Assembly: GCA_964402695.1 (NCBI GenBank) | Contig: CAYODK010000003.1 | Location: 22,697 to 86,696 of the forward strand | DNA: 64,000 bases | DNA from: an uncultured Verrucomicrobiota bacterium | GTDB taxonomy: Bacteria > Verrucomicrobiota > Kiritimatiellia > PWTM01 | Reading direction: 5' to 3' | Part shown: piece after piece, positions 1-64,000 of the stretch | Layout: every line of letters starts with the position of its first letter | How positions within the stretch are numbered: position 1 is the first letter of the stretch | Notes under the pieces: model-generated | Database searches by the model: none | Seen by the model: the letters and a program-made list of their open reading frames with translations, nothing else | Told to the model about the DNA's origin: nothing | Made by a program: the position numbers and the translations under genes

Positions 1-845
1 TGGATCAGGACCTCGTCGAGCGTCTTCTTCACGTGCAGCGGCCGGGCGACCGCCGGAGCGACGGCGGCCGGCACGGCGCCGGGCTCCGGCGCGCCCTCGA
101 CGGCCAGCTCGGCGAGCAGGACCCGCGTGATGTCCTTGCCGGGACGCACCGCAAAGCGCACGTAGCGCGTCTCGACGGCCAGGTCCGCGCCGATGTCGAT
201 CGTCGAATCCTCGCGGCCCGAGCCGGGATCGGGATTCTCGGCCACGACCGGTTCCGACCAGGCCTTCCCGTCGTCGCTGACGGAGATGCCCACGGCCCCG
301 ACGACGAACTCGTGAGGCCGCTGGTAGGCCTTCACCGACGCGCGCGCGATCTTCGTCCGGGCGCCGAGGTCGGCGACGAGCGTCACGCGGCCGTCGTACT
401 GCACGCTGTCCCGCGTGGCGTTCTCCATCTTCCCGTCGGTCAGGCGCGACGGCGGCTGGGTGTCGGCATGCTTGGGGCTCGGCTTGAGATCCGCCGTGTA
501 GGTCAGCGGCAGCCCCTTCCCCTCCGGCCGCTCCGGCTCGCCCGCGAACAGAGCCCGGGCCAGCTCCCCGCGCGGGGCCTCGCCCGGTTCGAGCCACAGG
601 CGATAGGTCGCGCAGAGGTCGTCGCCCAGGTAGGGGTGCGGCGTCGCGAGAAAAACCTTCGCGCCCGCCTGCGCGGCCTCGGCCGCGGCGGCGACGCCGG
701 CCGAGGCGCCGCCCACCACGACGACATCGACGTCGTGGATCACCGGCAGGTCGCGGGCCGGCGAGCGGACAAGCTCCGCGGCGGGCGCCGACAGGGCGGC
801 GGCGAGAAAGGCGGCGATGGCGGCGGACCGGATCGATGTCGTCAT
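1..845 (-). CDS. FAD-dependent oxidoreductase, secreted; C-terminus lies beyond window start
   Basis: Minus-strand ORF starting at ATG ~845. Signal-like N-terminus MTTSIRSAAIAAFLAAALSAPAA, then dinucleotide-binding motif DVDVVVVGGASAGVAAAAEAAQAGAKVFL. Runs to the window edge. Family call from motif only. Confidence 0.65.
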   Translation of the reverse strand, partial: MTTSIRSAAIAAFLAAALSAPAAELVRSPARDLPVIHDVDVVVVGGASAGVAAAAEAAQAGAKVFLATPHPYLGDDLCATYRLWLEPGEAPRGELARALFAGEPERPEGKGLPLTYTADLKPSPKHADTQPPSRLTDGKMENATRDSVQYDGRVTLVADLGARTKIARASVKAYQRPHEFVVGAVGISVSDDGKAWSEPVVAENPDPGSGREDSTIDIGADLAVETRYVRFAVRPGKDITRVLLAELAVEGAPEPGAVPAAVAPAVARPLHVKKTLDEVLI

Positions 846-967
846 GATGCACCTCAGGCTGTAAGCCCGCATGATGAACGCCCGGAAGGTCGCGGGCAAG
901 CGCGGACCGCGGCCCCCGCGAGCGAGAAGCCCGGCGGGGACAACCCAGGGACGCAACGAGGAGAAAG

Positions 968-1175
968 GCGCCGTCCCGCCCCGGGCTTGTCGCTGATCCA
1001 AAACGCTCACGACCGCCGCCCCACCGGGCTTGTCACTGATCCGCAACGCTCAAGACCGCCTCCCCACCGGGCTTGTCCCGGATCCGCAACGCGCAGGACC
1101 GCCGTCCCACCGGGCTTGTCACGGATCCGCAACGCGCAGGACCGCCGTCCCACCGGGCTTGTCCCGGTGGGGGGC
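968..1175. repeat. Tandem array of five ~44-bp units carrying the REP-like core CCACCGGGCTTGTC; the terminal unit is the full palindrome CCCACCGGGCTTGTCCCGGTGGGG
   Basis: Read directly: units at ~974, 1017, 1061, 1105, 1149 with few substitutions and no unique spacers. Same palindrome family as 22.6 and 23.6 kb. Confidence 0.8.
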
Positions 1176-1192
1176 GAAAACCGGATGCGGGG

Positions 1193-1513
1193 TCAGGACC
1201 GAGGCGTGCCGGAGCGAAGCGCGAAGGCGAGGAGCCCGCCGCCGAGCGCGAGCCCGCCGAGGATGAAGCCGATCTGCAGAGCGCCGGCAATCGCCGCGTA
1301 GCCCTGGCGCGGCAGCGGCTGGCTGACCAGCGCGGCCATGGTGGCGGTGGATGCGAGGCCCGCGAGGGTCGTGATCGCCGCCCCGGCCGTCATGACAACC
1401 GCCTCCGGCCGGCGGGTCCGCACGGCCAGGAAGACGCAGCCGGACAACGTGACCAGGTGGATCAGCAGGTGGAGGATGCCCGGCAGAAGGGCGGTCAGGA
1501 TCGGCGCGTTCAT
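1193..1513 (-). CDS. small hydrophobic membrane protein (hypothetical)
   Basis: Track ORF 1193..1570(-). From the internal Met (MNAPILTALLPGILHLLIHLV...) about 3 TM segments. No family recognised. Could be spurious in high-GC DNA. Confidence 0.3.
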   Translation of the reverse strand: MNAPILTALLPGILHLLIHLVTLSGCVFLAVRTRRPEAVVMTAGAAITTLAGLASTATMAALVSQPLPRQGYAAIAGALQIGFILGGLALGGGLLAFALRSGTPRS

Positions 1514-1579
1514 GGAAGCGGGGGACGGCGCCGCGGCGCCCGCGGGAGGCCCGCGGACACCGCGCGTCATCCCGGGCCC

Positions 1580-2416
1580 TCAGAACGCCCAGGAGGCCTT
1601 GACGCCGCCGAGGAACCACGAATCGTCGTCGAACAGAAGCTCGGCGGACGACTGCACGGGGTCCTCGACCAGGGCCGTGTACTGGGCCAGCAGGGCGAGC
1701 GTCACCTTCTCCGTGACCTCCCACGCGAGCTCGGCCGTGACATTGAGATCGTTGAAGGCATCCTCCGCGGCGCCTTCGTACGGGCTGCCTTCGGGCACGA
1801 CGTCCGACGCATCGAAGAAGAAGGCGTTGTAGTCCTTCAGCCCGTAGCCGATGTTCGCGCCGAGCGTGAGGCTGACGGTCTCCGTCAGGTCCACGGACTT
1901 CTCGAGGCCGACGCTGAAGTAGAAGTCATCGATCTCGAGGAACTCGTAGTAGGCGGCCACGTAGGGCGTGGGCAGCTGCGCGACCCACGAGTCCCCCGCC
2001 GTCGCGGGATCCAGCGAGAGCTTCAGGTAGCAGTCCGCCGTGGTCCCCGCCGCGGCGGCCGGCTCGGCGATCACGTAGGTGGCGGCGCCGATCTCGGCCT
2101 GCAGGACGCCCTCGAACGGCAGCCCGTAGTAGACGGTGAAGTCGATCTCGCCCGGGTAGCCCTGCGTGCTGTTCTCCGGCGTCGAGTTGACGTCGGTGAG
2201 GTCCATGTTCATCCACGCGTTGAACCCGAGGCCGAAGTCGGTCGAGACGTCGAGCGCGGGCTGCAGGACCGGGTCATCCGTGTAGACCTGGCCGCGCCAG
2301 AGGTACTTCGACCACACGCTCGCCTCGAAGGTCGCCTCGGCCGCCTGAGCGACCGCCGCGCCCGCCAGCCACGCCCCGATGACCGCCACCGTCCAACCCC
2401 CGGACTTCCGATTCAT
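1580..2416 (-). CDS. outer-membrane beta-barrel protein (hypothetical)
   Basis: 278 aa. Signal peptide MNRKSGGWTVAVIGAWLAGAAVAQAAEA, alternating amphipathic aromatic-rich segments, C-terminal ...KASWAF typical of OM barrels. Confidence 0.55.
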   Translation of the reverse strand: MNRKSGGWTVAVIGAWLAGAAVAQAAEATFEASVWSKYLWRGQVYTDDPVLQPALDVSTDFGLGFNAWMNMDLTDVNSTPENSTQGYPGEIDFTVYYGLPFEGVLQAEIGAATYVIAEPAAAAGTTADCYLKLSLDPATAGDSWVAQLPTPYVAAYYEFLEIDDFYFSVGLEKSVDLTETVSLTLGANIGYGLKDYNAFFFDASDVVPEGSPYEGAAEDAFNDLNVTAELAWEVTEKVTLALLAQYTALVEDPVQSSAELLFDDDSWFLGGVKASWAF

Positions 2417-2548
2417 GGTCTCTCCCCGTGTTATGCCCCGCCCCTGCGGACGTCGCGGACCGATCCCGTCGGCCCGGCACGCCGTCCGCCCGGACGGGGC
2501 CCCGCCCTGTTCGCACTCCCCGATCCCGACTCCCGGCCGCCTCTCCGC

Positions 2549-3844
2549 CTACACCAGCGCCCACGGCCCGCGGTACGCGCGGGACATCATGCGCGCCGCC
2601 TGCGCGTCGCCCTCGAAGGCCTCCTTCGCCGGGTTCCACTTCAGCGGGCGGCGGAGCTGCATCGCGATGTTGCCGAGGTTGCAGACCGTGGTCGTGCGGT
2701 GCCCGATGGCGAGGTCGGCGACCGGCTTCGCCCGGCTGCGGATGCAGTCGAGGAAGTTCGCCATGTGCGCGTTGCCGCTGTCGCCGCCCTTGCCGGCGCC
2801 GCCGTCGATCTTGAGCAGGGCCTCGTCGCTCGCCTTGAGCTTCGAGCGCGAGACGTCGATCCAGCCCTTCGTGCCGAAGAATTTCACGTTGCCGTCGTAG
2901 ACGCCGTCGGTGCGCGTGCGGACGCGCAGCCGGACGCCGCTCGCGTAGGTCGCCGTGAAATCGACGCGCGTCGGCGCCGTGAAGAGGCCGGAGCTGGGAA
3001 ACTCGCCGGAGCCCTCGACGCCGACCGGGCCGGACGCGTCCATGCCGAGCGCCCACTGCGCGATGTCGATGTAGTGCGCGCCCCAATTGGTCGTCTGCCC
3101 GCCGGCGTAGTCCATGATGTAGCGGAACTGGTAGTGCGTCCGCTGCGACGTGTACGGCGCCCACGGCGCGGGGCCGATCCAGAAGTCGTAGTCGAGCCCC
3201 TCGGGCACGGGCTCGGGCTTCCACGTCGCGCCGACGTACTTGTTGTTGGCCGGGATCAGGATGTCGATGTGGTCGACCGTCCCGAGGTGGCCCTTGGCGA
3301 TGATGCCGGCGACGTAGCGGAAGGAGGCGTCGGACCGCTGCATCGTGCCGGTCTGGCCGACGCGGCCGTGCTTGCGCAGCTCGGCGACGAGGACCTGGCC
3401 CTCGCGGATGCTGTGGGTCAGCGGCTTCTCGACGAAGACGTCCTTGCCGTTGCGGATCGCGTCGAGCGCCGGCAGCACGTGCCAGTGGTCGGGCGTCGAG
3501 ACGACGATCGCGTCGAGGTCCTTCCGCCGCGTGATCTCGCGGAAGTCGCCGACCGCCGCGCAGCCGGTGCCGCCCTGGCCGGCGTCGACCTTCTTCGCCG
3601 CCTTCGCCGCCACGATGCGGTCGACGTCGCAGACCGCGACGATGCGCGCGCCCTGGTCGCGCAGCTTGAGGACACGGTCGATGTTGCTCATCCCCATGCC
3701 GCCGACGCCGACGAAGCCGAACGTCACCTGCTTCGAGGGAGCGTCCGCGCCGAGCACGCGGGAGGGGACGATCTGCGCGGCCGCGACGGCCGCCGCGGCG
3801 GCCGAGGAGGACTTGAGGAAGCTCCGACGGGAAACCGGGTTCAT
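2549..3844 (-). CDS. Gfo/Idh/MocA family oxidoreductase, Tat-exported
   Basis: Start at Met134 of track ORF 2549..4243: MNPVSRRSFLKSSSAAAAAVAAAQ (twin-arginine). Rossmann FGFVGVGGMGMSN and VFVEKPLTH (EKP motif). ATG overlaps upstream stop (ATGA). Confidence 0.8.
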   Translation of the reverse strand: MNPVSRRSFLKSSSAAAAAVAAAQIVPSRVLGADAPSKQVTFGFVGVGGMGMSNIDRVLKLRDQGARIVAVCDVDRIVAAKAAKKVDAGQGGTGCAAVGDFREITRRKDLDAIVVSTPDHWHVLPALDAIRNGKDVFVEKPLTHSIREGQVLVAELRKHGRVGQTGTMQRSDASFRYVAGIIAKGHLGTVDHIDILIPANNKYVGATWKPEPVPEGLDYDFWIGPAPWAPYTSQRTHYQFRYIMDYAGGQTTNWGAHYIDIAQWALGMDASGPVGVEGSGEFPSSGLFTAPTRVDFTATYASGVRLRVRTRTDGVYDGNVKFFGTKGWIDVSRSKLKASDEALLKIDGGAGKGGDSGNAHMANFLDCIRSRAKPVADLAIGHRTTTVCNLGNIAMQLRRPLKWNPAKEAFEGDAQAARMMSRAYRGPWALV

Positions 3845-4392
3845 GCCGCACCTCCGCCCAGGGTCTTGAAGGCCGCGCGCGCGGCGATGGTCCCGGCCAG
3901 CCCGTCGCGGGCGGGACCGGAGAGCTTCGGAAGGGCCGCCTGGAGCGCCGCATCGACCTCGGCGCCGGGGATGTTCTCCAGCGCGTACCGGGCCACGTCG
4001 CTCGTCTTCGCGCCTTCCAGCAGCGGCGCAAGGACCGGCACCGACGCGGCGGAGCCGATCAGGGCCAGCATCCGGCAGGCGAAGTCGCGCGCGGCGTCCG
4101 TGCAGCCGGCGTCCTTGAGGATGCCCAGGACCTTCTTCTCGAGGGCGGGGTACTGCGAGGGATCCGCGTCGAAGATCAGCGTCTGGAGACCCGAGGCGAA
4201 CGTGCGGTCGCCGCCGAACTCCATCGCCGCCGCCTCGGTCCACGGATCGGGCGACTTCTTGAACTCGTCCATCCGTTTGTCCGCATCGGCGTACTTCAGC
4301 GGGTCGCTCGACGCCCGCTTGTCCTGCGCCCGCGCGGCCGCGGCGGCGATCCCCGCCGCCAGCGCCAGCCCGGCTGTTGTCCGTTCGTTCAT
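3841..4392 (-). CDS. secreted hypothetical protein with HEAT-like repeats
   Basis: 183 aa. Signal MNERTTAGLALAAGIAAAAARAQ. Helical repeat-like C-terminal half. Translationally coupled to the oxidoreductase. Confidence 0.45.
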   Translation of the reverse strand: MNERTTAGLALAAGIAAAAARAQDKRASSDPLKYADADKRMDEFKKSPDPWTEAAAMEFGGDRTFASGLQTLIFDADPSQYPALEKKVLGILKDAGCTDAARDFACRMLALIGSAASVPVLAPLLEGAKTSDVARYALENIPGAEVDAALQAALPKLSGPARDGLAGTIAARAAFKTLGGGAA

Positions 4393-4407
4393 CCGGATGT
4401 CTCCCGA

Positions 4408-4518
4408 GGTTTCAGGTGTCAGGAAGGAGGAGTTTCAAGTTCCAAGTTTCACGTTTCAAGTTCAGAAGTCAGCCTCTTGGATGTTGGCTGTTGGGCGTTG
4501 GATGTTGGATGTTGAATC
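4408..4518. repeat. Composite heptanucleotide tandem-repeat element: GGTGTCAGG word, (GTTNCAA)x6 then (TTGGNTG)x6
   Basis: Read directly: gtttcaa gttccaa gtttcac gtttcaa gttcaga agtcagc ctc ttggatg ttggctg ttgggcg ttggatg ttggatg ttgaatc. Abuts the stop of the DUF1080 gene. Confidence 0.7.
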
Positions 4519-4519
4519 C

Positions 4520-5236
4520 CTATTTGGCCGCCTGGATCTTCAGGTTCCGGTACGCGACCTCGTCGTTGTGGTCCTGCAGCAGCAGGTGGCCGTCGGGCCA
4601 CTCGCCGAAGCCGGCGATCTTGGAGAACTTGCTCTTGGCGACCTCGGCGCGGAAGGCGTCGGAGCCGCGCTCGTACTCGACGACCTTGGCGCCGTTGAGC
4701 CAGTGCTCGACGTGCTTTCCCTTCACGACGACGCGCGCGGAGTTCCACTCGCCGATCGGGTTGACCTTCTTGCCCTTCGCGGCGGGCAGGATGTCGTAGA
4801 GCGACCCGACGGTGCGGTTGCCGTCGCGGCCGAGCTTCGCGTCGGGATGGTTGTCGTCGTCGAGGACCTGGAACTCGCACCCGACGCCGTGGCCGCCCTG
4901 CGCGCGGGAGGGGTCGATGAAGTACTTCAGTCCGCTGTTGGCGCCCTTCGTCAGGCGGAACTCGAAGCAGAGCTCGAAGTCGGCGAAGCGGTCCTTCGTG
5001 ATGATGTCGCCGGCCTTCGCGGCCTTGCCGATGGTCAGCGTGCCGTCGACCGCCTTCCACCCCGCGCCGATCTCCGGCTTCGCGAGACCCTTCCACGCAT
5101 CGAGGCTCTTCCCGTCGAACAGCAGCTTCCAGCCGTCCGCGACCTCCTGCGAGGTCAGCGTATTGCACTCCGCCGCCCCCGCGACGCACGCGACGAGAAC
5201 CGCACCCGCCATCCATCCGGCCATCCGCTTCATCAT
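4520..5236 (-). CDS. DUF1080 (3-keto-disaccharide hydrolase-like) secreted protein
   Basis: Signal MMKRMAGWMAGAVLVACVAGAAEC. Then GWKLLFDGKSLDAWKG...WKAVDGTL...FELCFEFRL...GCEFQVLDD...EWNSARVVVKG..VEHWLNG, characteristic of DUF1080. The upstream part of the track ORF (MGAGCWMLI) is repeat translation and is rejected. Confidence 0.85.
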   Translation of the reverse strand: MMKRMAGWMAGAVLVACVAGAAECNTLTSQEVADGWKLLFDGKSLDAWKGLAKPEIGAGWKAVDGTLTIGKAAKAGDIITKDRFADFELCFEFRLTKGANSGLKYFIDPSRAQGGHGVGCEFQVLDDDNHPDAKLGRDGNRTVGSLYDILPAAKGKKVNPIGEWNSARVVVKGKHVEHWLNGAKVVEYERGSDAFRAEVAKSKFSKIAGFGEWPDGHLLLQDHNDEVAYRNLKIQAAK

Positions 5237-5319
5237 GAGATCCCCCCGGCAGCCAGGCGCACCGACGCCCGGGCAAGCCGCGCCAATCCTATCACGCCCG
5301 CCGCGCGCGGATAAACCCC

Positions 5320-5362
5320 GAATCAACATCCAACAACCAGCGCCCAACAGCCAACATCCAAT
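5320..5362. repeat. (TTGGNTG)n heptamer array in reverse orientation, ~85 bp upstream of the DUF1080 start
   Basis: caacatccaacaaccagcgcccaacagccaacatccaa read directly. Confidence 0.6.
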
Positions 5363-5601
5363 CCCGCTCCGCGCTCTCCTCCGGTCCTGATCGTAATCGT
5401 ACTCGTAATCCCTGTCGGGGTGCTTCCTGAGGAACCGTCCGGAACACGCCCGCCTCCTTCACTGACTCGGCGGCCACACGACCGAGGCCGTCCTGTACGA
5501 CGCTCCCCTTCACTCCGCGACCGCTTCGCGCCCGAATGTGGAACGACACAGGCTTCTCTGTCCCCGTACCGCGTGCATTCCCTGTCCCGCGCACATCTCT
5601 T

Positions 5602-6039
5602 TCAGGAGTCGATGGGATTGACGAGACGGGCGAAGCCCAGATCGGAGAAGTCGCGGGTGTTGCGGGTGTGGAACTCCGTCACCCCGTGGGCGCGGAGGGT
5701 GATGCCCAGCACGAGGTCGAACGTGCGCCGGTGCGGGAAGTCGTCCCGCTCCAGATGGGGCGCGACCTTGGGCCAGAAGGCATGCTCCCAGCCGCATCGC
5801 CGGCACCCGGACTGCTCGGCCAGGAAGCGCACGCGTGCGGACGCCTCGGCCGACGGGAGCGGATTCGTGAGGATCCGGGGATGGCGCAGGCAGCGGTAGA
5901 GTTCGAAGAGCACCTGGTCGGCCAGCATCCATTCCAGCGGCGCGGCCAGGAGCCGGTCGAGCACCCCGCGGGCCTTGGAATGCTCTTCGCAATCCCGGTT
6001 CAATGCGTAGACGAGAATCTGCGTGTCCAGGCTCTTCAT
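5602..6039 (-). CDS. vapC: PIN-domain toxin, VapC family
   Basis: 145 aa. N-terminal LDTQILVYALNRD PIN signature. Immediately downstream of a small RHH-like ORF. Confidence 0.8.
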   Translation of the reverse strand: MKSLDTQILVYALNRDCEEHSKARGVLDRLLAAPLEWMLADQVLFELYRCLRHPRILTNPLPSAEASARVRFLAEQSGCRRCGWEHAFWPKVAPHLERDDFPHRRTFDLVLGITLRAHGVTEFHTRNTRDFSDLGFARLVNPIDS

Positions 6040-6048
6040 CGGCGCGCC

Positions 6049-6291
6049 TCAGTCCCGGTCATAGACCAGATCCTTCATCTGCGCGGCATCCGCCCGGATC
6101 GCTCCGCCGTGAAAGAGCAGCGCGTCGGCCGCAGCCGGCCGGGCGCCCTCGTCGGACAGAAACGCGCTCTTCTCCAGCCACTCCTCCGTGGCGCGACGGA
6201 TCAGGTCGCTGACGGATGTATCCACCCGCCGCGCCTGATGCCTCAACCGCGCCATCATCGGCTCGGGGAATAGTATCTGCATCTTCTGCAT
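6049..6291 (-). CDS. putative ribbon-helix-helix antitoxin (VapB-like)
   Basis: 80 aa from Met56 of track ORF 6049..6456: MQKMQILFPEPMMARLRHQARRVDTSVSDLIRRATEEWL (strand + helix). Stop lies 9 nt before the vapC start. Confidence 0.55.
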   Translation of the reverse strand: MQKMQILFPEPMMARLRHQARRVDTSVSDLIRRATEEWLEKSAFLSDEGARPAAADALLFHGGAIRADAAQMKDLVYDRD

Positions 6292-6471
6292 GGATCCATG
6301 TATCGCATGGATGAATGCCGTGTCAAGCCGTCTCCAGTCTCCAATCCATCTCTGTCCCCATCTTCCTTCACCTCGACCCTCGTCCCCCGCACCTCGCCCG
6401 GGTGCAGGATGCGGGGACAGAGAAGCGAATGCCGCGGGTTGACGGCTCCCGTCCACATGGTATATTCATAA

Positions 6472-6490
6472 TCAGACCAGATCTGGTCTG
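6472..6490. promoter_or_regulatory. Perfect 18-bp palindrome CAGACCAGATCTGGTCTG in the AT-rich divergent region between two TA operons; likely antitoxin operator
   Basis: Seen directly. Flanked by tatattcataat and ttacatacatagg (-10-like). Confidence 0.4.
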
Positions 6491-6503
6491 GTTACATACA
6501 TAG

Positions 6504-6767
6504 GTGGCGGACATGATCGTGAACACGGTGACTGAGGCGAAGGCACATCTGTCGGAGCTTCTTGATCTTGTGAGTCGTGGCGAGGAGGTCATCCTTAGCC
6601 GGGCCAGGAAGCCGGTGGCCGTCCTGCAACCCTATCGCCGGTCCGGGCGGCCGCGGCAGCCGGGCAGTCTGCGGGGACAGATACGGATCGCCCCCGACTT
6701 TGACGCGCTGCCGCCGGAGATCGCGGAGGCGTTCGGAATGAAGGCGGATGGAGGCGCGACGCCATGA
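6504..6767 (+). CDS. Phd/YefM family antitoxin
   Basis: 87 aa. NTVTEAKAHLSELLDLVSRGEEVILSRARKPVAVL. Stop overlaps toxin start (ATGA). Confidence 0.8.
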   Translation: MADMIVNTVTEAKAHLSELLDLVSRGEEVILSRARKPVAVLQPYRRSGRPRQPGSLRGQIRIAPDFDALPPEIAEAFGMKADGGATP

Positions 6768-7141
6768 ACCTCCTTCTCGATACCCATGTCGTCCTGTGGT
6801 GGCTGGCGGATGCGCCCGAGCTGGGCGCCGGGGCGCGCGATGCGATCGCCGACCCGGCCAACGTGGTCCACGTCAGCGCCGTCACCGCATGGGAGATCGT
6901 TGTGAAACGCGCCTTGGGAAAGCTGGAGATCCCGGACCGATGGGAGCAGGCGCTGGCGGAGGAGCCGTTCCCGCAGTTGGCCATCTCCTGGCGCCACGCC
7001 TTGCAGGTTGGACAGCTTCCGGACATTCACCGCGACCCCTTTGACCGGCTGCTGGTCGCCCAGGCGGTCGTCGAAGGCCTGACGCTGGTCACCCGCGACG
7101 AGGCCCTCGCCCGCTACGGCATCGCCACGCTGAAGGCGTAG
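6764..7141 (+). CDS. vapC: PIN-domain toxin VapC
   Basis: 125 aa. MNLLLDTHVVLWWL. Paralog of the 53004..53408 product (HRDPFDRLLVAQA vs HRDPADRILIATS). Confidence 0.8.
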   Translation: MNLLLDTHVVLWWLADAPELGAGARDAIADPANVVHVSAVTAWEIVVKRALGKLEIPDRWEQALAEEPFPQLAISWRHALQVGQLPDIHRDPFDRLLVAQAVVEGLTLVTRDEALARYGIATLKA

Positions 7142-7149
7142 CCGCGCAT

Positions 7150-7330
7150 TCTGCCACGCATTCTCTGTCCCCGCGTCCCACTGTCCCCGCGTCCCAGACG
7201 GGCAGGACAGGATGACAGGATCGACAGGATAGGGATGCGGCGGCCACATGCTTGGCTCGGTGGAGGGAGATCCAACCTTCCACAGAGGCTCCGCCTCAAT
7301 CCTGGACATCCTGTCATCCCGTCCGGTTCC
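7150..7330. repeat. Intergenic repeat region: direct 16-mer x2 (ctgtccccgcgtccca) plus inverted arrays of GACAGGAT units
   Basis: ggacaggatgacaggatcgacaggatagg ... cctggacatcctgtcatcccgtcc read directly. Lies between convergent genes. Confidence 0.5.
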
Positions 7331-7360
7331 TCAGGCCGTCAGCGGGTTCGGGGTTCGGGC

Positions 7361-8056
7361 TCAGGCGGCGGCCTTGCGGGCGACTTCGACGGTGATCTCG
7401 GGGGCTCCGCCACCGGAGAAGTCGAAGGCGACCTTCTCGACGCCGAAAGCGCGGGCGAGGGATTGGAGCGTGGCCTTCGCGGAGGACTGGACCTCGGGCT
7501 GGAGGTTGTCGATCAGGGATCGCGCCTGAGCCTCGGCGTGCGCCTTGGCGGCGGAGACGAGGCGGTTCTTGTCCTCCTCCGTGAACCCGCCGGCCAGGAA
7601 CCCGTTGAGAAGGTCCGGCAGCAGCCACGGCAGCAGGCGCGAGCGCTGCTCGTCGTAGAACCGGATGTCGCGGATGCGGGCGTCGTGGTGGCACGGCGGC
7701 ATCCGGATCACGGCGGACCCGTCGGCCGCGGCGACGACGTCAAACTCGGGCCGGCGCAGGTCGTAGCGGAAATCGATCTCGAACTCGAAGATCATCGCCA
7801 TCTTCTTCGTCGAGAGGATCCACGACAGGTACTTCTTCCCGAACTCGCCCCACGTGTGGTCGGTCTCGGTCACGATCTCCCGCGTCATCGCCTTGAAGAC
7901 CGACAGGTGCCCAACCGCGCGCAGGTTCTGCAGTCCCGACTGGATCGAGATCGCGGGGGCCGCACGCCGACGGCGCAGGGCCGTCGTCGCCCAGCCCGCG
8001 CCGGCGAGCGTCGCGAGCGCGGTCAGTACGATCAGGAGCAGGTTGTCGCCCATCAC
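7361..8056 (-). CDS. membrane-anchored hypothetical protein (DUF4230-like, tentative)
   Basis: 231 aa. N-terminal TM MMGDNLLLIVLTALATLAGAGWA then a soluble domain. Confidence 0.45.
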   Translation of the reverse strand: MMGDNLLLIVLTALATLAGAGWATTALRRRRAAPAISIQSGLQNLRAVGHLSVFKAMTREIVTETDHTWGEFGKKYLSWILSTKKMAMIFEFEIDFRYDLRRPEFDVVAAADGSAVIRMPPCHHDARIRDIRFYDEQRSRLLPWLLPDLLNGFLAGGFTEEDKNRLVSAAKAHAEAQARSLIDNLQPEVQSSAKATLQSLARAFGVEKVAFDFSGGGAPEITVEVARKAAA

Positions 8057-8159
8057 CGGGGTCCTCCGTCCGCTGCGAATCTACTCCAGACACCCCGCCG
8101 CGGAAAGCCGTCACCAGCGTCGTGCTTTGGGATTGCCCGGCCGCCCGGACTGTCGCAGC

Positions 8160-10733
8160 ATGGCGCCCATGAAGACCCTCCCCCCCCTCCCGTCCCTCCC
8201 GTCCCTCGCCGCGGCGATCGCGGCCTGCGGACTTGCGCTCGCGCCCGGCGCCGCTTCTGCGGACCGATCGGTCGTACCGCTCGACGGACCCTGGCAGATC
8301 GCGGAGGGCGGGATGGATGCGCCGCCCGCGGCCTACGCCGCCACGGCGCCGGTGCCGGGGCTCGCGGACATGGCCACCCCCGCGTTCGACTCCCCCGGTT
8401 CGACCGTGTCGGCGGAGGACCGCGGCAAGCCGTGGTTGCGCCCGGCCGACCCGCGACGCGAAGCGTTCTGGTACCGGCGCACGTTCCGCCTGGACGGCGA
8501 CGTGCCCGCCGTCGCGCTCTTGAAGGTGAACAAGGCGCGGTACGGGACGAAGGTCTTCGTCAACGGCGCGCCCGTCGGCGAGCACGCGCCGAACTTCACG
8601 CCCGGCTGGTTCGACGTCCGCGCGATGCTGAAGGGCGGCGGGGCGGAGAACGAGGTTGTGATCCGCGTCGGCGCGTCGCTCGCGCAGGTGCCGCCGCACC
8701 TGACCGACGGCTGGGACAACGAGAAGAGCCGCTACATCCCCGGCATCTACGACTCGGTCTCGCTGGTCCTCTGCGGCACGCCGCATGTCGTGAACGTGCA
8801 GGCGGCGCCCGACGTGCCCGGCCGCGCCGTGCGGGCGGCGGTGGAGATCGCCAACGCCGGGGCGGCAGGGGCGCCCGTCGACCTCAAGGCCGTGGTCCGC
8901 GAGGCGAAGTCCGGCCGCGAGGCCGGCTCGGTCCGGCTGACCGTCCCCGCGCCCCGTTTCGGCACGACGAACGCCGTCGACGTGACCGTGCCGATCCGCG
9001 CCGCGCACCCGTGGACGCCGGAGGATCCGTTCCTCTACACGCTGGAGATCGACACGGGGGCCGACACCGCGACGGTGCGGTTCGGCCTGCGTTCGTTCGC
9101 CTCCGACCCCGCCTCCGGCCGCTTCCTGCTCAACGGGACGCCCTGCTACCTGCGCGGATCGAACGTCTGCATCTACCGCTTCTTCGAGGACGCCGAGCGC
9201 GGCGCGCTTCCGTGGGACCGCGAGTGGGTGCGCACGCTGCACCGCCGTTTCCGCGACATGCACTGGAACAGCCTCCGCTACTGCATCGGGTTCCCGCCCG
9301 AGGCGTGGTACGAGATCGCGGACGAGGAGGGCATCCTGATCCAGGACGAGTTCCCGATCTGGTACAGCCGCGCGAAGGACGGCTGGCCCGAGGCGATCAC
9401 GCCCGACCACCTCGCCGTCGAATACACGGAGTGGATGCGCGAGCGGTGGAACCATCCCTGCGTCGTCCTCTGGGACGCGCAGAACGAGACCGCCAACGAC
9501 CGCGTCACCGCCGCCGCGCTGCAGGCCGTGCGCGGGCTCGACCGGTCGAACCGCCCGTGGGACAACGGCTGGGGCGCGCCGCAGCGGCCCGGCGACGTGT
9601 CCGAGGCGCATCCCTACCGCTCCAGCCGGCCCGGCTTCAGCCTCGCGCGCCTCGGCGCCGAGACCGGCATCCCCGACAACGGTCCGCGCCGCAACACCGC
9701 CGCGCCGCCCTACCTGATCAACGAGTACGCCTGGCTCTGGATCAACCGGGACGGCTCGCTGCCGACGCTGACGGTCGAGGTCTACAAGCGCCTGCTCGGG
9801 GAGGACGCAGCGCCGGAGGCCCGCTTCGCCCTCTACGCCCGGCTGCTCGCCGCCAAGACCGAGTTCTGGCGCGCGCGCCGCCGGTGCGCGGGCGTCCTGC
9901 ACTTCTGCGGGCTCGGGTACTCGCGCGCCGACGGCCAGACCAGCGACAACTTCCGCGACGTGCGGGCGCTGGTCTACGAGCCGCACTTCTACGAGCATGT
10001 CCGCGACGCGTTCGCGCCGGTGGGCGTCGCGATCGATTGGTGGGCGGAGCGAGCCGCGCCGGGCGAGACGCTGCGCGTCCCGGTGCGCGTGATCAACGAT
10101 CCCGACGCGCCGTGGAAGGGCGAGGTCACGCTCCGCCTCGAGCGCGACGGCGCGCCGCCGGTCGAGCGACGGAGGCCCGCCGAGGCCGCGCCGCTCGGCA
10201 CGGCCGACGTGGTCTTCGAAATGCCGATGCCCGCGGAGCCGTGCGCCGCGCGGCTGGTCGCGTCGATCCCCGGCGCGGACGGGACGCCGGTGCGAAGCCT
10301 GCGCGACGTCCGCGTGGCCCCCCTCCCGGTCAATCTCGCGGCGGGCCGCCCCGCCACCGCGTCGACCGAGATCCGCAACAACCTCGGGTTCTTCCCCGCC
10401 GCGCTGGCGGTCGACGGCGACCCCGGCACGCGGTGGTCCTCGGTCTTCACCAACCGGCAGTGGCTCGCGGTCAACCTCGGCGGACCGCGCCGCATCGGCG
10501 GCGCGCGCATCGCGTGGGAGGCGGCGCACGGCCGCGTCTACGCGGTCGAGGTCTCCGCCGACGGCGCGTCGTGGAAGGAGGTCTGGACCACGGACAAGGG
10601 CCGCGGCGGCGAGGACGACATCCGCTTCCCGCCTGTCGAGGCCCGCCACGTGCGCCTGCGCTGCGACACGCGCGCCACGCCGCACGGGTTCTCGGTGTGG
10701 GAGTTCGAGGTCTTCGACGCGCCGGAGAAGTGA
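8160..10733 (+). CDS. glycoside hydrolase family 2-like enzyme with C-terminal F5/8 type C (CBM32-like) domain
   Basis: Start at Met103 of track ORF 7854..10733. Signal MAPMKTLPPLPSLPSLAAAIAACGLALA. GH2 sugar-binding-like FWYRRTFRLDGDVPAVALLKVNKARYGTKVFVNGAPVGEH. WDAQNE acid/base-like motif. Discoidin-like C-terminus (GTRWSS...WLAVNLG...HGFSVWEFEVF). Confidence 0.75.
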   Translation: MAPMKTLPPLPSLPSLAAAIAACGLALAPGAASADRSVVPLDGPWQIAEGGMDAPPAAYAATAPVPGLADMATPAFDSPGSTVSAEDRGKPWLRPADPRREAFWYRRTFRLDGDVPAVALLKVNKARYGTKVFVNGAPVGEHAPNFTPGWFDVRAMLKGGGAENEVVIRVGASLAQVPPHLTDGWDNEKSRYIPGIYDSVSLVLCGTPHVVNVQAAPDVPGRAVRAAVEIANAGAAGAPVDLKAVVREAKSGREAGSVRLTVPAPRFGTTNAVDVTVPIRAAHPWTPEDPFLYTLEIDTGADTATVRFGLRSFASDPASGRFLLNGTPCYLRGSNVCIYRFFEDAERGALPWDREWVRTLHRRFRDMHWNSLRYCIGFPPEAWYEIADEEGILIQDEFPIWYSRAKDGWPEAITPDHLAVEYTEWMRERWNHPCVVLWDAQNETANDRVTAAALQAVRGLDRSNRPWDNGWGAPQRPGDVSEAHPYRSSRPGFSLARLGAETGIPDNGPRRNTAAPPYLINEYAWLWINRDGSLPTLTVEVYKRLLGEDAAPEARFALYARLLAAKTEFWRARRRCAGVLHFCGLGYSRADGQTSDNFRDVRALVYEPHFYEHVRDAFAPVGVAIDWWAERAAPGETLRVPVRVINDPDAPWKGEVTLRLERDGAPPVERRRPAEAAPLGTADVVFEMPMPAEPCAARLVASIPGADGTPVRSLRDVRVAPLPVNLAAGRPATASTEIRNNLGFFPAALAVDGDPGTRWSSVFTNRQWLAVNLGGPRRIGGARIAWEAAHGRVYAVEVSADGASWKEVWTTDKGRGGEDDIRFPPVEARHVRLRCDTRATPHGFSVWEFEVFDAPEK

Positions 10734-10750
10734 GGGGCGCCGGCGCCCGA

Positions 10751-11464
10751 TCAGCCGCCGGCCTTGGCGCGCGCGGCGTCGAGCATGGCCATCCACTTGC
10801 CCATGTAGGCGCCGTGGTCGTGGAACGTGCGGCCGCTGACGAGGTTTCCGTCGACCACGCAGGGCTCATTGACGAAGATGCCGCCGCAGACCTCGAGGTC
10901 GAACTGGCACTTGGCGACCGTCGCCATGCGCCGGTCCTTCACGCAGCCGGCGCGGGCGGGCACCTCGACGCCGTGGCAGACGCTGGCGACCGGCTTGTTC
11001 GTCTCGAAGAAGTGCCGCGTGACGCGGATCAGGTCCGGGTTGTCGCGGATGTACTCCGGGGCGCGACCGCCGCTGAAGAAGATGCCGAGGTACTCCTCCG
11101 GCTTGATGTCGCGGAAGGCGATGCGCGCCTCGATCGTGTAGCCCTCCCACTCGCGCGTGATGTCCCAACCGGGCTTCACCTCGTGCAGGACCATGTTGTA
11201 GCGGCGCTTCTCCGGGCCCGCGACAACCGGCTCGTAGCCGCCCTCGATCAGGCGGAAATAGGGATAGAGCGTGTCGACGGTCTCCGTCGCGTCGCCGACG
11301 ATGATGAGCACCTTGTGCGCCATGGCCGAACCCTCCCGTCGAACCTCGTCCGCCGCGTTGGCGGCCAGCGGGGCCATCGCGAGGACGGCCGCGCCGCCGA
11401 CGATCCGGCGGAACGCCTCGCGCCGCCCGATCGCCTCCGGCCCGTCCTGCGGAACCCGTTGCAT
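10751..11464 (-). CDS. DJ-1/PfpI family protein, Tat signal
   Basis: MQRVPQDGPEAIGRREAFRRIVGGAAVLAMAPLAANA. Nucleophile elbow PVASVCHGV. Confidence 0.8.
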   Translation of the reverse strand: MQRVPQDGPEAIGRREAFRRIVGGAAVLAMAPLAANAADEVRREGSAMAHKVLIIVGDATETVDTLYPYFRLIEGGYEPVVAGPEKRRYNMVLHEVKPGWDITREWEGYTIEARIAFRDIKPEEYLGIFFSGGRAPEYIRDNPDLIRVTRHFFETNKPVASVCHGVEVPARAGCVKDRRMATVAKCQFDLEVCGGIFVNEPCVVDGNLVSGRTFHDHGAYMGKWMAMLDAARAKAGG

Positions 11465-11587
11465 GGCGCCGACGCTAGCCCGCCGGCTCCCGTCGCGTCA
11501 AGGCCGGCCGCAGGTTCCAGGGCTGCCCGCGTGGGCCTTGGAGACGCGGCCCGGCTCCTGTACGCTTCGCGCCGGAGACCCACGTCC

Positions 11588-13159
11588 ATGCACCCAGTGA
11601 GCCGCACGGTCCTTGCCCTGCTGGCCGCCGCCCCCCTCGCCGTCCGTGCGGCGGAGGCGCCGAGGCCGAACATCGTATTCATCATCGCCGACGACATGAC
11701 GCGGGAAATGATGAACTGGACGCCCGAGGGGCGCGGGAAGAACCTGACGCCGAACCTCGACCGCCTCGCCGCCGGGGGCGTGATCCTGGAAGGCCAGCAC
11801 ATCGTGTCGCCGGTCTGCACGCCGAGCCGCTTCAATTGCCTGACCGGCCGCTACGCGAGCCGCGACCGGAGCCCGGAATTCGTTCGCCTGACCGAGCGGG
11901 CCGGCCAGACGATCATCACGTGGAACGCCCACATCCTTCCGAACGATCCGACGCTGCCGAAAAGGCTGCAGAAGGCGGGCTATCGGACCGGCTTCGCCGG
12001 CAAGAACCACACGATGAGCTCGCCGCGCCCGCCGAACGTTGCCCCCGACGCCGACGCCCGGGCGCCGGCTGTGGCCGCGAAGCTCCGCGACTACGGCGCG
12101 GCGATGCGCGAGGCGGTCCGCGCCTGCGGGTTCGACTTCGCCGGGGCCGTCTACGCCGGCAACGCGGAGCAGCACAAACCCGCCGTGTTGCGCGTCCACA
12201 ACATGGACACCATCGCCAAGGCCGGCCTCGACTTCCTCGACGAGGCGAAGGCGGGACCCTTCTTCCTCTACTTCGCCCCGACGCTCTGCCATTCGCCCTA
12301 CACGCCGGAGCAATCCTGGAAGGCGGACCCGCTCGCGACGCCCGAGGGCTTCCTCGACAAGGCCCCCGACGTCCTTCCGCCACGCGCGACGCTGCCGGAG
12401 CGGCTGAAGAAGGCGGGGATCGCCGGCCGCAACAAGGAGATGGTGCTGTGGCTCGACGACGCCGTCGGCGCGCTGCTGGCGCGGCTGGAGACCCACGGCG
12501 TGCTGGACCGGACGATCGTCTTCTTCTTCAACGACAACGGGCAGGAGGGGAAGGGCTCCATCTACCAGTGCGCAACCCACAACCCGTCGATCGTCTGGCG
12601 CAAGGGCGGCTTCCCCTGCGGACGGACCTGCGCCGCGCGCGTGACGAACCTCGACTTCGCGCCGACGATCCTCGACCTCGCCGGCGCGCCCGCGCCTCCG
12701 GACGCCTTCGACGGCGTCAGCTTCCGCGCCGCGCTCGAGGGCGGGCCGTGGAAGGACCGCGACGCCCTCTTTTTCGAACTCGGCTTCACGCGCGGGGTGC
12801 TGATCGGGGACTGGAAGTACATCGCGCTCCGCTACCCGCCGAACCCCGAGACGCTGGTCGACCTCCGGAAACCCGGGGAGTACGGGCCGATTGCGGAGAT
12901 CATCGCCCGAAAGGCCGGTCCGAACCCTCCGCCCTACGGCCACATCGGCGGCAACAACAACGAATTCAAGACGCTGAAGGGACAGGCCGCCTACTTCGAT
13001 GCGGACCAGCTCTACGACCTCGCCGCCGACCCGGGCGAGCAGGTGAACCTCGCGGGCAGGCCCGAGCACGCGGCGAAACTGGCGGCGATGAAGGCCGCGC
13101 TGCGGGCGCACCTCGAACGGATGCCGGGCGGCTTCGCCGATCTCAAGCCGGCCCGGTGA
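11588..13159 (+). CDS. sulfatase (formylglycine-dependent)
   Basis: 523 aa, counted back from the stop. Signal MHPVSRTVLALLAAAPLAVRAAEA. PNIVFIIADD. CTPSRFNCLTGRY (C-x-P-S-R). Confidence 0.9.
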   Translation: MHPVSRTVLALLAAAPLAVRAAEAPRPNIVFIIADDMTREMMNWTPEGRGKNLTPNLDRLAAGGVILEGQHIVSPVCTPSRFNCLTGRYASRDRSPEFVRLTERAGQTIITWNAHILPNDPTLPKRLQKAGYRTGFAGKNHTMSSPRPPNVAPDADARAPAVAAKLRDYGAAMREAVRACGFDFAGAVYAGNAEQHKPAVLRVHNMDTIAKAGLDFLDEAKAGPFFLYFAPTLCHSPYTPEQSWKADPLATPEGFLDKAPDVLPPRATLPERLKKAGIAGRNKEMVLWLDDAVGALLARLETHGVLDRTIVFFFNDNGQEGKGSIYQCATHNPSIVWRKGGFPCGRTCAARVTNLDFAPTILDLAGAPAPPDAFDGVSFRAALEGGPWKDRDALFFELGFTRGVLIGDWKYIALRYPPNPETLVDLRKPGEYGPIAEIIARKAGPNPPPYGHIGGNNNEFKTLKGQAAYFDADQLYDLAADPGEQVNLAGRPEHAAKLAAMKAALRAHLERMPGGFADLKPAR

Positions 13160-13181
13160 GCCGCCGGCGGCGGGGCGCGGG

Positions 13182-14516
13182 TCAACGACGCAGCCGGATC
13201 CGCGGACCGGAATCCGGCGCAGACGCGGGAGCGTCGGATTCCGGCGTGCCGGGCACGGGGACCAGGACGCCGGAGGTGAGTTGCTCCCGCATCTGGATGT
13301 AACGATCGTTCATGTCGCGGTAGGACTGGACGATCTCGGCGTGGGTGCGCTCGAGATCCTGCAGGCGTCGCCGGACGGTGTCCACGGCGGACTTCTCGCG
13401 GCGCGCCTGGTCCTCCGCGAGGCGGACGCGGGTGTCGCTGTCGGCCCGGATCGTCGCGAGTTCCTCCTGCGCCTGGCGCAGCTCCTCGTTCTTGTCCGCG
13501 AGCTGCCGGGTCAGGACATCGTAATTGACCATCAGGTCGCGATAGGCCCGGAGCAGGTTCGCATCCTCCGTGGCGGCGGCGGGGCCGCCGGTGCGCGGCT
13601 CCTTCTGCAGGGCCTCGATCTCCCGGCGCAACCGCTCGATCTCGGCGGACGAGGCCAGCTGGTCTTCCTCGGCGCGGCGGGTGATCTCCGCCAGCCGCTC
13701 CGCCTGGGCGCGGGCCGCGGCGCCTTCCTGCTCCAGGAGGCTCTTCCACTTCGCCGCCTCCCGTTCGTAGCGATCGCGCTCGCGCGCGATCGCCTGCCAC
13801 GTCAGGGTTCGCTCCGGCGGCGCGACGGGCGCGGACGGCTCGGCAATTACCGGCACCGGTTCCGGCGCGGGCGCGGGCTCGATGGTCGGCGGAAGAGGAG
13901 GGGGCTCCGGGGCCGGCGGCGTCACCGGCTCGGGGACGGGCATCGGCTCGGGTGCGGAAGGTTCGGGCTCCGAGGCAGGGGGTTCGGGCGCCGGCTGCGT
14001 CGGCGCGGGCTCCGGCTGCGCGGGTGCCGGCGCGGGAACAGGCGGCTCTGGCTCCGTTTCGGGCACGGCAGGCTCCGGCGCCGTGGATTCGGGTTCGGGG
14101 GGCGGTTCCGGAGCTGCGTCGGACGCGGGAGCGGGCCCGTCGAACGATATCTTCTGCGTGTCGCCCTTCGAGACCGGCTCCTCCGGAGGCGCGGCGGCCT
14201 CGCCCAGGACGAGGATTTCGCCCGTGGACTGGTTCCGCAGGCGCAGCGGCGGCTGGAGCGCACCCTCCGCCAGCATGCCCTCGAACGCCAGCCGGTGCGC
14301 GGGACCGTAGGAGAGCCCCTCCTCCAGCTCGAGCAGCCAGTCCATCTCCAGGGCCCCGACCTCGAACGACGCGCGCCACTCCTGCTGGTCCGTGGAGAGG
14401 TAGTCCTCCGGCGCGACGCGGCCGTCCGCCGCCCACGCCTGGAGCGTCGGCAGGTCCACGGGGCCGTAGACGCCCCCCGCCTCCTTCCGCAGATACCAGC
14501 CCACGGGTTCGCTCAT
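13182..14516 (-). CDS. proline-rich coiled-coil protein with two N-terminal GYF-like (DUF4339-type) modules
   Basis: WYLRKEAGGVYGPVDLPTLQAWAADGRVAPEDYLSTDQQEWR plus a second similar module. ~90-aa PEP/PAP-rich linker. Heptad-rich C-terminus. Same strand as the upstream LysM gene. Confidence 0.6.
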   Translation of the reverse strand: MSEPVGWYLRKEAGGVYGPVDLPTLQAWAADGRVAPEDYLSTDQQEWRASFEVGALEMDWLLELEEGLSYGPAHRLAFEGMLAEGALQPPLRLRNQSTGEILVLGEAAAPPEEPVSKGDTQKISFDGPAPASDAAPEPPPEPESTAPEPAVPETEPEPPVPAPAPAQPEPAPTQPAPEPPASEPEPSAPEPMPVPEPVTPPAPEPPPLPPTIEPAPAPEPVPVIAEPSAPVAPPERTLTWQAIARERDRYEREAAKWKSLLEQEGAAARAQAERLAEITRRAEEDQLASSAEIERLRREIEALQKEPRTGGPAAATEDANLLRAYRDLMVNYDVLTRQLADKNEELRQAQEELATIRADSDTRVRLAEDQARREKSAVDTVRRRLQDLERTHAEIVQSYRDMNDRYIQMREQLTSGVLVPVPGTPESDAPASAPDSGPRIRLRR

Positions 14517-14529
14517 GGATGCGACGCCT

Positions 14530-15129
14530 TCACTTCTCGGGGATGAAGAGCTTCTGGCCCGCCCGCACCTTCGACGGGTCGCTGATCCCGTTCTCCTGGG
14601 CGATGACCGCCTGCGTGACGCCGTAGGCGGCCGCGATGGCCGACAACGTCTCGCCGGGCTTCACCACGTGCTCGTAGCCGGTCGCGCTCGAGGAACGGCG
14701 GACGGGAGTCGTGGATCGCGTCGCCCCGGACGACGAGCCGCCGGAGCTCTTCTTGAGCATGTCCGCAACCCGGCGGCTGATGTCGTCGACGATCGCCTGC
14801 CGGTCGCTCTCCCGCGCCGTCTCCAGCTGCCGGACGCGCGTGCCCAGTTCCTGCACCTGTCCCTGCACGAGGCGGCCCTGGCTTTCGCCCGCCGTCGACG
14901 CCAGCCGGCGGACGGCCTCGTTGTCCGCGGCGAGCCGCTGCGTCTCCATCTCCAGGCCCTCGATGCGGCCCGACAGGCGCTGGATCTGCTCCTGAAGCGC
15001 GCGGACGTCCTCCTGCTGCCGGACCTGCTGCGCGTTCATGTCCTCGAAATACGTGGCGCACCCCGGGCCCGCCGCGAGTGCGAGCGCCGCGAGGGCGAGG
15101 GGCGCCCCGGCATGAAGAATACGGATCAT
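14530..15129 (-). CDS. LysM peptidoglycan-binding protein with coiled-coil
   Basis: Signal MIRILHAGAPLALAALALAAGPGCA. C-terminal LysM YEHVVKPGETLSAIAAAYGVTQAVIAQENGISDPSKVRAGQKLFIP. Confidence 0.75.
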   Translation of the reverse strand: MIRILHAGAPLALAALALAAGPGCATYFEDMNAQQVRQQEDVRALQEQIQRLSGRIEGLEMETQRLAADNEAVRRLASTAGESQGRLVQGQVQELGTRVRQLETARESDRQAIVDDISRRVADMLKKSSGGSSSGATRSTTPVRRSSSATGYEHVVKPGETLSAIAAAYGVTQAVIAQENGISDPSKVRAGQKLFIPEK

Positions 15130-15164
15130 GGGGCCACCCTAGCGGACGACGGGGGCAATTCAAG

Positions 15165-15242
15165 CGGATTCAACATCCAACACCCAACATCCAACATCGA
15201 AGCCGGTGCAACCTGAAACTTGGAACTTGGAACTTGAAACTC
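15165..15242. repeat. Composite heptamer element in a divergent promoter region: (CAACANC)x4 then GAAACTT/GGAACTT x4
   Basis: caacatc caacacc caacatc caacatc gaagccggtgcaacct gaaactt ggaactt ggaactt gaaactc. The reverse complement is the (GTTNCAA)n(TTGGNTG)n element oriented toward the LysM gene start ~45 bp away. Contains GGAAC/TGAAAC words. Confidence 0.7.
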
Positions 15243-15283
15243 CCGGATGCCATGATGCGCGACACTCTGCACGGGAGACGGAC

Positions 15284-16651
15284 ATGCGACGGTGGGCGGT
15301 TCTTGCGGCGGGGCTGGCGGCGTGGGTCGGCATCTCGGGCGCGGCGGAGCCGCGGCCGAACGTGGTCGTGATCATGACCGACGACCAGGGCACGATCGAC
15401 GCGCATTGCTGTGGCGCGGCGGATCTCGAAACGCCGGCGATCGACCGGCTCGCCCGGGAGGGGGTCCGGTTCACGCAGTTCTACTCCGCCGCCCCCGTCT
15501 GCTCGCCGTCGCGCGCCGGTCTGCTGACCGGCCGCTACCCTCCCCGCGCCGGCGTGCCGAACAACGCGCCGTCGGAATCCGGCAGGGCCGGCATGCCGCC
15601 ATCCGAGGTCACGATGGCCGAGATGTTCAAGGCCGCCGGCTACGCGACCGCTCACATCGGCAAGTGGCACCTCGGCTACTCGCCGGAGACGATGCCGAAC
15701 GCGCAGGGCTTCGACCTCTCGTTCGGCCACATGGGCGGCTGCATCGACAACTACTCGCACTTCTTCTACTGGCAGGGTCCGAACCGCCATGACCTGCACC
15801 GCGACGGCGTCGAGATCCACCGTCCCGGCCGCTTCTTCCCGGACCTGATGGTCGGGGAGGCCTCGGCGTTCCTCCGCGCGAACCGTGCCCGCCCCTTCTT
15901 CGTCTACTTCGCGCTCAACCTGCCGCACTACCCGTACCAGGGCGACGAGAAGTGGCTGAAGCGCTACGCGTCGCTGCCGCACCCGAGGAACCTCTACGCG
16001 GCCTTCGTCTCGACGCTCGACGAGCGCGTCGGGCGGCTGCTCGACGAACTCGATGCCCTCGGCCTCGCGTCGAACACGGTCGTCGTCTACCAGTCCGACA
16101 ACGGCCACTCGACCGAGGAGCGCGCGCACTTCGGCGGCGGATCGGCCGGCGAGTACCGCGGCGCCAAGTTCAGCCTGTTCGAGGGCGGCATCCGCGTCCC
16201 GGCGATCGTCCGCTGGCCCGGCCGCATCCCCGCCGGCGCGACACGCGACCAGGTCGGCCACGGCTGCGACTGGCTGCCGACGCTCGCGGAGTTGTGCGGC
16301 GTGAAACCGCCGGAGGCCGCGCTCGACGGGCGCAGCCTCGTCCCGGTGATCCGCGACGCCTCGGCGCCGACGCCGCACGACGTGCTGCACTGGCAGGTCG
16401 GCGGGCCGTGGGCCGTGCGCGAGGGCGACTGGAAGCTGCTCGGCCAGCCGCAGGACACGGGCGTCCGCCCGGCGGAGAAGCTGCCGAAGCTGTTCCTCGT
16501 CAACCTGCGCGACGACCCGCGCGAGCGGACCAACCTCGCCGACCGCGAGCCCGCGCGCGTGCAGCGCATGAAGGCGCTCCACGAGGCGTGGGTGGAAGAC
16601 ATCGGACGTCAACAACCAACATCCAACAGCCAACAACCAACAACCAAGTAG
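15284..16651 (+). CDS. sulfatase
   Basis: Start at Met27 of track ORF 15206..16651. Signal MRRWAVLAAGLAAWVGISGAAEP. PNVVVIMTDDQG. CSPSRAGLLTGRY. The last ~13 codons (QQPTSNSQQPTTK) are a translation of the heptamer repeat. Confidence 0.9.
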   Translation: MRRWAVLAAGLAAWVGISGAAEPRPNVVVIMTDDQGTIDAHCCGAADLETPAIDRLAREGVRFTQFYSAAPVCSPSRAGLLTGRYPPRAGVPNNAPSESGRAGMPPSEVTMAEMFKAAGYATAHIGKWHLGYSPETMPNAQGFDLSFGHMGGCIDNYSHFFYWQGPNRHDLHRDGVEIHRPGRFFPDLMVGEASAFLRANRARPFFVYFALNLPHYPYQGDEKWLKRYASLPHPRNLYAAFVSTLDERVGRLLDELDALGLASNTVVVYQSDNGHSTEERAHFGGGSAGEYRGAKFSLFEGGIRVPAIVRWPGRIPAGATRDQVGHGCDWLPTLAELCGVKPPEAALDGRSLVPVIRDASAPTPHDVLHWQVGGPWAVREGDWKLLGQPQDTGVRPAEKLPKLFLVNLRDDPRERTNLADREPARVQRMKALHEAWVEDIGRQQPTSNSQQPTTK

Positions 16652-16723
16652 CGAACGGGAGGACGTGCCCGCTTCGTTGGGTGTTGGGTGTTGGGTGTTG
16701 GTTGTTGGGCGTTGGCTGTTGAG
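16609..16723. repeat. Inverted pair of heptamer arrays, (CAACANC)x6 ... (TTGGNTG)x7 with ~28-nt spacer; potential long hairpin
   Basis: caacaac caacatc caacagc caacaac caacaac caagtag ... ttgggtg ttgggtg ttgggtg ttggttg ttgggcg ttggctg ttgagc read directly. Confidence 0.7.
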
Positions 16724-16767
16724 CTTCCCCGTGCCATGATGCCCGGCAACCTGCAGGGAGACGCATC

Positions 16768-19203
16768 ATGACGCGACGGATGGCGGCGGCAGTAGGTCTG
16801 GCGGCCGGGCTCGGGGCGGCGGCGGGCGCGGCGGAGCCCGTGTGTGTGTCGGGCACCTACCCGCACCTGGCGATGTTCAACAACGAGGGCGAGTGCGGCA
16901 CCGGCGCCGTCGTGCCGTGGGCCGACCGGCTCTGGGTCATCACCTACGGACCGCACCTGCCGAACGGGTCGTCGGACAAGCTCTACGAGATCACGCCCGC
17001 CCTCGATCAGATCATCCGTCCCGAGAGCCTCGGCGGCACGCCGGCCAACCGGATGATCCACCGCGAGTCGAACCAGCTCGTCATCGGCCCCTACTTCATC
17101 GACGCGCAGCGCACCGTCCGCGCGATCCCCTACACGAGGATGCCCGGCCGCCACACCGGCAACGCGCGGCACCTGGCCGACCCCGCCGGCAAGGTCTTCT
17201 TCGCGACGATGGAGGAGGGCCTCTACGAGGTCGACGTGAAGACGCTGGAGGTCCGCGGCCTGATCCGCGACGGCAACTTCAAGAAGCCGCTTCCGGGCGA
17301 GACGAACCCCGCGACGATCGACTCCCAGCTTCCGGGCTACCACGGCAAGGGCTTCTATTCCGGCCAGGGGCGGCTCGTCTACGCCAACAACGGCGAGCGC
17401 GGCAACGTCCACGACCCCACGATCCCCAGCGGCGCGCTGGCCGAATGGACCGGCGAGGGCGACTGGCGTCTCGTCCGCCGCAACCAGTTCACCGAGGTCA
17501 CCGGCCCCGGCGGCATCGAGGGCAACCCGAATCCCGCGACCGACCCGCTGTGGAGCGTCGGCTGGGACCACCGGTCGCTCATCCTGATGCTGCTCGACCG
17601 CGGCGCGTGGCACGCCTACCGTCTGCCGAAGGCGAGCCACTGCTACGACGGCTCCCACGGCTGGAACACCGAGTGGCCGCGCATCCGCGACATCGGCGGG
17701 GCCGACCTGCTGATGACCATGCACGGCACGTTCTGGCGCTTCCCGAAGGCCTTCGCAGCCGCAACGTCGGCCGGCATCGCCCCGCGCTCGACGTATCTGA
17801 AGGTCGTCGGCGATTTCTGCCGCTGGAACGACCGGGTCGTGCTCGGCTGCGACGACAGCGCCAAGAGCGAGTTCCTCAACAAGCGGAAGCTCAAGGGCGG
17901 CATCGGCGGGCCGGGGCAGTCGCAGTCGAACCTGCGGTTCCTCGACCCGGCCGACCTCGACCGCATGGGCCCCGCCCTCGGCCGCGGCGCGGTCTGGCTG
18001 GCCGACGCCGTGAAGGCGGACGAGCCGTCCGACCCGTTCCTCTTCGCCGGCTTCCCTCACCGCTCGCTGCACCTCGCGCACGACGGCGCGGAGGCTGTGA
18101 CGTTCACCCTCGAGGTTGACGCGAAGGGCGACGGCACCTGGACGAAGCTGAGGACCGTTCCGGTGCCGGCGCACGGCAGCGCGTGGACCGCCTTTGGCGC
18201 CGGCGAGGCCGGCGCGTGGATCCGCGTCCGCGCCGACCGCGACTGCGCGAAGGCGACCGCGTTCTTCCACCTGCGCGGCGACGATCCGCGCCCGGCGAAG
18301 GCCGACCCGATGTTCGACGGCATCGCGAGGCCCGGCGACGCGAAGGTTCTCGGCGGCCTCCTCTACGCCCGCGGCGGCGGCATCAAGACCCTGCGCATGG
18401 CCGCGGGTGGCGGCGGCGACACGTGCTTCGACCTCGACGCGGGGCTGAAGCTGGTTGCGACGAATGACGCGACCGGCGCGGCCTACACACGCAAGAACTA
18501 CGCGATTCCGGCCGATGTCGTCACGATCGACGAGGCCTCCGTGCTGATCGTCGATGAGAAGGGCCGCCGCTGGCGGCTGCCCAAGGGCGATCCCGCGTTC
18601 GACGCGCCCGGCCCGCTCGGCGCCGAGCGCGTGTGCCGCGAGGTCTGCACCGAACGCGACCTGCTCAACGTCGGCGGCGCCTTCTACGAGCTGCCCGCCG
18701 AGAACGCCGGCGGCCTGATCAAGGTCCGCCCGGTCGCGACCCACAACCGGCGCATTCTGGACTACACGTCCTACCGCGGCCTGCTCGTCATCAGCGGCGT
18801 CGCGGCCGACGCCCCGGCCGGCCCGCACATCGTCCGCAGCGACGACGGCGCGGCGGCGCTGTGGGTCGGCTCGGTCGACGACCTCTGGAAGCTCGGCAAG
18901 CCGCGCGGACGTGGCGGGCCTTGGAAGGACACGGCGGTCGAGGCCGGCGCGCCCAGCGACGCCTATCTCATGACCGGCTTCGACCGGCGGTCCGTCGAGT
19001 TCACCCACGACGCCGGCGGCCCCGTCACGATGCGCATCGAGGCCGATGTCACCGGCACCGGCGCGTGGACCGACCACGCCTCGGTCGAGGTCCCGAAGGG
19101 CGCGACCGTCCGCCACAAGTTCCCCGCCGCCTTCGGCGCCTACTGGGTCCGCGTCACCGCCTCCAAGCCCTGCCGCGCGACGGCGGCGTTCGCCTACGAA
19201 TAG
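16768..19203 (+). CDS. secreted hypothetical protein with duplicated C-terminal ~130-aa domains
   Basis: 811 aa. Signal MTRRMAAAVGLAAGLGAAAGAAEP. Internal duplication (DPFLFAGFPHRSLHLAHDGAEAVTFTLEVDAKGDGTWTKL...CAKATAFFHL vs DAYLMTGFDRRSVEFTHDAGGPVTMRIEADVTGTGAWTDH...CRATAAFAYE). Confidence 0.6.
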   Translation: MTRRMAAAVGLAAGLGAAAGAAEPVCVSGTYPHLAMFNNEGECGTGAVVPWADRLWVITYGPHLPNGSSDKLYEITPALDQIIRPESLGGTPANRMIHRESNQLVIGPYFIDAQRTVRAIPYTRMPGRHTGNARHLADPAGKVFFATMEEGLYEVDVKTLEVRGLIRDGNFKKPLPGETNPATIDSQLPGYHGKGFYSGQGRLVYANNGERGNVHDPTIPSGALAEWTGEGDWRLVRRNQFTEVTGPGGIEGNPNPATDPLWSVGWDHRSLILMLLDRGAWHAYRLPKASHCYDGSHGWNTEWPRIRDIGGADLLMTMHGTFWRFPKAFAAATSAGIAPRSTYLKVVGDFCRWNDRVVLGCDDSAKSEFLNKRKLKGGIGGPGQSQSNLRFLDPADLDRMGPALGRGAVWLADAVKADEPSDPFLFAGFPHRSLHLAHDGAEAVTFTLEVDAKGDGTWTKLRTVPVPAHGSAWTAFGAGEAGAWIRVRADRDCAKATAFFHLRGDDPRPAKADPMFDGIARPGDAKVLGGLLYARGGGIKTLRMAAGGGGDTCFDLDAGLKLVATNDATGAAYTRKNYAIPADVVTIDEASVLIVDEKGRRWRLPKGDPAFDAPGPLGAERVCREVCTERDLLNVGGAFYELPAENAGGLIKVRPVATHNRRILDYTSYRGLLVISGVAADAPAGPHIVRSDDGAAALWVGSVDDLWKLGKPRGRGGPWKDTAVEAGAPSDAYLMTGFDRRSVEFTHDAGGPVTMRIEADVTGTGAWTDHASVEVPKGATVRHKFPAAFGAYWVRVTASKPCRATAAFAYE

Positions 19204-19305
19204 GGGGAATCAACAACGGCCTGCGTTACGGCGCGCCTCACTGCGGCCGAATGGAGGGAGCGACGACGTGAAGCGTCTGCGACGCGAAACAAGTCGGGGG
19301 CCGCG

Positions 19306-20175
19306 ATGAACCACTCTACCGAGCGCACGCTGGCCGCCCGCGCAACGGCGCTGGGCAACGGGGCGGATGGGGGCGCCTTCGCGGAACTTGCGGAATGCCT
19401 CCGCAGTGAATCCCCGCTCGTGCGCAGGCTGGCCGCCTCGGCGCTCGGCAAACTGGCGGGGCTGGTTCCGGCGGACGCCGCGGTGCAGGCGCTTCTTCCC
19501 CTGCTTTCGGACCCGCACCCGCAGGTTCGGCAGTACGCCGCGAAGGCCCTCGGAGCCTTCGGCGCCCACGCGGCGCCCGCGCTCCCGGACCTGCGCGACC
19601 TGTATCGGAACCCGGCCGAACTGGACTATGTGAAACGAAGCGTGCTTGCCGCAGGGAAGACCATCCGCGCCGCCATGGATCTGGCGGCGGCCAAGACCGT
19701 CCACCGGTGCCGTAGATGCAGTGTCGAGGTCTCGGCCGACGAGTTCGCGCGATCCCGCATGGCCTTCCAACGGGTCTTCTGCGATCACTGCTTCGACGAG
19801 GTCTTCCTCGACCGCCGGAACTTCGAGACCAAGGTCGAGTTGCAGAAGACGATCCGCGCCCGCGACGGCACCCTCGTGCAATCCGATGGCGAACGCCGCG
19901 TCGCGGAATGGCTTTCGGCCCACGGCATCGCCTATCGCTACGACGAGCGCTTCCGCATTCTTGACGGGTACGCCATCCGTCCCGACTTCTACCTGCCCGA
20001 ACACGATGTCTACATCGAATACTGGGGTCTGGACACCGCCGACTACAAGATCGGCATGCTCAAGAAACAGCAACTCTACCAGCAACAGGGCAAGCGCCTG
20101 ATTTCGCTGCACTGGCAGCACAAGGCGACCCTGGAGGCGGATCTGGAGGCCAAGATGAAAGAGATTCGGCGATGA
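19306..20175 (+). CDS. HEAT-repeat / zinc-ribbon protein with C-terminal PD-(D/E)xK- or NERD-like domain (hypothetical)
   Basis: HEAT-like SPLVRRLAASALGKL, DPHPQVRQYAAKALGAFG. CRRCS...CDHC zinc-ribbon. RVAEWLSAHGIAYRYDERFRILDGYAIRPDFYLPEHDVYIEYWG. Stop overlaps the next start. Confidence 0.5.
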   Translation: MNHSTERTLAARATALGNGADGGAFAELAECLRSESPLVRRLAASALGKLAGLVPADAAVQALLPLLSDPHPQVRQYAAKALGAFGAHAAPALPDLRDLYRNPAELDYVKRSVLAAGKTIRAAMDLAAAKTVHRCRRCSVEVSADEFARSRMAFQRVFCDHCFDEVFLDRRNFETKVELQKTIRARDGTLVQSDGERRVAEWLSAHGIAYRYDERFRILDGYAIRPDFYLPEHDVYIEYWGLDTADYKIGMLKKQQLYQQQGKRLISLHWQHKATLEADLEAKMKEIRR

Positions 20176-22604
20176 AACCCTGCATTTCGGTTCCGATCCT
20201 GTTCGCGCTTCTGGCCGGGTGCGCCACGCCCGTCGCGCCGCCGGCGCCGAAGCGGACGGAGGCGCCGCCGTGCGTGGTGGTCGCGAAGGCGGAGTGGCAG
20301 CCGATGAAGGGCTCGCCGACATCCGAGGTCGTGCGCGCCGACGGGCGCGAGGTCGTGCGGCTGGGTTGCACGTTCGCCGGGACGACGATCGAGCGCGTGT
20401 CGTGGGATGTGCCGGTGAAACTCGACCTGACTGCGGCGCGGGGGCTGCGGTTCGAGGTCCGGTGCGACGACCTCGCGCCGGTCTCGCACTTCTCGCTCTA
20501 CCTGCGCAGCGGCAAGGGCTGGTACAGCACCACGTTCCATCCCGAGTCGACGGGACGGTGGGAGGCCGTCGCGATCGAGCGCGACGGCGCGCGCAAGGAG
20601 GGCGAGCCCGCCGGCTGGGGCGCCATCGACATGCTTCGCTTCTCCGCATGGCGCGCGAAGGACGCCGACACGTCGTTCTGCCTCGGCGACATCCGGCCGG
20701 ACGGCGTGCCGGGCGGCGACACGCTCGTCGCGGTCCTGCGCGCCGACTCCGTCGCGAAGACCGACGAGGGCGAGGCGAAGTCCGTCGCGCAGTTCACCGA
20801 CGGCATGGTCGCGGCCTTTCGCGAGGCCGGGGCCGGGTGCACGGTGGTGAGTGATCTCGACATTGCCGCGGAGCGGCTCGCGCCGTTCCACCTCGTGGTG
20901 CTGCCCTACAACCCGAAGCTCCCGGACGGCGCCGAGGATGAGCTTGCCCGGTTCGCCGCCCGCGGCGGGAAGCTGATGGCGTTCTACACCGTCCCGGCGA
21001 AGCTGCGTCCGCTGCTCGGCATCGACGGCGGCGCACACGTGAAGGCGGCGCGCGACGGCCAGTTCGCGGCGATCCGCACGGTCCGTGGCGCACTGGCCGG
21101 CGCCCCGAAGACGACCGGCCAGAAGTCCTGGAACATCCACTCGTTCACGCCCGTCGCCGGCGCGGGCCGCGTCGTGGCCGAATGGCTCGACGACCGCGGC
21201 CAGCCGGCCGGGCATGCCGCGATCCTCGGCTCGACGAACGGCCTTGTGATGTCGCACGTGCTGCTGCCGGACGATCCCGCGAACAAGCGGCGCCTGCTGC
21301 TGGCGATGGCCGGAAGCCTCGCGCCGAAGGTCTGGCGGCAGATCGCGGAGACGGCGATCGCCGGCGTGGGCGACGAACTGGGCTACGACACGTTCGAGAA
21401 GGCGGTCGAGGGCATCCGGTCCTTCGGCGGCGCCGACTGGCGGGGGCGGTGGACGCTCCACGCGGCGCGGTCGCAGTATGCCTCCGCGTTGCGCTCGCTT
21501 TCGCGCGGGCGGTTCGCCGACGCCACCGACCGCGCCGCGCAGGCGGACCGGCGGATCGTCGACGCCTTCTGCGCGGCGCAGCCGCGGACGCCGCTCAAGT
21601 TCCGGGCGTTCTGGTGTCATGACGCGTACGGCGTGGCGGGGATCCCGTGGGATGAGGCCGTCCGCCGCCTGAAGGCGAACGGCTTCACCGCGATCGTCCC
21701 CAACATGCTCTGGGGCGGCTCGGCGTTCTTTCCGAGCGACGTGCTCCCGGTGGCCGCGAAGGTCGCCGAGCGTGGCGATGCGGTGGCCGAGTGCCTGGCC
21801 GCCTGCCGGAAGCACGGGATCGAGATGCACGTGTGGAAGGTGAACTGGAACCTCGGGCACACGGTGCCGAAAGAGTTCACGGAGCGGATGCGCACCGAAG
21901 GGCGCCTCCAGAGGAGCTCAAAGGGTGTCGAGGAGCCGTGGCTGTGTCCGTCGCACCCGGCGAACCGGCAGCTGGAGATCGCCTCGATGGTCGAGGTCGC
22001 GCGGAAGTACCCGGTGGACGGCATCCACTTCGATTACATCCGCTATCCCGGCCACGACCACTGCTTCTGCGACGGCTGCCGCGAGCGCTTCGGAAAGGTT
22101 GCGGGCGCCCCGGTCGCGAGCTGGCCCGCCGACGTGCAGCGCGGCGGGCCTCTGCATGCGAAGTGGCTCGATTGGCGGCGATCCAACATCGACGCGGTCG
22201 TGGAGGCGGTCAGCCGCGAGGCGCGCACGGTGCGGCCGGGGATCAGGATCTCCGCGGCCGTGTTCCGCGAGTGGGCGACGGACCGCGACGGCGTCGGGCA
22301 GGACTGGAAGCTCTGGTGCGACCGGGGCTGGCTCGATTTCGTCTGCCCGATGGACTACACGCCCAGCAACCGGCGCTTCGAGGGCATGGTGTCGCGGCAG
22401 GTCGAATGGGCCGGGAAGGTGCCGTGCTATCCGGGGATCGGCGTCAGCGCGTCGTCGTCCCGCTTCGGCGCCCCGCGCGCGATCGAGCAGATCCGCATCG
22501 CGGAGCGGTACGACACCGGCGGGTTCATCCTCTTCAACTACGGGGCGAAGGAGAGCTCGGTCCTGCTCCCCCGCCTCGGCCGCGGAATCACGCGGCCGGA
22601 GTAG
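20172..22604 (+). CDS. lipoprotein with glycoside-hydrolase-like (GHL10/DUF4015-type, tentative) C-terminal TIM-barrel domain
   Basis: Lipobox LLAGC. 810 aa. HVWKVNWNLGH, DGIHFDYIRYPG, CPMDYT motifs. Confidence 0.55.
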   Translation: MKPCISVPILFALLAGCATPVAPPAPKRTEAPPCVVVAKAEWQPMKGSPTSEVVRADGREVVRLGCTFAGTTIERVSWDVPVKLDLTAARGLRFEVRCDDLAPVSHFSLYLRSGKGWYSTTFHPESTGRWEAVAIERDGARKEGEPAGWGAIDMLRFSAWRAKDADTSFCLGDIRPDGVPGGDTLVAVLRADSVAKTDEGEAKSVAQFTDGMVAAFREAGAGCTVVSDLDIAAERLAPFHLVVLPYNPKLPDGAEDELARFAARGGKLMAFYTVPAKLRPLLGIDGGAHVKAARDGQFAAIRTVRGALAGAPKTTGQKSWNIHSFTPVAGAGRVVAEWLDDRGQPAGHAAILGSTNGLVMSHVLLPDDPANKRRLLLAMAGSLAPKVWRQIAETAIAGVGDELGYDTFEKAVEGIRSFGGADWRGRWTLHAARSQYASALRSLSRGRFADATDRAAQADRRIVDAFCAAQPRTPLKFRAFWCHDAYGVAGIPWDEAVRRLKANGFTAIVPNMLWGGSAFFPSDVLPVAAKVAERGDAVAECLAACRKHGIEMHVWKVNWNLGHTVPKEFTERMRTEGRLQRSSKGVEEPWLCPSHPANRQLEIASMVEVARKYPVDGIHFDYIRYPGHDHCFCDGCRERFGKVAGAPVASWPADVQRGGPLHAKWLDWRRSNIDAVVEAVSREARTVRPGIRISAAVFREWATDRDGVGQDWKLWCDRGWLDFVCPMDYTPSNRRFEGMVSRQVEWAGKVPCYPGIGVSASSSRFGAPRAIEQIRIAERYDTGGFILFNYGAKESSVLLPRLGRGITRPE

Positions 22605-22612
22605 TCCGCCGC

Positions 22613-22800
22613 CGATTTCCGGCCCCACCGGGACAAGCCCGGTGGGAGCCAAGAGGGACGGCCGATCGCTCCCACCGGGCTTGTCGAGGTGCGAGTCCGA
22701 AACTCGTACTCTTGCTCCGCTCCCACCGGGCTTGCCCGGTGGGGGGCCGGATGATGAGGCGAAGCGGCGTTTCCACCGGGCTTGTCCCGGTGGGGCGGAA
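22613..22800. repeat. REP cluster: four copies of the palindrome CCCACCGGG-N6-CCCGGTGGG (left flank of the RAYT gene)
   Basis: ccccaccgggacaagcccggtggg, cccaccgggcttgtcgagg (partial), cccaccgggcttgcccggtgggggg, ttccaccgggcttgtcccggtggggcgg read directly. Confidence 0.8.
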
Positions 22801-22818
22801 AACGAAGGGGGGCGATGC

Positions 22819-23598
22819 GTGCGGTACACGGGCGTGAACGTGCACATCCCGCACAAGCTCCTTCTCGACTGGACCGGCTGGCTCTCCGACGGCGCCTCCT
22901 TCCCTCCCGCCACGGCCGCGGCCATCGAATCCGCCGCGCCCGCCTGGGCCTCCGACGGCCTCACCCTCGACACCTTCCGCATCGCGGGCGACCTCGTGCA
23001 GATCCTCTTCGCAACGACGCCCGACGTGAGTCCGGTCCTTCTCGCCGCCCGCGCGAAGGGCCGTCTCCAGCACGCGCTTCGCGCCGCGGGTGCGCCGGTC
23101 GCGTTCAGCCGCAAGGTGTCCGTCCGCTCCGTCGGGGAGAACACGAGGGCGGATGTCGAGGGCTACCTCGCGCGCCAGGTGGAGCGGGGCGAGTTCGCCG
23201 ATCCGCGTTTCCGCGAACGGATGGCGCGATACACGGCGGTGCGCGACGTGACCGACCTGGCCGCGCCGATGGCGGGCGGACACGGGCGGTACTGGTACAA
23301 CCTGCACGTGGTCTTCGTCACCGCGGACCGGTTCCGCTTCGGGGCGGACGATGTCCTTGCGGGGCTCCGCGACGCGGCTGTCGCGGCGGCGGACCAGAAC
23401 GGGCACGGCCTCAAGTCGGTCGCCGTGATGCCGGACCACGTTCACATGGCGCTGCGGGGGGCCATCGCACGATCGCCGCGGGAGATCGGCGTGGGGTTTC
23501 AGAACGCGCTTGCGGATGTCGCCGGGTGCCGCGCGTGGCAGGACGAGTTCTACGCCGGCACGTTCAGCGAGTACGACGTCTCCGCCATCCGCCGCTGA
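22819..23598 (+). CDS. REP-associated tyrosine transposase (RAYT; IS200/IS605 TnpA-like HUH Y1 enzyme)
   Basis: C-terminal ~125 aa carry the Y1 signature: RYWYNLHVVFVT (beta1), SVAVMPDHVHMAL (HUH), REIGVGFQNALADVAG helix, QDEFYAGTF (Tyr). Start uncertain: GTG 22819 just after the REP cluster, or ATG 23221 / 23269. The upstream in-frame ~130 aa look like a degenerate second copy (DLVQILF in place of HVHMAL). Overlapping minus-strand track ORFs are rejected. Confidence 0.7.
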   Translation: MRYTGVNVHIPHKLLLDWTGWLSDGASFPPATAAAIESAAPAWASDGLTLDTFRIAGDLVQILFATTPDVSPVLLAARAKGRLQHALRAAGAPVAFSRKVSVRSVGENTRADVEGYLARQVERGEFADPRFRERMARYTAVRDVTDLAAPMAGGHGRYWYNLHVVFVTADRFRFGADDVLAGLRDAAVAAADQNGHGLKSVAVMPDHVHMALRGAIARSPREIGVGFQNALADVAGCRAWQDEFYAGTFSEYDVSAIRR

Positions 23599-23750
23599 TT
23601 TCCGGCCCCACCGGGACAAGCCCGGTGGGAGCCAGAGATCTCGTACACTCGGCCCGCTCCCACCGGGACGAGCGCGGTGGGAGCCTGAAGAGACGGCCCG
23701 CTCCCACCGGGCTTGTCCCGGTGGGGCGGAAACGGGTGGAGGCGGGGGCC
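23596..23750. repeat. REP cluster, three copies (right flank of RAYT)
   Basis: ccccaccgggacaagcccggtggg, cccaccgggacgagcgcggtggg, cccaccgggcttgtcccggtgggg. Confidence 0.8.
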
Positions 23751-23774
23751 GGGTCGGCGTAGGATCGTTCCGCC

Positions 23775-24926
23775 ATGAACCGCCGCCGATTTCTTGCCGC
23801 TGTCGGCACCACCGCGTTCGCCGCGCGCCTGCCCGCGGGCGCGGGTGCGAAGACGGACCGCTTCTTCACGCTCGCGCAGCGCGGCGGGCGGTGGTGGCTC
23901 GCCGCGCCGGACGGCTCGCCGTTCTTCTCGATCGCGCTCAATCACATCGACCCCTCGCCTCTGCGGATCGAATCCAACGGCGACCTGTGGGCGCGGAAGT
24001 ACGGCAACTCCATGGAGCGCTGGCTGAAGGAGTCCGTCGCGCCCGACCTGCGCGCATGGGGCTTCAACAGCGTCGGCTGGACGCAGGAGGTCGTCACGCG
24101 GGGCCTAACGAACCACCGGCATTCCCGCGCGTTCACGTTCGAGGAGTACCAGTGGCTCGGCCTTCCCTACTGTCACCAGCTTCCGTTCGCCGACTTCCAC
24201 CAGTGGGAGGCCGAGACGCGCCATCCCGACCTTGCCAGCCCCGAGTTCGCCGACTGGTGCGACTACGTCGCGCGCGAGCACTGCGCGCGCATGGCGGACG
24301 ACCCGAAGCTGATCGGCTACTTCTACCTCGACTGCCCGACGTGGATCCACACGCGGCCGGAGAACGAGTGGAAGGGTCCGGTGTTCGACCCGGCGCGGCT
24401 CGCGACCGACGAGGGGCGGCGCGCTCTCTTCGACCTCGCCACGCGCTGGTACCGGATCACGCACGACGCGATCCGCCGCTACGACAAGCGCCACCTGATC
24501 CTCGGCGACCGCTACGAGGCGGCGCGCTCGATCGCGGACGAGGTGATCGAAGCCGCGAAGCCCTTCGTCGACGCCCTCAGCTTCCAGCATTTCGCGAAGC
24601 CCGACGCCGTCGCCGCGAACCTCGACGCATGGCACCGGAAGACCGGCAAGCCCGTGCTCCTCGCGGATCACGCGATCTCCGTCCGCCTGCCCGACGGCGG
24701 CCAGCGCCACGACGGCGCGGGCTACGCGGAGATGCTGCGGCGGTTGCGCGACGTGCCCGGCTGCGTCGGCTACCACCTGTGCGGCGCCTACCTCCGCAAC
24801 GAGACCCGCAAGCGCGCGCTGCGCGACGCCGCCGAGCACCCCGACGAGGAGGCCCTGCGCGCCATCACCGCCGCGAACCGTGAGACCGCGGACTGGATCC
24901 GCGCGGCGGCGGACACGAAACCCTGA
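23775..24926 (+). CDS. Tat-signal secreted protein, putative glycoside hydrolase, family unassigned
   Basis: MNRRRFLAAVGTTAFAARLPAGAGA twin-arginine signal. 383 aa. Confidence 0.5.
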   Translation: MNRRRFLAAVGTTAFAARLPAGAGAKTDRFFTLAQRGGRWWLAAPDGSPFFSIALNHIDPSPLRIESNGDLWARKYGNSMERWLKESVAPDLRAWGFNSVGWTQEVVTRGLTNHRHSRAFTFEEYQWLGLPYCHQLPFADFHQWEAETRHPDLASPEFADWCDYVAREHCARMADDPKLIGYFYLDCPTWIHTRPENEWKGPVFDPARLATDEGRRALFDLATRWYRITHDAIRRYDKRHLILGDRYEAARSIADEVIEAAKPFVDALSFQHFAKPDAVAANLDAWHRKTGKPVLLADHAISVRLPDGGQRHDGAGYAEMLRRLRDVPGCVGYHLCGAYLRNETRKRALRDAAEHPDEEALRAITAANRETADWIRAAADTKP

Positions 24927-24941
24927 TCGGAAGGATGGACC

Positions 24942-25017
24942 GCTGTAGCCGCGACCGGTCGTCGCGGCAGTGGCGTGCTGTGGTGCAAGGCAACCGCGAC
25001 CAGCGGTCGCGGCTACA
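24942..25017. terminator. Bidirectional hairpin between convergent genes (15-bp stem ctgtagccgcgaccg / cggtcgcggctacag)
   Basis: Inverted repeat read directly in the 105-bp gap between a + gene end (24926) and a - gene end (25032). No U-tract. Confidence 0.4.
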
Positions 25018-25031
25018 GACGACGGTTCGGG

Positions 25032-26936
25032 CTACCGGGACGCGGGGGCGGCCAGATCGGCGCGCTGCCAGATGCGAACGTAGTCGATGATGAAGTCGGC
25101 CGGCAGTTGCGCGTCGTCGAGCGGGCTGTTGTCCCAGCCGCCGGTGACCATGTAGAGGATCGGATAGGCGGGTACGCGCGAGACGCGGACGTTGTCCCAC
25201 CGCGCGACAAGCCGGCCGTTGCAGTAGTACGCGGCGGACCCCGGCAGCCACATCAGCCCGCACGTCAGGAAACCCTCGCGGTCGGGCTGGACGTAGATGT
25301 TCGACGTTCCGATCGACTTGTGCTCCTTGCCGTAGCCGTCCCAGTGCATCGCGATGTTGTAGCGGTACGGCCCCCAGCGCGTCAGATGCTCCATGATGTC
25401 GAACTCCATGCCGCCGTCGCCCGTGCCGGCGCGCTTCCACTGCGGATCGGTCACGGGGCCGCGGTCGGGCATCATCCAGAACGCGGGCCAGAGTCCGGGC
25501 GCGGTCGGCAGCTTCATCCGCGCCTCGAAGTAGCCGTAGCGCTGCGCCCAGCGGCCCCACGTGTCGAGGTAGCCGACGGTGTAGGGCGTCGACTTCCTCT
25601 TCGGGTCGTCGTTCTCGGGACCGGTCTTCTTCTCCATGCGCAGCCGCGCCACGCCGCCGCCGACGAGGATGTTGTCCTTCGATAAGTGGCTGCGCTTGTC
25701 CCAGTAGTTCTCCGTGTGGATGTTCCACCGCCCGCGGTCGAGGATGTCGCCGTCGAACTCGTCGCGGAACGTGACCGACCAGTCGCCGTCGGCCGGCGGT
25801 CGCTTCCCGAGCCAGTCCGGCAGGTCGGCGGGCGTCGCCTCGGCGACGATCGATTCGACCCGCACCTCCGCCGCGCCGTCGTGGGCGAAGGCGACGCGCA
25901 CGGTGTCGGCCTTGTCGCTCGCGAAGTCCGTGCCCGTACCGCGCTCGCCGCCGGCGTTCAGGCGCGTCACCTCCGAGGTCGATCCGGTCCAGGCGCGCGC
26001 CGGCGCAAAGGGGACGAGGATCTCGCAGGCGTCGCCCGGCGCCAGCGGCGCGGCGGCGGCCGCGAGGTCCGTGCCATGGTGCCGGTCGCTCGTCGCCTGC
26101 GCGGCCGGCGTGACCTGCGTCGCGCCCGTGTTGCGAAGCGTCACGCGCAGCCCGGTCGCCTGCGTCAGGTCCCAGCGGCCGACGGGTGGGCGCACGAACA
26201 CCTCGTGGTTCGTCCGGCCGGCGGGCAGCGCGACGACGATCGAGTCACGCTCGATCCGCGCCGTCGCGCCGTCGCGCGCCTCGACCTGCTTCGCGGCGTC
26301 GAGCGGCTCGGCGCCGGCGCCGAGGATGCGGCCGGCGGGCGGACGGATCCGCACGTCCTCGGGCTTCACCGGCGGCTTCTCGCCCTTCGGACCCGCCGCG
26401 CGGAGCGACTCGATGCGGAACGAGACCGGCTCCTTCGCCTTCCCGGTGAAGAGAAGCACCTGGGTCACCCTGGAGGGATCGAGCGGGAAGCCGGGCTTCA
26501 GGCCGTACTGGTGCCCGAAGATCGTCGTGACGACGCCCGTCGCGCCGGGGGCGAGGTGGACGCTCTCGCAGTTCCAGGGGTTGTCCTGCCAGGCGCCGTC
26601 ATTGTCGACGCGCAGGCTGACGTCGATCGCCGCGCCGCCGGTGTTGACGATGCGCGCCTCGACGTGGCCGAACGAGGAGAGATCCCACGCGGCGCCCGGC
26701 GGCTTGATTCCGAGGCCGGGCCAGCCGGCGTCGCCCGGGGCGATTCGGACGACCAGCGCGGAGGCGTCCCGCGCGAACGTCACCTGTCCGTCGCTTGGCG
26801 TGCAGCGCGCGGCAAGGTCGTCCGCCGCCGGATCAAGCAGCGCCATGCGGGGTCCTTCAGCCGCGGCCGGAAACGCTGCCACGAGAAGAAGTGCTCCCAA
26901 CCGTGCGCCACGGGGGAAGGCGAAGATCGTGTTCAT
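25032..26936 (-). CDS. glycoside hydrolase family 16 enzyme with N-terminal beta-sandwich/CBM-like domains
   Basis: Signal [28 protein letters not shown]16 catalytic motif E-F-D-I-M-E ([10 protein letters not shown]) with WPAFWMM. The track ORF extension to 28319 is rejected. Confidence 0.8.
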
Positions 26937-27026
26937 CCCGCCAGAAGTACGGGAAGCCGATGCCCGGCGCAAGGCGCTCGTCGCATTGAAGGTGCCTTGC
27001 GACGCGGCCGACGCTATAAACGGGGC

Positions 27027-28415
27027 ATGAAGACTGCTCTCCGTTGGTCGTGCCGCACCGCCGGCGTCCTGGCGTTTGCGATCCAGTCCGTCCCCGCCCA
27101 GAACCCGCCGTACGACGTGTTTCCGCCTGCGGAGCCGCCGGTGTACCGCGTGCGCTACGAAGCCTCGTCGGAGCCGGGCGGACTGGCCTTCCCCGTGAAT
27201 TACACGATCTGGATTCCGCCCGGGGCGAAGACGCTGCGCGGAGTGATCGTCCACCAGCACGGCTGCGGCGAGGGCTCGTGCAAGTCCGGCCTGACCGGCG
27301 CCTACGACCTGCACTGGCGGGCGCTGGCGAAGGCCCATGACTGCGCGCTGCTCGCGCCGGCCTACGAGCAGCCGGAGAAGGCCGAGTGCCAGAAGTGGTG
27401 CGATCCGCGCAACGGGTCGGACGCGGCCTTCCAGCGCGGCCTCGCCGATCTCGGCGCGCGGTCGGGCCATCCCGAACTCGCGACGGTGCCGTGGGCGCTC
27501 TGGGGACACAGCGGCGGCGGGCACTGGGCGGGCGCCATGACGCTGCTGCACCCCGACCGCGTCGCCGCCGCGTGGCTGCGCTCGGGTGTGCCGTTGCTGG
27601 CGGCCAATCCGGACCGGCCGACGATCCGGCCGCACGCGCTGCCCGACGCGCCGCTCGGGGTTCCGGTCATGTGCAACCCCGGCACGAAGGAGGGCGTGAC
27701 CGTCAGGGAGGGCCGCTTCAAGGGCGTCTGGCCCGCCAACGAGGCCTTCTTCGGCGCCGTGCGGTCGCGCGGCGGACTGATCGGCATCGCGATCGATCCG
27801 CTCACCAGCCACGAGTGCGGCAACCAGCGCTACCTCGCGATCCCGTGGCTCGACGCCTGCCTGCGCGCCCGCCTGCCGGAGACGCCCGGCGGCACGCTCC
27901 GCCCGATGCCTTCCACCGCCGCGTGGCTGGCCCCCGTGGGCGGCACGGAGGCCGTGCCCGCCGCGTCGTTCCGGGGCGATCCGCTCAAGGCCGTGTGGCT
28001 GCCGGACGGGGCCGTGGCGCGGAAGTGGATGCAGTACGTGAAGGACACGGCGGTCGCCGACGCCACGCCGCCGCCCGCGCCCGTGAACGTGCGCGTCGCG
28101 GACAACGTCCTCACGTGGGAGGCCGAGGCCGATCCCGAGAGCGGCATCGCGCGGTTCGTCATCGAGCGCGACGGCCAGGCGATCGCGCGCGTGCCGGAGA
28201 AGGACGCGAATCCCTTCGGCCGCCCGGTCTTCCAGGGCCTCCAGTACAGCGACACGCCGGTCCAGCCGCTCGTGCCGATGCGCTACGCCGACACCAACGC
28301 CGCCCCCGGCCGCACGCACGCCTACCGCGTCATCGCCGTCAACACCGCCGGCCTGCAGTCGCCGCCGGCCGGTGCGGACGGGAAGGATGGCAAGCGAATG
28401 GGGGCGGGCGAGTAG
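27027..28415 (+). CDS. alpha/beta-hydrolase esterase with C-terminal fibronectin type III domain
   Basis: Signal [31 protein letters not shown] nucleophile elbow. FN3-like [41 protein letters not shown]...[16 protein letters not shown]. Confidence 0.7.
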
Positions 28416-28592
28416 AGGGCGGGCGTTGGCGGGGACGGAAACCGAGGGAGCTGGCGTCCGGAATCACATCCTGATGGAGGGGCGAGCTACCGCGAGCCCG
28501 AACGCAGCGCACCCGATGGGGCGCATCTGCGTTTCATTGCATCGAGGACAACGATGCTCGCGCGGGCTTCCCGTTCGGCCGGGCGAGCCGCC

Positions 28593-28631
28593 CGGCCCTA
28601 CCACGGTTTCCATGGGCACGCATGGTAGGGC
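28593..28631. other. Stem-loop: 10-bp perfect inverted repeat ggccctacca / tggtagggcc with 19-nt loop inside a 490-bp intergenic region
   Basis: Read directly. Function unknown. Confidence 0.35.
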
Positions 28632-28817
28632 CGGACCGCCGGGCCGGCCGTTCGATGGATCCCCGAAGCCATGCAGGCTCTGCGAAGCGCCGGCCCGATG
28701 CAGGTCAATGAATCGCCCCTCCCGATGCATCCCCCCGCCGGCCTCGCATAGCTCGGCCCTCCATCCTAGGAAAGGGGACGAGGTCGGGGGACCCGGGAGG
28801 ACGGCGCCGGGCGGGGA

Positions 28818-28868
28818 GTTTCACGTGGTTGGATGTTGGTTGTTGGGTATTGGCTGTTGGATGTTGAT
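28818..28868. repeat. (GTTTCAC)(TTGGNTG)x5 heptamer element ~40 bp upstream of the GH26 start
   Basis: gtttcac gtgg ttggatg ttggttg ttgggta ttggctg ttggatg ttgatc. Confidence 0.7.
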
Positions 28869-28908
28869 CTCTCGTGGCATGCTGTCCGCGACACGCGGGA
28901 GGAGACTG

Positions 28909-30711
28909 ATGAAACGAGCGGCACGGCTTGTTGCAATGGCGGCGGGGCTGGCGGCGGCGGCCGGGGCGGTCGAGCCCGTGGACCGCGACCTCATTCCCGA
29001 GGCGCGGGCGGCGCTTGGCTACCTCGAGTCCGTCTACGGGAAGCAGTCGCTCGGGGCGGTGTCGGGCACCGACAACGCGGGGTTCGTCCAGGAGGTGTCC
29101 GGGCGACTGCCGGCGATCGTCTCGTTCGACCTGTGCGGCTGGAACAGCCCGACGTGGGGCAAGACCTACACGCCGGTGGTCGAGCGCTCGGTCGAGGCGG
29201 CGAAGGAATGGTGGGACCGCGGCGGCATCGTCGCGATGCAGTTCCACTGGAAGCATCCCGCGAAGACCAACGGCTCCGCGTGGGTCGGCAAGCACGGCAA
29301 CAGCCCGCCGAGCGGCCCCTACGACATGGCGAACGTCACGAAGCCCGGCACGCCCGCGCACGGGGCGTTCATGACGGATCTCGCGAGGCACGCCGACTAC
29401 CTGCAGCGGCTCGCCGACGCCCGCGTGCCGGTGCTGTGGCGTCCGTTCCACGAGATCGACGGCGGCTGGTTCTGGTGGACGGATCAGGAGACCCCGGAGA
29501 ACACCGCCGCCGCCTGGCGGATGATGTTCGACTTCCTCGTGAAGGAGCGGAAGCTCCACAACCTGATCTGGGTCTTCAATCCCGGCGTCCACGCGGGCGG
29601 CTACAAGAAGATGCTGCGCGAGACGAAGAAGGAGGCCACGCTCGCCAACGAGATCGCGTTCCGCAAGCGCTACTACCCCGGCGCGGCGTACTGCGACCTC
29701 GCGGGCATCGACATCTACCCGAACAAGGCCGAGGGCTACGGCGATCCCACGGGCGACACGTTCCCGAAGGCGTGGGAGATCATGACGCAGGTCGCGCCGG
29801 GGAAGATGCTCGCGATGTGCGAGTCGTCCGGCGTGATCCATCCCGGTCTCATGGAGAAGAACGGCCCGCGCTGGCTCTACACGCTCCAGTGGTTCCCCGG
29901 CGAGCCCGCCTATGCCCGCGAGGTCTACAACCATGACTTCCTCGTTACCCTCGACGAATTGCCGCCGCTGAACCCCGACGCCCTGCCGTTCGCGCGGCTG
30001 GTCGCGCCGGCGGACGGCGCGGCGCCGCCCGCGGGCGCGGTGGAGCTGAAGGCCGACACCGGCGCGCGGACGGACGGCATCGCGCAGGTCGAGTTCCTCG
30101 CCCTGGCCGGACCGTGGAAGAACGGGTGGATGATGAAGGCCTCGGAGAAGGAGGAGTCCTTCGCCGGCGCGACGTCGGTCGGCGTCGCGAAGGCGGCGCC
30201 GTTCACCGTGTCATGGAAGGCCCCGCCCGCCGGGCTGCACACGGTCGTCGCGCGCATCACGGACCGGAAGGGCCGGTCGACGCTGTCCAACGCGGCGCGG
30301 GTGAGTGCGGGGCTCGACAACCTGGCGCGGCGCGGGACGTTCACCGCCTCGTCGGGGGCCGACGGCGCGGCGAAGGCGGGCGACGGCGACCCCTTCACGT
30401 CGTGGAACGGCGAGAAGAAGGACGACCAGTGGCTGGCGGTCGATCTCGGCGCGGCGAAGACGGTCGGCGCCGTCGCGGTGTCGTGGTGGAAGGCCTACGC
30501 GAAGGCGTGGGAGATCCAGGTCTCCGACGACGGCGCGGCGTGGCGGACGGTCCACGCGGTGCCGAAGAAGAGCGAGTTCCTCGGCAACACCGACGTGGTC
30601 CGGTTCGACCCGGTCCGCGCGCGGCACGTCCGCCTTCTCTGCAAGCAGCGCGCCACCGACTGGGGCGGCTACACGGTCTACGAACTCGGCGTCTACGGGA
30701 GCCTTCCATGA
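28909..30711 (+). CDS. glycoside hydrolase family 26 (mannanase-like) with C-terminal F5/8 type C (CBM32-like) domain
   Basis: Signal MKRAARLVAMAAGLAAAAGAVEP. WRPFHEIDGGWFWW GH26 signature. Discoidin-like FTSWNGEKKDDQWLAVDLGAAKTVGAVAVSWW...GGYTVYELGVYG. Confidence 0.85.
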   Translation: MKRAARLVAMAAGLAAAAGAVEPVDRDLIPEARAALGYLESVYGKQSLGAVSGTDNAGFVQEVSGRLPAIVSFDLCGWNSPTWGKTYTPVVERSVEAAKEWWDRGGIVAMQFHWKHPAKTNGSAWVGKHGNSPPSGPYDMANVTKPGTPAHGAFMTDLARHADYLQRLADARVPVLWRPFHEIDGGWFWWTDQETPENTAAAWRMMFDFLVKERKLHNLIWVFNPGVHAGGYKKMLRETKKEATLANEIAFRKRYYPGAAYCDLAGIDIYPNKAEGYGDPTGDTFPKAWEIMTQVAPGKMLAMCESSGVIHPGLMEKNGPRWLYTLQWFPGEPAYAREVYNHDFLVTLDELPPLNPDALPFARLVAPADGAAPPAGAVELKADTGARTDGIAQVEFLALAGPWKNGWMMKASEKEESFAGATSVGVAKAAPFTVSWKAPPAGLHTVVARITDRKGRSTLSNAARVSAGLDNLARRGTFTASSGADGAAKAGDGDPFTSWNGEKKDDQWLAVDLGAAKTVGAVAVSWWKAYAKAWEIQVSDDGAAWRTVHAVPKKSEFLGNTDVVRFDPVRARHVRLLCKQRATDWGGYTVYELGVYGSLP

Positions 30712-32239
30712 ATCGCGCGACGGCGGGCACGGTGGTCTTCGGACTGGCAGCGGCGCTCGGCTGGGCGACACGGGGGACGGCGGCGGCCGCCCCCGCGGCG
30801 CGGGGGGACCGGGGTGTTGTGGCCGGGGGCCCCCCCCGCCCCGCGCCGGGGGGGACGACCTGCGCCCGGAGCTGGGCTGCTCCGGCGTGAAGGGGATCCA
30901 CTCGCCGGCCATCGACCGGCTCGCCGCACGGGGCACGGTCTTCGAGCGCGCCTACTGCCAGCAGGCGGTCTGCTCGCCGTCGCGCACGAGCCTGCTGACC
31001 GGCTGCCGGCCGGACACGACGCGGGTCTACGACCTCGAGACGCATTTCCGGAAGAACCTGCCGGACGTCGTCACGCTGCCGCAGCATTTCAAGGCCCACG
31101 GCTACTTCACGCGCAGCGTCGGCAAGATCTTCCACGGCGGGCTCGACGACGCGCCGTCGTGGTCCGAACCGCCCGCAAAGGCCGGCCGGCCGATGTACGC
31201 GCTGCCGGTGAACAGGGACCTGGTCGCCCGCAAGGCCGAGGCGGCGAAGGGCCGCGAGTTCAAGACCGCCAGCGCCCGCTACAACGCGATGACCGGTCCG
31301 TCGACCGAATGCGCCGACGTTCCGGACAACGCCTACTCCGACGGCGCGATCGCCGACGCCGCCATCGAGATGCTGCGCGCCGCGAAGGACAGGCCGTTCT
31401 TCCTCGCCGTCGGCTTCCTGAAACCGCACCTGCCCTTCATCGCACCGAAGCGGTACTGGGATCTCTACAGGCGGGACGGGATCGCCACCGCGCCGAACCC
31501 GTTCGCCCCCGACGGCGCGCCGCGCTTCGCGCTGCCCGACTGGGGCGAGATGCGCGCCTACTCGGACATCCCGCGCACCGGTCCGCTGCCGGAGGAGCAG
31601 GCGCGCCTGCTCAAGCACGGCTACTACGCCTGCGTCAGCTACATGGACGCCCAGCTCGGGCGCGTGCTCGACGAACTGGACCGCCTCGGCCTGCGCGAGA
31701 CGACCGTCGTCGTCCTCTGGGGCGACCACGGCTGGAAGCTCGGCGACCACGGCGCGTGGTGCAAGCACACCAACTTCGAGGTCGACACCCGCGCGCCGCT
31801 GATCTGCGCCGCGCCGGGGCGGAAGGGCGCGGGGCGCCCCAGCCGCGCGCTGGTCGAGTTCGTCGACATTTACCCGTCGCTGTGCGAGCTCGCCGGCCTG
31901 CCGCCGCCGCCGCACCTGGAGGGCCTGAGCTTCGCGCCGCTGCTCGACGCGCCCGACCGGCCCTGGAAGCCCGCCGCGTTCAGCCAGTACCCGCGCGGCC
32001 CGGTCATGGGCCACACGATGCGCACCGACCGGTACCGGTTCACGCGCTGGGTCGCGAAGGACGGCACCGAATCCGCCCGCGAGCTCTACGACCACGGGGC
32101 GGATCCGCAGGAGAACCGCAACATCGCCGAGACGCCGGAGAACCGCTCACGGGTCGCGGAGCTCACCGCGCAGATGCAGGCCGGCTGGCAGGCCGCCCGC
32201 GCCGCGGCCGCCGGCGGCGCGAAGGACAACCGGCCCTGA
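30708..32239 (+). pseudogene. sulfatase (iduronate-2-sulfatase-like) with an apparent frameshift between signal peptide and catalytic domain, in G/C homopolymer tracts
   Basis: ATG 30708 overlaps the GH26 stop and encodes MNRATAGTVVFGLAAALGWATRGTAAAAPA... in a frame that stops at 30890. The sulfatase body (DDLRPELGCSGV...CSPSRTSLLTGCRPD) sits in another frame (track ORF 30305..32239) with no start or signal of its own. The junction lies in gggggg / cccccccc / ggggggg runs (~30800-30855). One extra G would give ...APGGDDLRPELGC. Confidence 0.6.
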
Positions 32240-32361
32240 TTCGCGACAGTTTCCTGTCGCCTCATGTCCGTCTTTGCCCTCCGCCGGCTTCCGCGAAAGG
32301 ATCGTGGGTGCGGCACGATTCGTATTGACGGTGCGAATGTTTCGTATTGTACTTACGAATC

Positions 32362-33591
32362 ATGACACGTTATCGCAGGCGGGAGGTGGGGGTATTGCTG
32401 GCGCGGGCGCTGAAGCAGGCGCCGGTGGTGGTGGTCAGCGGGCTGCGCCAGTCGGGGAAGAGCACGCTGCTGCGGCAGGATCCGGCGGTCAGCGCCGGCC
32501 GCGCGTACCGGACTCTCGACGACCTGGACCTGCTCGCCGGCGCGCAGGCGGCGCCGCGTCCGTTCCTGGAGGCGGAGCCGGTGATGGCGCTGGATGAGGT
32601 GCAGCGTCTGCCATCGCTGTTCCTGCCCCTGAAGCAGACCGTCGATGAGGACCGCCGTCCGGGCCGCTTTGTCCTGACGGGCTCGGCCAACCTGCTGCTG
32701 CTCAAGAGCGTGGCGGACAGCCTGGCGGGTCGCGCGGTGTACGCCACGCTGCACCCAATGAACCGGCGCGAGATCCTGGGCCGCATCGACCGTCCCCCGG
32801 CGACGGTCCGGTTCCTGGCCGAAGGACGATGGCCGTCGGTCCGGGACGTGCCCGCGGTGACAGAGTCCGAGATCCTGCGCGGCGGATTCCCGGAAGTGGC
32901 CCTGCATCCGGACCTCGATGCGACGCTGTGGTTCGAGGGCTTCGAGCGGACGTATCTGGAGCGCGATGTGCGGGACCTGCGGCAGGTGGCCGACCTCGTG
33001 AGCTTCCGCCGGCTCCTTCGCCTGACGGCCCTGCGGGTGGGCGGCGTTCTGAACGTCAACGGGCTGGCGCGCGACGCGCAGTTGCCCGAGGCGACGGTGC
33101 GCAATCATCTGAACCTGATGGAGACGCTGATGGTCATCCGCCGGCTGCCGCCCTTCCGCGGCAACCGAAGCGCGCGGCTGATCAAGGCGCCGAAGCTGTA
33201 TCTTGCCGATACGGGGCTGGCCGCCTTCCTGGCCGGTGTGCGGGATATCGGGGCCGGCTCCGCGGAACCCTTGCGGGGCGCGCTGATCGAGAACTATGTT
33301 GTCCAGAACCTGATCGCCGCGATGGAACCGCACCTCGCCGGCGTGCAGTTCCATTACTGGCACGAGCAGGGGCGGCACGAAGTGGATCTAGTGGTCGAAT
33401 ACGGACGGCAGGTGCTGGCGATCGAGATCAAGGCCGGCGGACGCCTGGCGCCGGGGGACACCCGCGGGCTCGAAGCGTTCATGGCTCGCACCCCCGGGTG
33501 CGTGGGCGGGGTCGTCGGCTACCTCGGTCGCGACGTGGTGCCGTTGGGAGCGAAGATCCGGGCCGTTCCGCTGTCGCTGCTGCTTTCCTGA
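32362..33591 (+). CDS. AAA-family ATPase with C-terminal DUF4143-like domain
   Basis: Walker A VVVSGLRQSGKSTLL, LALDEVQ Walker B-like. Alternative start 32347. Preceded by an unusually AT-rich segment with TTCGTA/TACGAA inverted repeats. Confidence 0.75.
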   Translation: MTRYRRREVGVLLARALKQAPVVVVSGLRQSGKSTLLRQDPAVSAGRAYRTLDDLDLLAGAQAAPRPFLEAEPVMALDEVQRLPSLFLPLKQTVDEDRRPGRFVLTGSANLLLLKSVADSLAGRAVYATLHPMNRREILGRIDRPPATVRFLAEGRWPSVRDVPAVTESEILRGGFPEVALHPDLDATLWFEGFERTYLERDVRDLRQVADLVSFRRLLRLTALRVGGVLNVNGLARDAQLPEATVRNHLNLMETLMVIRRLPPFRGNRSARLIKAPKLYLADTGLAAFLAGVRDIGAGSAEPLRGALIENYVVQNLIAAMEPHLAGVQFHYWHEQGRHEVDLVVEYGRQVLAIEIKAGGRLAPGDTRGLEAFMARTPGCVGGVVGYLGRDVVPLGAKIRAVPLSLLLS

Positions 33592-34035
33592 AGTGTCACG
33601 CTCCACTTGAATCGCCGGGACTTCCCGAGCCCCCGCATCGGCATGGGCCGATCCGCTCCTGCCTGTCCGCCGGAGCCTCGGGTTGCGAAGGCGAAAGCGG
33701 ATCCCCGCGGTGCTCGCGGGAGATGAAGATCGCTGCGCTCAACGACGACCGCGCCGTCATCGAGCGCATTCCGCCATCGCCCCGGGCGGCTACGACGGAC
33801 AGGCCTGCGCCACCTCGGCCTGTGGCGTGCCCACCATAGCTTCAGCGAAGGAGGGGGACAGGGCGTGCGCGTCACGCCCGCCACCTGCCCCGCGTGGAAG
33901 AAGAAGGCCAGGCCCCTTGCAGCATCGCAGCCCGGAGGCTGAGCCGTCGGCCGGGGTCCCGCGGGGCCGGCTTCAATTCCTTCCTGCGATCGGTCAGGAT
34001 CCGGCCGCGTGGTGCGTTGCATTCATCGGTGCACG

Positions 34036-34563
34036 ATGGCCCTGTCGCACGAAGAGATCATGCGGAGCCTGTTCGCGGCCCGGTCGAGGCTGTCCGCGGC
34101 GGCGTGGGTCGTCGTGCGCGACGCCCAGGCGGCGGAGGACCTTTTCCAGAACGTCGCGCTGAAGGCCATGACGAAGAACGTCGTGTTCGAGCACGAGGGG
34201 GCGTTGCTTTCGTGGGCCACCGTGTCCATCCGGCGCGAGGCGATCGACTGGATCCGGCGTCGCCGGCCCGAACTGCCCGGCCTCGACCCGGACGTTCTCG
34301 ACCTTCTTGACGCGGACGCGCAGGCTTCCGCCGTCGCCGACTCGGGGCGCGTGGGCGCCCTACGGGATTGCCTTGAAGCGGTGCCCGAACCGGCCCGGCG
34401 CCTTCTCGAACTGCGCTATTTCGACGGCCACACGTGCGGCGAGGTGGCCCGCCGGGCCGGGCTCGGGCTCGACGCCGTCTACCAGCGGCTCTCGCGGCTT
34501 CACCGGCAGCTTCGCGCGTGCATCGAACAGCGGCTCGCCGCCGGGGCGGAGGCGGTTCCATGA
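34036..34563 (+). CDS. ECF-type RNA polymerase sigma factor
   Basis: Region-2-like LFQNVALKAM. Region-4 HTH ELRYFDGHTCGEVARRAGLGLDAVYQRLSRLHRQLR. Stop overlaps the anti-sigma start (ATGA). Confidence 0.8.
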   Translation: MALSHEEIMRSLFAARSRLSAAAWVVVRDAQAAEDLFQNVALKAMTKNVVFEHEGALLSWATVSIRREAIDWIRRRRPELPGLDPDVLDLLDADAQASAVADSGRVGALRDCLEAVPEPARRLLELRYFDGHTCGEVARRAGLGLDAVYQRLSRLHRQLRACIEQRLAAGAEAVP

Positions 34564-35864
34564 CGCCCCGCCGCGACACGTTCGACCTGCTGATGCGCCA
34601 CCTCGACGGGCGGCTCTCGGGCGACGACCTCCGCGCGCTGAACGACCTCCTGCGCACCGACGCGCGGGCGCGGGACTGGCTCCGGGAGATCGCGGGGCAG
34701 GCCGTGGCGATGGGCGACCTGGCGCGGAGCCGCACGGCGGAGCGACCGGCGGCGGTTGCCGGGCCGGCCCGCAGCCCGCGATGGTTCGCCGCTCCTGCCT
34801 GGGCGGCGCTCGCGGTCGCCTCCGTCGGGCTGATGTGGTGGTGGGCCGGCCCGGCGCGGCGGTCGGCCGCGCTCGTTGACGTGTCCGGCTCCGTGCTCTG
34901 GAGCGATGGCGGGACCGGCCCGCAGCCCGTATCGGCCTCCGGCGCCCGGCTGCATTCGGGCACGCTGGAGACCGTGGGGGCGGTGTCCTCGGCGCAGCTC
35001 CGGTTCGACGACGGAACGTGGTTCACGTTGGGCGGCAACTCGGAACTCTCGTTCTCGGCGGTCGGAGCGACGCGCGTGCATCTTCGCGGCGGATCGCTCA
35101 CCGCATGGGTCGCCCGGCAGCCTCCGGGGCGGCCCCTGGTCGTGCGCACGCCGACGGCGGAGGTGGAGGTTCTCGGCACCGAGTTCGCCGTCAACACCGT
35201 GGCCGACCAGACACAGCTCAACGTGGAGACGGGACGGGTCCGGCTGCGAAGACTCGTGGACGGACGCGTCGTCGAGGTCGCGGCGCGGCACGAGGCCGTG
35301 GCGTCGCTCGACGCACAGCAGCCTCTGGTGGCGGTTGCGCCGGCGGTTCCGCCGGGCGAGTGGAACGCCGATCTCGCCTCCGCCCCGACGGGCGGATCGA
35401 AGGGCGAACCGATTGCGGCGACCGGCGCCCGGCCCGCATGCTGGCGCGCCGTGCCCCTGGTCATGGGTCGCCGCGCCGCCGGATCGCCCGTCATCCACCA
35501 CGGGATCAGTGTCCGCGAGACGTCCCGCTCCCCGGCGGGATCGTTCGTATCGCTGTCGTCGGACAGCGAGGTCGTGCTGCGCTGGCGAACGGACCGGCCG
35601 TCGGGCCTCTTTGTCTTCCTGATCACGCAGCGCCCGGGCGGGGGCTTCGGCGGGAACTTCGAAATCAAGACGGCCGCGTTGGCGGGATCGGACGACGGCG
35701 GCGGGTGGCGGCGGGCGGCGCTTCCGCTCCGCGATTTCCGCCCCCTTCATCCCGGCCGGGCGGCTTTCGCGGGCCACGGCGTCTCTGCGGTTCTGGTGAC
35801 GACGTACGGCACGGACGCGGGCCTGGAGGTGGCGGCGGTGCGGATCGGGAGCGCCCGGCCATGA
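34560..35864 (+). CDS. FecR-domain anti-sigma factor, single-pass membrane protein
   Basis: Start at Met43 of track ORF 34434..35864. TM WAALAVASVGLMWWWAG. FecR-like LRFDDGTWFTLGGNSELSF...GRVRL. Confidence 0.8.
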   Translation: MTPRRDTFDLLMRHLDGRLSGDDLRALNDLLRTDARARDWLREIAGQAVAMGDLARSRTAERPAAVAGPARSPRWFAAPAWAALAVASVGLMWWWAGPARRSAALVDVSGSVLWSDGGTGPQPVSASGARLHSGTLETVGAVSSAQLRFDDGTWFTLGGNSELSFSAVGATRVHLRGGSLTAWVARQPPGRPLVVRTPTAEVEVLGTEFAVNTVADQTQLNVETGRVRLRRLVDGRVVEVAARHEAVASLDAQQPLVAVAPAVPPGEWNADLASAPTGGSKGEPIAATGARPACWRAVPLVMGRRAAGSPVIHHGISVRETSRSPAGSFVSLSSDSEVVLRWRTDRPSGLFVFLITQRPGGGFGGNFEIKTAALAGSDDGGGWRRAALPLRDFRPLHPGRAAFAGHGVSAVLVTTYGTDAGLEVAAVRIGSARP

Positions 35865-38701
35865 CCGTGCGGCACGCACGGGCCGCGGCGATCCTGCTGG
35901 CCCTCGCGCCGGCGGTCCGCGGCGCCGACACGCTGGAGTCTGCGGAAGCCCTGCTGGCCGCGGCGACGGGGGCGACCGGAGGGCGCGAGAAGACGCGCGT
36001 CTGCGGGCTGACCGACGCCCTGGCCGACCGCGCCGCGGCGCTGCTTTCGGACCCCGATCCGTTCGTCCGCGGAATCGCCGAATGGGCGATCGCGATCCGG
36101 GTCGGCACGGACAACGACCGGCGCCGGTACTGGCCGCGGCCGGATCCGCCGGCGTGGTATGCGCGGTGGAGCCGCCTCCGGCCGGAGGAGATGCTGGACG
36201 CCGACTACGTGCGCCAGGCCGTGGCCCTCGGCGAACACCGGTCGGCGGAGGCGATGCTGAGGTCCGCCGACGCAATTCTCCGCCGCGCGACGGGCCCCTC
36301 CGGGGAGGTGCGGCGGCGCGGGACCGAAGCGCGGCGCGCCCGCCTCGATCGCGATGTCGCGGCCCTTGCCGGGGCGCACGAGGCGGTGGTCCGTCTGGGC
36401 CGGCAAACGCCCGTCCCCATGACCGGGCTGCGCTCCGCGTGGCTGGCCCTCCGCCGCGCGGCGCGCCCGGTGGTGATGGCCCACCCGGACCTGGACTTCG
36501 ACGCGATGGTCTTCCTGACCCGCTACTCCTGCATCGGCCCCCACAACCTTGCATCCTACAGCTACCACCCGGACCATTACCGTCCCGGCGGTGACATCGT
36601 CGTGCAGCAGGGTCTCGACCCCGCCGCACCCGTGCGCGGAATCCTCGCCGGCCGGCCCGGCCCGGGCCACCTGCGCGGCATGGACCTCTGGTGGGACGCC
36701 GGCCGCGTCTGCTTCGCCTTCACGCCCCAGCCCGGCTGGACGAACGGGCCGGTCGGAGACGGAGGCGTCCATTCCGAACCGACGCACGTGTATGAGGTGC
36801 GCCTCGACGGAACCGGGCTGCGAGCGCTCACCCACGACCCGAAGTGGATCGACACCGAGCCGGCCTACCTGCCCGACGGCGGCGTGATCTTCGGCTCGGA
36901 CCGCGCCGGCATCGGGAGCGAATGCGGCGGATGGACGCAGAACGCCGGCGTTCTGAACCTCTTCCGGGTCTCCGCCGACGGGCGCACGGTGCGGCGCCTG
37001 ACGGTGAACAAGGACTACGACCGCTATCCGCACACGCTCGACAACGGCACGGTCGCCTTCCTCCGCTGGGACTACGCCGAGCGCCAGTTCTTCAGCTGCC
37101 ACTCGCTCTGGACCGTCCGCCCGGATGGCACGATGGCCGATGCCCTCTACAAGTCGCACATCCAGGCGCCGCCCTACTCGCTGCGCGATCCCCGTCCGGT
37201 CCCGGGCGGCACCAAGCTCGTGGCGATCGCCTGCGGGCACCACACCCTCGCCGAGGGCGCCGTGACGGTCGTCGACCCCCGCCGCGGCGTCAACGAGTCC
37301 GGCGGCATGCGCTACATCACACCGCACGCCGGCCCGACCGAGGGCGGGCTCGGCCGCATCGAGCCGGTCGCCGAGGGCGGGGTCGTCGATGCCGGCGGGC
37401 TCTATCAGACCCCCTGGCCGCTCTCGGAACGGGGCTTCCTGGTGTCCTACGCCTACGCGCATCCGGCGTCCGCGGGCTTCGCGCTGTACTACATCGACGC
37501 CTGGGGAAACAAGGAACTGCTCCGCCGCGACCCGGTCCTCGACTGCGCGTACCCCATGCCGCTTCGCCCGCGCCCGCAGCCGCCCGTGCTCGCGGAGGCC
37601 GCGGAACCCGGCCGGCCGCATGCGGTCTGCCATGTCAGCGACGTCTACCACGACCTTGACGGCGTCCCGCGCGGCGCCGTGAAGTGGTTGCGGATCTCCG
37701 AGCGCGTGCCCTGGCCGTTCGACAAGTCGCCGCGCGGCGAACTGCGCTGGGTGCCGGGCAACCCCTTCGCCCCGCAGTTTGGTTACTGGACATGGGCGCC
37801 GGTCCGCGTCATCGGCATCGTGCCGGTCGCGGCGGACGGCTCGGCCCACTTCCGGGTCCCTGCGGGCCTGGGCGTCTACTTCCAGGCGCTCGACGAGCGC
37901 TTCATGGAGATCCGCCGGATGCGGAGCCACGTCGCCTTCCAGCCGGGCGAGACGCGATCGTGCCTCGGCTGTCACGAGACCCGGGGAGGCGTCACCCCCT
38001 CGACCTACTGGACGGCCTCCACGGCCGCGCGCCGCCCGCCCGACGTTCCGGCGCCGCCGCCGTGGGGCGACACGGCCCTGTTCGATTTCGAGCGGATGAT
38101 CCAGCCGATCCTTGACCGCCGCTGCGCCGGCTGCCATGGCGCGACCCGGCCGAAGGGGGGGCTCGATCTGACCGCGACCCCCGACCCGTACGGCTTTGCG
38201 CAGTCCTACCGCTCGCTCTTCGGACTGAAGCCCGGCCGGCCGACCCCGGTCTCCGATGGCGACGGCTGGTACCGGAAGCACTTCCCCGGCGTGCCGTCGT
38301 ACGAGGACAAGGACTGGTACCGGCTCGTTCTCGAAAACCGGGCGCCCGGCCAGCTCGTCGCGGTCTCGGACCGCACCACCTCGCCCTGGCAGAAACCGGT
38401 CGACGCAAGCATCTCCCGGCCGATGCAGTTCGGCTCGCACCAAAGCGGGCTTGTGCTCAAGCTGCTGCGCGACGACGCGCACCGGCGTGCGGCCGCGCTC
38501 ACGGACGACGAATGGCACCTGCTCGTCGCGTGGATCGACGCCAACGCACCCTACCGTGCCCCGTTCTTCCAGAAGTTCGACGAGAACGGCGCGCCGCTCG
38601 CCCGGCCGTGGCGCGTGGAACTCGCGCTGCGGTCCCCCTGGGCCGCGGAACCGGCGGGGATGACCGGCCCCGTGCCGGTCCCGGAAGGAGGGACACCGTG
38701 A
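35861..38701 (+). CDS. large secreted protein: PD40/TolB-like beta-propeller region plus C-terminal Planctomycete-type cytochrome c (PSCyt-like) domain
   Basis: Signal MTVRHARAAAILLALAPAVRGA. LPDGGVIFGSDRAGIG and RVSADGRTVRRLT propeller-like repeats. Two CxxCH motifs (CLGCHE; IQPILDRRCAGCHGATRPKGGLDLTA). Confidence 0.65.
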   Translation: MTVRHARAAAILLALAPAVRGADTLESAEALLAAATGATGGREKTRVCGLTDALADRAAALLSDPDPFVRGIAEWAIAIRVGTDNDRRRYWPRPDPPAWYARWSRLRPEEMLDADYVRQAVALGEHRSAEAMLRSADAILRRATGPSGEVRRRGTEARRARLDRDVAALAGAHEAVVRLGRQTPVPMTGLRSAWLALRRAARPVVMAHPDLDFDAMVFLTRYSCIGPHNLASYSYHPDHYRPGGDIVVQQGLDPAAPVRGILAGRPGPGHLRGMDLWWDAGRVCFAFTPQPGWTNGPVGDGGVHSEPTHVYEVRLDGTGLRALTHDPKWIDTEPAYLPDGGVIFGSDRAGIGSECGGWTQNAGVLNLFRVSADGRTVRRLTVNKDYDRYPHTLDNGTVAFLRWDYAERQFFSCHSLWTVRPDGTMADALYKSHIQAPPYSLRDPRPVPGGTKLVAIACGHHTLAEGAVTVVDPRRGVNESGGMRYITPHAGPTEGGLGRIEPVAEGGVVDAGGLYQTPWPLSERGFLVSYAYAHPASAGFALYYIDAWGNKELLRRDPVLDCAYPMPLRPRPQPPVLAEAAEPGRPHAVCHVSDVYHDLDGVPRGAVKWLRISERVPWPFDKSPRGELRWVPGNPFAPQFGYWTWAPVRVIGIVPVAADGSAHFRVPAGLGVYFQALDERFMEIRRMRSHVAFQPGETRSCLGCHETRGGVTPSTYWTASTAARRPPDVPAPPPWGDTALFDFERMIQPILDRRCAGCHGATRPKGGLDLTATPDPYGFAQSYRSLFGLKPGRPTPVSDGDGWYRKHFPGVPSYEDKDWYRLVLENRAPGQLVAVSDRTTSPWQKPVDASISRPMQFGSHQSGLVLKLLRDDAHRRAAALTDDEWHLLVAWIDANAPYRAPFFQKFDENGAPLARPWRVELALRSPWAAEPAGMTGPVPVPEGGTP

Positions 38702-40677
38702 GAATCTGGATTCCGGCCGCACTCGCTGCGGCGATGGGGGCGGGCACAGCGGCAGGACCCGTCGACGGCGGCGGACTGCGCGTGTACCACATCGGCAACA
38801 GCCACACCGATTCGCTGCGGAACACGCTGATGCCGCTGGCCGTCGCGGCCGGGCACTCGAACCACTTCTTCTCGACGTCGATCATCCTCGGCGCGCCGCT
38901 CCGCTGGATCCGCGACCACGACAAGGACTGCCGCGAGCAGCCGTGGTCGGAGGGGCTCGCGCCCGGGAACGCCTGGGACGCCGCGACGCTCCAGTGCTAC
39001 GCGAGCGACGACGACGACATCGCCGCCGCCGTGCACTTCGCCGGGCTGCTCCACCGCGGAAACCCGCGGTGCCGCATCCTCATCTACACCATCTGGCCCG
39101 GCGCGGACGACGACTGGGAGGCCCCGAAGCACGAGCGCACCGAGGCGCGCTCGGAACGCTACGCCGAGGCGATCGCGAAGGCCTTCCCCGACGCCCCGCC
39201 CCCGCGCGTCGCGCCGACCAGCCTGGTCCTGCGCGAACTCGGCCGCCTCGCCGACGCCGGGGACCTGCCCGGCGTGCCGTCGCGGTTCGCGCTGCTCTCC
39301 GACGGCGGCCACCTCGCCGCGGCGGGCCACTACGCCGTCAGTGCGACGTTCTGCTCGATGCTCTACAACGAGCACCCGTTCGCCTACCCCGGCCGGATCC
39401 TGGCGTACGCAAAGGAGTCGAAGACGGAGAAGCGGGTCAGCCCCGACCGGGTGCAGTTCGAGCTTGCGCCGGAGACCGCCGCGGTCATCCGGCGGGTCGT
39501 GTGGGATGTGCTCGCGACCTATCCGCCCGCGGGCGTCGAGGCCGGGCTGGTCATCGCCGACCGCGCACTGCCCGCCGCGGTCGCCGGCCGGCCGTACGCC
39601 CATGCGTTCCGCGCGCTCCATGCCTCCGGCCCTGCCGCGTGGTCGCTCTCCGCCGACGCGCTCCCGGCCGGGCTGGCGCTGGGCGCGGACGGCACGCTCT
39701 CGGGCGCCCCGGCGGCGCCCGGCTCGTTCGCGATCACGGTCCGCGTCGAGGCCGGCGGGCGCCGGTTCGAGAAGCCCTTCACACTGGTCGCAAGCGAGGA
39801 CCGTCCGCCGCGGATCGCGTCGGGCGATCTTGAGTCCGTCCCGCTCGACCGGCACGTGTTCCACGAACTCCGGGCCGACGGCGGGGTGGGCAAACTCACA
39901 TGGAGCCTCGCATCCGCCGAGGCGCGCCTGCCCTACGGCGTGCGGCTGGCGAAGACGGGGATCCTGCTGGGCACGCCGGGCGAGGCCGGGGAGTTCCGCT
40001 TCGCCGTCCGCGTGACCGATGCGCATCCCGACGGCCCGCGCAGCGACGAACGGTCCATCGTCTGGCGGATCGACCCCGCGACGCCCGGCGCGCTGGTGGC
40101 GCCCGCGGTGGCGACCGCACCCGTGCTGGACGGGAACCTCGACGAACCATTCTGGCGCCTCGACCAGGCCGTCACCGGCGCCCCGCCCGCGAAGGCCGCC
40201 TCGCTCGGAGTCGTCTGGGTGCCGAACCGCGACTGGCGAAAGGGCGGCACCGTCCACATCGCGATGAAGGTGAGCGACGGCGCCTCCGGCCGGAGCCCCC
40301 GGGATGCGGTCCACCTCTATCTCGACGGCATGCACAACCGCGAGCGGATGTACAACCAGGACGACACCCATTTCGTGATCCGGCGCGACGGGCGGAGCGA
40401 AACGGTCCGCGGCAAGCCGAACTGGTTCCTCAAGGCCGCCGCGCGCGAGGCCGACGGCGGCTGGACGTTGGAGATCGCCGTGCCGCACAATTACTTCGTC
40501 GGCGCCGGCTCATGGATCGACATGGCGCCGCGGGCCGTCTACGGATTCGACCTGGCCGTCGCGTCCGGCACGGAGGGGGCGGCAAGCGCCTTCTGGCGCG
40601 GCTCGGCGGCGAACGACGAGGACACGAGCGGATTCGGAAGCCTGGTGCTCGGCGGGGCCGGGGACGGGAAGCGATGA
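38698..40677 (+). CDS. secreted multidomain protein: SGNH-like N-domain, two putative Ig (dystroglycan/cadherin-like) domains, C-terminal CBM9/DOMON-like domain
   Basis: GTG start overlapping the previous stop (alternative ATG 38734). LRVYHIGNSHTDSL. ALPAGLALGADGTLSGAPAAPGSFAITVRV and LPYGVRLAKTGILLGTPGEAGEFRFAVRV. C-terminal TAPVLDGNLDEPFW. Confidence 0.55.
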   Translation: MRIWIPAALAAAMGAGTAAGPVDGGGLRVYHIGNSHTDSLRNTLMPLAVAAGHSNHFFSTSIILGAPLRWIRDHDKDCREQPWSEGLAPGNAWDAATLQCYASDDDDIAAAVHFAGLLHRGNPRCRILIYTIWPGADDDWEAPKHERTEARSERYAEAIAKAFPDAPPPRVAPTSLVLRELGRLADAGDLPGVPSRFALLSDGGHLAAAGHYAVSATFCSMLYNEHPFAYPGRILAYAKESKTEKRVSPDRVQFELAPETAAVIRRVVWDVLATYPPAGVEAGLVIADRALPAAVAGRPYAHAFRALHASGPAAWSLSADALPAGLALGADGTLSGAPAAPGSFAITVRVEAGGRRFEKPFTLVASEDRPPRIASGDLESVPLDRHVFHELRADGGVGKLTWSLASAEARLPYGVRLAKTGILLGTPGEAGEFRFAVRVTDAHPDGPRSDERSIVWRIDPATPGALVAPAVATAPVLDGNLDEPFWRLDQAVTGAPPAKAASLGVVWVPNRDWRKGGTVHIAMKVSDGASGRSPRDAVHLYLDGMHNRERMYNQDDTHFVIRRDGRSETVRGKPNWFLKAAAREADGGWTLEIAVPHNYFVGAGSWIDMAPRAVYGFDLAVASGTEGAASAFWRGSAANDEDTSGFGSLVLGGAGDGKR

Positions 40678-42146
40678 GACGGACGTTGGGATGGGCGATG
40701 GCGCTTTGGATGGCGGGGGTTGCGACACCGGGCGCTGTCGGGGCCTCGCCCGCCGCCACGGAGCCGATGCCGCGCCTCGGCGTCGCCCCGAACGGCCGGC
40801 ATCTGGTGCAGTCGGACGGGACGCCATTCTTCTGGCTCGGCGACACCGCCTGGCACCTGTTCGGCAAGTCCGTGCGCGAAGACGCGACGAACCAGCCTTC
40901 CGTCACCCGCTATTTCGCGGCGCGGGCCGCCCAGGGATTCACCGTGATCCAGTCCGTGATGGTCCGCGAGACCGACGGGGGGCCGGCGCGGAACGAGGCC
41001 AATGCGTACGGGCACGTTCCGTTCGAGGAGGGCGACGCGTCGCGGCCGCGGATTCGACCCGGGGCCGACGACGACTACTGGGACCACATCGGGTGGTGCA
41101 TCGACGAGACGGCCCGCCACGGGCTCCGCATGGCCGCGCTGCCGGTTTGGCTGCAGGATATCGAGGATGACGATCCGTTGGCTGCGGATCCGACGGTCGC
41201 CTATCGCTACGGACGCTTCCTCGGCACCCGCTGGGGCCGGTCGCCGTCGGTGGTCTGGGTGCTGGGTGGCGACGCATGGAAGAAGGGCCGCAACGTCGAC
41301 ACCCCCTCCCGGCTCGCGCTCGTCCGTGCGATGGCCGAGGGCATAGCGGACGGCGCGACCGGGTCCGACGCCTTCGACGGTGCGGCCCGCTGGGATGCGG
41401 TGCTGATGACCTTCCATCCGCCCGGCGGCGGACATTCCTCATCCGAATGGCTGCACGACGAGCCGTGGCTCGATTTCAACATGATCCAGACGACCACGCG
41501 CTTCTCGTTCGACAACTGGCGCACCGTGGCGCGCGACTTCGCCCGGACTCCGCCGAAGCCGACCTTCGACGCCGAGGTCGCCTACGAGGAGTCGCTCTCG
41601 CTGCGCAAGACCGAGCGACAGGACATCCGCATCCGACCGTGGGATGTGCGCCGCGCCGCCTGGTGGGGCGTGCTCTCCGGCGGCTGCGGCCACACCTACG
41701 GTCACCGCAGCTTCATCGGGTGGATTCGGAAGGGCGAGACCTACAAGCACGGGGCGCACATCCCGTGGGTCGAGCGTCTTGATGCGCCCGGGGCCACGCA
41801 GATGATCCACCTCCGTCGCCTGGTCGAGACGTGCCGCTTTCACGACCACACGCCCGCGCCGGAGTTGATCGAGGGCGGTCCCGGCGACGGCGACGCACGA
41901 ATCCAGGCCGCGCGCTCCGCCGATGGCCGCGTGGCCCTGGTCTACACGCCCATGGGCCGCGCCATCGCCCTCCGAGGCGACCGCTTCGGCGCACCGGCGG
42001 ACGCGTCCTGGTACGATCCGCGCACCGGCGAGACGACCGGGATCGGGCCGTTGTCCGCTTCCGCGGGCCGCCCCTTCCGTCCGCCGACCTCCGGCGAGGG
42101 TTGCGATTGGGTCCTGGTGGTTCGTGCACGGGAGGAGCAACGATGA
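40674..42146 (+). CDS. DUF4038-domain glycoside hydrolase (GH140/apiosidase-like)
   Basis: Signal MRRTLGWAMALWMAGVATPGAVGA. DGTPFFWLGDTAWHLF N-terminal motif of DUF4038. Confidence 0.7.
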   Translation: MRRTLGWAMALWMAGVATPGAVGASPAATEPMPRLGVAPNGRHLVQSDGTPFFWLGDTAWHLFGKSVREDATNQPSVTRYFAARAAQGFTVIQSVMVRETDGGPARNEANAYGHVPFEEGDASRPRIRPGADDDYWDHIGWCIDETARHGLRMAALPVWLQDIEDDDPLAADPTVAYRYGRFLGTRWGRSPSVVWVLGGDAWKKGRNVDTPSRLALVRAMAEGIADGATGSDAFDGAARWDAVLMTFHPPGGGHSSSEWLHDEPWLDFNMIQTTTRFSFDNWRTVARDFARTPPKPTFDAEVAYEESLSLRKTERQDIRIRPWDVRRAAWWGVLSGGCGHTYGHRSFIGWIRKGETYKHGAHIPWVERLDAPGATQMIHLRRLVETCRFHDHTPAPELIEGGPGDGDARIQAARSADGRVALVYTPMGRAIALRGDRFGAPADASWYDPRTGETTGIGPLSASAGRPFRPPTSGEGCDWVLVVRAREEQR

Positions 42147-44983
42147 ACGCGATGAGGTGCCGCACTTTTCGATGTCTCGACCCGCGGGGGCCACTCGCGC
42201 GGGCGTGGGGCGCGGTGTCCGGCACCGCCGTCAGGCCCGTACTTCTGGCTGTCGTCGCGCTCGCGGCCGCGGCCCCGGCGGCGGAGAACCTGGTGCGGAA
42301 CGGGTCCTTCGAGGGCGCGCTGCTCTACTGGCACGGGGTCAGCCCGTCGAACCACGCGCTCGCGCGCGGGGCGCGGTGCGGCGACTACGCGCTCCAACTC
42401 CGCAAGGGCGCCGTGATGAGCGCGCCGTTCGTCTGCGAGCGCGGGAAGAATTACACGGTGAGCTTCTTCGTCCGGGGCGAGACGCCATGCGAGGTCCACG
42501 TGCAGATGCCGCCGAGCGCCCGCGAGGAGGGACAGAAGGCGGGGCGGCTGTGGTCGCGCGAAGGGACGAAGTCGGCGAAGGTCGGAACGGCGTGGCAGCG
42601 CGTTTCGTTCTCGTGGCCGGCCGATGTGCCGCCGAGCGGCTTCTGGCCGAATCCGCACTACATGGCCCAGATCGAACCACGCGGGGGCACGATCCTGGTC
42701 GACGGCATGACCGTCACGGAGGGCGACACGGGAACGGACGACTACGTTCCGCGCCGCCCCGTCGAGGTCGTCGCCGAATGTCCCGACCTGCCCGGCTACG
42801 AAGGCGCGAAGGCAAACCTGTTCGCGACCGGCGCGACGGTCCGCGTCACGGGACACGTCTCGAATCCGGGCGCCGCGGACCGCGAAGTGCGCCTCTGCTG
42901 GCAGTTGTTCGACTACGAGGGCGAGCGGCCCGTCGGCCAGCCGGTCGTGAAGGACATCCGCGTGCCCGCCGGAAGGACCGCGAGCGAAACGGCGCTGCTT
43001 CAGCTCACGGCCAGCGGCTGCGTTCTTGCCCGCGTCAGCGTCCTCGATGCCTCCGGGATTTCGACGAAGGGCCCGTCGCGGCTCGACGCGTCCGAGATCC
43101 CGCTGACGTCCCTGCCCTATCCGAAGGCGGCCGTGAAGCCGGACTGGCGGGAGCGCTTCGGCGGTTCGTTCGCGGGCGGAACCGGGTGCGTCGACAAGTT
43201 CCGCGCGCTGGGCTTCGGCTGGATCCGCTGGCGGCCGCACATGAACGGCCAGGACCACTGGCCCGACCGCGACGCGCCGATGCTCTTCTTCGACAAGGAA
43301 CTCGACGAGCAGGAGTCGCGCGGCTGCTCGACCCACTGCGTGCTCTATCCGCCGCCGAAGTGGATCATGGAGAAGGGCCATCCGCTGCCCACCGACATGC
43401 GGTGGGCGGCGGACGATCTGCGCTGGGACGACCTCGCCGTCGAGACCACCTGGGACCGCTTCGTCAAGGCGGCGGTCGGGCACTACCGGGGGCGTTCGCT
43501 CATCTACGAGATCGAGAACGAGCCGGAATTCGACAAATGGGACGACCACCTGGAGCAGTACGCGAAGTTCACGATCCGCACCGCGAAACTGATTCGTCAG
43601 ACCGATCCCGCCGCGAAGATCATGGTGAACAACGTCTATGGCATCCCCAGCAAGGTGAACGCGGCCTTCTTCAAGGCGGGCGGGCTGAAGTTCATCGACG
43701 TGATGTCCTGGCACGACTACCACGAGGGATGGCTCGCCGACGCGACGGGTATCAAGCGGATGCGGCAGAACATGGACGAGGCCGGCGGCAGGAACGTTGA
43801 GATCTGGTTCAACGAGGGCTGGGCGTTCTCCAACACGGCCGTCGACGAGCCGATCGCCTGCACGCGGCTGACCGCCGCGCAGAGTTGCAACGCGATCGTG
43901 GACTCCGTCGCCGAACTGAGCGCCAACGGGCAGGCGAAGACGATCCTGTTCCACGTCGCGTACGAGACGCACGGCATGAGCTTCTGGGACTACAGCGGCC
44001 CCGGCACGATGCTGTGGGACTGGTACGACCTGCCGATGCCCCTCGTGGCCGCCTGGAACGTGCTCGCGCACCACATCGGCGTCAGCGAGGCCGTCGGGTT
44101 CGTCCGCCCGCCCGGCGCCAGCGTGTGCATCTTCGACGACCTCCGCAACAGGCGCGGCGTGATGATCGCCTACGCGGACCGCGACGCGAAGACCGACGCG
44201 GTCGTCGACCTTCCCGACGTCGGCGCCCCGCTGGTCGCCGAGGACATCATGGGCAACGCGGCCTCCGCGCCCGCGCGGCTCGTGCTGTCGAAGACCGGGC
44301 GGCCGGTGATCCTGTACGCCGCGCGCCCCGTCGGCGGGCGCGTCTTCTTCGACCGGCTGGCTCCGCTCGACCGGAAGCACGCGGGCTTCGTCCGCACGGG
44401 CAAAGGCGGCGCGCGGACGTGGTCGCTTCCGCCCGCATGGGAGGGAACGGCCAAGGGGTCGCCCGACGGCAGCGCGGTGCTCGCCGACGGCCGGCCCGTC
44501 TGGAAACTCGAGCAGGTCTGGCCGCCGGAACCGCGAAAGCCTGCGAACTACCGGCCGATGGTCTGGAGCGGAACGGCGTGGAACGTGGCCGAGGGCGGGT
44601 TCGGCGGCCAGCCCGGCGCGGGTCTCCGCGACAGCGCGATGGTCCTTTCCACCCGCGCGGCGCACGGCCAGCCGCCGCAACGCCGGTTCTGCGCGCTGGT
44701 CTTCGTCGCGCCGGATCCCGGCCGCTACACGCTCCGGGGCACGGTCCGCGCCCGCATCTGGGACGGCAGGCAGACGACCGTCCTCCGGCTGCTGCGCAAG
44801 AACGCCGCCGACGCGGTGGAGATCGCGCGGATGTCGGTCGCACACGGCGCGTCGGCTGCGCTGGACTGGCCTGCTGTCGAACTGGGCGCCGGCGACGAAC
44901 TGGTTCTGCTGCCCGAGATCGAGGGCATGTACGCCGGCGGCGACCTGGCGATCGAAGACCTCTCCGTGGCCGGCGCTCCGTGA
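42143..44983 (+). CDS. clan GH-A glycoside hydrolase with N-terminal CBM4/9-like module
   Basis: Signal. ENLVRNGSFEGAL..W. IYEIENEPEF (NEP acid/base) and VEIWFNEGW nucleophile region. Confidence 0.65.
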   Translation: MNAMRCRTFRCLDPRGPLARAWGAVSGTAVRPVLLAVVALAAAAPAAENLVRNGSFEGALLYWHGVSPSNHALARGARCGDYALQLRKGAVMSAPFVCERGKNYTVSFFVRGETPCEVHVQMPPSAREEGQKAGRLWSREGTKSAKVGTAWQRVSFSWPADVPPSGFWPNPHYMAQIEPRGGTILVDGMTVTEGDTGTDDYVPRRPVEVVAECPDLPGYEGAKANLFATGATVRVTGHVSNPGAADREVRLCWQLFDYEGERPVGQPVVKDIRVPAGRTASETALLQLTASGCVLARVSVLDASGISTKGPSRLDASEIPLTSLPYPKAAVKPDWRERFGGSFAGGTGCVDKFRALGFGWIRWRPHMNGQDHWPDRDAPMLFFDKELDEQESRGCSTHCVLYPPPKWIMEKGHPLPTDMRWAADDLRWDDLAVETTWDRFVKAAVGHYRGRSLIYEIENEPEFDKWDDHLEQYAKFTIRTAKLIRQTDPAAKIMVNNVYGIPSKVNAAFFKAGGLKFIDVMSWHDYHEGWLADATGIKRMRQNMDEAGGRNVEIWFNEGWAFSNTAVDEPIACTRLTAAQSCNAIVDSVAELSANGQAKTILFHVAYETHGMSFWDYSGPGTMLWDWYDLPMPLVAAWNVLAHHIGVSEAVGFVRPPGASVCIFDDLRNRRGVMIAYADRDAKTDAVVDLPDVGAPLVAEDIMGNAASAPARLVLSKTGRPVILYAARPVGGRVFFDRLAPLDRKHAGFVRTGKGGARTWSLPPAWEGTAKGSPDGSAVLADGRPVWKLEQVWPPEPRKPANYRPMVWSGTAWNVAEGGFGGQPGAGLRDSAMVLSTRAAHGQPPQRRFCALVFVAPDPGRYTLRGTVRARIWDGRQTTVLRLLRKNAADAVEIARMSVAHGASAALDWPAVELGAGDELVLLPEIEGMYAGGDLAIEDLSVAGAP

Positions 44984-45035
44984 CCGCGCCGGCCCCGGTT
45001 CGTGGACAGTGGCACGGGTGCGGGAGGGATGGACG

Positions 45036-46631
45036 ATGAGGATGCAGGCGGTGGCGATGGCGGTGGCGGCGGCCCTGGGCGTGCCGGGGCTCGCGGGGAC
45101 GGGGATGGCCGCGCAGCCGGCGGAGGCGCCCGCCGCGACGCGGCTGGGGATCAACCTCGCCGGCCCGGCGGACTGGAACAGCGAACTGCCGTTCGTCGAT
45201 GTCTTTCGCCAGTCGAGACCGTGGATCAGCCAGAAAGAGGGCGCCGCGTGGGGCAAGGGGCCGGACCTCGCGCTGGACGAGTTCGGCTGGGTGAAGCGGC
45301 TGGAGCCCGGCTGCTACGCCGAGAGCATGCTCTGCACGGTCGGCGGCGGACACTACCCCGGCGGCGTCTACACGGTCCTCTACGAGGGCGAGGGAAAGCT
45401 GGGCGTCGGACACAACGCGAAGATCGTCGACGCCGCGCCCGGCCGGATGCGCGTCGACGTCGATTCGTCCAAGGGCGGCTGGTCGCTGCAGATCCGCGAG
45501 ACGAACCCGCAGAACCCCGTGCGCGACATCCGCGTCCTCATGCCCGGCTTCGAGGCGACGGGGCAGACCGAGCCGTTTCATCCGGTCTTTCTGAAGCGAT
45601 GGAAGGGCTTCGCGTGTTTCCGGTTCATGGACTGGATGCATACCAATGGCTCGGAGATCCGCACGTGGGCCGACCGCCCGACGCTGCGCCACGCGACGTT
45701 CTCCAGGCGCGGCGTCGCGCTGGAATGGATGATCGACCTGTGCAACCGCCAGAAGGCCGATCCGTGGTTCTGCATGCCGCACCTGGCCGACGACGACTAC
45801 GTGCGACGGTTCGCGCGCATGGTGAAGGAGCGGCTGGACCCGGGACGGAAGATCTACATCGAATATTCCAACGAGGTCTGGAACGGCCAGTTCGCGCAGA
45901 GCCGGTACGCCGGCGAGCAGGGCGTGAAGCTCGGCCTCGGTCCGAAGGACAAGCCGTGGGAGGCGGGCTGGCACTATACCGCCGTCCGGTCGGTGGAGAT
46001 CTTCCGCATCTGGGAGGAGGTCTTCGGCGGGCACGACCGGTTCGTCCGCGTGCTGCCCGTGCAGACCGGCGTCGGCGCGGTCGCGGACGGCGTGTGCGGC
46101 TTCCGCGACGCCGCGAAGCACGCCGACGCGATGGCCGTCGCGCCGTACATGGGCTACAGCATCGGGCGCGGGAAGACGGCGGACCTCGGCCCGACGATGC
46201 GCGACTGGACCGCGGACCAGATGCTCGACCACTTCGAGAAGACCGGCTTCGCCGACGCCCTGCAGCGGATGGCGAAAGACAAGGCCTCCGCCGCGAAGCA
46301 CGGCCTCGCGCTCGTCGCCTACGAGGGCGGGCAGCACATGGTCGCGTTCGTGAAGGACCGCGACCTCACGGCGGCCCTCACGAAGACGATGCACGCCTGC
46401 AACCGGCATTCGCGGATGGGCGACCTCTACCGGCGCTATTTCGCGGAATGGGCCCGGCTCGGCGGCGGCACGTTCTGTCACTTCTCCAGCATCGGCAACT
46501 GGAGCAACCACGGCGCGTGGGGGTTGGCCGAACACTACGACAGCCGGCCCGCCGACTACCCGAAGCTGGCCGCGGCCCTGGATTGGGCGAAGACGCTCGG
46601 CCAGCCGGTTGAACTCGAGGCCCGCAAGTGA
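45036..46631 (+). CDS. clan GH-A (GH5-like) glycoside hydrolase
   Basis: Signal MRMQAVAMAVAAALGVPGLAGTGMAA. IEYSNEVWN. Confidence 0.6.
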   Translation: MRMQAVAMAVAAALGVPGLAGTGMAAQPAEAPAATRLGINLAGPADWNSELPFVDVFRQSRPWISQKEGAAWGKGPDLALDEFGWVKRLEPGCYAESMLCTVGGGHYPGGVYTVLYEGEGKLGVGHNAKIVDAAPGRMRVDVDSSKGGWSLQIRETNPQNPVRDIRVLMPGFEATGQTEPFHPVFLKRWKGFACFRFMDWMHTNGSEIRTWADRPTLRHATFSRRGVALEWMIDLCNRQKADPWFCMPHLADDDYVRRFARMVKERLDPGRKIYIEYSNEVWNGQFAQSRYAGEQGVKLGLGPKDKPWEAGWHYTAVRSVEIFRIWEEVFGGHDRFVRVLPVQTGVGAVADGVCGFRDAAKHADAMAVAPYMGYSIGRGKTADLGPTMRDWTADQMLDHFEKTGFADALQRMAKDKASAAKHGLALVAYEGGQHMVAFVKDRDLTAALTKTMHACNRHSRMGDLYRRYFAEWARLGGGTFCHFSSIGNWSNHGAWGLAEHYDSRPADYPKLAAALDWAKTLGQPVELEARK

Positions 46632-48058
46632 AGCCCGCGCCCACCGCGCCGCGCCTCGTCTGCCTGGGGCTGCTGCTTGCCGTTTCGCCCGCATCCAGTC
46701 AGGAAGGCCGGCCGGCGGCGGGCGGCAGGCCCAATGTCCTCTTCATCATCGCCGACGACCTCAACCGCAGCCTGCCGTGCTACGGCCATTCCATCGTCAA
46801 GACGCCGAACGTGGACCGGCTGGCGGCGCGGGCGGTCCGCTTCGACCGCGCCTACTGCCAGTATCCGGTGTGCAGCCCGTCGCGCGTTTCGTTCCTGAGC
46901 GGGCGGCGGCCGGAACAGACGCGGATGTTCGGCAACGAGGACGCCTCGCGCACGCCGTCGCTGAAGGACGCCGTGTTCCTGCCGGAGTTCTTCCGGCAGC
47001 AGGGCTACTTCACCGCGCGCGTCGGCAAGGTCTTTCACATCGGCCGCGACGTGCCGGAGTGCTGGGACGTGACCGAGGAAGGCACGCCGGACGGCAAGGT
47101 CATCTACCAGCCCCAGGAGCCGGACAAGCTCGGCCTGCGGGAGAGCATCGCGCAGGAGGGCGAACTCGACGGCGACACGGGCGAAGGCGGGCACTGGTAC
47201 CGGCTCGCGCCCGTCGAGGAGAAGCTGATCGACCCGAGCACCGCGCGTCGCGTTTCGGCACTGATCGAACAGGGCGCGACGGGCGGCCGGCCGTTCTTCG
47301 TCGCGTGCGGTTTCCGCCGTCCGCATCTCCCGTGGATGGCGCCGGAGGAGTTCTTCGCGCCCTACCCGCCGGAGACCCTGCCGCTGCCGGCCCGGGGCGA
47401 GGTGCCGCGCCCCGTCGGCCCGGTGCAAGGCAAGGCGCCCGCCGCGTCGGACGACTCGCGGCGCGCCGCCCTGCGCGCCTACTTTGCCTGCATCAGCTTC
47501 ATGGACCGGCAGCTCGGCCGCGTGCTCGACACGATGGACCGGCTCAAGCTCTGGGACAACACGGTCGTGCTGCTGCTCGGCGACAACGGCTACCACCTCG
47601 GCACGCGCGGCGGCTACTGGGGCAAGGGCACGCCCTACGAGGAAAGCTGCGGCGTGCCGCTGCTGATCGCCGCTCCCGGCAGGGCCAAGGCGGTCGGTTG
47701 CCCGCGCGTGGTGGAATACGTGGACTTCTACCCGACGCTCGTCGACCTCTGCGGCCTGCCCGCGCAGCGCGACCTGGCCGGCCGCAGCCTGCGCCCGCTG
47801 CTCGACGATCCCGCCGCGCCGTGGGGCCACGCCGCATTCAGCATCAACGCCCGGAACAACCAGCCGTGGAATCTCGCCGTCAGCACCGAGCGGTTCCGGT
47901 ACATCGAATACGCGGATGAGAAGAAGCCGTGCGAACTCTACGACATCCAAACCGACCCGCGCGAGTGGACGAATCTCGCCGCCGCACCGGAGCACGCCGC
48001 GACGCTGGATGCTCTGCGGAAGCTGGCGGCGGAGCACCGACAGAGATTCTGGAGGTAG
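46628..48058 (+). CDS. sulfatase
   Basis: GTG start overlapping the previous stop. PNVLFIIADDLN. CQYPVCSPSRVSFLSGRRP. Confidence 0.9.
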   Translation: MKPAPTAPRLVCLGLLLAVSPASSQEGRPAAGGRPNVLFIIADDLNRSLPCYGHSIVKTPNVDRLAARAVRFDRAYCQYPVCSPSRVSFLSGRRPEQTRMFGNEDASRTPSLKDAVFLPEFFRQQGYFTARVGKVFHIGRDVPECWDVTEEGTPDGKVIYQPQEPDKLGLRESIAQEGELDGDTGEGGHWYRLAPVEEKLIDPSTARRVSALIEQGATGGRPFFVACGFRRPHLPWMAPEEFFAPYPPETLPLPARGEVPRPVGPVQGKAPAASDDSRRAALRAYFACISFMDRQLGRVLDTMDRLKLWDNTVVLLLGDNGYHLGTRGGYWGKGTPYEESCGVPLLIAAPGRAKAVGCPRVVEYVDFYPTLVDLCGLPAQRDLAGRSLRPLLDDPAAPWGHAAFSINARNNQPWNLAVSTERFRYIEYADEKKPCELYDIQTDPREWTNLAAAPEHAATLDALRKLAAEHRQRFWR

Positions 48059-48061
48059 GTC

Positions 48062-49339
48062 ATGAAGCGCACGCTTGAAGTGCTGGCCGTCGTCCTCGCC
48101 CTGGCGGCCCCGGCGGTGGAGGGCGCGCCGCGCTGGGAGATCCGGGCGGCGGGAGGCGGCTGGCAATTGCTCCGCGACGGCCGGCCGTTCCACATCGAGG
48201 GCGCCGTCGCGCCGAACCGGTTCGACGTGCTGGCCGCGTGCGGCGGCAACGCGGTGCGCGTCAATGCCAGCCGCAAGGCGCTCGACGCGGCGCAGGGAGC
48301 CGGTCTCGCCGTCATGGCCAACCTTCCCGTCCGCGGCGAGCGCAACCAGCTCGACTGGGACAACGCCGGGCAGGTCGCCGAACAGAAGGAGAAGGTCCTC
48401 GCGGTGGTGCGCGAGTTGAAGGACCACCCGGCGCTGATGTTCTGGTCGATCGGGAACGAGCTCGACCACATCCCCGGCAACCGGCGCTACAACCCCGCCA
48501 TCTGGGCGCGCCTGAACGACCTCGCCGTCGCCATCAAGCAACTCGACCCGCATCATCCGGTGATGACCGTCGTCGGCACCGGTCACTTTGAGACGAAGGT
48601 TCAGGAGATCGCCGCCGGCTGCAAGGACATGGACCTTCTCGGCATCAACGCCTACGGCGACATCGCGCGGGCGTGCGAGCTGGCCCGCGCGCATTGGCCG
48701 AAGGCGTACGCCGTCACGGAATGGGGGCCGACCGGTCACTGGGAGGTTCCGAAGACGGCCTGGCGCGCGCCGATCGAGCAGACCAGCAGCGAGAAGGCGA
48801 AGGTCATCGAGGAGCGGTATCGCAACGTCATCCTCGCCGACCGGACGCGCTGCCTTGGCTCGTTCGTCTTCTACTGGAGCGAGAAGCAGGAGACGACGCA
48901 CACGTGGTACGGCCTCTTCTGCGACGGCCTGCGCACCGAGTCGATCGATGTGATGCAGCATCTCTGGACCGGGGCGTGGCCGTCCAATCGCGCGCCGGCG
49001 ATCGCAGGGCCGGCCATCGAGGGCGTTGCCGACCCACGGGCCGTCGTGCTGAAGGCCGGAGCGGCGCACCGCGCCTCGGTCCGGGTGACGGATCCGGACG
49101 GCGATCCGCTTGCGTACACCTGGGACATCCGTCCGGAGGTCGTGATCCCGCCCGGCTCCTACGCGGGGGGACTTGAGAAGCGCGCCGAGCCGGTCCCCGG
49201 CCTCGTCCGCGAGCCCGCCGCGGCGGCGACCGGATTCTCCGCGCCGCTCGCGCCCGGGGCCTACCGCCTCTTCGTCGCGGTCGCCGACGGCCGCGGCCAC
49301 ATCGCATACGGCAACGTGCCGTTCCGGGTGGAGGAGTAG
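48062..49339 (+). CDS. clan GH-A glycoside hydrolase
   Basis: Signal MKRTLEVLAVVLALAAPAVEGA. WSIGNEL and AVTEWG motifs. Confidence 0.65.
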   Translation: MKRTLEVLAVVLALAAPAVEGAPRWEIRAAGGGWQLLRDGRPFHIEGAVAPNRFDVLAACGGNAVRVNASRKALDAAQGAGLAVMANLPVRGERNQLDWDNAGQVAEQKEKVLAVVRELKDHPALMFWSIGNELDHIPGNRRYNPAIWARLNDLAVAIKQLDPHHPVMTVVGTGHFETKVQEIAAGCKDMDLLGINAYGDIARACELARAHWPKAYAVTEWGPTGHWEVPKTAWRAPIEQTSSEKAKVIEERYRNVILADRTRCLGSFVFYWSEKQETTHTWYGLFCDGLRTESIDVMQHLWTGAWPSNRAPAIAGPAIEGVADPRAVVLKAGAAHRASVRVTDPDGDPLAYTWDIRPEVVIPPGSYAGGLEKRAEPVPGLVREPAAAATGFSAPLAPGAYRLFVAVADGRGHIAYGNVPFRVEE

Positions 49340-49342
49340 GCC

Positions 49343-49485
49343 ATGATGCACCGCGGGCTGACGTTCGGGCTCCTGCTGGGCTGCGCCGCGGCCGCGGCCG
49401 GAGGGCCGACGCAGGAGACCCTCCGCGCCTTCTATTTCGGCAACAGCCTGACTGACCGCGCGGCGGGGACAGAGATGATCGGATT
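49343..49485 (+). pseudogene. N-terminal remnant of an SGNH-like lipoprotein, truncated where a dispersed repeat begins
   Basis: MMHRGLTFGLLLGCAAAAAGGPTQETLRAFYFGNSLTDRAAG (lipobox LLGC; FYFGNSLTD, compare VYHIGNSHTD of the 38698 gene). The downstream frame dissolves into repeat-derived sequence. Confidence 0.3.
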
Positions 49486-49560
49486 CGTAGACACGGCACC
49501 CCCGCCGCGTTTCCCGGGAGGGGCAGCGGCCCCGCTGCCCGAGCGCGGGATCCCCGTCCC
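49462..49560. repeat. Dispersed repeat, copy A (upstream flank of the ATPase gene)
   Basis: ggggacagagatgatcggattcgtagacacggcacccccgccgcgtttcccgggaggggcagcggccccgctgcccgagcgcgggatccccg, ~85% identical to 50983..51085. A second shared segment gtttccgagaggcgcc..gccttctcc lies at ~49700 and ~51140. Confidence 0.7.
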
Positions 49561-49650
49561 GCCGTTTCCTCCGCACGAACCCCTGATCCGGCCGTCGGGC
49601 TTGTCGCGCCGGAGCGTAAGCGAAGGCGGAGCCGGCGGCCCTCCCGACCC

Positions 49651-50922
49651 TCACCCTCCTCTCGCGGGGGCGGCGTCCCAGGGGATCACGATGTCGGTTT
49701 CCGAGAGGCGCCACGCCTTCTCCACGGGTGCGACCACCAGCCCGGGAGCGATCGAAAGGCCCGGGTAGGTGGCGCGAAAGGCGCCGATCCCGCGGGCGTC
49801 GTTGCGCGACAGTCGCGTGGAGGCCTTGATCTCGACGGGGTGATATCGCCCGTCCCGTTCCAGGATCAGATCGACTTCCGCGCCGCCATGCGACCGCCAG
49901 TGATACAAGGCGGGCGGCGCGGACATGCGGCTGCACAGGCGTCGAACCTCGCCCGCAGCCGCGGTTTCGACCAGCGCGCCCAGCGCCGGGTGGGACGCGA
50001 TCGCCGATGGGCTGGAGATCGCCAGCGCCATGCAGGCGATGCCGGTATCGGCGATGTACCCCTTGGCCTTGCCCGACACGCGCTTGACGGTGTTGCCCGA
50101 GAAGGCCGGCGTCTCGAACCACTGAAACGAGGACTTCAGAATCGCCAGCCAGTGGGCGGCCGTCTTCGGATTGATCCCGATGTCACGCCCCAGATGGGCG
50201 AAGTTGATCTCCTGCGCGGTCAGCGCAGCGGCGAGCCTCAGGAACCGGCCGAACAGCTGGCCGTCGGACACATCCGCCATCAGACGAACATCCCGCTCGA
50301 TGTAGGTCCGCTGGTAGCCCTCGTGGAACGAGCGCACCCCGTCCAGGGGCAGCCGCCGCGCCTCCGGCAACGCGCCCCGGTACAGGTACTCGTAGGGACC
50401 GACGGGAAGCCCGCGCGATATCCACGCCAGGGCCGTTTCGGGCTCCGGTGCCCGGAGCCAGTCCTCGATCCAGGACATCGACGGAGAGGCCGCGCCGCAC
50501 CACTCCGCCATTTCGAACCCATGCAGATCGAGGAACACCGCGCGGCCGGCCAGGCTTTCCGACAGGCTGCGCATTACGGCCCATTGCTGGCTTCCAGTCA
50601 GAAGAAACCGGCCCGGACGACGGTCGCGATCCACCGCGCGCTTGACCGCAGCCGCGAGTTCCGGGGCGTACTGGATTTCGTCGAGCACCAACGGCTCGCG
50701 GTGGTTCTTCAGGAAGAGATCCGGATCCCGGCGGGCACCCTCCACATCGTACGAAGGATCGAACGTCACGTAGTCCGCATCCGGAAGGATGTGACGAAGC
50801 AGTGTCGACTTTCCCACCTGCCTTGCGCCCGTCACCACCACCACCGGAAAGAGACTGAATAGCCTCGTCAGCCGTTCCGTGACCTGACGATACGTATAGT
50901 TATCTTGATTTGCGGTATCCAT
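49651..50922 (-). CDS. AAA-family ATPase with DUF4143-like domain (paralog of 32362..33591)
   Basis: Start at Met20 of track ORF 49651..50979: MDTANQDNYTYRQVTERL...VVVVTGARQVGKSTLL Walker A. Somewhat lower GC than its neighbours. Its C-terminal codons overlap repeat segment 2. Confidence 0.75.
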   Translation of the reverse strand: MDTANQDNYTYRQVTERLTRLFSLFPVVVVTGARQVGKSTLLRHILPDADYVTFDPSYDVEGARRDPDLFLKNHREPLVLDEIQYAPELAAAVKRAVDRDRRPGRFLLTGSQQWAVMRSLSESLAGRAVFLDLHGFEMAEWCGAASPSMSWIEDWLRAPEPETALAWISRGLPVGPYEYLYRGALPEARRLPLDGVRSFHEGYQRTYIERDVRLMADVSDGQLFGRFLRLAAALTAQEINFAHLGRDIGINPKTAAHWLAILKSSFQWFETPAFSGNTVKRVSGKAKGYIADTGIACMALAISSPSAIASHPALGALVETAAAGEVRRLCSRMSAPPALYHWRSHGGAEVDLILERDGRYHPVEIKASTRLSRNDARGIGAFRATYPGLSIAPGLVVAPVEKAWRLSETDIVIPWDAAPARGG

Positions 50923-50982
50923 AGGACTGATATTCAAGAAAAGTATGCCTACATCTGAACAAGAGCAAGCCTGATCCACGGT

Positions 50983-51180
50983 CGTTCGGGGACAGCGATG
51001 CGCGCAGTCGTAGACGCGGCGCCCCCGCCGCGTTGCCCGTGCCCGGGAGGGGCAGCGGCCCCGCTGCCCGAACGCGGGATCCCCGCAGCCATGCAGGCTC
51101 CGCGATGCGTCCGCAGGATCGGGTCAACGAAGCGCAGATGCGCCCGTTTCCGAGAGGCGCCGGGCCTTCTCCGCGCGCGG
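50983..51180. repeat. Dispersed repeat, copy B (other flank of the ATPase gene); its right part (gccatgcaggctc..gcga.gcg) also occurs at ~28650-28720
   Basis: Read directly. Confidence 0.7.
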
Positions 51181-51245
51181 GTTTCGTGCTACACGGAGTG
51201 TGGCGGGCCGACGGACCGGGCGCGCCGGACCCGCGGGAGGACCGG

Positions 51246-52733
51246 ATGAGAACGACGATCGTCGTGATGGCGCTTCGGTTCCTGGTCGGCTGGCACTTCC
51301 TCTACGAGGGGCTGGCCAAGATCGTGCAGCCCGGCGGCTGGTCCGCGGCCGGCTACCTGCGGATGAGCCAGTGGTTCGCCGCCCCCCTGTTTCATCACAT
51401 CGCCGACACGCCGGCGCTGCTGCGCGCGTGCGATCTGCTGAACATGGGAGGGCTGACGCTGATCGGACTCGCGCTGATCCTTGGCGTGTTGGTCCGCCCG
51501 GCGGCGCTCTGCGGCATCGCGATGCTGGCCTTCTACTACATCGCGCAGCCACCGTTCCTTGCGTGGTCGGCCGAGGGGCATTTCCTCTGGATCGACCGCA
51601 ACGTCGTCGAGGCGGCTGCGCTGGCGGTGATCGCGCTGCTGCCGTCGGCCGATCTCGGCCCGTGGATCGCCGCGAGGCTGCGCGCCCGCCGCGGGTCGGC
51701 GGAGGGCGCCGCAACGGTCGCCCAGCCGCCGGCCTCGCAGACCCGGCGCGATCTTCTGCTGCGCCTCGGCTCGCTGCCGGTGCTCGGCGCGTTCGGGTTC
51801 GCGTTCCTGCGCAAGCACGGGCCCGTCTGGGAACGCGAGAACCTGAGGGACCGCGTGGATGTCGTGACGACCGCCACAGTGAAGGCGTTCGACTTCGCCG
51901 ACATCAAGGATCTCAAGAAGCCGATCGACAAGTTCGGGAAGATCGGCAACCTGAAACTCAGCCGGATGTTTCTCGGTGGAAACCTGATCGGCGGCTGGGC
52001 GCATGCGCGCGACCTGCTCTACGCCGACAAGCTCGTGAAGGCCTATTTCACCGACGACCGCGTCTTCCGGACCTTCCGCATGGCCGAGGCGTGCGGCATG
52101 AACGCGATCCTCACCAACCCGGCGCTGATGCGGGTCATCAACGATTACTGGAAGAAGGAAGGCGGGAAGATCCAATTCATCTCCGACTGCGGCCACAAGG
52201 ACGGCCTGATCCGCGGCGCGGAGCTGTCGGTCGAGCACGGCGCCAGCGCGGTCTACACCCACGGCGGCCGGTCGGACCAGCTCGCGGCCGGCGGCGCGTT
52301 CGGCGAGATTGCCAAGGCGCTCGACGCGATGCGCAGGCTCGGGGTGCCGGCGGGAATCGGCGCGCACCGGCTCGAGACGGTCAAGGGCTGTGTCGAACAC
52401 GGCATCATCCCCGACTTCTGGATGAAGACGCTGCACCACACGAAATACTGGTCCGCCCATCCCGAGGCCGGCTACTACTCCCACGACAACGTCTGGTGCC
52501 TGGACGCCGACGACGTCGTCACCTACATGGAGCAACTCGAACAGCCGTGGATCGCCTTCAAGATCCTCGCCGCCGGCGCGATCCAGCCGCACGAGGCCTT
52601 CCCCTACGCCTTCCGGAGTGGCGCCGACTTCATCTGCGTCGGGATGTACGACTTCCAGCTCGTCGAGGATGTCAACCTCGTGAACACCATCCTCGACGCC
52701 CCCATCGAACGCCGCCGCCCCTGGTGTGCATGA
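51246..52733 (+). CDS. DoxX-family membrane domain fused to ~330-aa uncharacterised soluble domain
   Basis: MRTTIVVMALRFLVGWHFLYEGLAKI DoxX-like N-terminus with 4 TM segments. The C-terminal domain is not recognised. Confidence 0.6.
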   Translation: MRTTIVVMALRFLVGWHFLYEGLAKIVQPGGWSAAGYLRMSQWFAAPLFHHIADTPALLRACDLLNMGGLTLIGLALILGVLVRPAALCGIAMLAFYYIAQPPFLAWSAEGHFLWIDRNVVEAAALAVIALLPSADLGPWIAARLRARRGSAEGAATVAQPPASQTRRDLLLRLGSLPVLGAFGFAFLRKHGPVWERENLRDRVDVVTTATVKAFDFADIKDLKKPIDKFGKIGNLKLSRMFLGGNLIGGWAHARDLLYADKLVKAYFTDDRVFRTFRMAEACGMNAILTNPALMRVINDYWKKEGGKIQFISDCGHKDGLIRGAELSVEHGASAVYTHGGRSDQLAAGGAFGEIAKALDAMRRLGVPAGIGAHRLETVKGCVEHGIIPDFWMKTLHHTKYWSAHPEAGYYSHDNVWCLDADDVVTYMEQLEQPWIAFKILAAGAIQPHEAFPYAFRSGADFICVGMYDFQLVEDVNLVNTILDAPIERRRPWCA

Positions 52734-52773
52734 CGCCCTTGATTTGTGATGACCGGTCATATAGACTGGTCAT

Positions 52774-53007
52774 ATGAAGACGATGAGCGCGTCGCAGTTC
52801 AAGGCGGAGTGTCTCCACATTCTGGATGTGGTTAGCCAGACGGGGGATCCGATCACAATTCTGAAGCGTGGAAAGCCGGTGGCTCAGGTGGTTCGGGCTC
52901 CGCAGGGCACGCAGAAGCCGTGGCTTGCCCTGGCCGGGAGCGGTCGCTTCGAGGGCGATCCCCTTGCGCCGGCGATCGGCGAGGACGAGATCGAGGCGCT
53001 CCGGTGA
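52774..53007 (+). CDS. Phd/YefM family antitoxin
   Basis: 77 aa. MKTMSASQFKAECLHILDVVSQTGDPITILKRGKPVAQVV. Confidence 0.8.
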   Translation: MKTMSASQFKAECLHILDVVSQTGDPITILKRGKPVAQVVRAPQGTQKPWLALAGSGRFEGDPLAPAIGEDEIEALR

Positions 53008-53408
53008 AGCGACCTCTGCTGGATACGCACATCTGGATCTGGTGGATGATCCGGTCCGAAGAGCTTCCAACGGAGAGCGCGAGTCGTCTCGACGCGATGC
53101 CGACCGACCGACGCCCCCTCGTGTCCGCGATCAGCCTCTGGGAAGTCGCGACACTGGTGGAACGGGGACGCCTCAAACTGGATCGGGACCTCCGCGCCTG
53201 GCTTCGGATCGCCGCGGCGGCGGAATGTGTCGAGCTTGTGCCGATCACACCGGACATCGCCGCAGAAACCGCCGCCCTGCCTCCGGACCTTCATCGTGAC
53301 CCGGCAGACCGGATCCTCATCGCCACGTCCCGCATCCTCGGTTGCCCGGTCTTCACCCGCGACGACCGGATCCGCCAGTCGGGGCTCGTCGACCTTTGGT
53401 CGGACTGA
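53004..53408 (+). CDS. vapC: PIN-domain toxin VapC
   Basis: GTG start overlapping the antitoxin stop. VKRPLLDTHIWIWWM...HRDPADRILIATS. Confidence 0.8.
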   Translation: MKRPLLDTHIWIWWMIRSEELPTESASRLDAMPTDRRPLVSAISLWEVATLVERGRLKLDRDLRAWLRIAAAAECVELVPITPDIAAETAALPPDLHRDPADRILIATSRILGCPVFTRDDRIRQSGLVDLWSD

Positions 53409-53497
53409 CCGGTGGCGCCCGATCCCGTCTCGCGTTGGAGGCCGCCAACGGCTAGGCTGTGCGGGCCGGCCGCGGAGCGCGCGCCGGTCCCGGAGAG

Positions 53498-56014
53498 ATG
53501 CTCGTGAAGCCGAACACCGACCCGTCCGTCACCGACGCGAACGACCGGCCCCGACGGGGTCTGGGCGCGGGGATCCTCCTGGCCTTCCTCCTGCTCGCCT
53601 CGCTGGGCATGGCGAAGGTGCTGCTGCGCCCGGACCACGTACTCGACTTCAACGACGGCAACATCGAGTCGGTCCTCTCGCCGACCTTCGCGCTGCCCGA
53701 CGCGATCCTGCGAGTCTGGGACAACCAGTTCTTCTTCGGCCAGGGCGGCAAGCTGTTCTCCCTCTCCTCGGCCAGCATCGGCGAATCGCTGATGGGGCCG
53801 CACGAGTACCGGCGCATCTTCGTGGCGCTCCTGGTCGCGCTCGCCGGGGCGGGCGTCTACTGGATGCTTCGCCAGTTCCGCATCGCCCGCGCGGCCGCCG
53901 CGCTCGCGGCCGGGGCCGTGATGCTCGGCGGCACATGCTACACGTTCTCCGTGCTGGGGCTGATGGTCCGCGCCGGGGCGCTCGGCTTTGCGGCGCTCGC
54001 GACGGGCTTCCTCGAGCGGGGCCGGCGCGACGGCGCCTGGATCCCCTATGCCCTCGGCGGCGGGTGCCTGGGCCTCGCCCTCTCCGAGGTGCCGGACATC
54101 GGTGTGTTCCTGGCGGTCGCGACGGCGGGCATCTGGCTCTGGACGCACTGGCCGGAGGCGCCGGCGAAGGCCCCGTGGGCGAAGCTGGCCGGCCGGTTCG
54201 CGCTGTACGTCGTCTGCAGCGGCCTGCTGGCGTGGCAGACGATCGGCGTGATGTTCGCGACGCAGGTGGAGGGCGTGCAACAGGGCGCCGCCGAGGATCC
54301 CGCCGAACGATACGCCTGGGCGACGCAGTGGAGCCTGCCGCCGGAAGAGACGTGGAACCTGGTCTCGGGAACCTACTTCGGCACGACGTCGCGCTCGGCG
54401 GACGCGCCGTACCGCGGCCGGATGGGCCGCAGCCCCGGCTGGGAGACGACGAAGCAGGGGTTCCGCAACTTCTCGCTGACCGGGCACCACCTCGGTGTCG
54501 TCCCGTCGATCCTGCTGCTGACCGCAATCGCCGTCGCCCTGGCGGGGCCGCGCGACCGCCGCCGGCTGGCATGGCTGGCCGTCGCCGGGGGCGGCGTCTC
54601 CCTCCTGCTCGCGATGGGCAAGTTCACACCGCTGTACCGGCTCGTCTTCTCGCTCCCCTACTTCAGCACCATCCGCAATCCCGAGAAGTGGATGGTCCCG
54701 TTCGTCCTGTTCGCCGCGCTCGGCATCGCGCTGGCGGTCGAGGCGCTTCGCAATCCGTCCGGCGAGGAGTCCCGGCGCGTGCGCCGCTGGACGCTCTGGA
54801 CCTGCGCCGGGATCGGCGGGCTCTCGCTGCTGCTGCTCGTTGCGACCTTCGCCGGGAAGTCCGGGTTCCTCGCGCAGATGCAGGCCGAAGGCTATGGCGA
54901 GCAATCCGCCGCCGCCTGGTCGGCCGCCGTCCTGGCGTGCCTGAAGACCGCCGCGATCGCAGGGGTCTTCGCGCTGGCCGTGGGTGCGATGTCCCGGCCC
55001 GTCTCCCTCTCGTTCTCCCGCCGGGCGGCCCTGCTGACGGCGGCCGCAGGGGTCCTGACCGGGCTCGATCTCCTGGCGGTCAACGGCCACTACGTCGCCG
55101 GCCGCACCTACGGCGCGGTGCTGACCCCGAACCCGCTGCGGCAGTTCATCGACGCCCATCGCGGCGACGGCCGGTTCAAGATGCTCCCGCCCACGCACCC
55201 GGCGCTGAACAACATCCGCATGAGCCACATGCAGGTGTCGGGATGCGACCTCTTCGACCCGGTCAGCGTCTCGCGCATGCCGACGGACTACGCCGCGCTG
55301 TTCGAGGCGCTGCAGCCCCTCCCGATGCGGATCTGGGAACTGGGCGGCGTGCGCTACTTCGTCACCCTGCCCGGCGGCGCGCAGCAGCTCGAGCAGGCCG
55401 ACGGCGGGCGGGGCCGCGTGAAGGAGGTCTTCGCGGCCGGCATCGCGCAGATGGACAACGCCCTCGTCCCGGTCGACGGCGCCCCGGCGGACCAGCAGGT
55501 CCTTCGAATCGCCGAGTTCTCCGGCGCCCGGCCGAAGATCGCCTTCTCCACCCGCGTGACCGCCGTTCCCGTCACGGCCGACGGCGAGAAGGCCGCGCTG
55601 GCCCGGCTCGCGGCGCCGGACTTCGACGCCGCCTGCGAGGCGGTCGCCCACGGGGAGCCCGCCCCGCCCGCCGCGCCGGCGGAGGCGAAGGTGCTGCGCA
55701 CCGCGCGTGACGAACCCGCCGACGCCGCGGTCGAGGTGGAAACCCCCGCCCCCGCCCGTCTGACCCGCACGACCAAGTTCGATCCCGACTGGAAGGTGCG
55801 GATCGACGGCGCCCCGGCCGCCCTGCTGCGCGTGAACTCCACGTTCCAGGGCGTCGTCATCCCCGCCGGCCGCCACACCGTCGACTTCGAGTACCGCCCC
55901 GACCGCAGCTCGCTTGCCGTCGCCGCCGCCGGCCGCCTCGGCTGGCTCGGCCTCTGGCTCGTCTGGCTCGTCTGGCTCGTCCGCCGTCGAGCCGAACTCA
56001 CACAGAGGCGCTGA
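53498..56014 (+). CDS. large polytopic membrane protein, YfhO/GT39(ArnT-PMT)-like putative glycosyltransferase
   Basis: ~839 aa. More than 10 predicted TM helices at the N-terminus and middle, periplasmic C-terminal region, final TM (LGWLGLWLVWLVWLV). Start at Met14 of track ORF 53459. Confidence 0.55.
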   Translation: MLVKPNTDPSVTDANDRPRRGLGAGILLAFLLLASLGMAKVLLRPDHVLDFNDGNIESVLSPTFALPDAILRVWDNQFFFGQGGKLFSLSSASIGESLMGPHEYRRIFVALLVALAGAGVYWMLRQFRIARAAAALAAGAVMLGGTCYTFSVLGLMVRAGALGFAALATGFLERGRRDGAWIPYALGGGCLGLALSEVPDIGVFLAVATAGIWLWTHWPEAPAKAPWAKLAGRFALYVVCSGLLAWQTIGVMFATQVEGVQQGAAEDPAERYAWATQWSLPPEETWNLVSGTYFGTTSRSADAPYRGRMGRSPGWETTKQGFRNFSLTGHHLGVVPSILLLTAIAVALAGPRDRRRLAWLAVAGGGVSLLLAMGKFTPLYRLVFSLPYFSTIRNPEKWMVPFVLFAALGIALAVEALRNPSGEESRRVRRWTLWTCAGIGGLSLLLLVATFAGKSGFLAQMQAEGYGEQSAAAWSAAVLACLKTAAIAGVFALAVGAMSRPVSLSFSRRAALLTAAAGVLTGLDLLAVNGHYVAGRTYGAVLTPNPLRQFIDAHRGDGRFKMLPPTHPALNNIRMSHMQVSGCDLFDPVSVSRMPTDYAALFEALQPLPMRIWELGGVRYFVTLPGGAQQLEQADGGRGRVKEVFAAGIAQMDNALVPVDGAPADQQVLRIAEFSGARPKIAFSTRVTAVPVTADGEKAALARLAAPDFDAACEAVAHGEPAPPAAPAEAKVLRTARDEPADAAVEVETPAPARLTRTTKFDPDWKVRIDGAPAALLRVNSTFQGVVIPAGRHTVDFEYRPDRSSLAVAAAGRLGWLGLWLVWLVWLVRRRAELTQRR

Positions 56015-56095
56015 GGACGCAGGGAAGCACGATCAAAGTGGTCCGGGAGGGCCGCCGGGTTGATTCCGCGCTGTGCCGCGGCTACTCTGCGCATC

Positions 56096-57043
56096 ATGAG
56101 CAATCCTCCGCAACGCGTGCTCGTCACGGGCGGCGCCGGCTACATCGGGTCGATCCTCGTCCCGATGCTGCTGGCCGAGGGCCACCCGGTGACGGTGCTG
56201 GACAACTTCCTCTACGGCCAGTCCTCGCTGCTGGACTGCTGCCACGATCCGAAGCTCCGGATCGTCCGCGGCGACGCCCGCGACGAGGGCCTCCTGAAAC
56301 GCCTCGTTCCCGAGGCGGACGTGCTGATCCCGCTCGCGTGCCTCGTCGGCGCGCCGCTCTGCGAGAAGCGGCCCGTGGAGGCGAAGACCCTGAACCTCGA
56401 CGCCGTGGAACGGATCGTCGCGCTCAGCCGCCCCGGCCAGAAGATCGTCTACCCGAACACCAACAGCGGCTACGGCATCGGCGAGGAGAACCTCGAGTGC
56501 ACCGAGGAGTCGCCGCTTCGGCCGATCTCGCTCTACGGGCGGCTCAAGGTCGACGCCGAGACGGCGGTGCTCGGCTCCGGCCGCGGCGTGGCGCTGCGCC
56601 TGGCGACGGTCTTCGGCATCAGCCCGCGCATGCGGCTGGACCTCCTCGTCAACGACTTCACCTACCGCGCCGTCACCGACCGCTTCGTGGTCCTGTTCGA
56701 GGCCCATTTCAAGCGGAACTACATCCACGTTCGCGACGTCTCGCAGGCCTTCATCCACGCGATGACGAACTTCGAGGCGATGAAGGGGCAGGCCTACAAC
56801 GTCGGCCTCAGCGAGGCGAACCTTTCCAAGATGGAGCTGTGCCTCGCGATCAAGGAACAGGTGCCGGATTTCACGATCATGGAGGCGCCGATCGGCAAGG
56901 ATCCCGACCAGCGCAACTACATCGTGAGCAACGCGAAGATCGAGGCGACCGGCTACCGCCCGCGCGTCGGGCTGCGGGCCGGCATCGCCGAGCTGATCAA
57001 GGGCTACCAGGTCGTGCGGCGGAACCAGTTCTCCAATGTCTGA
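56096..57043 (+). CDS. NAD-dependent epimerase/dehydratase family protein
   Basis: VLVTGGAGYIGS Rossmann motif. Extended-SDR fold. Confidence 0.85.
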   Translation: MSNPPQRVLVTGGAGYIGSILVPMLLAEGHPVTVLDNFLYGQSSLLDCCHDPKLRIVRGDARDEGLLKRLVPEADVLIPLACLVGAPLCEKRPVEAKTLNLDAVERIVALSRPGQKIVYPNTNSGYGIGEENLECTEESPLRPISLYGRLKVDAETAVLGSGRGVALRLATVFGISPRMRLDLLVNDFTYRAVTDRFVVLFEAHFKRNYIHVRDVSQAFIHAMTNFEAMKGQAYNVGLSEANLSKMELCLAIKEQVPDFTIMEAPIGKDPDQRNYIVSNAKIEATGYRPRVGLRAGIAELIKGYQVVRRNQFSNV

Positions 57044-57088
57044 AACGGACCGACAACACGGAGACGCGGAGATCGCAGAGAGGACGAT

Positions 57089-57679
57089 GTGAAGGAAGAG
57101 CCCGCCAGACCGATCATGTCGCACGCGTGCGATCCGTCGCAGCCGCTGGCGCGCCGCCTGGGGGTCGCGGTGCATGTGTCGCCGCTGCGGATGCGATTGC
57201 GCCGGCTGATGGCGGAGCATCCGTCCGCCGGCGCGGTCTGCGTTGAAGACTGGCTTCTCGATGTCGCGCAGACCCGCGGTGTCCGATCCGTCACGCGGGA
57301 CATCCATCCCCCCGCCGGTTTTCAACCTCCGTCGCTATCGGAGCTTTCGACCGAGGAGCTTGTCGCGGCCATCACGCAGCCGCAGAACCTGGACCGCCCC
57401 CAAATCCTGCGCGCCGCTGCGGAACTCGTTTCGCGCGGAGCCGTGGACCCCTCCGTGCTGGCGGCGACCGCCCGCAGGGAGCGCGCGGATCGTGTGCTGG
57501 CCGAGCTGGCGCGGCAGGCGCTTCATGTCGAGCCCGCCCATTTCGTATGGCGCGCTCTGGCCGGCGCCCTCGGCGATGTCCGGCCGCTGCGTTCGCCGCT
57601 TCTGCATTGGACGCGAATCGCCTTCCCTGTTCCCGACGAGCGGGGCGTTTGCCGGGGCACATGGAGGCTGGTCGCGTGA
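57089..57679 (+). CDS. hypothetical protein
   Basis: 196-aa ORF. Start ambiguous (57089, 57116, or later). No family recognised. Confidence 0.4.
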   Translation: MKEEPARPIMSHACDPSQPLARRLGVAVHVSPLRMRLRRLMAEHPSAGAVCVEDWLLDVAQTRGVRSVTRDIHPPAGFQPPSLSELSTEELVAAITQPQNLDRPQILRAAAELVSRGAVDPSVLAATARRERADRVLAELARQALHVEPAHFVWRALAGALGDVRPLRSPLLHWTRIAFPVPDERGVCRGTWRLVA

Positions 57680-58212
57680 ATCGCGCGGAGATCATCCTGG
57701 CGACGCTGGACCGGCACCTGCAGTCCCGGGTCGAACTCACGCTGTTCGGCCGGGCCGCGCTGGCCCTCGGCTTCTCCGATCCCCCGCCCGAGTTCGGACT
57801 GAGCCTCGATGTGGATGGCGTCCTCTGGAACGGTCAGGCCGAGGAACTGCTGGAACGGACGGATTTCTGGAGCGCGGTCGAGCGGGCCAATGCCGAGCTG
57901 GCCGGCGCGAAGCTCTACATCAGCCATTTCTTTCAGGAAGACCAGATCGTGCTCTCTCCCGACTGGCGCACCCGGCGGGTGCCCGTGCCCGGCGCATGGA
58001 GTCATCTGACCCTCTTCCGGCTTGGCGATGAGGATCTCTTTCTTTCCAAACTGATGCGTCTGGATCCGCAGGATCTCGCCGATGCGCGGTTTGTTGCAAA
58101 CCGCGCCGGCTGGACTCCGGCGCAGATTCGGACGATCCTGCACGACGCGCGGGTTCCGGGCATTCCCGAGATTCGCGAGCAATTCGAGCTATGTTCCAGA
58201 GAATTCTTGTAA
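57676..58212 (+). CDS. hypothetical protein with nucleotidyltransferase-fold-like signature
   Basis: GTG start overlapping the upstream stop (alternative ATG 57661). ELTLFGRAALALGF...SLDVDGVL resembles the hG[GS]-x9-17-DxD minimal NTase motif. Tentative. Confidence 0.4.
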   Translation: MNRAEIILATLDRHLQSRVELTLFGRAALALGFSDPPPEFGLSLDVDGVLWNGQAEELLERTDFWSAVERANAELAGAKLYISHFFQEDQIVLSPDWRTRRVPVPGAWSHLTLFRLGDEDLFLSKLMRLDPQDLADARFVANRAGWTPAQIRTILHDARVPGIPEIREQFELCSREFL

Positions 58213-59135
58213 CCGGCGCCACCGGCTTCCTCGGGCACCACATCGTGCCGGCGCTCCGAACGGCCCTCCCCGGCGCCGAGCTGGTGCCGGTCGGCCGGCG
58301 CGACGCCGACCTCCTGCAGCCCGCCGCGCCGGCGCGGCTGCTGGCGGACGTGAAGCCGGACGCCGTCGTCCACCTCGCCGCGAAGTCGGGCGGCATCCAG
58401 GACAACCGGAAGCGCCCGGCGGACTACTTCTACGAGAACCTCGCGATGAACACCGCGGTGTTCGAGGCCGCGTTCCGCGCGGGCGTGACGAAGTTCCTCA
58501 CGCTGATGGGCGGCTGCTCCTACCCGTCGAAGGCCGTCTCGCCGATCGGCGAGGACCAGATGTGGAACGGCTTCCCGCAGATCGAGAGCGCCGGCTACTC
58601 GGTCGCGAAGAAGATGATGCTCGTCCAGTCGTGGGCCTACCGCGTCCAGCACGGCTTCAACTCCGTCGTGCTGATCCCGGGCAACGTCTACGGCGAATGG
58701 GACAACTTCAACCTCGAGCAGTCGCACGTGATCCCGGCGCTTGTCCGCAAGTACATCGAGGCGCGCGACCGCGGCGACGCCGAGATCGTCGCGTGGGGCA
58801 CCGGCCGGCCGACGCGGGACTTTGTCTACGCCGGCGACGTTGCCGCGACGATCCCCTGGTTCCTCTCGAACTACGACTCGAGCGATCCGGTCAACATCTC
58901 CACCGGCACGCGGATCTCGATCCGCGAGCTCGCCGAGACCGTCGCGCGGACCACCGGCTTCGCCGGACGCATCGCGTGGGACACCACCAAGCCGGACGGC
59001 CAGGTCGACAAGATCTTCGACGTGTCGCGCCTTGCCTCCCTCGGGCTCTCGTGCCGGACGACGCTCGAGGAGGGCCTCCGGCGCACCGCGCAGTGGTTCG
59101 ACCAGGCCCGCCGCGAGGGGACGGTGCGCCTGTGA
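58191..59135 (+). CDS. fcl: GDP-L-fucose synthase-like 3,5-epimerase/4-reductase (GMER family)
   Basis: ILVTGATGFLG...RPADYFYENLAMNTAVFEAA...FLTLMGGCSYPSKAVSPIGEDQMWNGFPQIESAGYSVAKKMM closely follows the GMER/Fcl pattern. Confidence 0.85.
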   Translation: MFQRILVTGATGFLGHHIVPALRTALPGAELVPVGRRDADLLQPAAPARLLADVKPDAVVHLAAKSGGIQDNRKRPADYFYENLAMNTAVFEAAFRAGVTKFLTLMGGCSYPSKAVSPIGEDQMWNGFPQIESAGYSVAKKMMLVQSWAYRVQHGFNSVVLIPGNVYGEWDNFNLEQSHVIPALVRKYIEARDRGDAEIVAWGTGRPTRDFVYAGDVAATIPWFLSNYDSSDPVNISTGTRISIRELAETVARTTGFAGRIAWDTTKPDGQVDKIFDVSRLASLGLSCRTTLEEGLRRTAQWFDQARREGTVRL

Positions 59136-59944
59136 GCGACGCCCGCCAGCGCACGTGTCTCGTGCTCGGCGCGAAGGGCTTCGTCGGCTCCGCGATCGCC
59201 GCCGAGGCCGCGCGGCGCGGCTGGACCGTGCTTGCGGTGGACAAGGACGAGTACGACGCGGCCGTCGGATCGGCCTGCGACCTCCTGGTCAACGCGAACG
59301 GCAACTCGCGCAAGTATCTCGCGGCGCAGGATCCGAAGCAGGAGTTCGACCTGTCCGTGCGGTCCGTCGAGCGCTCGCTGCACGACTTCCGCGCGGACCT
59401 CTACGTGCATCTCTCGACCATCGACGTCTACGCCGACGCCTCGTCGCCCGCGACGACCGGCGAGGACGCGCCGATCGACCCGGCCCGCCTCTCGCCCTAC
59501 GGCTTCCACAAGTGGCTCGCCGAGCGGCTGGTCGAACACGACGCGCGGCGACGGCTGATCCTGCGCATGGGCGGCTTCGTCGGCCCGCGCCTCTGGAAGA
59601 ACTCGATCCACGACCTTCTCGCCGGCGTCCCGCTGCGCGTGCACCCGGATTCGGAGTACCAGTACCTCGACACGCGGGAGCTCGCGCGGATCGTGTTCGA
59701 CCTTGTCGCGGCGGGCGTCGAGGGGACACGCCTCAACGCCTGCGGCGCCGGCACCGTCGCGTTGCGCGAGGTCGCGTCGTGGATCCCGGGCTGCGACCTG
59801 TCCGCGCTGCCCGCCGGATTGCCGCGCGAGCGCTACGAGGCGTCGACCGGCCGCCTCGCGGCCCTGCGCCCCGTTCCGCCGACCCGCGACATGGTCCGCG
59901 CCTTCCTCGCCGAGTGCCGGACCGCCGGAGGGATCCCCCGATGA
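59132..59944 (+). CDS. NAD-dependent epimerase/dehydratase family protein
   Basis: GTG start overlapping the fcl stop. LVLGAKGFVGSAIA Rossmann motif. Confidence 0.7.
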   Translation: MSDARQRTCLVLGAKGFVGSAIAAEAARRGWTVLAVDKDEYDAAVGSACDLLVNANGNSRKYLAAQDPKQEFDLSVRSVERSLHDFRADLYVHLSTIDVYADASSPATTGEDAPIDPARLSPYGFHKWLAERLVEHDARRRLILRMGGFVGPRLWKNSIHDLLAGVPLRVHPDSEYQYLDTRELARIVFDLVAAGVEGTRLNACGAGTVALREVASWIPGCDLSALPAGLPRERYEASTGRLAALRPVPPTRDMVRAFLAECRTAGGIPR

Positions 59945-60927
59945 TCATCGCGCGCGCCCCGTTCCGCATCAGCTTCTTCGGCGGCGGCACCGACTTCCCC
60001 GGCCACTACCGGCGGCACGGCGGCGCCGTGCTCGCGACGACGATCGACAAGCACACCTACCTGAGCCTCCACGCGCTGAGCCCCTTCTTCAAGTACCGCT
60101 TCCGCGCCAGCTACGCGCGGACCGAGCTCGTGCAGCACCCGCGCGAGTTCGAGCATCCGCTGATCCGCGAGAGCCTGCTGATGCTCCGCGTCCGCGAGGG
60201 GCTGGAGCTCACGCACGTCTCGGATCTGCCCGGCCGCACGGGGCTGGGCACCTCGTCGGCCTTCACCGTCGCGCTGCTGCACGCGCTGCACGAGCGGCGC
60301 GGCGACCGGGTCGGTCCTGAGGATCTCGCCCGCGAGGCGATCGAGGTCGAACGCGAGCGCGTCGGCGATTCCGGCGGCCACCAGGACCAGTACGCCGCGG
60401 CCTACGGCGGCATGATGCGCATCGACTTCGGCCCCGGCGACGCGGTGCGCGTCCGTCCCCTCGCCCTCCGCGCCGCGCGCCTCGCACAGCTCGAGGGCCG
60501 CCTGCTGCTCTTCTACCTCGGCCGCGAGGAGTCCGCCGAATCGATCCTCGCCGAGCAGACACGGCGCTCGCGCCGCAACGCGGACGCCCTGAAGCGCATG
60601 CACCGCATGGTTGATCAGGCGGAGCGGATCCTCACCGCCGGCGAGCTCGATGACTTCGGCCGGCTGCTGCACGAGGGCTGGACGCTGAAAAAGACGCTCT
60701 CGAGCGGCATCTCGAACGCGCCGATCGACGACGCGTACGCGGCCGCGCTCAAGGCCGGCGCGCTGGGCGGCAAGCTGCTCGGCGCGGGCGGACGCGGATT
60801 CCTTCTGGTCTTCGCCGACCCGGCGCGCCACGCGACCGTGCGCCGCCGCCTCTCGGCGCTGCGCGAGGTGCGGTTCCGCTTCAGCCGCGAGGGGAGCCGG
60901 ATCGTGTTCCGGTCCGGCGGGTCATGA
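59941..60927 (+). CDS. GHMP-family sugar kinase (HddA-like heptose/fucose kinase)
   Basis: MIIARAPFRISFFGGGTDFP is the N-terminal motif of HddA-type GHMP kinases. GHMP motif LPGRTGLGTSSAF. Confidence 0.8.
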   Translation: MIIARAPFRISFFGGGTDFPGHYRRHGGAVLATTIDKHTYLSLHALSPFFKYRFRASYARTELVQHPREFEHPLIRESLLMLRVREGLELTHVSDLPGRTGLGTSSAFTVALLHALHERRGDRVGPEDLAREAIEVERERVGDSGGHQDQYAAAYGGMMRIDFGPGDAVRVRPLALRAARLAQLEGRLLLFYLGREESAESILAEQTRRSRRNADALKRMHRMVDQAERILTAGELDDFGRLLHEGWTLKKTLSSGISNAPIDDAYAAALKAGALGGKLLGAGGRGFLLVFADPARHATVRRRLSALREVRFRFSREGSRIVFRSGGS

Positions 60928-61937
60928 CGGAACCCGCCGCGCCGCCGCGCGTGTCGGTCATCGTCCCCTTCAAGAACGAGGAGGCGACGATCCCGCTCGT
61001 GCTCGACAGCCTCGCGCGGCAGGTCGTCGACTTCCCCTACGAGGTCATTTTCGCCGATGGCTGCTCGACCGACCGGTCCGTCGAGGTCATCCGCGCCCAT
61101 CCGCTGAACGCGAAGGCCGACGTCCGCGTGCTGCCGCTGCCGCCGGAGAACCACGGGATGAACGTCGGCCGGAACCTGGGCGCCGCCGCCGCCCGCGCCC
61201 CGTTGCTGGTGTTCATGCAGGCGGATGTCCGCATCCGCGACCCCGACGCACTGGCGAAAACGGCCCGTCGGCTCGACGAGCCCGGCGTCGTCGGCACGAC
61301 CTTCGTCGGTCTCGGCGCCGGGGAGGATTTCCGGGCGTACGACTTCTGGGGCCAGGTCTTCCTCGCCCGATACCAGGGCCTCCGGTGCGAGAACGACTTC
61401 GACACCAAGTTCAACGGCGTGCGGCGCGAAGTGTTCGAGAAGATCGGCGGCTTCGACGACCGCCGGTTCCCCTACGGCGGCGAGGATTTCGATTTCCGCG
61501 TCCGCCTCGCCCGCGAGGGGCGCATCGTCGGGACGGGGGTCGATGTGGAGCACCTGCACGGCTTCGGCAAGCGGCACACGTGGCAGGGTCTCCTGCGCAA
61601 GTATGCGCGCAACGCGGAGTGCATGGGCGCGACGACGCCAGTCTACCTTGCGCACCTCGACCAGGAGCCCGGCTACCTCCGGACCCTGACCGCGCGCCTT
61701 GCGCTCTGCATCTGCTGCCTCGCGGCGCCGCTGCCATGGGCGTGGCCGTGGGCCGCGCTGGGCGTTCTGGCGTTCAGCCTCGCCTGGAGCGCCCCGGCCT
61801 ACCGGCACGTCCGGAGCCCGCGCCTCGCCGTCGTCCCCTTCTTCGGCATCGCTGCGATGTACGTGTTCACGGTGTATTATCTTCGCGGCCTGGTCGGGGG
61901 CCGGGTGCGGGTGAAGATCGAGAATCCCATGCAATGA
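60924..61937 (+). CDS. glycosyltransferase family 2
   Basis: VSVIVPFKNEE...ADGCSTD. C-terminal TM helices. Confidence 0.85.
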   Translation: MTEPAAPPRVSVIVPFKNEEATIPLVLDSLARQVVDFPYEVIFADGCSTDRSVEVIRAHPLNAKADVRVLPLPPENHGMNVGRNLGAAAARAPLLVFMQADVRIRDPDALAKTARRLDEPGVVGTTFVGLGAGEDFRAYDFWGQVFLARYQGLRCENDFDTKFNGVRREVFEKIGGFDDRRFPYGGEDFDFRVRLAREGRIVGTGVDVEHLHGFGKRHTWQGLLRKYARNAECMGATTPVYLAHLDQEPGYLRTLTARLALCICCLAAPLPWAWPWAALGVLAFSLAWSAPAYRHVRSPRLAVVPFFGIAAMYVFTVYYLRGLVGGRVRVKIENPMQ

Positions 61938-62791
61938 GCGACGCGGAACCCAGAACGAACGCGGGGGCGCTGCCGGACCGGCACACGCTGCGCGCGGCCA
62001 TCGAGCGGATCCACGGGGAGTGCATGCGGGCCGACCCGGCCCTGCGCGACGCCCTGCACGCCGAGTACGGCCGCGCCGGGATGGTCACGCGGTTCGCCTC
62101 GATCGTCCGGGCGTTCCGCCGGCTCCTGCCCGCCGGCCGCCCGCTCGACGGGCTCGAGGTCGGCGTCGGCGAGGGCGCGCTCGTCCTCGCGCTGCACGAG
62201 TTCGTCCCGGCCGTCCGCTGGCAGGGCGTCGACATCCCGCTGCGCCATTCCACCTACCAGCGCGAGTTCGACGCGATCATGGCGCGGCACTCGATCCGGA
62301 TCGTCGAGGCCGACCTGACGAGGAACACGATCCCCTTCCCCGACGCGTCGTTCGACGCGGTATCGTTCTCCGAGGTGCTCGAGCACCTGCCCGCCAACGG
62401 CGTGATGCCGACCCTGCGCGAAATCGCGCGCATCCTGCGCCCGGGCGGGGTCGTCGTGGCCACCTCGCCGAACCTCCTCTCGCTGATGAATCGTCTGCTG
62501 CTCCTGGCGGGACGGAGCCCGTTTCACCTGCCGGTCTCCGAGAATTACAACGGCAGCGATGTGTATCCCCACATCCACCTCTACGCCGCGTTCGAGTTCG
62601 AGGCCCTGTGCCGCAAGGCGGGGCTCGAGCCCGCGGGCCGGGAGCACCTGACCTACCTGACCCACGCGTTCTTCGGCGGGAACGCGGCCCGCAACGCGGC
62701 GCTGCGCGCCTACCTCGCCGCCGAAGCCGTGCTGGGCGCGGTCGCCCCGGCCCTGAAGGACGGCTGGCTCGTCGCGGCGCGCAAGCCATGA
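61934..62791 (+). CDS. class I SAM-dependent methyltransferase
   Basis: LEVGVGEGALVL (motif I) and FDAVSFSEVLEHL. Confidence 0.8.
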   Translation: MSDAEPRTNAGALPDRHTLRAAIERIHGECMRADPALRDALHAEYGRAGMVTRFASIVRAFRRLLPAGRPLDGLEVGVGEGALVLALHEFVPAVRWQGVDIPLRHSTYQREFDAIMARHSIRIVEADLTRNTIPFPDASFDAVSFSEVLEHLPANGVMPTLREIARILRPGGVVVATSPNLLSLMNRLLLLAGRSPFHLPVSENYNGSDVYPHIHLYAAFEFEALCRKAGLEPAGREHLTYLTHAFFGGNAARNAALRAYLAAEAVLGAVAPALKDGWLVAARKP

Positions 62792-63639
62792 TGCCGCCGG
62801 CGATCATCCTGTGCGGCGGCCGCGCCACGAGGCTGGCCGCTCTCCACGGCGACCGCCCGAAGGCGCTCGTGCCGGTCGCGGGCCGCCCCTTCCTCGAGTG
62901 GCAGATCGCGTGGCTCGCGCGCGGCGGCGTGCGACGTGTCCATCTCGCCGCCGGCCACCTGGCGGACCAGCTCGCGGCGTGGGCGGAGGAGGTGTCAGGT
63001 GTCGGGTGTCCGGTGTCAGGAGGACGGGCCGGATGGCTGCCACCGATGATTCGATATCTGTCCTCCGGCGTCCTCGAGGGCGGGGGGTTGACATCCGGTG
63101 CCCGGTGTTCGGCCTCCGCCCCTGACACCCGACACCTGACACCTGAAACCTCCGTGTCTCTTTCCGTCGAGCCCCGGCCGCTGGGCACGGGCGGCGGATT
63201 GCGGTACGCGGCGGACTTTGTCGACGGCGACGCGATGCTCGTGGTGAACGGCGACACGCTGCTGCCCGGCCTGGATTTCCAAGGGTTGGAAGCCGCGGCC
63301 GAGCGGACTTCCAAGGGTTGGACGTCGATCGCGGTGACGCGGGTCGACGACGCGGCCCGGTTCGGAACCGTGACGGTCGAGGACGGCCGCGTGGTCGATT
63401 TCCTCGAAAAGGGGCGCTCCGCGTCGGGCTGGATCAACGGCGGCGTCTACCGGATGAGCCGCGCGGCCGTCGACTCGATCCCGCGCGAAACGGCCGTTTC
63501 CATCGAGACCGACCTCTTCCCGGACTGGGCGCGCGACGGCCGCATCGCCGCCGTCCCCGCCGATCCGCCCCTGCTCGACATGGGCACGCCCGACGGTCTC
63601 GCGGAGATGGTCCGCTGGCTGGACGCGCACCGCCCGTGA
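62788..63639 (+). CDS. sugar-1-phosphate nucleotidyltransferase (HddC/ManC-like) carrying an in-frame ~160-bp palindromic insertion
   Basis: AIILCGGRATRL (G-G-x-x-T-R), PLGTGGGL, VVNGDTL, GVY motifs in HddC order. Insertion lies between AAWAEE and VSLSVEPRPLGTGGG. Confidence 0.8.
   Translation: MMPPAIILCGGRATRLAALHGDRPKALVPVAGRPFLEWQIAWLARGGVRRVHLAAGHLADQLAAWAEEVSGVGCPVSGGRAGWLPPMIRYLSSGVLEGGGLTSGARCSASAPDTRHLTPETSVSLSVEPRPLGTGGGLRYAADFVDGDAMLVVNGDTLLPGLDFQGLEAAAERTSKGWTSIAVTRVDDAARFGTVTVEDGRVVDFLEKGRSASGWINGGVYRMSRAAVDSIPRETAVSIETDLFPDWARDGRIAAVPADPPLLDMGTPDGLAEMVRWLDAHRP
62989..63148. mobile_element. MITE-like element with terminal inverted repeats built from NGGTGTC heptamers (ggtgtcaggtgtcgggtgtccggtgtcagg ... 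cctgacacccgacacctgacacctg)
   Basis: Read directly inside the nucleotidyltransferase ORF. No stop codon introduced. Confidence 0.55.
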
Positions 63640-63716
63640 CGGCCCGTCCGCGCGTTCCCCAGCCCTCCGACTCCCCCCCTCCCGGCCGCCCTTCGTCTCT
63701 CCGCTTCGTTCCGCAG

Positions 63717-63758
63717 GTGTAACATTATCGAGTGCGACCGCACTCGGTAATGTTACAC
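63717..63758. promoter_or_regulatory. Near-perfect palindrome with 20-bp arms gtgtaacattatcgagtgcg-acc-cgcactcggtaatgttacac (one mismatch), AT-richer than surroundings
   Basis: Read directly. Lies 78 nt after the nucleotidyltransferase stop and ~58 nt before the next ATG. Operator or terminator. Confidence 0.35.
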
Positions 63759-63815
63759 ATCGAGGCGACCGCGCGCGGCAGTCCGATCGGTCGGGCCTTG
63801 AAACCGCGGCCCGGA

Positions 63816-64000
63816 ATGTCGAGACTCGCGGGCATGAACCCGATGCCTGAAGGCGTGGATGCCGCCCCGAGCGGATCGCCCCCCGGACGCGGAACGCCGA
63901 ATCCGGAACCCGGAACCTCCGCGCCCGTGCGCCCGCTGCCGCGTACGCGGACGTGCTATGTCTGCGGCGTCGAGAATCCCGGCGGATTCCGGCTCGCGAT
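63816..64000 (+). CDS. partial CDS (5' end), possibly hotdog-fold thioesterase-like
   Basis: MSRLAGMNPMPEGVDAAPSGSPPGRGTPNPEPGTSAPVRPLPRTRTCYVCGVENPGGFRLA. The C-x-x-C-G-x-x-N-P-x-G-[FL] word recalls the PaaI-like thioesterase N-terminus. Truncated by the window end. Confidence 0.3.
   Translation, partial: MSRLAGMNPMPEGVDAAPSGSPPGRGTPNPEPGTSAPVRPLPRTRTCYVCGVENPGGFRLA

Follow-up and report, generated by a model that had tools for sequence, protein, structure and literature searches.

A sigma factor-led glycan-degradation cluster in an uncultured Verrucomicrobiota bacterium as a candidate sense-and-degrade unit

Does a pair of regulator genes at the head of a glycan-degradation cluster control the genes behind it, and what is the role of the haem-protein gene that lies between the two? 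The question is raised by a locus in a 64,000-nucleotide stretch of DNA (hereafter the window) from an uncultured Verrucomicrobiota bacterium, where nine consecutive plus-strand genes occupy positions 34036-49339. The reading that we favour, with slightly better than even confidence, is a sigma-led, probably autoregulated operon in which a conserved three-gene head and exchangeable cargo make up a self-amplifying sense-and-degrade unit.

The co-directional, tightly spaced arrangement with the regulator pair at its head, proposed in the initial annotation, was borne out by our results. Each of the nine open reading frames has one terminal stop and a GC3 of 0.87-0.93, and the frame plot agrees with coding on the plus strand. 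ATGA overlaps of 4 bp at 34560, 35861, 40674 and 42143, GTGA overlaps at 38698 and 46628, and a 3-nt gap between genes 8 and 9 (48059-48061) account for the seven of eight junctions described as 4-bp overlaps or 3-bp gaps, a count that is six or seven given ambiguous starts; genes 6 and 7 are separated by 25 nt before 45009, or by 52 nt with the later gene 7 start. By itself an NTGA overlap is no surprise, since A, G or T before any TGA makes a start codon, and gene starts were therefore checked independently. The N-termini of the sigma factor and the FecR protein agree with their orthologues, and the same 4-bp overlaps among the first three genes were called by the source pipelines in two related loci, L079 and L082. 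In genes 3, 4 and 5 the proposed start is immediately followed by a hydrophobic, signal-like stretch, gene 8 loses its signal peptide with any alternative start, and the start of gene 9 is the first in its open frame. Ambiguity concerns gene 6 (42143, 42152 or 42215) and gene 7 (45009 or 45036), for which the NCBI record, of 531 aa, matches 45036. The cluster belongs to a larger island rich in CAZyme genes (window positions about 7.7-49.3 kb) in a high-GC PVC-group bacterium whose closest relatives are MAGs labelled Lentisphaerae, and further glycan genes (GH26, sulfatase) lie upstream at 28.4-32.2 kb.

Gene 1 (34036..34563, +) encodes an ECF (group 4) sigma-70 factor of 175 aa, as previously assigned, with matches to Pfam Sigma70_r2, r4_2, r4 and Sigma70_ECF; its best NCBIfam match, TIGR02989 (the Rhodopirellula/Verrucomicrobium family), scores 92.6 bits, below the cut-off of 124.55. 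The product of gene 2 (34560..35864, +) is likewise the expected FecR-family single-pass anti-sigma factor, of 434 aa (PF04773, E 3e-16). It consists of a cytoplasmic helical anti-sigma domain (residues 3-61), a transmembrane helix (81-95), a periplasmic FecR beta-domain (103-250) and a C-terminal beta-sandwich (268-431). Foldseek searches with the AF2 model (pLDDT 86.6) matched the FecR domain to PupR (6ovk_R) and BDI_1681, and the sandwich to CBM11 (1v0a, E 3e-4) and other carbohydrate-binding sandwiches as well as to CIA30 (7zkq_A); the protein was also compared with PDB anti-sigma factors by profile alignment.

An ECF-type promoter had been predicted in 33600-34035, and a candidate was found there at 33993-34018 (+), composed of GTCAGG (-35), 16 nt and CGTT (-10). 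The motif is unique in the window at zero mismatches, and it ends 17 nt ahead of the sigma ATG, so the leader would be very short. The exact GTCAGG-N16-CGTT arrangement lies 7-20 nt 5' of 13 sigma genes of this family, those of the window and of 12 related loci (L002, L079, L082, L084, L088, L090, L092, L093, L096, L099, L100 and L107), with only 4 other matches elsewhere in 1.55 Mb of loci. The motif is new in this analysis, and we infer from the sequence that it is a promoter dependent on the cluster's sigma factor. In L002 a second exact copy stands ahead of a GH158-like gene, so that in a close relative a GH158 would belong to the regulon.

The third gene (35861..38701, +) encodes an exported protein of 946 aa. 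The TolB-like propeller and the two CxxCH motifs attributed to it are present, but the supposed PSCyt domain falls below threshold (Pfam PSCyt1, 15.3 bits vs a cut-off of 22), and the affiliation of the protein is with hydrazine synthase alpha (PF18582 HZS_alpha, E 3e-20; 5c2v_A). A signal peptide is followed by an N-terminal helical domain (22-206), a beta-propeller (215-600), a middle domain that ends in C701LGCH, and a C-terminal haem domain that carries C755AGCH; both motifs are invariant in 25 homologues. Five colinear phmmer segments connect the protein with 5c2v_A, which is also the best Foldseek match of the AF2 model (pLDDT 82.5, pTM 0.85; E 9e-24 over 854 columns), with TolB next. 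As modelled, the gene 3 product is homologous in structure to full-length hydrazine synthase alpha, to which it adds an N-terminal helical domain. The residue after its first CxxCH is an invariant Glu, aligned with the Tyr of CSGCHY in 5c2v_A, and this Tyr is reportedly a haem ligand in hydrazine synthase.

A check of co-occurrence was positive, as sigma-FecR-haem-protein triads recur in related loci. In the tree of gene 3, the clade of the window comprises L001, L002, L003 and L079, and L082 is a further orthologous locus, reached through its FecR gene. The sigma-FecR-HZS-like order is found in L001, L002, L079 and L082, with 4-bp overlaps or a 9-nt gap, so that the triad is kept in all clade members with upstream sequence (L003 is truncated on that side); L044 holds a second, distant triad with a gene 3 identity of 43%. 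Downstream of the triad the genes vary by locus (MR_MLE, GH26, PA14, GH140, sulfatase). Since the three-gene head recurs in related bacteria, it looks, at the sequence level, like an undescribed envelope signalling module.

Whether gene 3 belongs to this module as the anti-sigma factor's periplasmic partner or co-sensor, and not just as the first cargo gene, is a tentative proposal that we hold at somewhat below even confidence. The L001 sigma factor is 25% identical to that of the window and the cytoplasmic domain of its anti-sigma factor is unalignable; in the FecR periplasmic half (50-52%) and the haem protein (66%), L001 is as close to the window as L002 and L079 are. This module swap suggests that the FecR periplasmic half travels with the haem protein. 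Among FecR relatives at 35-45% identity, a large CxxCH protein is encoded within one or two genes downstream in about 14-15 of 24 loci, either PSCyt1-PSD3-PSD5-PSD4-PSCyt3-PSD2 with DUF1552 or HZS-like. By crude gene calls that include some near-duplicate contigs, such proteins occupy 11 of the 35 gene positions +1/+2 vs 5 of 105 elsewhere (Fisher p = 1e-4). In addition, the GGFGGNFE/W motif of the C-terminal sandwich is invariant across loci with unrelated cargo, which argues for a common ligand or partner and not for a particular glycan.

It is also conceivable, though rather unlikely, that gene 3 is the first cargo gene only, a sigma-controlled periplasmic redox enzyme or electron carrier, and that the anti-sigma factor senses the ligand itself, possibly a glycan fragment, via the CBM11-like sandwich. 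The likeness of that domain to carbohydrate-binding folds would suit such a role, and gene 3 homologues have sigma/FecR genes within 10 kb in only about 8 of 78 loci, in several orientations. In the gene 3 tree this sparse association is polyphyletic, and the pattern would suit a regulated target no less than a partner. An autonomous redox function of the family fits the very mixed neighbourhoods of the homologues, six of which adjoin CCP_MauG-type dihaem proteins and propellers, and of six FecR relatives sampled, two stand alone with the sigma factor and lack a large gene downstream. However, a glycan-specific sensor fits poorly with a sandwich motif that is invariant even where the cargo is non-carbohydrate (PSCyt/PSD with DUF1552), and both the L001 swap and the enrichment of haem proteins at +1/+2 behind this FecR family speak against a cargo-only gene 3. 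The envelope-sensor role suggested for gene 3 in the initial annotation, by analogy with Bacteroidetes, is plausible but stays tentative, with about 70 of the 78 homologue loci lacking any sigma or FecR gene nearby and no SusC/TonB-type transducer present.

The six genes behind the triad make up the cargo. Gene 4 (38698..40677, +; 659 aa) encodes a secreted protein with an N-terminal domain bearing a GNSHTD motif, two He_PIG Ig-like domains (1.5e-14) and a CBM9-like C-terminus (CBM9_1, 3e-6) that matches the CBM9 of xylanase 1i82_A. Residues 1-280 have no Pfam match at E<=1, leaving the earlier SGNH assignment without profile support; close orthologues occur near HZS-like genes in L009 and L051. 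The DUF4038/GH140-like enzyme is gene 5 (40674..42146, +; 490 aa), identified as apiosidase-like by PF13204 (295 bits) and ending in a Collagen_bind_2 domain (PF12904, 67.6 bits). Of the three GH-A enzymes originally counted, two stand. Gene 6 (42143..44983, +; 946 aa) encodes a secreted protein with an N-terminal CBM4-like module, a central GH-A (GH39-like) catalytic domain and a recurrent ~190-aa C-terminal domain; its profile matches GH39 beta-xylosidase 4ekj_A (E 4.5e-12), GH5 mannanases and CBM4 xylanase modules (1e-6), its NEP motif aligns with clan GH-A, and the Pfam CBM_4_9 match is weak. Gene 9 (48062..49339, +; 425 aa) is a GH158 glycoside hydrolase by full-length phmmer matches to 9oro_A (GH158, E 4.7e-82) and 6pal_A (E 3.7e-66). 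The third, gene 7 (45009..46631, +; start probably 45036), is a conserved secreted protein of 531-540 aa without a detectable family: it has no Pfam match, searches of the PDB stayed empty even when a profile was used, hhalign comparisons with genes 6 and 9 were negative, and none of more than 2800 homologues at 55-87% identity has a Pfam domain. A gene 7 homologue is among the cargo in L079 and L082. Gene 8 (46628..48058, +; 476 aa) is the sulfatase that had been annotated, of the S1 (formylglycine) family (PF00884, 140 bits; SGSH_C; CSPSR motif), with an orthologue downstream of the triad in L002 (E 1.5e-268). A sulfated glycan is a plausible target of the cluster.

Three nt after gene 9 a truncated, SGNH-like tenth gene begins (49343..49768, +, from its translation), with a signal peptide and a LRAFYFGNSLTD motif like the gene 4 N-terminus, before it passes into a repeat element; beyond about 49600 the frame plot no longer looks coding, and direct repeat D4 ties this remnant to 38776-38810. 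A GC-rich hairpin, GGGCAGCGG-CC-CCGCTGCCC (49516..49542, +), lies 177 nt past the gene 9 stop within a ~100-nt repeat (49464-49556 vs 50987-51085, 86% identity by blastn) and has an exact duplicate at 51045-51071 (chance expectation 0). The transcript may end at this hairpin.

Taken together, the nine genes probably form one operon. In the resting state the sigma factor would be held at the membrane by the anti-sigma factor, and an envelope signal would lift this hold, through proteolysis by analogy with FecR. The freed sigma factor would then transcribe all nine genes from GTCAGG-N16-CGTT, its own first, and the outcome would be self-amplifying. We infer the single transcript, the sigma dependence of the motif and the proteolytic mechanism from sequence features. 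The gap between genes 6 and 7, and possibly the junction of genes 5 and 6, offers room for internal starts.

An arrangement in which the sigma factor drives the triad only, with the six enzyme genes on their own promoters and under other regulators, seems improbable. It would account for the different cargo of orthologous loci, the separate wHTH regulator genes in the neighbourhood of the L002 and L079 triads, the GH158-like gene of L002 with its own motif copy, and the 25-52 nt between genes 6 and 7; moreover, the scan that found no sigma-70-like promoter inside the cluster (0.7 expected) covers promoter types other than the phylum's own. Against it are the six or seven junctions with a 4-bp overlap or 3-nt gap, terminator-like sites that are not above chance inside the cluster (5 vs 7.3 expected in 32000-51500), the window's lack of a second ECF-motif copy, and a strand and codon bias uniform over all genes.

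Canonical FecIRA-type cell-surface signalling, responding to iron or another TonB-dependent import signal and merely located beside glycan genes, is very improbable. The ECF sigma factor and the FecR domain would agree with it, as would the G206-T207 pair, invariant in the family alignment and located where FecR cleaves itself (PMC12036975), but the anti-sigma factor has a CBM11/CIA30-like sandwich where STN would sit, with no STN subdomain and no FecR_C/DUF4974 match, no TonB-dependent receptor was matched among window ORFs of at least 600 aa, and iron-uptake genes are absent. That gene 3 encodes a true subunit of hydrazine synthase and serves anammox-type nitrogen metabolism deserves almost no credence: despite the HZS_alpha middle domain and the whole-chain match to 5c2v_A, NCBIfam hydrazine_alpha scores 52.6 bits vs a cut-off of 800, structural identity is 16-17%, beta and gamma subunit genes are not adjacent, Glu replaces Tyr, and the extra N-terminal domain and glycan-degrading context do not fit.

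Our favoured sigma-led operon resembles FecI-FecR-FecA and PupI-PupR-PupB in its translationally coupled ECF sigma factor and single-pass anti-sigma factor with a periplasmic FecR domain, in the G-T motif, and in regulators that adjoin their presumed target genes; as in Bacteroidetes PUL signalling through ECF sigma, anti-sigma and SusC-like proteins, the controlled genes degrade glycans. Unlike these systems, the cluster has no TonB-dependent transducer or SusC/SusD pair, its regulators head the target operon, the next gene encodes a periplasmic c-type haem protein, and the promoter motif leaves almost no leader. The anti-sigma factor also differs from PupR, whose STN subdomain pairs with a TonB-dependent transducer, in ending in the sandwich instead.

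Gene 3 shares with hydrazine synthase alpha of Kuenenia stuttgartiensis (5C2V chain A), the PDB chain closest to it in structure and sequence, the order of propeller, middle domain-CxxCH and haem domain-CxxCH, but differs in its low identity, the Glu, the helical domain of ~185 aa, the lack of beta/gamma partners nearby and an origin outside anammox organisms or contexts. PSCyt1-3/PSD1-5 proteins, paired with DUF1552 or DUF1501, are of unknown function (He et al. 2017, doi 10.1101/150078). Like them, gene 3 encodes a large, exported PVC protein with a PSCyt1-type P-I-L-x-x-x-C-x-x-C-H-G haem motif, near a sulfatase gene as has been noted for that group, and PSCyt/PSD genes directly follow more distant members of the same sigma/FecR family; gene 3 differs in having a propeller and HZS middle domain in place of PSD domains. 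Finally, the co-localised secreted GH, CBM and S1 sulfatase genes recall the PULs and CAZyme-sulfatase clusters of Planctomycetota, Verrucomicrobiota and Lentisphaerota, whereas here a dedicated regulator module and a candidate promoter can be assigned.

The nine consecutive plus-strand genes at 34036-49339 reported in the initial annotation are confirmed as a cluster, and the interpretation placed on them, a single sense-and-degrade operon with its third gene as a PSCyt-type envelope sensor, is partly supported: the regulator pair, the GH140 enzyme and the sulfatase hold, and the PSCyt identity does not. Each ORF has a single terminal stop and a third-position GC of 0.87-0.93, the codon-position frame plot is consistent with plus-strand coding throughout 34.0-49.3 kb, and the profile matches fall on plus-strand ORFs of the cluster. 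At a G+C of ~71%, the window contains long spurious ORFs on both strands, and three minus-strand ORFs of ~1000-1200 aa (35747-38722, 41942-45256 and 46556-50122, the last coding for 1188 aa) were rejected as high-GC artefacts that span several plus-strand genes in different frames. The gene junctions are as originally described, with ATGA at 34560, 35861, 40674 and 42143, GTGA at 38698 and 46628, a 3-nt gap before 48062 and a 25-nt gap before 45009.

An NTGA overlap alone is not improbable, and the starts were therefore checked by independent means. The N-termini of the sigma factor (gene 1) and of the FecR protein (gene 2) are in register with their orthologues in alignments, and the same 4-bp overlaps among the first three genes were called by the source pipelines in L079 and L082, two of the related loci (numbered with L) that were compared with the window. 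Genes 3-5 have a signal-like hydrophobic segment right behind the proposed start, gene 8 has no alternative start that preserves its signal peptide, and gene 9 begins at the first start of its open frame. The start is ambiguous for gene 6 (42143, 42152 or 42215) and gene 7 (45009 or 45036, the latter matching a 531-aa NCBI protein). Internal promoters had been named at the outset as evidence against a single unit, and a consensus scan found no sigma-70-type promoter in the cluster region. Terminator-like sites in 32000-51500 numbered 5, compared with 7.3 expected; there was no Rfam match to an RNA element in 28000-53000, and the predicted fold of the region 3' of gene 9 is no more stable than those of shuffled controls (z = -0.31).

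Planctomycetota, Verrucomicrobiota and Lentisphaerota have ECF sigma/anti-sigma pairs in very large numbers, and to our knowledge almost none of the PVC pairs has a known signal, promoter or regulon. Gene 1 (34036-34563) was correctly recognized as an ECF (group 4) sigma-70 factor: its 175 aa comprise regions 2 and 4 only, with Sigma70_r2 (18-77), Sigma70_r4_2 (108-154) and Sigma70_ECF all above cut-offs. It scores 70.4 bits with TIGR02937 (cut-off 42.9), and the top-scoring specific NCBIfam model is TIGR02989, which describes a Rhodopirellula/Verrucomicrobium ECF subfamily, at 92.6 bits, below the curated cut-off of 124.55. The gene overlaps by 4 bp the anti-sigma gene 2 (34560-35864), which encodes a FecR-domain membrane protein, and this sigma-FecR pairing is seen in every related locus with upstream sequence.

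Within 33600-34035, the interval singled out in the initial annotation for mapping an ECF-type promoter, we found a candidate motif, GTCAGG-N16-CGTT, whose single exact occurrence in the window is at 33993-34018. The motif precedes the sigma start by 7-20 nt in 13 sigma genes of the family, that of the window included (the others are in L002, L079, L082, L084, L088, L090, L092, L093, L096, L099, L100 and L107), and elsewhere in the 1.55 Mb of loci retrieved there are only four matches. In the orthologous L002 and L079, the 40 nt preceding the sigma gene are kept and the remaining upstream sequence has diverged. GTCAGG-N16-CGTT is a candidate autoregulatory promoter specific to this ECF group, and the short distance between the -10-like CGTT and the sigma ATG suggests that transcripts of the sigma family would be leaderless or nearly so. 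A second copy of the motif ahead of a GH158-like gene in L002 places a GH158 in the likely regulon of this close relative. Just upstream of the ECF motif, L079 (3990-4060) and L002 (7930-8000) also have two or three palindromes, TTTCCAAG-N3-CTTGGAAA, which adjoin the gene of a tandem winged-helix (ArsR/MarR-like) regulator and look like operators for a second control layer; the window lacks both the regulator gene and the palindromes.

Gene 2 is a FecR-family protein, as first annotated, with PF04773 as the sole Pfam domain reported and no match to DUF4974/FecR_C. Its AlphaFold model was built on 34 homologues (pLDDT 86.6), and the predicted domains are a helical cytoplasmic domain (3-61), one TM helix (81-95), a FecR beta-domain (103-250) and a C-terminal beta-sandwich (268-431). 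In Foldseek and hmmsearch, the FecR part matches the cell-surface signalling domain of PupR (6ovk_R) and BDI_1681, and the structural match to PupR spans only ~156 columns, corresponding to this part. PupR carries an STN subdomain at the C-terminal position, whereas gene 2 has no STN and carries there the sandwich, for which the closest Foldseek matches are CBM11 (1v0a) and CIA30 (7zkq_A). Autocleavage of E. coli FecR takes place at G181/T182 (PMC12036975). In gene 2, the G206-T207 pair of the 'EVxGTxF' motif does not vary among 34 family members. It aligns with the equivalent site in the FecR domain of BDI_1681, at the canonical autocleavage position, and is a putative cleavage site.

The third gene (35861-38701) had been described as a PSCyt protein, but the Pfam match on the full protein is HZS_alpha (PF18582, E 3e-20), and PSCyt1 is not reported. 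When residues 731-820 are taken separately, PSCyt1 (PF07635) is the top match, at 15.3 bits (E 0.032) against a gathering threshold of 22 and across 18 profile positions only, which is a sub-threshold resemblance around the second CxxCH. Gene 3 aligns with hydrazine synthase alpha (5C2V_A) in five colinear pieces, and a Foldseek search with its model (pLDDT 82.5, pTM 0.85) ranked 5c2v_A first (E 9e-24, 854 columns), ahead of TolB. The two proteins share their architecture: a propeller is followed by a middle and a C-terminal domain, each with a single CxxCH. In gene 3 these motifs start at 701 and 755, and neither varies across 25 homologues. Gene 3 differs in having an extra N-terminal helical domain (22-206) and in the residue after the first CxxCH, which is Tyr in hydrazine synthase alpha (CSGCHY) and Glu706, invariant in the family, in gene 3 (CLGCHE); the Tyr is reportedly a haem ligand in hydrazine synthase. 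Gene 3 as a genuine hydrazine synthase was rejected, with 52.6 bits in the equivalog model NF052339 (cut-off 800) and no adjacent beta (propeller) or gamma (CCP/MauG-like dihaem) genes, its neighbours coding for FecR and a He_PIG/CBM9 protein. Gene 3 encodes a non-anammox protein that is related to hydrazine synthase alpha without being a hydrazine synthase.

The location of a hydrazine synthase alpha relative, and by extension of PSCyt/PSD proteins, directly behind an anti-sigma gene suggests that these proteins have a role in envelope signalling or are first targets of the regulators. It is plausible that the haem protein is the periplasmic partner of the anti-sigma factor, and the tight linkage of the sigma, FecR and HZS-like genes as a triad across the clade argues for this role. 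Gene 3 has hundreds of full-length homologues, mainly from Planctomycetota MAGs and all annotated as hypothetical, and in a neighbour-joining tree it clusters with those of L001, L002, L003 and L079; L082, reached through its FecR gene, is also orthologous. L003 is cut off on its upstream side, and the other four all have the sigma, FecR and HZS-like genes in this order, overlapping by 4 bp or separated by a 9-nt gap. The cargo behind these triads varies (MR_MLE, a 317-aa unknown protein, GH26, a gene 7 homologue, PA14, GH140, sulfatase), and the sandwich domain of FecR keeps the invariant motif GGFGGNFE/W whatever the cargo, which also favours a partner role. A second triad was found in the distant L044.

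The module swap observed in L001 points in the same direction. When L001 (8028-9946) is compared with the window (34036-35864), the sigma factors are 25% identical and the cytoplasmic anti-sigma domain is not alignable, whereas conservation of the FecR periplasmic half (50-52%) and of the haem protein (66%) matches that seen for L002 and L079. The sigma factor has thus been replaced together with the cytoplasmic part of the anti-sigma factor, a domain-level modular exchange at the membrane boundary.

The enrichment of haem proteins behind the FecR family is also in favour of a partner. Sampling led by FecR covered 22 metagenome loci, found in a scan with a 10-sequence FecR alignment, and six contexts in the protein collection. 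The sigma gene was always immediately upstream of FecR where upstream sequence exists, and a CxxCH protein of 660-950 aa was found within the next one or two genes in ~14-15 of 24 loci, either HZS-like or with the architecture PSCyt1-PSD3-PSD5-PSD4-PSCyt3-PSD2 and a DUF1552 mate. Large CxxCH proteins occupied 11 of 35 slots at +1/+2 and 5 of 105 elsewhere (Fisher p = 1e-4, with crude gene calls and some near-duplicate contigs). In L083, L085, L088, L093, L094 and L096-L101, more distant sigma/FecR members, at 35-45% identity, are directly followed by PSCyt/PSD and DUF1552 (HXXSHH) proteins. PSCyt/PSD and DUF1552 are two abundant PVC families for which we know of no function. PSCyt proteins have been described as proteins of unknown function found near sulfatases (doi 10.1101/150078). 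We found no description in the literature of such triads of ECF/FecR with hydrazine-synthase-like or PSCyt proteins.

Alternatively, the haem protein could be only the first target of the sigma/anti-sigma pair, that is, part of the cargo. Most gene 3 homologues are independent of sigma/FecR, since only ~8 of the 78 genome loci searched with phmmer and iterated HMMs have either gene within 10 kb, and a Pfam scan of 206 neighbouring ORFs found no dominant neighbour; the HZS-like family as a whole is thus autonomous. The CBM-like fold of the gene 2 sandwich and the occurrence of some FecR relatives without a large downstream gene are also consistent with a cargo role, which we consider only slightly less likely than the partner role. 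With the same ~8 of 78 loci, sigma/FecR were rejected as obligate partners of the HZS-like family. Sulfatases occur in 14 of 78 loci, about the background level in these sulfatase-rich phyla, and were not counted as evidence of a linkage. Among 103 downstream neighbour ORFs of HZS-alpha-like genes (L001-L078), six match CCP_MauG-type dihaem peroxidases, and other downstream neighbours are beta-propellers or cytochrome c; CCP_MauG and propeller proteins are the kinds found as the gamma and beta subunits of hydrazine synthase, here in MAGs without an anammox label.

All six proteins encoded behind the triad have a signal-like segment at the N-terminus. Gene 4 (38698-40677) has two He_PIG domains and a CBM9, with no Pfam match in its N-terminal domain, and its earlier designation as an SGNH protein reduces to a motif-level resemblance. 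Gene 5 (40674-42146) is the GH140 (DUF4038/apiosidase-like) enzyme initially proposed (PF13204, 295.3 bits with a cut-off of 26.5) and also carries Collagen_bind_2, and gene 8 (46628-48058) is likewise an S1 formylglycine sulfatase (PF00884, 140 bits), with CSPSR at residues 82-86 as its C/S-x-P-x-R motif. Three GH-A enzymes had been proposed, and two of them stand. Gene 9 (48062-49339) is a predicted GH158, based on its matches to 9oro_A (E 4.7e-82, residues 30-424) and 6pal_A (E 3.7e-66), and gene 6 (42143-44983) combines a CBM4-like module with a GH39-like clan GH-A domain in which NEP is aligned (profile E 4.5e-12). The third, gene 7 (45009-46631), has no detectable clan GH-A homology: it gave no Pfam match at E<=1, no PDB match with a 20-sequence profile and a negative hhalign result with genes 6 and 9, and only NE and YEGG-like motifs are visible. 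Its family, with more than 2800 matches of ~520 aa at 55-87% identity in Verrucomicrobiota and Planctomycetota, has neither a Pfam domain nor a PDB relative. The conserved EYSNEVWNG and AYEGGQH of this family hint at an unclassified glycoside hydrolase family.

Upstream of the operon lies a CAZyme-rich stretch of ~25 kb (7767-32239), with a GH2 with an F5/8C domain (7.8-10.7 kb), a sulfatase (15.1-16.7 kb), a GHL10 (20.0-22.6 kb), a GH16 on the minus strand (25.0-28.5 kb), a GH26 with an F5/8C domain ending at 30711 and a sulfatase ending at 32239. In L079 and L082, the orthologous triad likewise has GH26, GH158 and the gene 7 family as cargo or neighbours, which points to a common substrate. 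The operon is flanked by AAA_14/DUF4143 ATPase genes in opposite orientations (32347-33591, plus; 49651-50979, minus), which lend no support to a defined mobile cassette: they are just 37% identical, and the sole long inverted repeat (33422-33479 / 49778-49835) is their coding homology. A tenth ORF (49343-49768, plus) starts 3 nt past gene 9 and has a signal peptide and a LRAFYFGNSLTD (GNSLTD) motif resembling gene 4 before it is truncated into a repeat of ~100 nt. This repeat is present on both sides of the minus-strand ATPase gene (49464-49556 and 50987-51085) and contains the GC hairpin GGGCAGCGGCCCCGCTGCCC, as if the ATPase gene had been inserted into the operon tail. Since the tenth ORF is broken off in the repeat, the operon may once have been longer.

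From sequence and synteny, we infer that the locus functions as a regulated glycan-degrading unit. The best-supported mechanism is a self-amplifying ECF switch, through which the whole nine-gene unit would be transcribed from the conserved motif, with three conserved genes as the core and an enzyme cargo that would be exchangeable. The locus joins a family-wide promoter motif, this three-gene core and an output of secreted glycoside hydrolases and a sulfatase in one testable unit. If the haem protein is the partner of the anti-sigma factor, the system would be a TonB-independent form of cell-surface signalling and would help explain how polysaccharide degradation is switched on in PVC bacteria. 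The broader proposal, that PVC FecR-type anti-sigmas use an exported c-type haem protein as periplasmic partner in place of a TonB-dependent transducer, is one that we regard as unlikely. Under this proposal, either an HZS-alpha-like propeller protein or a PSCyt/PSD protein together with its DUF1552 mate would act as the partner. The signal may be a glycan fragment, or else a redox or small-molecule cue that the haem detects. If true, it would tie CAZyme expression to the redox state of the envelope and give a first functional handle on the PSCyt/PSD/DUF1552 and HZS-alpha-like families.

Compared with known systems, gene 2 shares with FecIR and PupIR a cytoplasmic anti-sigma domain, one TM helix and a periplasmic FecR domain. 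Those systems have a TonB-dependent transducer with an N-terminal signalling extension nearby, whereas here a haem-protein gene follows FecR, and neither Plug nor TonB_dep_Rec had a match among the coding-frame ORFs of at least 600 aa in the window. Bacteroidetes-type PULs have a SusC/SusD pair, which Pfam did not detect in any window gene scanned. Canonical FecIRA signalling fails in its defining features at this locus. As predicted from its genes, what is new here is ECF/FecR signalling without a TonB-dependent transducer, with a CBM11/CIA30-like C-terminal domain and a haem protein as the third gene, coupled to a glycan-degrading operon.

Follow-up and report, generated by a model that had tools for sequence, protein, structure and literature searches.

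The stretch of DNA analysed here (64 kb, in the following called the window) comes from a high-GC, Kiritimatiellota/Lentisphaerota-like genome. At the locus studied, an intact gene for a predicted ATPase-nuclease lies on the minus strand between two direct copies of a dispersed repeat, with a gene remnant on its left and native genes on both sides (Table 1).

Table 1. Coordinates of the locus and of related features elsewhere in the window.
Feature	Position	Strand	Details
Reference copy of the repeat family	28519-28720	+	202 nt; 7-bp duplication CCCGATG at 28512-18 and 28721-27
Second PDC-S01-type ATPase gene (ATPase2)	32347/32363-33591	+	37% identical to the first ATPase
GH-like (TIM-barrel glycosidase-like) gene	48062..49339	+	Native; last fully conserved gene left of the segment
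SGNH-like 5′ remnant (left breakpoint)	49343..49452	+	~37 codons: signal peptide and FYFGNSLT motif
Left repeat copy (MITE-L)	49464..49650	+	Shared part A 49464-49556; nhmmer 49493-49591, E 8e-17
AAA_14 + DUF4143 predicted ATPase-nuclease gene	49651..50922	-	423 aa; intact; PADLOC PDC-S01 type
Block B	49697..49726	-	Within the ATPase coding sequence, 3′ end; encodes VEKAWRLSET, aligning with the conserved C-termini of homologues
AT-richer region upstream of the ATPase gene	50923..50986	-	Presumed promoter
Right repeat copy (MITE-R)	50987..51145	+	Part A′ 50987-51085; nhmmer 51018-51124, E 7e-22
Block B′ (right breakpoint)	51146..51175	-	Minus frame AEKARRLSET; homology to L035 starts inside
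DoxX-fusion membrane protein gene	51246..52733	+	Pfam DoxX; native; first conserved gene to the right

The ATPase matches AAA_14 (Pfam, E 1.6e-24), the complete DUF4143 profile (PF13635, 1-160 of 160, E 1e-37) and, over its full length, the PADLOC models for PDC-S01 (PDLC04790, E 3.7e-100, residues 8-417), a family of the same architecture (COG1373; AAA_14 plus DUF4143). Walker A (GARQVGKST, G32-T40) and Walker B (LDEIQ, D81/E82) are invariant in 52 homologues, as is D351...E364-x-K366, located on a beta-sheet segment of the AF2 model (pLDDT 93.5). DUF4143 has been classed as PD-(D/E)XK (PMC3424549). The best structural matches to the model, covering the ATPase and winged-helix part, are the archaeal AAA+ proteins PAB2304 (PDB 2qen) and SSO1545 (PDB 2fna), RuvB, MuB and STAND/Avs (Foldseek E 7e-8 to 1e-4); they share only 12-18% identity with the window ATPase and lack its C-terminal D...ExK nuclease-like domain. 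A sequence search of the PDB gave no match, and NCBIfam contains no family for either ATPase of the window. We assign the protein to PDC-S01 because of the Pfam and PADLOC matches, the invariant catalytic residues and the AF2 and Foldseek results. Judged from these features, it is an AAA+ protein with a wHTH/DUF4143 region and a PD-(D/E)XK nuclease motif, from which we infer an NTP-driven DNA-binding nuclease.

PDC-S01, described as a fusion of ATPase and PD-(D/E)XK domain, owes its status as a defence candidate solely to “guilt by embedding” (PMC12988326), and one representative failed to protect E. coli from T4, T5 or T7 (bioRxiv 10.1101/2024.09.26.614923). Although unvalidated, PDC-S01 is reported to rank fourth in frequency among the putative defence genes of prokaryotes. 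By analogy, we suspect the window ATPase to be a candidate anti-phage gene. It stands, as many family members do, alone as one gene in a variable region next to toxin-antitoxin genes, and its closest homologue (P0004) adjoins PIN and Gp49/HTH toxin-antitoxin genes. Its sequence does not set it apart from the family: hundreds of members, distributed over many phyla, are ~60% identical to it. The best non-self match in a database of 5.8 billion clusters is at most 64% identical; relatives of the neighbouring genes reach 90–94%. Viral contigs scanned with the ATPase alignment yielded distant relatives only (≤38% identity, 22 contigs).

The lower GC content that a previous reading, made from the sequence only, had ascribed to this gene is real, although modest. 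The gene has a GC of 0.663 and a GC3 of 0.81, and GC3 in 25 other genes ranges from 0.81 to 0.96, typically ~0.92. The deviation lies in codons 1–120 (GC3 0.63–0.75), and the remainder is host-like. The 500-nt interval 50501-51000 has the lowest GC of the 64-kb window (0.588), and a promoter and terminator consensus scan found no sigma-70 consensus in the region upstream of the ATPase gene.

Replacement of ancestral DNA upstream of the DoxX gene

The relative contig L035 (~90% nucleotide identity, GC 0.71) is colinear with the window and matches it at 45031-48110 and 51159-52738. Between these blocks it carries a 5′ remnant of the GH-like gene, a 3′ remnant of the SGNH-like gene and an enolase-superfamily gene (MR_MLE), the latter two directly upstream of the same DoxX gene, and it lacks the ATPase gene. 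In L012 and L023, which are more distant than L035, the GH orthologues (79% amino acid identity) are each followed by a full-length SGNH gene, and in L012 then by the MR_MLE gene. The ancestral order is fixed because these contigs have kept GH, full-length SGNH and, in L012, MR_MLE. The absence of the ATPase from L035 and the gene order in the distant relatives therefore show that in the window's lineage a ~1.7-kb segment (49453-~51160) stands in place of ~2.2 kb of ancestral DNA. As far as the orthologues indicate, the lost DNA is the 3′ 90% of the SGNH-like gene together with the MR_MLE gene.

Both breakpoints can be placed closely. On the left, nucleotide homology extends to 49452 and tblastn homology to 49453; the SGNH-like gene, rightly recognized before as truncated, is broken off after codon 37 of what in orthologues are 365–370 amino acids (L023 9285-10382, L012 9282-10394), and its remainder is absent from the 64-kb window. 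On the right, the breakpoint falls at ~51156-51163, and homology to L035 begins at 51159. Of the two flanking genes, the product of the GH-like gene has a weak Glyco_hydro_2_C match in Pfam, and the DoxX protein has a relative (P0121) with 94% amino acid identity (17 contigs examined, at least 10 places). L035 itself has a deletion joining the GH-like and SGNH-like genes, and the DNA preceding the DoxX gene is different in each of the relatives compared (L035, L072, L012 and L023).

The proposal that the ATPase arrived as a cassette holds insofar as the gene is lineage-specific at a rearranged site, where the colinear L035 has an enolase-like gene instead and matches elsewhere do not exceed 64%. 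The SGNH gene was not simply interrupted by an insertion, however; DNA was replaced at the site. Neither a donor nor an intermediate state was found among the relatives examined. We also considered that the ATPase might be ancestral here and lost in the relatives, in which case the repeats would be intergenic hairpin repeats of an ordinary kind, uninvolved in the rearrangement. The variability of the DNA upstream of DoxX in all relatives compared, including the GH-SGNH deletion in L035, indicates that differential loss does happen at this place. Yet L035 retains the SGNH 3′ end and the MR_MLE gene where the ATPase would be, SGNH and MR_MLE are contiguous in L012, ATPases of relatives in the database do not exceed 64% identity, and the 5′ third of the gene has an unusual GC3. 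Independent precise losses would be needed, and we consider this history very improbable.

Further islets of the window differ from L035. The paralogous ATPase mentioned in the sequence-only reading and the TTCGTA...TACGAA palindrome upstream of it are both present, and this ATPase2 lies in an islet (32240-38680) that takes the place of a sulfatase gene in L035. A Phd-PIN pair is likewise located in an islet different from L035.

The repeat family and its copies around the ATPase gene

Of the three repeat copies in the window, the one at 28.5 kb serves as the reference. It had been noticed as a partial copy at 28650-28720 and proved to be larger, forming a clean insertion with a 7-bp target-site duplication (TSD), imperfect terminal inverted repeats (GGGCGCATCTGCGTTTCATTGCATCG and, reverse-complemented, AGGGGCGATTCATTGACCTGCATCG) and an empty site in relatives. 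Three relative contigs (L045, L046 and L047) read ...GCAGCGCA TCCGAAG CATCC... at this position, with a single TCCGAAG versus the two CCCGATG of the window. Because this 202-nt insertion is bounded by a TSD and three relative contigs have the site empty, the family is demonstrably mobile in the window's lineage.

Using an nhmmer profile of the repeat core, we detected three copies in the 64-kb window and one in the relative L008, but none in the loci L012-L031, L032-L034 and L035-L049 and only a hairpin-level match in L072; ~55 kb of orthologous DNA of relatives contained no copy, versus three in the window. The 44-nt core had no chance match in 100 shuffles. Only two places, 28519-28539(+) and 51125-51145(-), carry the 21-mer GGGCGCATCTGCGYTTCRTTG; by chance, 0 occurrences are expected. 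The repeat-ATPase pairing is absent at the 28.5-kb copy, at the L008 copy, at ATPase2 and at the closest homologue loci L032 and L034, where a flank-versus-flank comparison revealed no repeats. Of the two findings that the sequence-only reading had named as contradicting it, one thus applies, the family being mobile, dispersed, intergenic and without link to DUF4143 genes elsewhere; the other does not, the composition of the ATPase gene being mildly off that of the host.

The repeats are a MITE-like family, non-autonomous, non-coding and hairpin-rich. They resemble bacterial MITEs (MITEAba12, the Acinetobacter NFM2 MITE around class 1 integrons, and MITE-297) in being small non-coding elements with imperfect terminal inverted repeats, a 7-bp TSD and presence/absence polymorphism. 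No IS sharing the termini of the family was found in the 64-kb window. To our knowledge, neither this sequence family nor its Kiritimatiellota-like phylum has previously been known for such elements.

The window also encodes a RAYT-like gene (22819-23598), located between clusters of REP hairpins, and REP/REPIN sequences are likewise hairpin-rich, dispersed intergenic repeats. We know of no target duplication and no terminal inverted repeats in REPINs. The studied repeat has both, its sequence is unlike the RAYT-flanking REP (CCCACCGGGCTTGTCCCGGTGGG), and we rejected a REPIN/RAYT identity on account of this dissimilarity and of the 7-bp duplication made. A degenerate version of the loop of this REP (GGGCTTGTC) is present in the left spacer, at 49590-49613.

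Regarding the copies around the ATPase gene, parts A and A′ share 84 of 99 positions (85%) with one 6-nt gap (pairwise E 9e-30), in agreement with the ~85% estimated before. Beyond this shared part, the 3′ half of MITE-L (49557-~49648) ends in GCCGGCGGCCCTCCCGACC, as does the L008 element (3322-3530), which MITE-L resembles from end to end; the 3′ part of MITE-R is like the 28.5-kb copy, with an intact terminus at 51125-51145. Since the 3′ halves differ in this way, the histories of MITE-L and MITE-R are mosaic. Neither copy has a canonical left terminus (in MITE-L, no canonical terminal repeat and no left terminus within 3 mismatches), and a TSD was found at the 28.5-kb copy only, at neither of the two flanking copies. 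Both lie inside the novel segment, which contradicts the earlier suggestion of recombination between pre-existing native repeats.

A pair of MITEs bracketing a passenger gene, as the two window copies do, is described as comparable to a composite transposon in one published report (PMC6382973). The elements and the ATPase could by this precedent form a MITE-bounded composite transposon or translocatable unit that moved as a whole, like IS26 or MITE-flanked integrons, and direct copies of a mobile family around a single passenger gene are what such a unit would look like. Differing from such pairs, however, the window copies lack an outer left terminus and a composite duplication (the flanks, AACAGCCTGAC on the left and GTTTCCG on the right, are unrelated), they are only 85% identical and mosaic with different 3′ halves, and no cognate autonomous IS was seen in the window. 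The unit was not found again in a scan of genome contigs with the repeat core or at the closest homologue loci, and the site shows replacement and deletion instead of a clean insertion. There being no TSD around the pair and no canonical left terminus on either copy, we consider transposition of the whole unit improbable.

Each copy contains two conserved hairpins, which would also suit integron-type attC sites or a structured regulatory RNA or terminator of an ATPase cassette. This reading is scarcely credible: an Rfam scan of 48000-52500 gave no match at E≤1, folding of both copies on both strands was not exceptional (z -0.2 to -2.0), no terminator-like site was found, copies exist away from any ATPase, and one of them has a TSD and terminal inverted repeats, features foreign to attC sites and terminators. 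An integron cassette is likewise very improbable: neither attC-like core sites (by eye) nor an array were seen, and a TSD and terminal inverted repeats, as this family has them, speak against it.

Block B′ and the proposed course of events

A second shared block beside the repeats, also reported from the sequence alone, is real: B and B′ are identical at 27 of 30 positions, and the left block forms part of the ATPase coding sequence. B′ directly adjoins the MITE-R terminus, is ATPase-3′-end-like for ~10-16 nt and then merges into the native sequence upstream of DoxX; the part at ~51156-51175 is native and recognizable also in L035 and L072. Most likely, B′ represents a fragment of an ATPase 3′ end fused to native DoxX upstream DNA, left behind when a second copy was deleted; it may instead be a short patch of gene conversion. 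Because the rest of B′ is native, the evidence for such a relic consists of the 10–16 non-native bases and the exact abutment. A tblastn search of 50923-51260 for more ATPase relics returned only the 10-aa AEKARRLSET.

The arrangement could alternatively have arisen in situ by tandem duplication of SGNH tail, repeat A, spacer, ATPase and promoter (49445-50967, 1523 nt), after which the second ATPase would have decayed by deletions, leaving A′ and B′. The flanking repeats would then be products of one duplication and not of two insertions, and in part this overlaps with our preferred explanation. Consistent with it, A and A′ are mutually closest (85%), share their start point (GGGGACAG), both lack the canonical terminus and are colinear with B and B′. 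Moreover, to the left of A and A′ another 20 nt can be aligned without gaps, within SGNH-derived sequence (AGCCTGA; 11 of 20 positions identical, including a 7-nt run; Monte-Carlo P ~0.0015). This extension is, however, only 55% identical versus 85% in A, and CCYGAY also precedes the demonstrated insertion at 28512, so that a target preference could account for AGCCTGA; the extension is ambiguous between in-situ duplication and target-site preference. Furthermore, the A-B interval (141 nt) is unrelated to the A′-B′ interval (61 nt, with an intact element terminus), and neither a second promoter nor a second ATPase body has left a trace. We regard an in-situ duplication as unlikely, though it retains appreciable weight.

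Our preferred account combines gain of a segment and loss of ~2.2 kb with bracketing by MITE-like elements, a former second copy and a candidate defence gene, and we hold it, as a whole, to be somewhat probable. Its firm parts are the presence/absence polymorphism, both breakpoints, the mobility of the repeat family and the domain composition of the ATPase. A ~1.7-kb segment with one intact ATPase gene would have been installed, displacing the 3′ part of the SGNH gene and MR_MLE, with two direct copies of the MITE-like element bracketing the ATPase gene. The segment would formerly have run on into a second, tandem ATPase copy disrupted by the element, and this copy would then have been lost through a short-homology deletion. 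The elements, or a transposase acting on them, may have caused the acquisition and the adjacent deletions.

A more far-reaching version has a slim chance of being correct. The MITE-like elements would be portable borders of a cassette shuttling PDC-S01 genes through a hotspot upstream of DoxX, and the relic would stem from an earlier occupant. If this were true, a Kiritimatiellota lineage would swap candidate defence genes by MITE-dependent, integron-like turnover.

Flexible-genome context of PDC-S01 genes

The locus is a well-documented and fairly ordinary case of bacterial genome flux, and its architecture does not amount to a novel type of mobile element. A role of the ATPase in defence may be presumed from its family. 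The locus provides a breakpoint-resolved case of a PDC-S01 gene as cargo of the flexible genome in a little-studied phylum. Both PDC-S01 copies and the Phd-PIN pair lie in islets that differ from a ~90% identical relative, as one would expect for genes of defence or addiction. The new MITE-like family with its proven insertion, together with the RAYT/REP system, offers useful markers of genome dynamics in Kiritimatiellota-like MAGs.

The ATPase gene and its flanking repeats

The minus-strand ATPase gene (49651..50922) encodes a product of 423 amino acids with an AAA_14 domain and a full-length DUF4143 domain (Pfam). The sequence-only reading had proposed that repeats bracket this gene, and pairwise alignment of the flanks confirmed the pair: 49464-49556 and 50987-51085 share 84 identities over 99 columns with one 6-nt gap (E 9e-30), and the 44-nt core had zero recurrences in shuffled sequence. 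A second shared block (49697-49726 and 51146-51175; 27/30 identical) is colinear with the first. Its left copy, however, lies within the ATPase coding sequence and encodes VEKAWRLSET, aligning with the conserved C-termini of homologues, which corrects the earlier view. The lower GC ascribed to the gene holds in part. Against a window GC of ~71%, the gene shows a GC of 0.663 and a GC3 of 0.81, the lower limit of the host GC3 range (0.81-0.96, mostly ~0.92), but only codons 1-120 are low (0.63-0.75), the rest being host-like. The deviation is genuine yet mild.

Replacement at the ATPase site

The truncated SGNH gene following the glycosidase-like gene (GH, 48062-49339) is a remnant, as suspected. 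In the related metagenome loci L023 and L012, a GH-like gene (79% protein identity) has a 365-370-aa gene directly downstream, which the window matches up to ...AACAGCCTGAC (49452) and from which it diverges beyond; the other ~330 codons are absent from the whole 64 kb.

A 94%-identical relative of the DoxX-fusion gene (51246-52733) occurs on 17 contigs (10 places among the matches listed). The metagenome locus L035 (GC 0.71), which aligns colinearly with the window at ~90% nucleotide identity, lacks the ATPase at the corresponding site. Between its colinear blocks lie 189 nt joining a GH 5′ remnant to the SGNH 3′ end (...AVREAIGHVLANHPIAGPERKP), followed by a 387-aa enolase-superfamily (MR_MLE) gene, with 98 nt between its end and the DoxX start codon; in L012 the order is GH, SGNH, MR_MLE. 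Based on the L035 remnants and the L012 order, the most parsimonious ancestral order would be sulfatase, GH, SGNH, MR_MLE, DoxX. The L035 lineage would have deleted most of GH and SGNH, and the window lineage would have lost the SGNH 3′ part and MR_MLE (~2.2 kb), with ~1.7 kb of other DNA (49453 to ~51160) instead. At L035 8551-8740, that locus's own deletion, ~120 nt of the GH 5′ end are joined to the final ~25 SGNH codons. Because L035 deletes here too, the GH-SGNH-MR_MLE-DoxX interval is a site of recurrent rearrangement, and it also differs in L072 and L012/L023.

Apart from the ATPase itself, no database relative exceeded 64% identity; the best matches (~60%) are spread over many phyla, and the neighbouring genes have relatives at 90-94%. 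Taken together with the L035 and L012 comparison, these identities show a lineage-specific acquisition of the ATPase segment with replacement, not a simple insertion.

Coordinates of colinear blocks, SGNH orthologues and genes in other variable stretches
Feature	Position	Remark
Colinear block, left	L035 5521-8603	window 45031-48110
Colinear block, right	L035 9912-11494	window 51159-52738
Full-length SGNH orthologue	L023 9285-10382	N-terminus ...VRAFYFGNSLTG
Full-length SGNH orthologue	L012 9282-10394	N-terminus ...VRAFYFGNSLTG
Second PDC-S01 ATPase	32347-33591	islet 32240-38680
ECF sigma factor	33943-34563	islet 32240-38680
FecR-domain protein	34434-35864	islet 32240-38680
HZS_alpha-domain protein, 933 aa	35900-38701	islet 32240-38680
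Apiosidase-like glycosidase	40674-42146	4.3-kb stretch
1066-aa protein without Pfam match	41783-44983	4.3-kb stretch

A mobile repeat family and the anatomy of the segment

A profile of the repeat core found three copies in the window (49493-49591, 51018-51124, 28591-28704), including the one previously spotted near 28.6 kb, and one in L008, a MAG with a 78%-identical DoxX protein (same assembly as L072). The search for an empty site in relatives succeeded at the 28.6-kb copy: L045, L046 and L047 read ...GAACGCAGCGCA TCCGAAG CATCC..., and the window reads ...GAACGCAGCGCA CCCGATG [202 nt] CCCGATG CATCC.... This decisively identifies a 202-nt insertion with a 7-bp target-site duplication. Its ends are imperfect inverted repeats, GGGCGCATCTGCGTTTCATTGCATCG and (reverse complement) AGGGGCGATTCATTGACCTGCATCG, and the reverse complement of its 21-mer end equals the right end of the right copy (51125-51145); the window has no other occurrence of this 21-mer, and none is expected by chance. 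No repeat copy was found in ~55 kb of orthologous DNA of relatives. The duplication, inverted-repeat ends, shared terminus and copy-free relatives thus identify the family as a MITE-like mobile element, active or expanded in this lineage. The family is not tied to DUF4143 genes: no ATPase lies beside the 28.6-kb or L008 copies, no copy adjoins the second ATPase, and the loci of the closest ATPase homologues (L032, L034) have no flanking repeats.

Both bracketing copies are direct repeats within the lineage-specific segment, sharing a 5′ half (85% identity) with the same start point (GGGGACAG). The left 3′ half runs to ...GCCGGCGGCCCTCCCGACC, resembling the L008 element end to end; the right 3′ half resembles the 28.6-kb copy and has an intact terminus. 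The pair does not qualify as a composite transposon: it has no target duplication around it, and the canonical left terminus is missing from both copies.

The right copy of the second block (B′) starts exactly one base past the right element terminus (GTTTCCG...). Homology to L035 starts inside B′, at ~51159, and comparison with L072 suggests that native sequence may extend back to ~51156. B′ is therefore a junction: 10-16 nt otherwise known only from the 3′ end of the ATPase give way to the native sequence upstream of DoxX, whose part in B′ happens to resemble ATPase sequence (17/20). On the simplest reading, a second ATPase copy would once have carried the right element 46 nt before its stop codon, and a deletion with one end in this copy and the other in the native look-alike sequence would then have taken out the remainder; a short gene-conversion patch is an alternative. 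In-situ duplication is hinted at by left/right similarity extending weakly into the SGNH-derived bases AGCCTGA (P ~0.0015), but a CCYGAY target preference could also explain these bases, since CCCGATG precedes the proven insertion. The earlier proposal that the ATPase arrived as a cassette or by recombination between repeats is thus partly supported: the ATPase did come in with a lineage-specific segment, the site is a rearranged one, and the repeats are mobile elements, not native recombining repeats.

Other repeats were also observed. The hairpin GGGCAGCGGCCCCGCTGCCC recurs within compact palindromic units 5′ of genes in a Kiritimatiellia MAG and Pontiella. A 52-nt nested palindrome, GGGAGGG-GCAGCGGCCCCGCTGC-CCGCG-GACGCCGAGGCCGGCGTC-CCTCCC, whose first hairpin also occurs in the repeat flanking the ATPase, lies ~70-100 nt upstream of start codons on different contigs (L001, L002, L006 and L007, Kiritimatiellia MAG Arabian11_MAG_70; L003, Pontiella). 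At 22819-23598 the window encodes a RAYT-like Y1 transposase (259 aa; Pfam Y1_Tnp, E 2.6e-11) with orthologues in L045 and L048 (87-89% aa); its gene has REP hairpin clusters on both sides in both orientations (CCCACCGGGCTTGTCCCGGTGGG / CCCACCGGGACAAGCCCGGTGGG; region 22605-23733). The spacer between left repeat and ATPase stop contains a degenerate RAYT-associated REP loop (49590-49613, GGCCGTCGGGCTTGTCGCGCCGGA), 76% similar to 23708-23750, and four tandem 43-nt units at 976-1190 each carry the same REP-like motif (CCCACCGGGCTTGTC...). Intergenic (GTTGGNT)n heptamer arrays occur in either orientation (4463-4531, 5307-5366, 15166-15201, 16599-16729 as an inverted pair, 28824-28868), and in several cases a GCCATGATGC / GGCATGCTG motif lies within ~20-40 nt beyond the array, immediately before a gene start. 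L045 shares the array that precedes the GH26 gene, and GTTTCAA and GGAACTT 7-nt periodic runs lie near the arrays.

Predicted function and neighbourhood of the ATPase

Both window ATPases match PADLOC PDC-S01 (E 1e-100 and 1e-112), described as an ATPase joined to a PD-(D/E)XK domain. It was identified through 'guilt by embedding' and ranks fourth in frequency among putative defences in prokaryotes, most such candidates awaiting validation (PMC12988326). A survey of the PD-(D/E)XK superfamily includes DUF4143/COG1373 (PMC3424549). Of the candidates tested in E. coli B, four protected against T4, T5 or T7, and the one PDC-S01 representative was not among these four (bioRxiv 10.1101/2024.09.26.614923). 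In the repeat-bracketed ATPase, the Walker A (G32-T40), Walker B (D81, E82) and D351...E364-x-K366 residues are invariant across 52 homologues. No PDB relative was detectable by sequence; the AlphaFold2 model, a confident one (pLDDT 93.5, pTM 0.93), best matches the archaeal AAA+ ATPases 2qen and 2fna, and further RuvB, MuB, clamp loaders and STAND/Avs ATPases. We infer a putative NTP-dependent, DNA-binding nuclease.

Where L035 has a 475-aa sulfatase gene, the window has a 6.4-kb islet containing the second ATPase. A further 4.3 kb (40750-45030) has no counterpart in L035. A Phd/YefM antitoxin and PIN (VapC-like) toxin pair (52774-53408), missing from L035 and L072, replaces a methyltransferase gene, found on the opposite strand in L035 (11495-12569) and L072 where the window has 52739-53542; L035 keeps a short PIN 3′ relic (…LFTRDDRIG). 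The closest ATPase homologue, P0004 (64%), adjoins PIN and Gp49/HTH toxin-antitoxin genes. Defence or addiction cargo in flexible islets commonly has such surroundings. New here are a PDC-S01 gene as flexible cargo and a MITE-like family in a Kiritimatiellota-like genome.

Follow-up and report, generated by a model that had tools for sequence, protein, structure and literature searches.

A conserved Kiritimatiellia-type operon that may build a modified GDP-heptose for the cell envelope

What does a compact run of sugar-enzyme genes in an uncultured Kiritimatiellia bacterium make, and where is the product delivered? The window analysed here is a 64 kb stretch of genomic DNA. Ten co-directional genes occupy the full span of positions 53498–63639 on its + strand, to which all gene coordinates below refer. 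Six of the ten overlap start to stop, with a 4-nt overlap (GTGA or ATGA) at each junction from G4 to G9. The GC content of third codon positions (GC3, 0.85–0.98) picks out one + strand coding frame per gene. Pfam, NCBIfam and PDB searches match the genes to a GHMP kinase, an NTP-transferase, an Fcl-like SDR, two more extended SDRs, a class-I methyltransferase, a GT2 and a large polytopic membrane protein. Reading frames and domain searches agree with a sequence-only reading of the locus, which had named all of these enzyme types in co-directional, start-stop-overlapping genes.

The closest relatives of the cassette are found in Verrucomicrobiota, Kiritimatiellia and Lentisphaerae MAGs. The gene order is kept in relatives whose kinases are 63–95% identical to that of the window (G6), so the cassette is not a chance arrangement of open reading frames. 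It is a genuine, widely conserved operon of a Verrucomicrobia/Kiritimatiellia-type host. In the relatives, the cassette stops at the nucleotidyltransferase (NTase) gene, beyond which lie unrelated genes in the opposite orientation. What could be observed directly is the identity of the genes, the folds of their products, and the conservation of residues and gene order. On balance, and with moderate confidence, we conclude that the operon serves to synthesise a modified, GDP-activated D-glycero-heptose and to deliver this sugar to the envelope.

G6 (59941–60927) encodes a 328-residue GHMP sugar kinase containing PFRISFFGGGTD. Its top NCBIfam family is HddA (NF049969) with 149 bits, below the cutoff of 600; fucokinase scores 102. 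The PDB matches score 163 bits for 3K85, 139 for WcbL, 114 for C. jejuni HddA, 70–73 for Fkp and 39 for GalK. In a neighbor-joining tree of 58 sequences, the cassette kinases form a clade with a bootstrap of 91 that includes the kinase of L026, a GmhA/GmhB-linked locus. The sister clade holds five GmhA-linked kinases (joint bootstrap 98). Both adjoin the clade of WcbL, C. jejuni HddA and 3K85, and Fkp is a distant outgroup. By sequence, G6 groups with HddA-type heptose kinases and not with fuco-, galacto- or mevalonate kinases. Because it clusters with neither fucokinases nor galactokinases, the earlier description of the kinase as HddA-like holds. The motifs GGGTD and GGHQDQY are also as in HddA, whereas Fkp has GGWTD and GGGWQDQY. 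Residues R13, D22, Q162, D163 and S118–120 are essential in WcbL (PMC4691232). G6 keeps R13, D22, Q162, D163 and S119/120, and S118 is replaced by Thr. The Q, D and S residues of this set also occur in Fkp, so their conservation in G6 cannot discriminate between substrates. G6 is predicted to be a heptose-7-phosphate 1-kinase of the HddA radiation.

The last gene of the cassette, G9 (62788–63639), encodes a 283-residue sugar-1-phosphate nucleotidyltransferase. It scores higher with the NCBIfam model man1P_GTase (122 bits) than with HddC (NF049965, 90 bits, cutoff 300), both below cutoff, and its top PDB match is Yersinia HddC (6JQ8, 94 bits). In L026, the sole GDP-type NTase beside GmhA, GmhB and the kinase is of the G9 type. 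G9 is probably an HddC/ManC-like, GDP-forming enzyme, consistent with its earlier designation as HddC-like. The gene carries an in-frame, imperfectly palindromic insertion of about 166 nt (62988–63153, no strand assigned), composed of GGTGTCN heptad repeats, which lengthens by about 45–50 residues a loop that relatives have in a short form. The inverted repeat has 58-nt arms of 76% complementarity, with inner 24-nt arms of 96%. GC3 falls to 0.63–0.73 within the insertion from at least 0.9 on both flanks. The segment is missing from orthologs of 237–257 residues, and its motif is found nowhere else in the 64 kb window, with zero chance matches expected.

G2 (56096–57043) encodes an extended SDR of the Cj1427-like, C4-dehydrogenase type. 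It aligns end to end with PDB entries 6VO6 and 6VO8 (402 bits, E 1e-119, 58% identity; G2 residues 6–314 on 6VO6 residues 3–311), which, judging by the entry name, represent C. jejuni Cj1427, a GDP-heptose C4-dehydrogenase. Cj1427 oxidises C4 to give a 4-keto sugar and keeps the 6-hydroxyl (PMC10680097). Members of the G2 family share 63–75% identity over at least 575 genome loci. Of 80 family loci, 51 also contain an HddA-like kinase, 38 an NTase, 8 GmhA and 3 GmhB. Eight G2-family loci have a true Gmd together with a G9-like NTase but lack the kinase, so the family may not be strictly heptose-specific. From its similarity and its kinase/NTase context, G2 is predicted to be a Cj1427-type GDP-heptose C4-dehydrogenase. 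The 58% identity and the PVC relatives support the proposal of a Campylobacter GDP-heptose-type nucleotide-sugar modification cluster in a PVC-type organism.

G4 (58191–59135) encodes a 314-residue GDP-L-fucose synthase (GFS)-like SDR. It scores 274 bits with NCBIfam NF047922 (cutoff 500), 214 with human GFS, 184 with the E. coli enzyme and 130–148 with the C. jejuni heptose reductases. It aligns over its full length with E. coli Fcl at 35% identity and, like Fcl/GMER/GFS enzymes, conserves Cys109, His179, Tyr136 and Lys140. Unlike them, it scores below the family cutoff, has Gly in place of Ser107 (in all six cassette orthologs), lacks a Gmd partner and lies in a heptose-type context. Judged by these residues and scores, G4 works like GFS, yet is not an Fcl ortholog. 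It is predicted to be a C3/C5 epimerase acting on GDP-4-keto-heptose, and is possibly also a C4 reductase. The C. jejuni reductases MlghC and DdahC lack the GFS Cys/His dyad and depend on cupin epimerases (PMC7949155); G4 differs from them in retaining the dyad and lacking the triad Ser, and no cupin epimerase is encoded in the cassette.

G5 (59132–59944) encodes a 270-residue orphan extended SDR. The gene is confined to cassette-type loci and invariably lies directly upstream of the kinase gene, which it overlaps. GxxGxxG, S95 and Y123-x3-K127 are invariant across 18 orthologs. The top PDB match of the G5 profile is an unnamed SDR (53 bits), followed by generic epimerases and RmlD; the best solved 4,6-dehydratase scores about 30 bits. 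The sequence STIDVY, compared with the Gmd motif STSELY with its catalytic Glu, places an acidic residue at the Glu position in 16 of the 18 orthologs, in an alignment judged by eye. G5 is tentatively predicted to be a C4 keto-reductase.

G8 (61934–62791) encodes a 285-residue class-I SAM-dependent methyltransferase that matches Pfam Methyltransf_11/23/25 with 51–56 bits. Orthologs are present in L001 (84%) and L002 (64%), and methyltransferases also occur with the kinase or GT2 gene in L093, L095, L096 and L026. G8 is predicted to O-methylate the sugar. G3a and G3b form a two-gene module between G2 and G4. The sequence-only reading had overlooked both of these small genes, as well as the palindromic insertion in G9. 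G3a (57116–57679) is a 187-residue open reading frame that has no match in Pfam, NCBIfam or PADLOC. Its GC3 is lower, at about 0.78. L001 and L009 have it at the equivalent place (97% and 55%), whereas L002–L004 and L007 lack it; it probably stands outside the sugar pathway. G3b (57661–58212) encodes a 183-residue nucleotidyltransferase-like protein of the DUF6036 family (27.9 bits, above the cutoff of 23.6), and L009 has a homolog of 57% identity at the corresponding place. If translation begins instead at the GTG codon at 57676, the start overlaps the stop codon of G3a. G3b is predicted to partner G3a in a toxin-antitoxin-like manner.

G1 (53498–56014) encodes an 838-residue polytopic membrane protein composed of about 13 transmembrane helices, a periplasmic β-rich C-terminal domain and a last transmembrane helix. 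Its Pfam YfhO (PF09586) score of 22.3 bits is under the cutoff of 28.5 and covers only the C-terminal 44 residues. YfhO is matched by 48 of 51 members of the G1 family at E ≤1e-3 (best 1.6e-11), and several homologs carry the NCBI name 'YfhO family protein'. The AF2 model has a pLDDT of 94.6. All 18 PDB matches found by Foldseek at E ≤1e-3 are GT-C enzymes, including AftD (2.8e-9), ArnT (2.8e-7; TM-score on target 0.52), STT3, PglB, EmbA/B and AftA. N52 and D53 are at least 90% conserved and lie in the first extracytoplasmic loop, right after TM1; D53 may have a catalytic role. As modelled, G1 has an AftD/ArnT-like GT-C fold and is probably a divergent YfhO-family glycosyltransferase, which fits its earlier description as a YfhO/ArnT-like membrane protein.

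The other membrane enzyme, G7 (60924–61937), is a 337-residue membrane-embedded GT2 that consists of a GT-A domain, an interface helix and three C-terminal helices. Its structure is nearer to PcManGT, the best full-length match, and to synthase-type GT2s than to GtrB, ArnC or DPMS. The predicted role of G7 is to move the sugar from its GDP carrier onto a lipid-linked acceptor. In P0253, a G7-type GT2 is fused to an NTase. G7-type GT2s directly adjoin G1 homologs in the window, L001–L004, L094 (Acidobacteriota) and L096, representing at least three independent lineages. The recurrence of this pair in other phyla suggests a lipid-linked, extracytoplasmic route of heptosylation. GT-C enzymes require donors that are lipid-linked, and within the operon only G7 is a candidate for making one. 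Lipid-linked heptose donors are not known to have been reported.

Part of this arrangement could be read otherwise: with the sugar pathway as proposed, G7 may add heptose in the cytoplasm to an Und-PP-linked repeat unit or another lipid-linked glycan, and G1 may use a different donor or be a mere neighbour. The match of G7 to PcManGT rather than to polyprenyl-phosphate sugar synthases fits this view. No flippase is encoded in the cluster, and a tblastn search of the 64 kb window with the Wzx/MatE-like neighbours from L009 and L094 gave no match; a small open reading frame with three transmembrane helices (1196–1579) has no Pfam match. The GT2 beside the YfhO-like gene of L009 is not orthologous to G7, and L026 has a separate ArnC/PgfS-like GT2. 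In most cassette relatives a cytoplasmic GT4 replaces G7 and G8, so GT-C delivery is not universal. Given the repeated G1–G7 pairing and the donor requirement of GT-C enzymes, purely cytoplasmic delivery is unlikely in the window's operon.

The identity of the sugar is open to two further readings. The sequence-only reading had proposed a GDP-6-deoxy-heptose, with GmhA and GmhB possibly beyond the window edge, and had noted that Gmd is missing. Such pathways (C. jejuni DdahA/B/C, B. pseudomallei WcbK/L/M/N, Y. pseudotuberculosis DmhA/B) share the HddA/WcbL-type kinase and HddC/WcbM-type NTase front end with the cassette, and begin with a Gmd-type GDP-heptose 4,6-dehydratase (PMC4691232, PMC7949155). 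A tblastn search of the whole 64 kb window with E. coli Gmd (E <0.01) finds no Gmd/DdahA-type 4,6-dehydratase. A further SDR would have to perform the dehydration. The acidic residue in STIDVY makes G5 a candidate, but G5 has just 270 residues and a best dehydratase score of about 30 bits, and its Asp is not invariant. G2, moreover, is of the non-dehydrating type (PMC10680097) and would be redundant beside a dehydratase. Because a Gmd-type enzyme is missing and the C4-dehydrogenase keeps the 6-hydroxyl, a 6-deoxy product is not supported, and we regard it as very unlikely. Neither GmhA nor GmhB is encoded in the window or in L001–L010, and among the other cassette-type loci with usable flanks L026 alone has them adjacent. 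The end of the relatives' cassette at the NTase gives no support to a position of GmhA and GmhB just past the window edge. What stands of that proposal is the heptose-type cluster with its HddA-type kinase, HddC/ManC-like NTase and YfhO/GT-C protein.

A product without any heptose would arise if G6 and G9 were a split Fkp-like salvage or activation pair for a hexose or 6-deoxyhexose (fucose, mannose or L-galactose) and G2, G4 and G5 interconverted GDP-hexoses, for example GDP-mannose to a GDP-L-galactose or L-gulose type. The rarity of GmhA and GmhB fits such a scheme, as do the top score of G9 with a mannose-1-phosphate guanylyltransferase model, the closeness of G4 to true GDP-fucose synthases rather than heptose reductases, the WcbL residues shared by G6 and Fkp, and the eight kinase-less loci with Gmd. 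The low fractions of the NCBIfam equivalog cutoffs (149/600 for the kinase, 90/300 for the NTase and 274/500 for the Fcl-like SDR) also count against heptose. However, the kinase branches within the GmhA-linked kinases of the HddA type, remote from Fkp, and has HddA-like motifs. The single locus L026 combines GmhA, GmhB (193.5 bits, above cutoff), homologs of G2 and G4, the kinase and an NTase of the G9 type, and in L094 an NTase fused to a GmhB-like HAD domain has homologs of G1 and G7 and an HddA-like kinase as neighbours. G2 is also 58% identical to an enzyme characterised on GDP-heptose, if 6VO6 is Cj1427. A hexose product is thus quite unlikely.

The most likely product is a modified GDP-heptose with its 6-hydroxyl, which would be passed to the two membrane glycosyltransferases. 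GmhA, supplying the kinase substrate, and GmhB, removing the 7-phosphate, would be encoded elsewhere in the genome. After activation by G6 and G9, G2 would oxidise C4 to give GDP-4-keto-heptose; since the 6-hydroxyl would be retained, the product would not be 6-deoxy. G4, with its Cys/His dyad, would epimerise C3/C5 without a cupin epimerase. C4 would be reduced by G4, which has lost the triad Ser, and/or by G5, and G8 would O-methylate the sugar. At the cytoplasmic face, G7 would transfer the sugar to a polyprenyl-phosphate-linked carrier, and after flipping, G1 would pass it to an acceptor outside the cytoplasm (LPS, a different glycan or a protein). We infer all substrates, the product stereochemistry, the stage at which methylation takes place, the acceptor and the lipid-linked intermediate.

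In delivery, the cassette resembles the CsbB/GtcA/YfhO, GtrA/B/C and ArnC/ArnT systems, for which a three-component model of GT-A enzyme, flippase and GT-C enzyme has been reviewed (PMC8035078). Both pair a membrane-anchored GT-A-fold GT2 with a YfhO-family GT-C-fold enzyme. The cassette differs in that no GtrA/GtcA-type flippase was found, its GT2 seems to fall outside the GtrB/CsbB/ArnC subtype, and its presumed donor is GDP-heptose instead of UDP-Glc, UDP-GlcNAc or UDP-Ara4FN.

In sugar synthesis, it resembles the Campylobacter GDP-heptose pathway that keeps the 6-hydroxyl. Both have an HddA-type kinase, an HddC-type NTase, a Cj1427-type enzyme (58%), an Fcl-like SDR and associated methyltransferases, and neither has a 4,6-dehydratase. 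Unlike the Campylobacter pathway, the cassette lacks gmhA and a cupin epimerase, has the additional SDR G5 before the kinase, resides in a PVC bacterium, and would deliver its sugar through a membrane GT2 and a YfhO-type GT-C enzyme rather than polymerising capsule (Kps) glycosyltransferases. The cassette most likely represents a variant, so far uncharacterised, of a pathway that is known from the capsules of Campylobacter.

The cassette is a real, conserved operon of ten genes, all on the + strand, that occupies 53498–63639, exactly the span assigned to it by the sequence-only reading. Spurious frames abound in raw ORF lists because the G+C content of the window is ~71%; coding frames were chosen by third-position GC, which is 0.85–0.98 in one frame per gene. 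In order, the operon encodes a membrane GT-C glycosyltransferase of the YfhO family (G1, 53498–56014, 838 aa), a Cj1427-like C4-dehydrogenase (G2, 56096–57043, 315 aa), two small ORFs (G3a, 57116–57679; G3b, 57661–58212), an SDR resembling GDP-L-fucose synthase, GFS (G4, 58191–59135), an orphan SDR (G5, 59132–59944), an HddA-like kinase (G6, 59941–60927, N-terminal start MIIARAPFRISFFGGGTD), a membrane GT2 (G7, 60924–61937), a methyltransferase (G8, 61934–62791), and a nucleotidyltransferase (NTase; G9, 62788–63639). Each junction from G4 through G9 is a 4-nt overlap. The gene order also occurs in relatives, with kinase identities of 95% in assembly GCA_964423465.1 and of 73% and 63–65% in others. 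Pfam and NCBIfam recover all the enzyme types named in the sequence-only reading in one co-directional cluster; that reading overlooked G3a and G3b. A scan for sigma-70 promoters returned none, and a terminator scan returned 3 terminator-like sites against 3.7 expected. A literature search for the cassette in Verrucomicrobia gave unrelated microbiome papers only.

G3a and G3b form an overlapping pair (57116–58212) between G2 and G4, with GC3 below that of their neighbours. G3a has no family match, and G3b is a DUF6036 nucleotidyltransferase-like protein. A pair 55–57% identical sits at the identical position in a Lentisphaerae MAG (loci L009/L010), and a recent local insertion was rejected for this reason. 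The pair is missing in other relatives and is placed elsewhere in locus L036; in L005 the same intergenic slots are filled by DUF2283 and PDDEXK_3 ORFs. The pair looks like a toxin–antitoxin-like module at a site of the cassette that is occupied repeatedly. A PIN-domain (VapC-like) ORF (52920–53408, +; Pfam 67.7 bits) immediately precedes G1, where the GC content is lower (~0.67). PADLOC gave no match for G3a, G3b, or the PIN ORF. The same lower-GC region (50–53 kb) holds an AAA_14/DUF4143 ATPase (49651–50979, −), located between a sulfatase/glycoside-hydrolase block (45036–49339) and the cassette.

G2 aligns end to end with PDB 6VO6/6VO8 (E = 1e-119, 58% identity). We take these entries to be structures of C. 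jejuni Cj1427, their PDB molecule name being the odd annotation string of the Cj1427 gene. A genome-wide scan finds the G2 family at 63–75% identity in at least 575 loci of species-level genomes, distributed over Verrucomicrobiota, Kiritimatiellia, Lentisphaerae, Planctomycetes, Omnitrophota, Chloroflexota, and others. Among the best 80 of these loci, which include none from Campylobacter, an HddA-like kinase is present in 51, an NTase in 38, GmhA in 8, and GmhB in 3. Eight loci (L023, L041, L044, L062, L065, L075, L079, and L085) combine a G2-family dehydrogenase and a G9-like NTase with a true Gmd, 48–52% identical to E. coli Gmd, and contain no HddA-like kinase within 10 kb. In some lineages, GDP-hexoses may also be substrates of the G2 family.

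The kinase G6 has HddA as its top NCBIfam family, with 149 bits versus 102 for fucokinase, a score far under the HddA equivalog cutoff of 600. It matches solved HddA-type structures over the full length with 114–163 bits (B. thetaiotaomicron 3K85, B. pseudomallei WcbL, and C. jejuni 4N3O); the matches to the fucokinase Fkp score 70–73 bits and are confined to the C-terminal two thirds. A phylogeny had been proposed to separate HddA from fucokinases and GalK. In a tree of 58 sequences (324 columns, 100 bootstraps), G6 falls within a cassette clade (bootstrap 91) that holds the kinase of L026, a Verrucomicrobia locus also encoding GmhA and GmhB. This clade joins a sister clade with five further GmhA-linked kinases (bootstrap 98). 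Next outward is a clade of the three HddA-type proteins from the PDB (bootstrap 100), with Fkp far outside as the outgroup. G6 groups with the GmhA-linked HddA-type kinases, in line with its description as HddA-like in the sequence-only reading. The residues demonstrated to be essential in WcbL (PMC4691232) are kept in G6. They were dropped as a substrate discriminator, since Fkp has them too.

G9 is an HddC/ManC-like NTase by sequence. Its top structure match is Yersinia HddC (94 bits), and in NCBIfam the mannose-1-phosphate guanylyltransferase model scores 122 versus 90 for HddC; from these matches, the nucleotide is probably GDP and the sugar manno-configured. G9 also contains an imperfect, in-frame palindrome of ~166 nt (62988–63153) built of GGTGTCN heptads. 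Its inner 24-nt arms are 96% complementary, and GC3 there falls to 0.63–0.73. The palindrome lengthens one NTase loop by ~45–50 residues; orthologs lack it, and the window has no second copy. It may be a small palindromic mobile or repeat element that the predicted NTase gene tolerates in frame.

In tblastn searches with E. coli queries, GmhA (isomerase), GmhB (phosphatase), and Gmd (4,6-dehydratase) are found neither in the 64-kb window nor in ten relatives' loci. GmhA and GmhB had been suggested to lie beyond the window. The downstream end of the cassette was judged from the relatives' loci, where the NTase is its last gene and unrelated opposite-strand genes (ppk and ppx) come next; GmhA and GmhB therefore do not lie just past the window end. 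L026 is a cassette-type locus (G4 homolog 75% and kinase 60% identical) that carries GmhB (193.5 bits, over cutoff) and GmhA, divergent and directly adjoining the G2 homolog. Only one of its NTases is GDP-type, and it resembles G9; a second NTase, considered as a true HddC, proved to be RfbF, a glucose-1-phosphate cytidylyltransferase (440 bits, over cutoff). In the Acidobacteriota locus L094, the NTase is fused to a GmhB-like HAD domain, and an HddA-like kinase and G1 and G7 homologs are neighbours. In C. jejuni, the GmhB used is encoded outside the capsule locus. On the simplest reading, the cassette relies on housekeeping GmhA and GmhB. The first step of 6-deoxy-heptose pathways is a Gmd-type 4,6-dehydratase. 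The absence of Gmd noted by the sequence-only reading holds across the window, but the 6-deoxy product it proposed is not supported: the presence of the C4-dehydrogenase G2 implies that the sugar is not 6-deoxy and retains its 6-OH.

Genuine GDP-fucose synthases match G4 better (214 bits for the human and 184 bits for the E. coli enzyme) than do the heptose reductases of C. jejuni (130–148 bits). GFS epimerises with the dyad Cys109/His179 and reduces with the triad Ser107/Tyr136/Lys140. The dyad is gone from both MlghC (Y/R) and DdahC (T/H), which lack epimerase activity and need cupin epimerases (PMC7949155). G4 and five cassette orthologs keep the Cys, His, Tyr, and Lys, and Ser107 is replaced by Gly. 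G4 would perform C3/C5 epimerisation, because the Cys/His dyad is kept and the cassette has no cupin gene. Where Campylobacter has a cupin-epimerase/reductase pair, the cassette appears to use a GFS-like enzyme whose epimerisation dyad is intact.

In the 270-aa orphan SDR G5, the Ser95/Tyr123/Lys127 triad is invariant, and the G5 gene always overlaps the kinase gene. The solved relatives of G5 include none that is informative (best, 53 bits). G5 may supply or complement C4 reduction. A dehydratase-like role is also possible from its sequence, because the motif STIDVY places an acid at what we take to be the position of the catalytic Glu of Gmd. In L026 (12937–16617), a DegT/PseC-like aminotransferase and a hexapeptide acetyltransferase occupy the G5 slot, together with an FkbM methyltransferase, which predicts a 4-acetamido-4-deoxy-heptose as the product. 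The swap fits a 4-keto branch point made by G2 and tailored differently in each lineage. G8 is a class-I methyltransferase, and methyltransferases recur alongside this gene set.

G1 scores under the Pfam YfhO cutoff, yet 48 of its 51 family members match YfhO. Its model from a deep alignment is very confident (pLDDT 94.6), and its significant PDB matches are all GT-C enzymes: AftD, ArnT, STT3/PglB, EmbA/B, AftA, and PMT. The YfhO matches of its relatives and the presence of ArnT on this list are consistent with the earlier assignment of G1 as a YfhO/ArnT-like membrane transferase. The membrane GT2 G7 (model pLDDT 95.4) belongs to a small, sharply bounded family that includes a natural NTase::GT2 fusion (P0253), at whose locus G2, kinase, methyltransferase, and G4 homologs are also present. 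Two natural fusions join pathway steps: P0253, which is NTase::GT2 of the G7 type (L093 620–2389), and the GmhB-like NTase::HAD phosphatase (L094 14598–15962). A G7-type GT2 directly adjoins a G1 homolog in the window, L001–L004, L094, and L096. This pairing fits the GT-A/flippase/GT-C model (PMC8035078), but no flippase was found within the window. In most cassette relatives, moreover, the place of G7 and G8 is taken by a cytoplasmic GT4. In several Kiritimatiellia/Verrucomicrobia relatives, GH172-family glycoside hydrolases of 760–780 aa directly adjoin the cassette (L005 12956–15286; L007 4922–7204 and 13819–16161; also L016, L020, L024, and L042), and might act on its glycan there. The window cluster has no GH172.

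The best reading of the cassette is a system for GDP-heptose modification, non-6-deoxy and coupled to a GT2/GT-C delivery pair, with predicted chemistry, stereochemistry, and acceptor. A fuller scheme is offered tentatively, as one we consider rather unlikely in its entirety. G7 would make a polyprenyl-phosphate-linked (methylated, epimerised) heptose, with which G1 would heptosylate an envelope acceptor on the periplasmic side of the inner membrane. The core (Cj1427-like dehydrogenase, GFS-like epimerase that keeps the Cys/His dyad, orphan SDR, HddA-like kinase, and NTase) would, across PVC bacteria, be a conserved pathway to a heptose stereoisomer unlike any from Campylobacter. If none of these readings is true, the cassette is an ordinary surface-glycan operon. 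To our knowledge, modified-heptose biochemistry comes almost only from Campylobacter, Burkholderia, and Yersinia capsules and O-antigens, and neither a lipid-linked heptose donor nor a periplasmic heptosylation system has been described. The C4-dehydrogenase is highly conserved across many phyla, and PVC bacteria carry it in a distinct cassette. The cassette offers testable enzymology, in the heptose epimer made and the role of the orphan SDR, and is a candidate first case of heptose delivery via a GT2/GT-C lipid-linked route.
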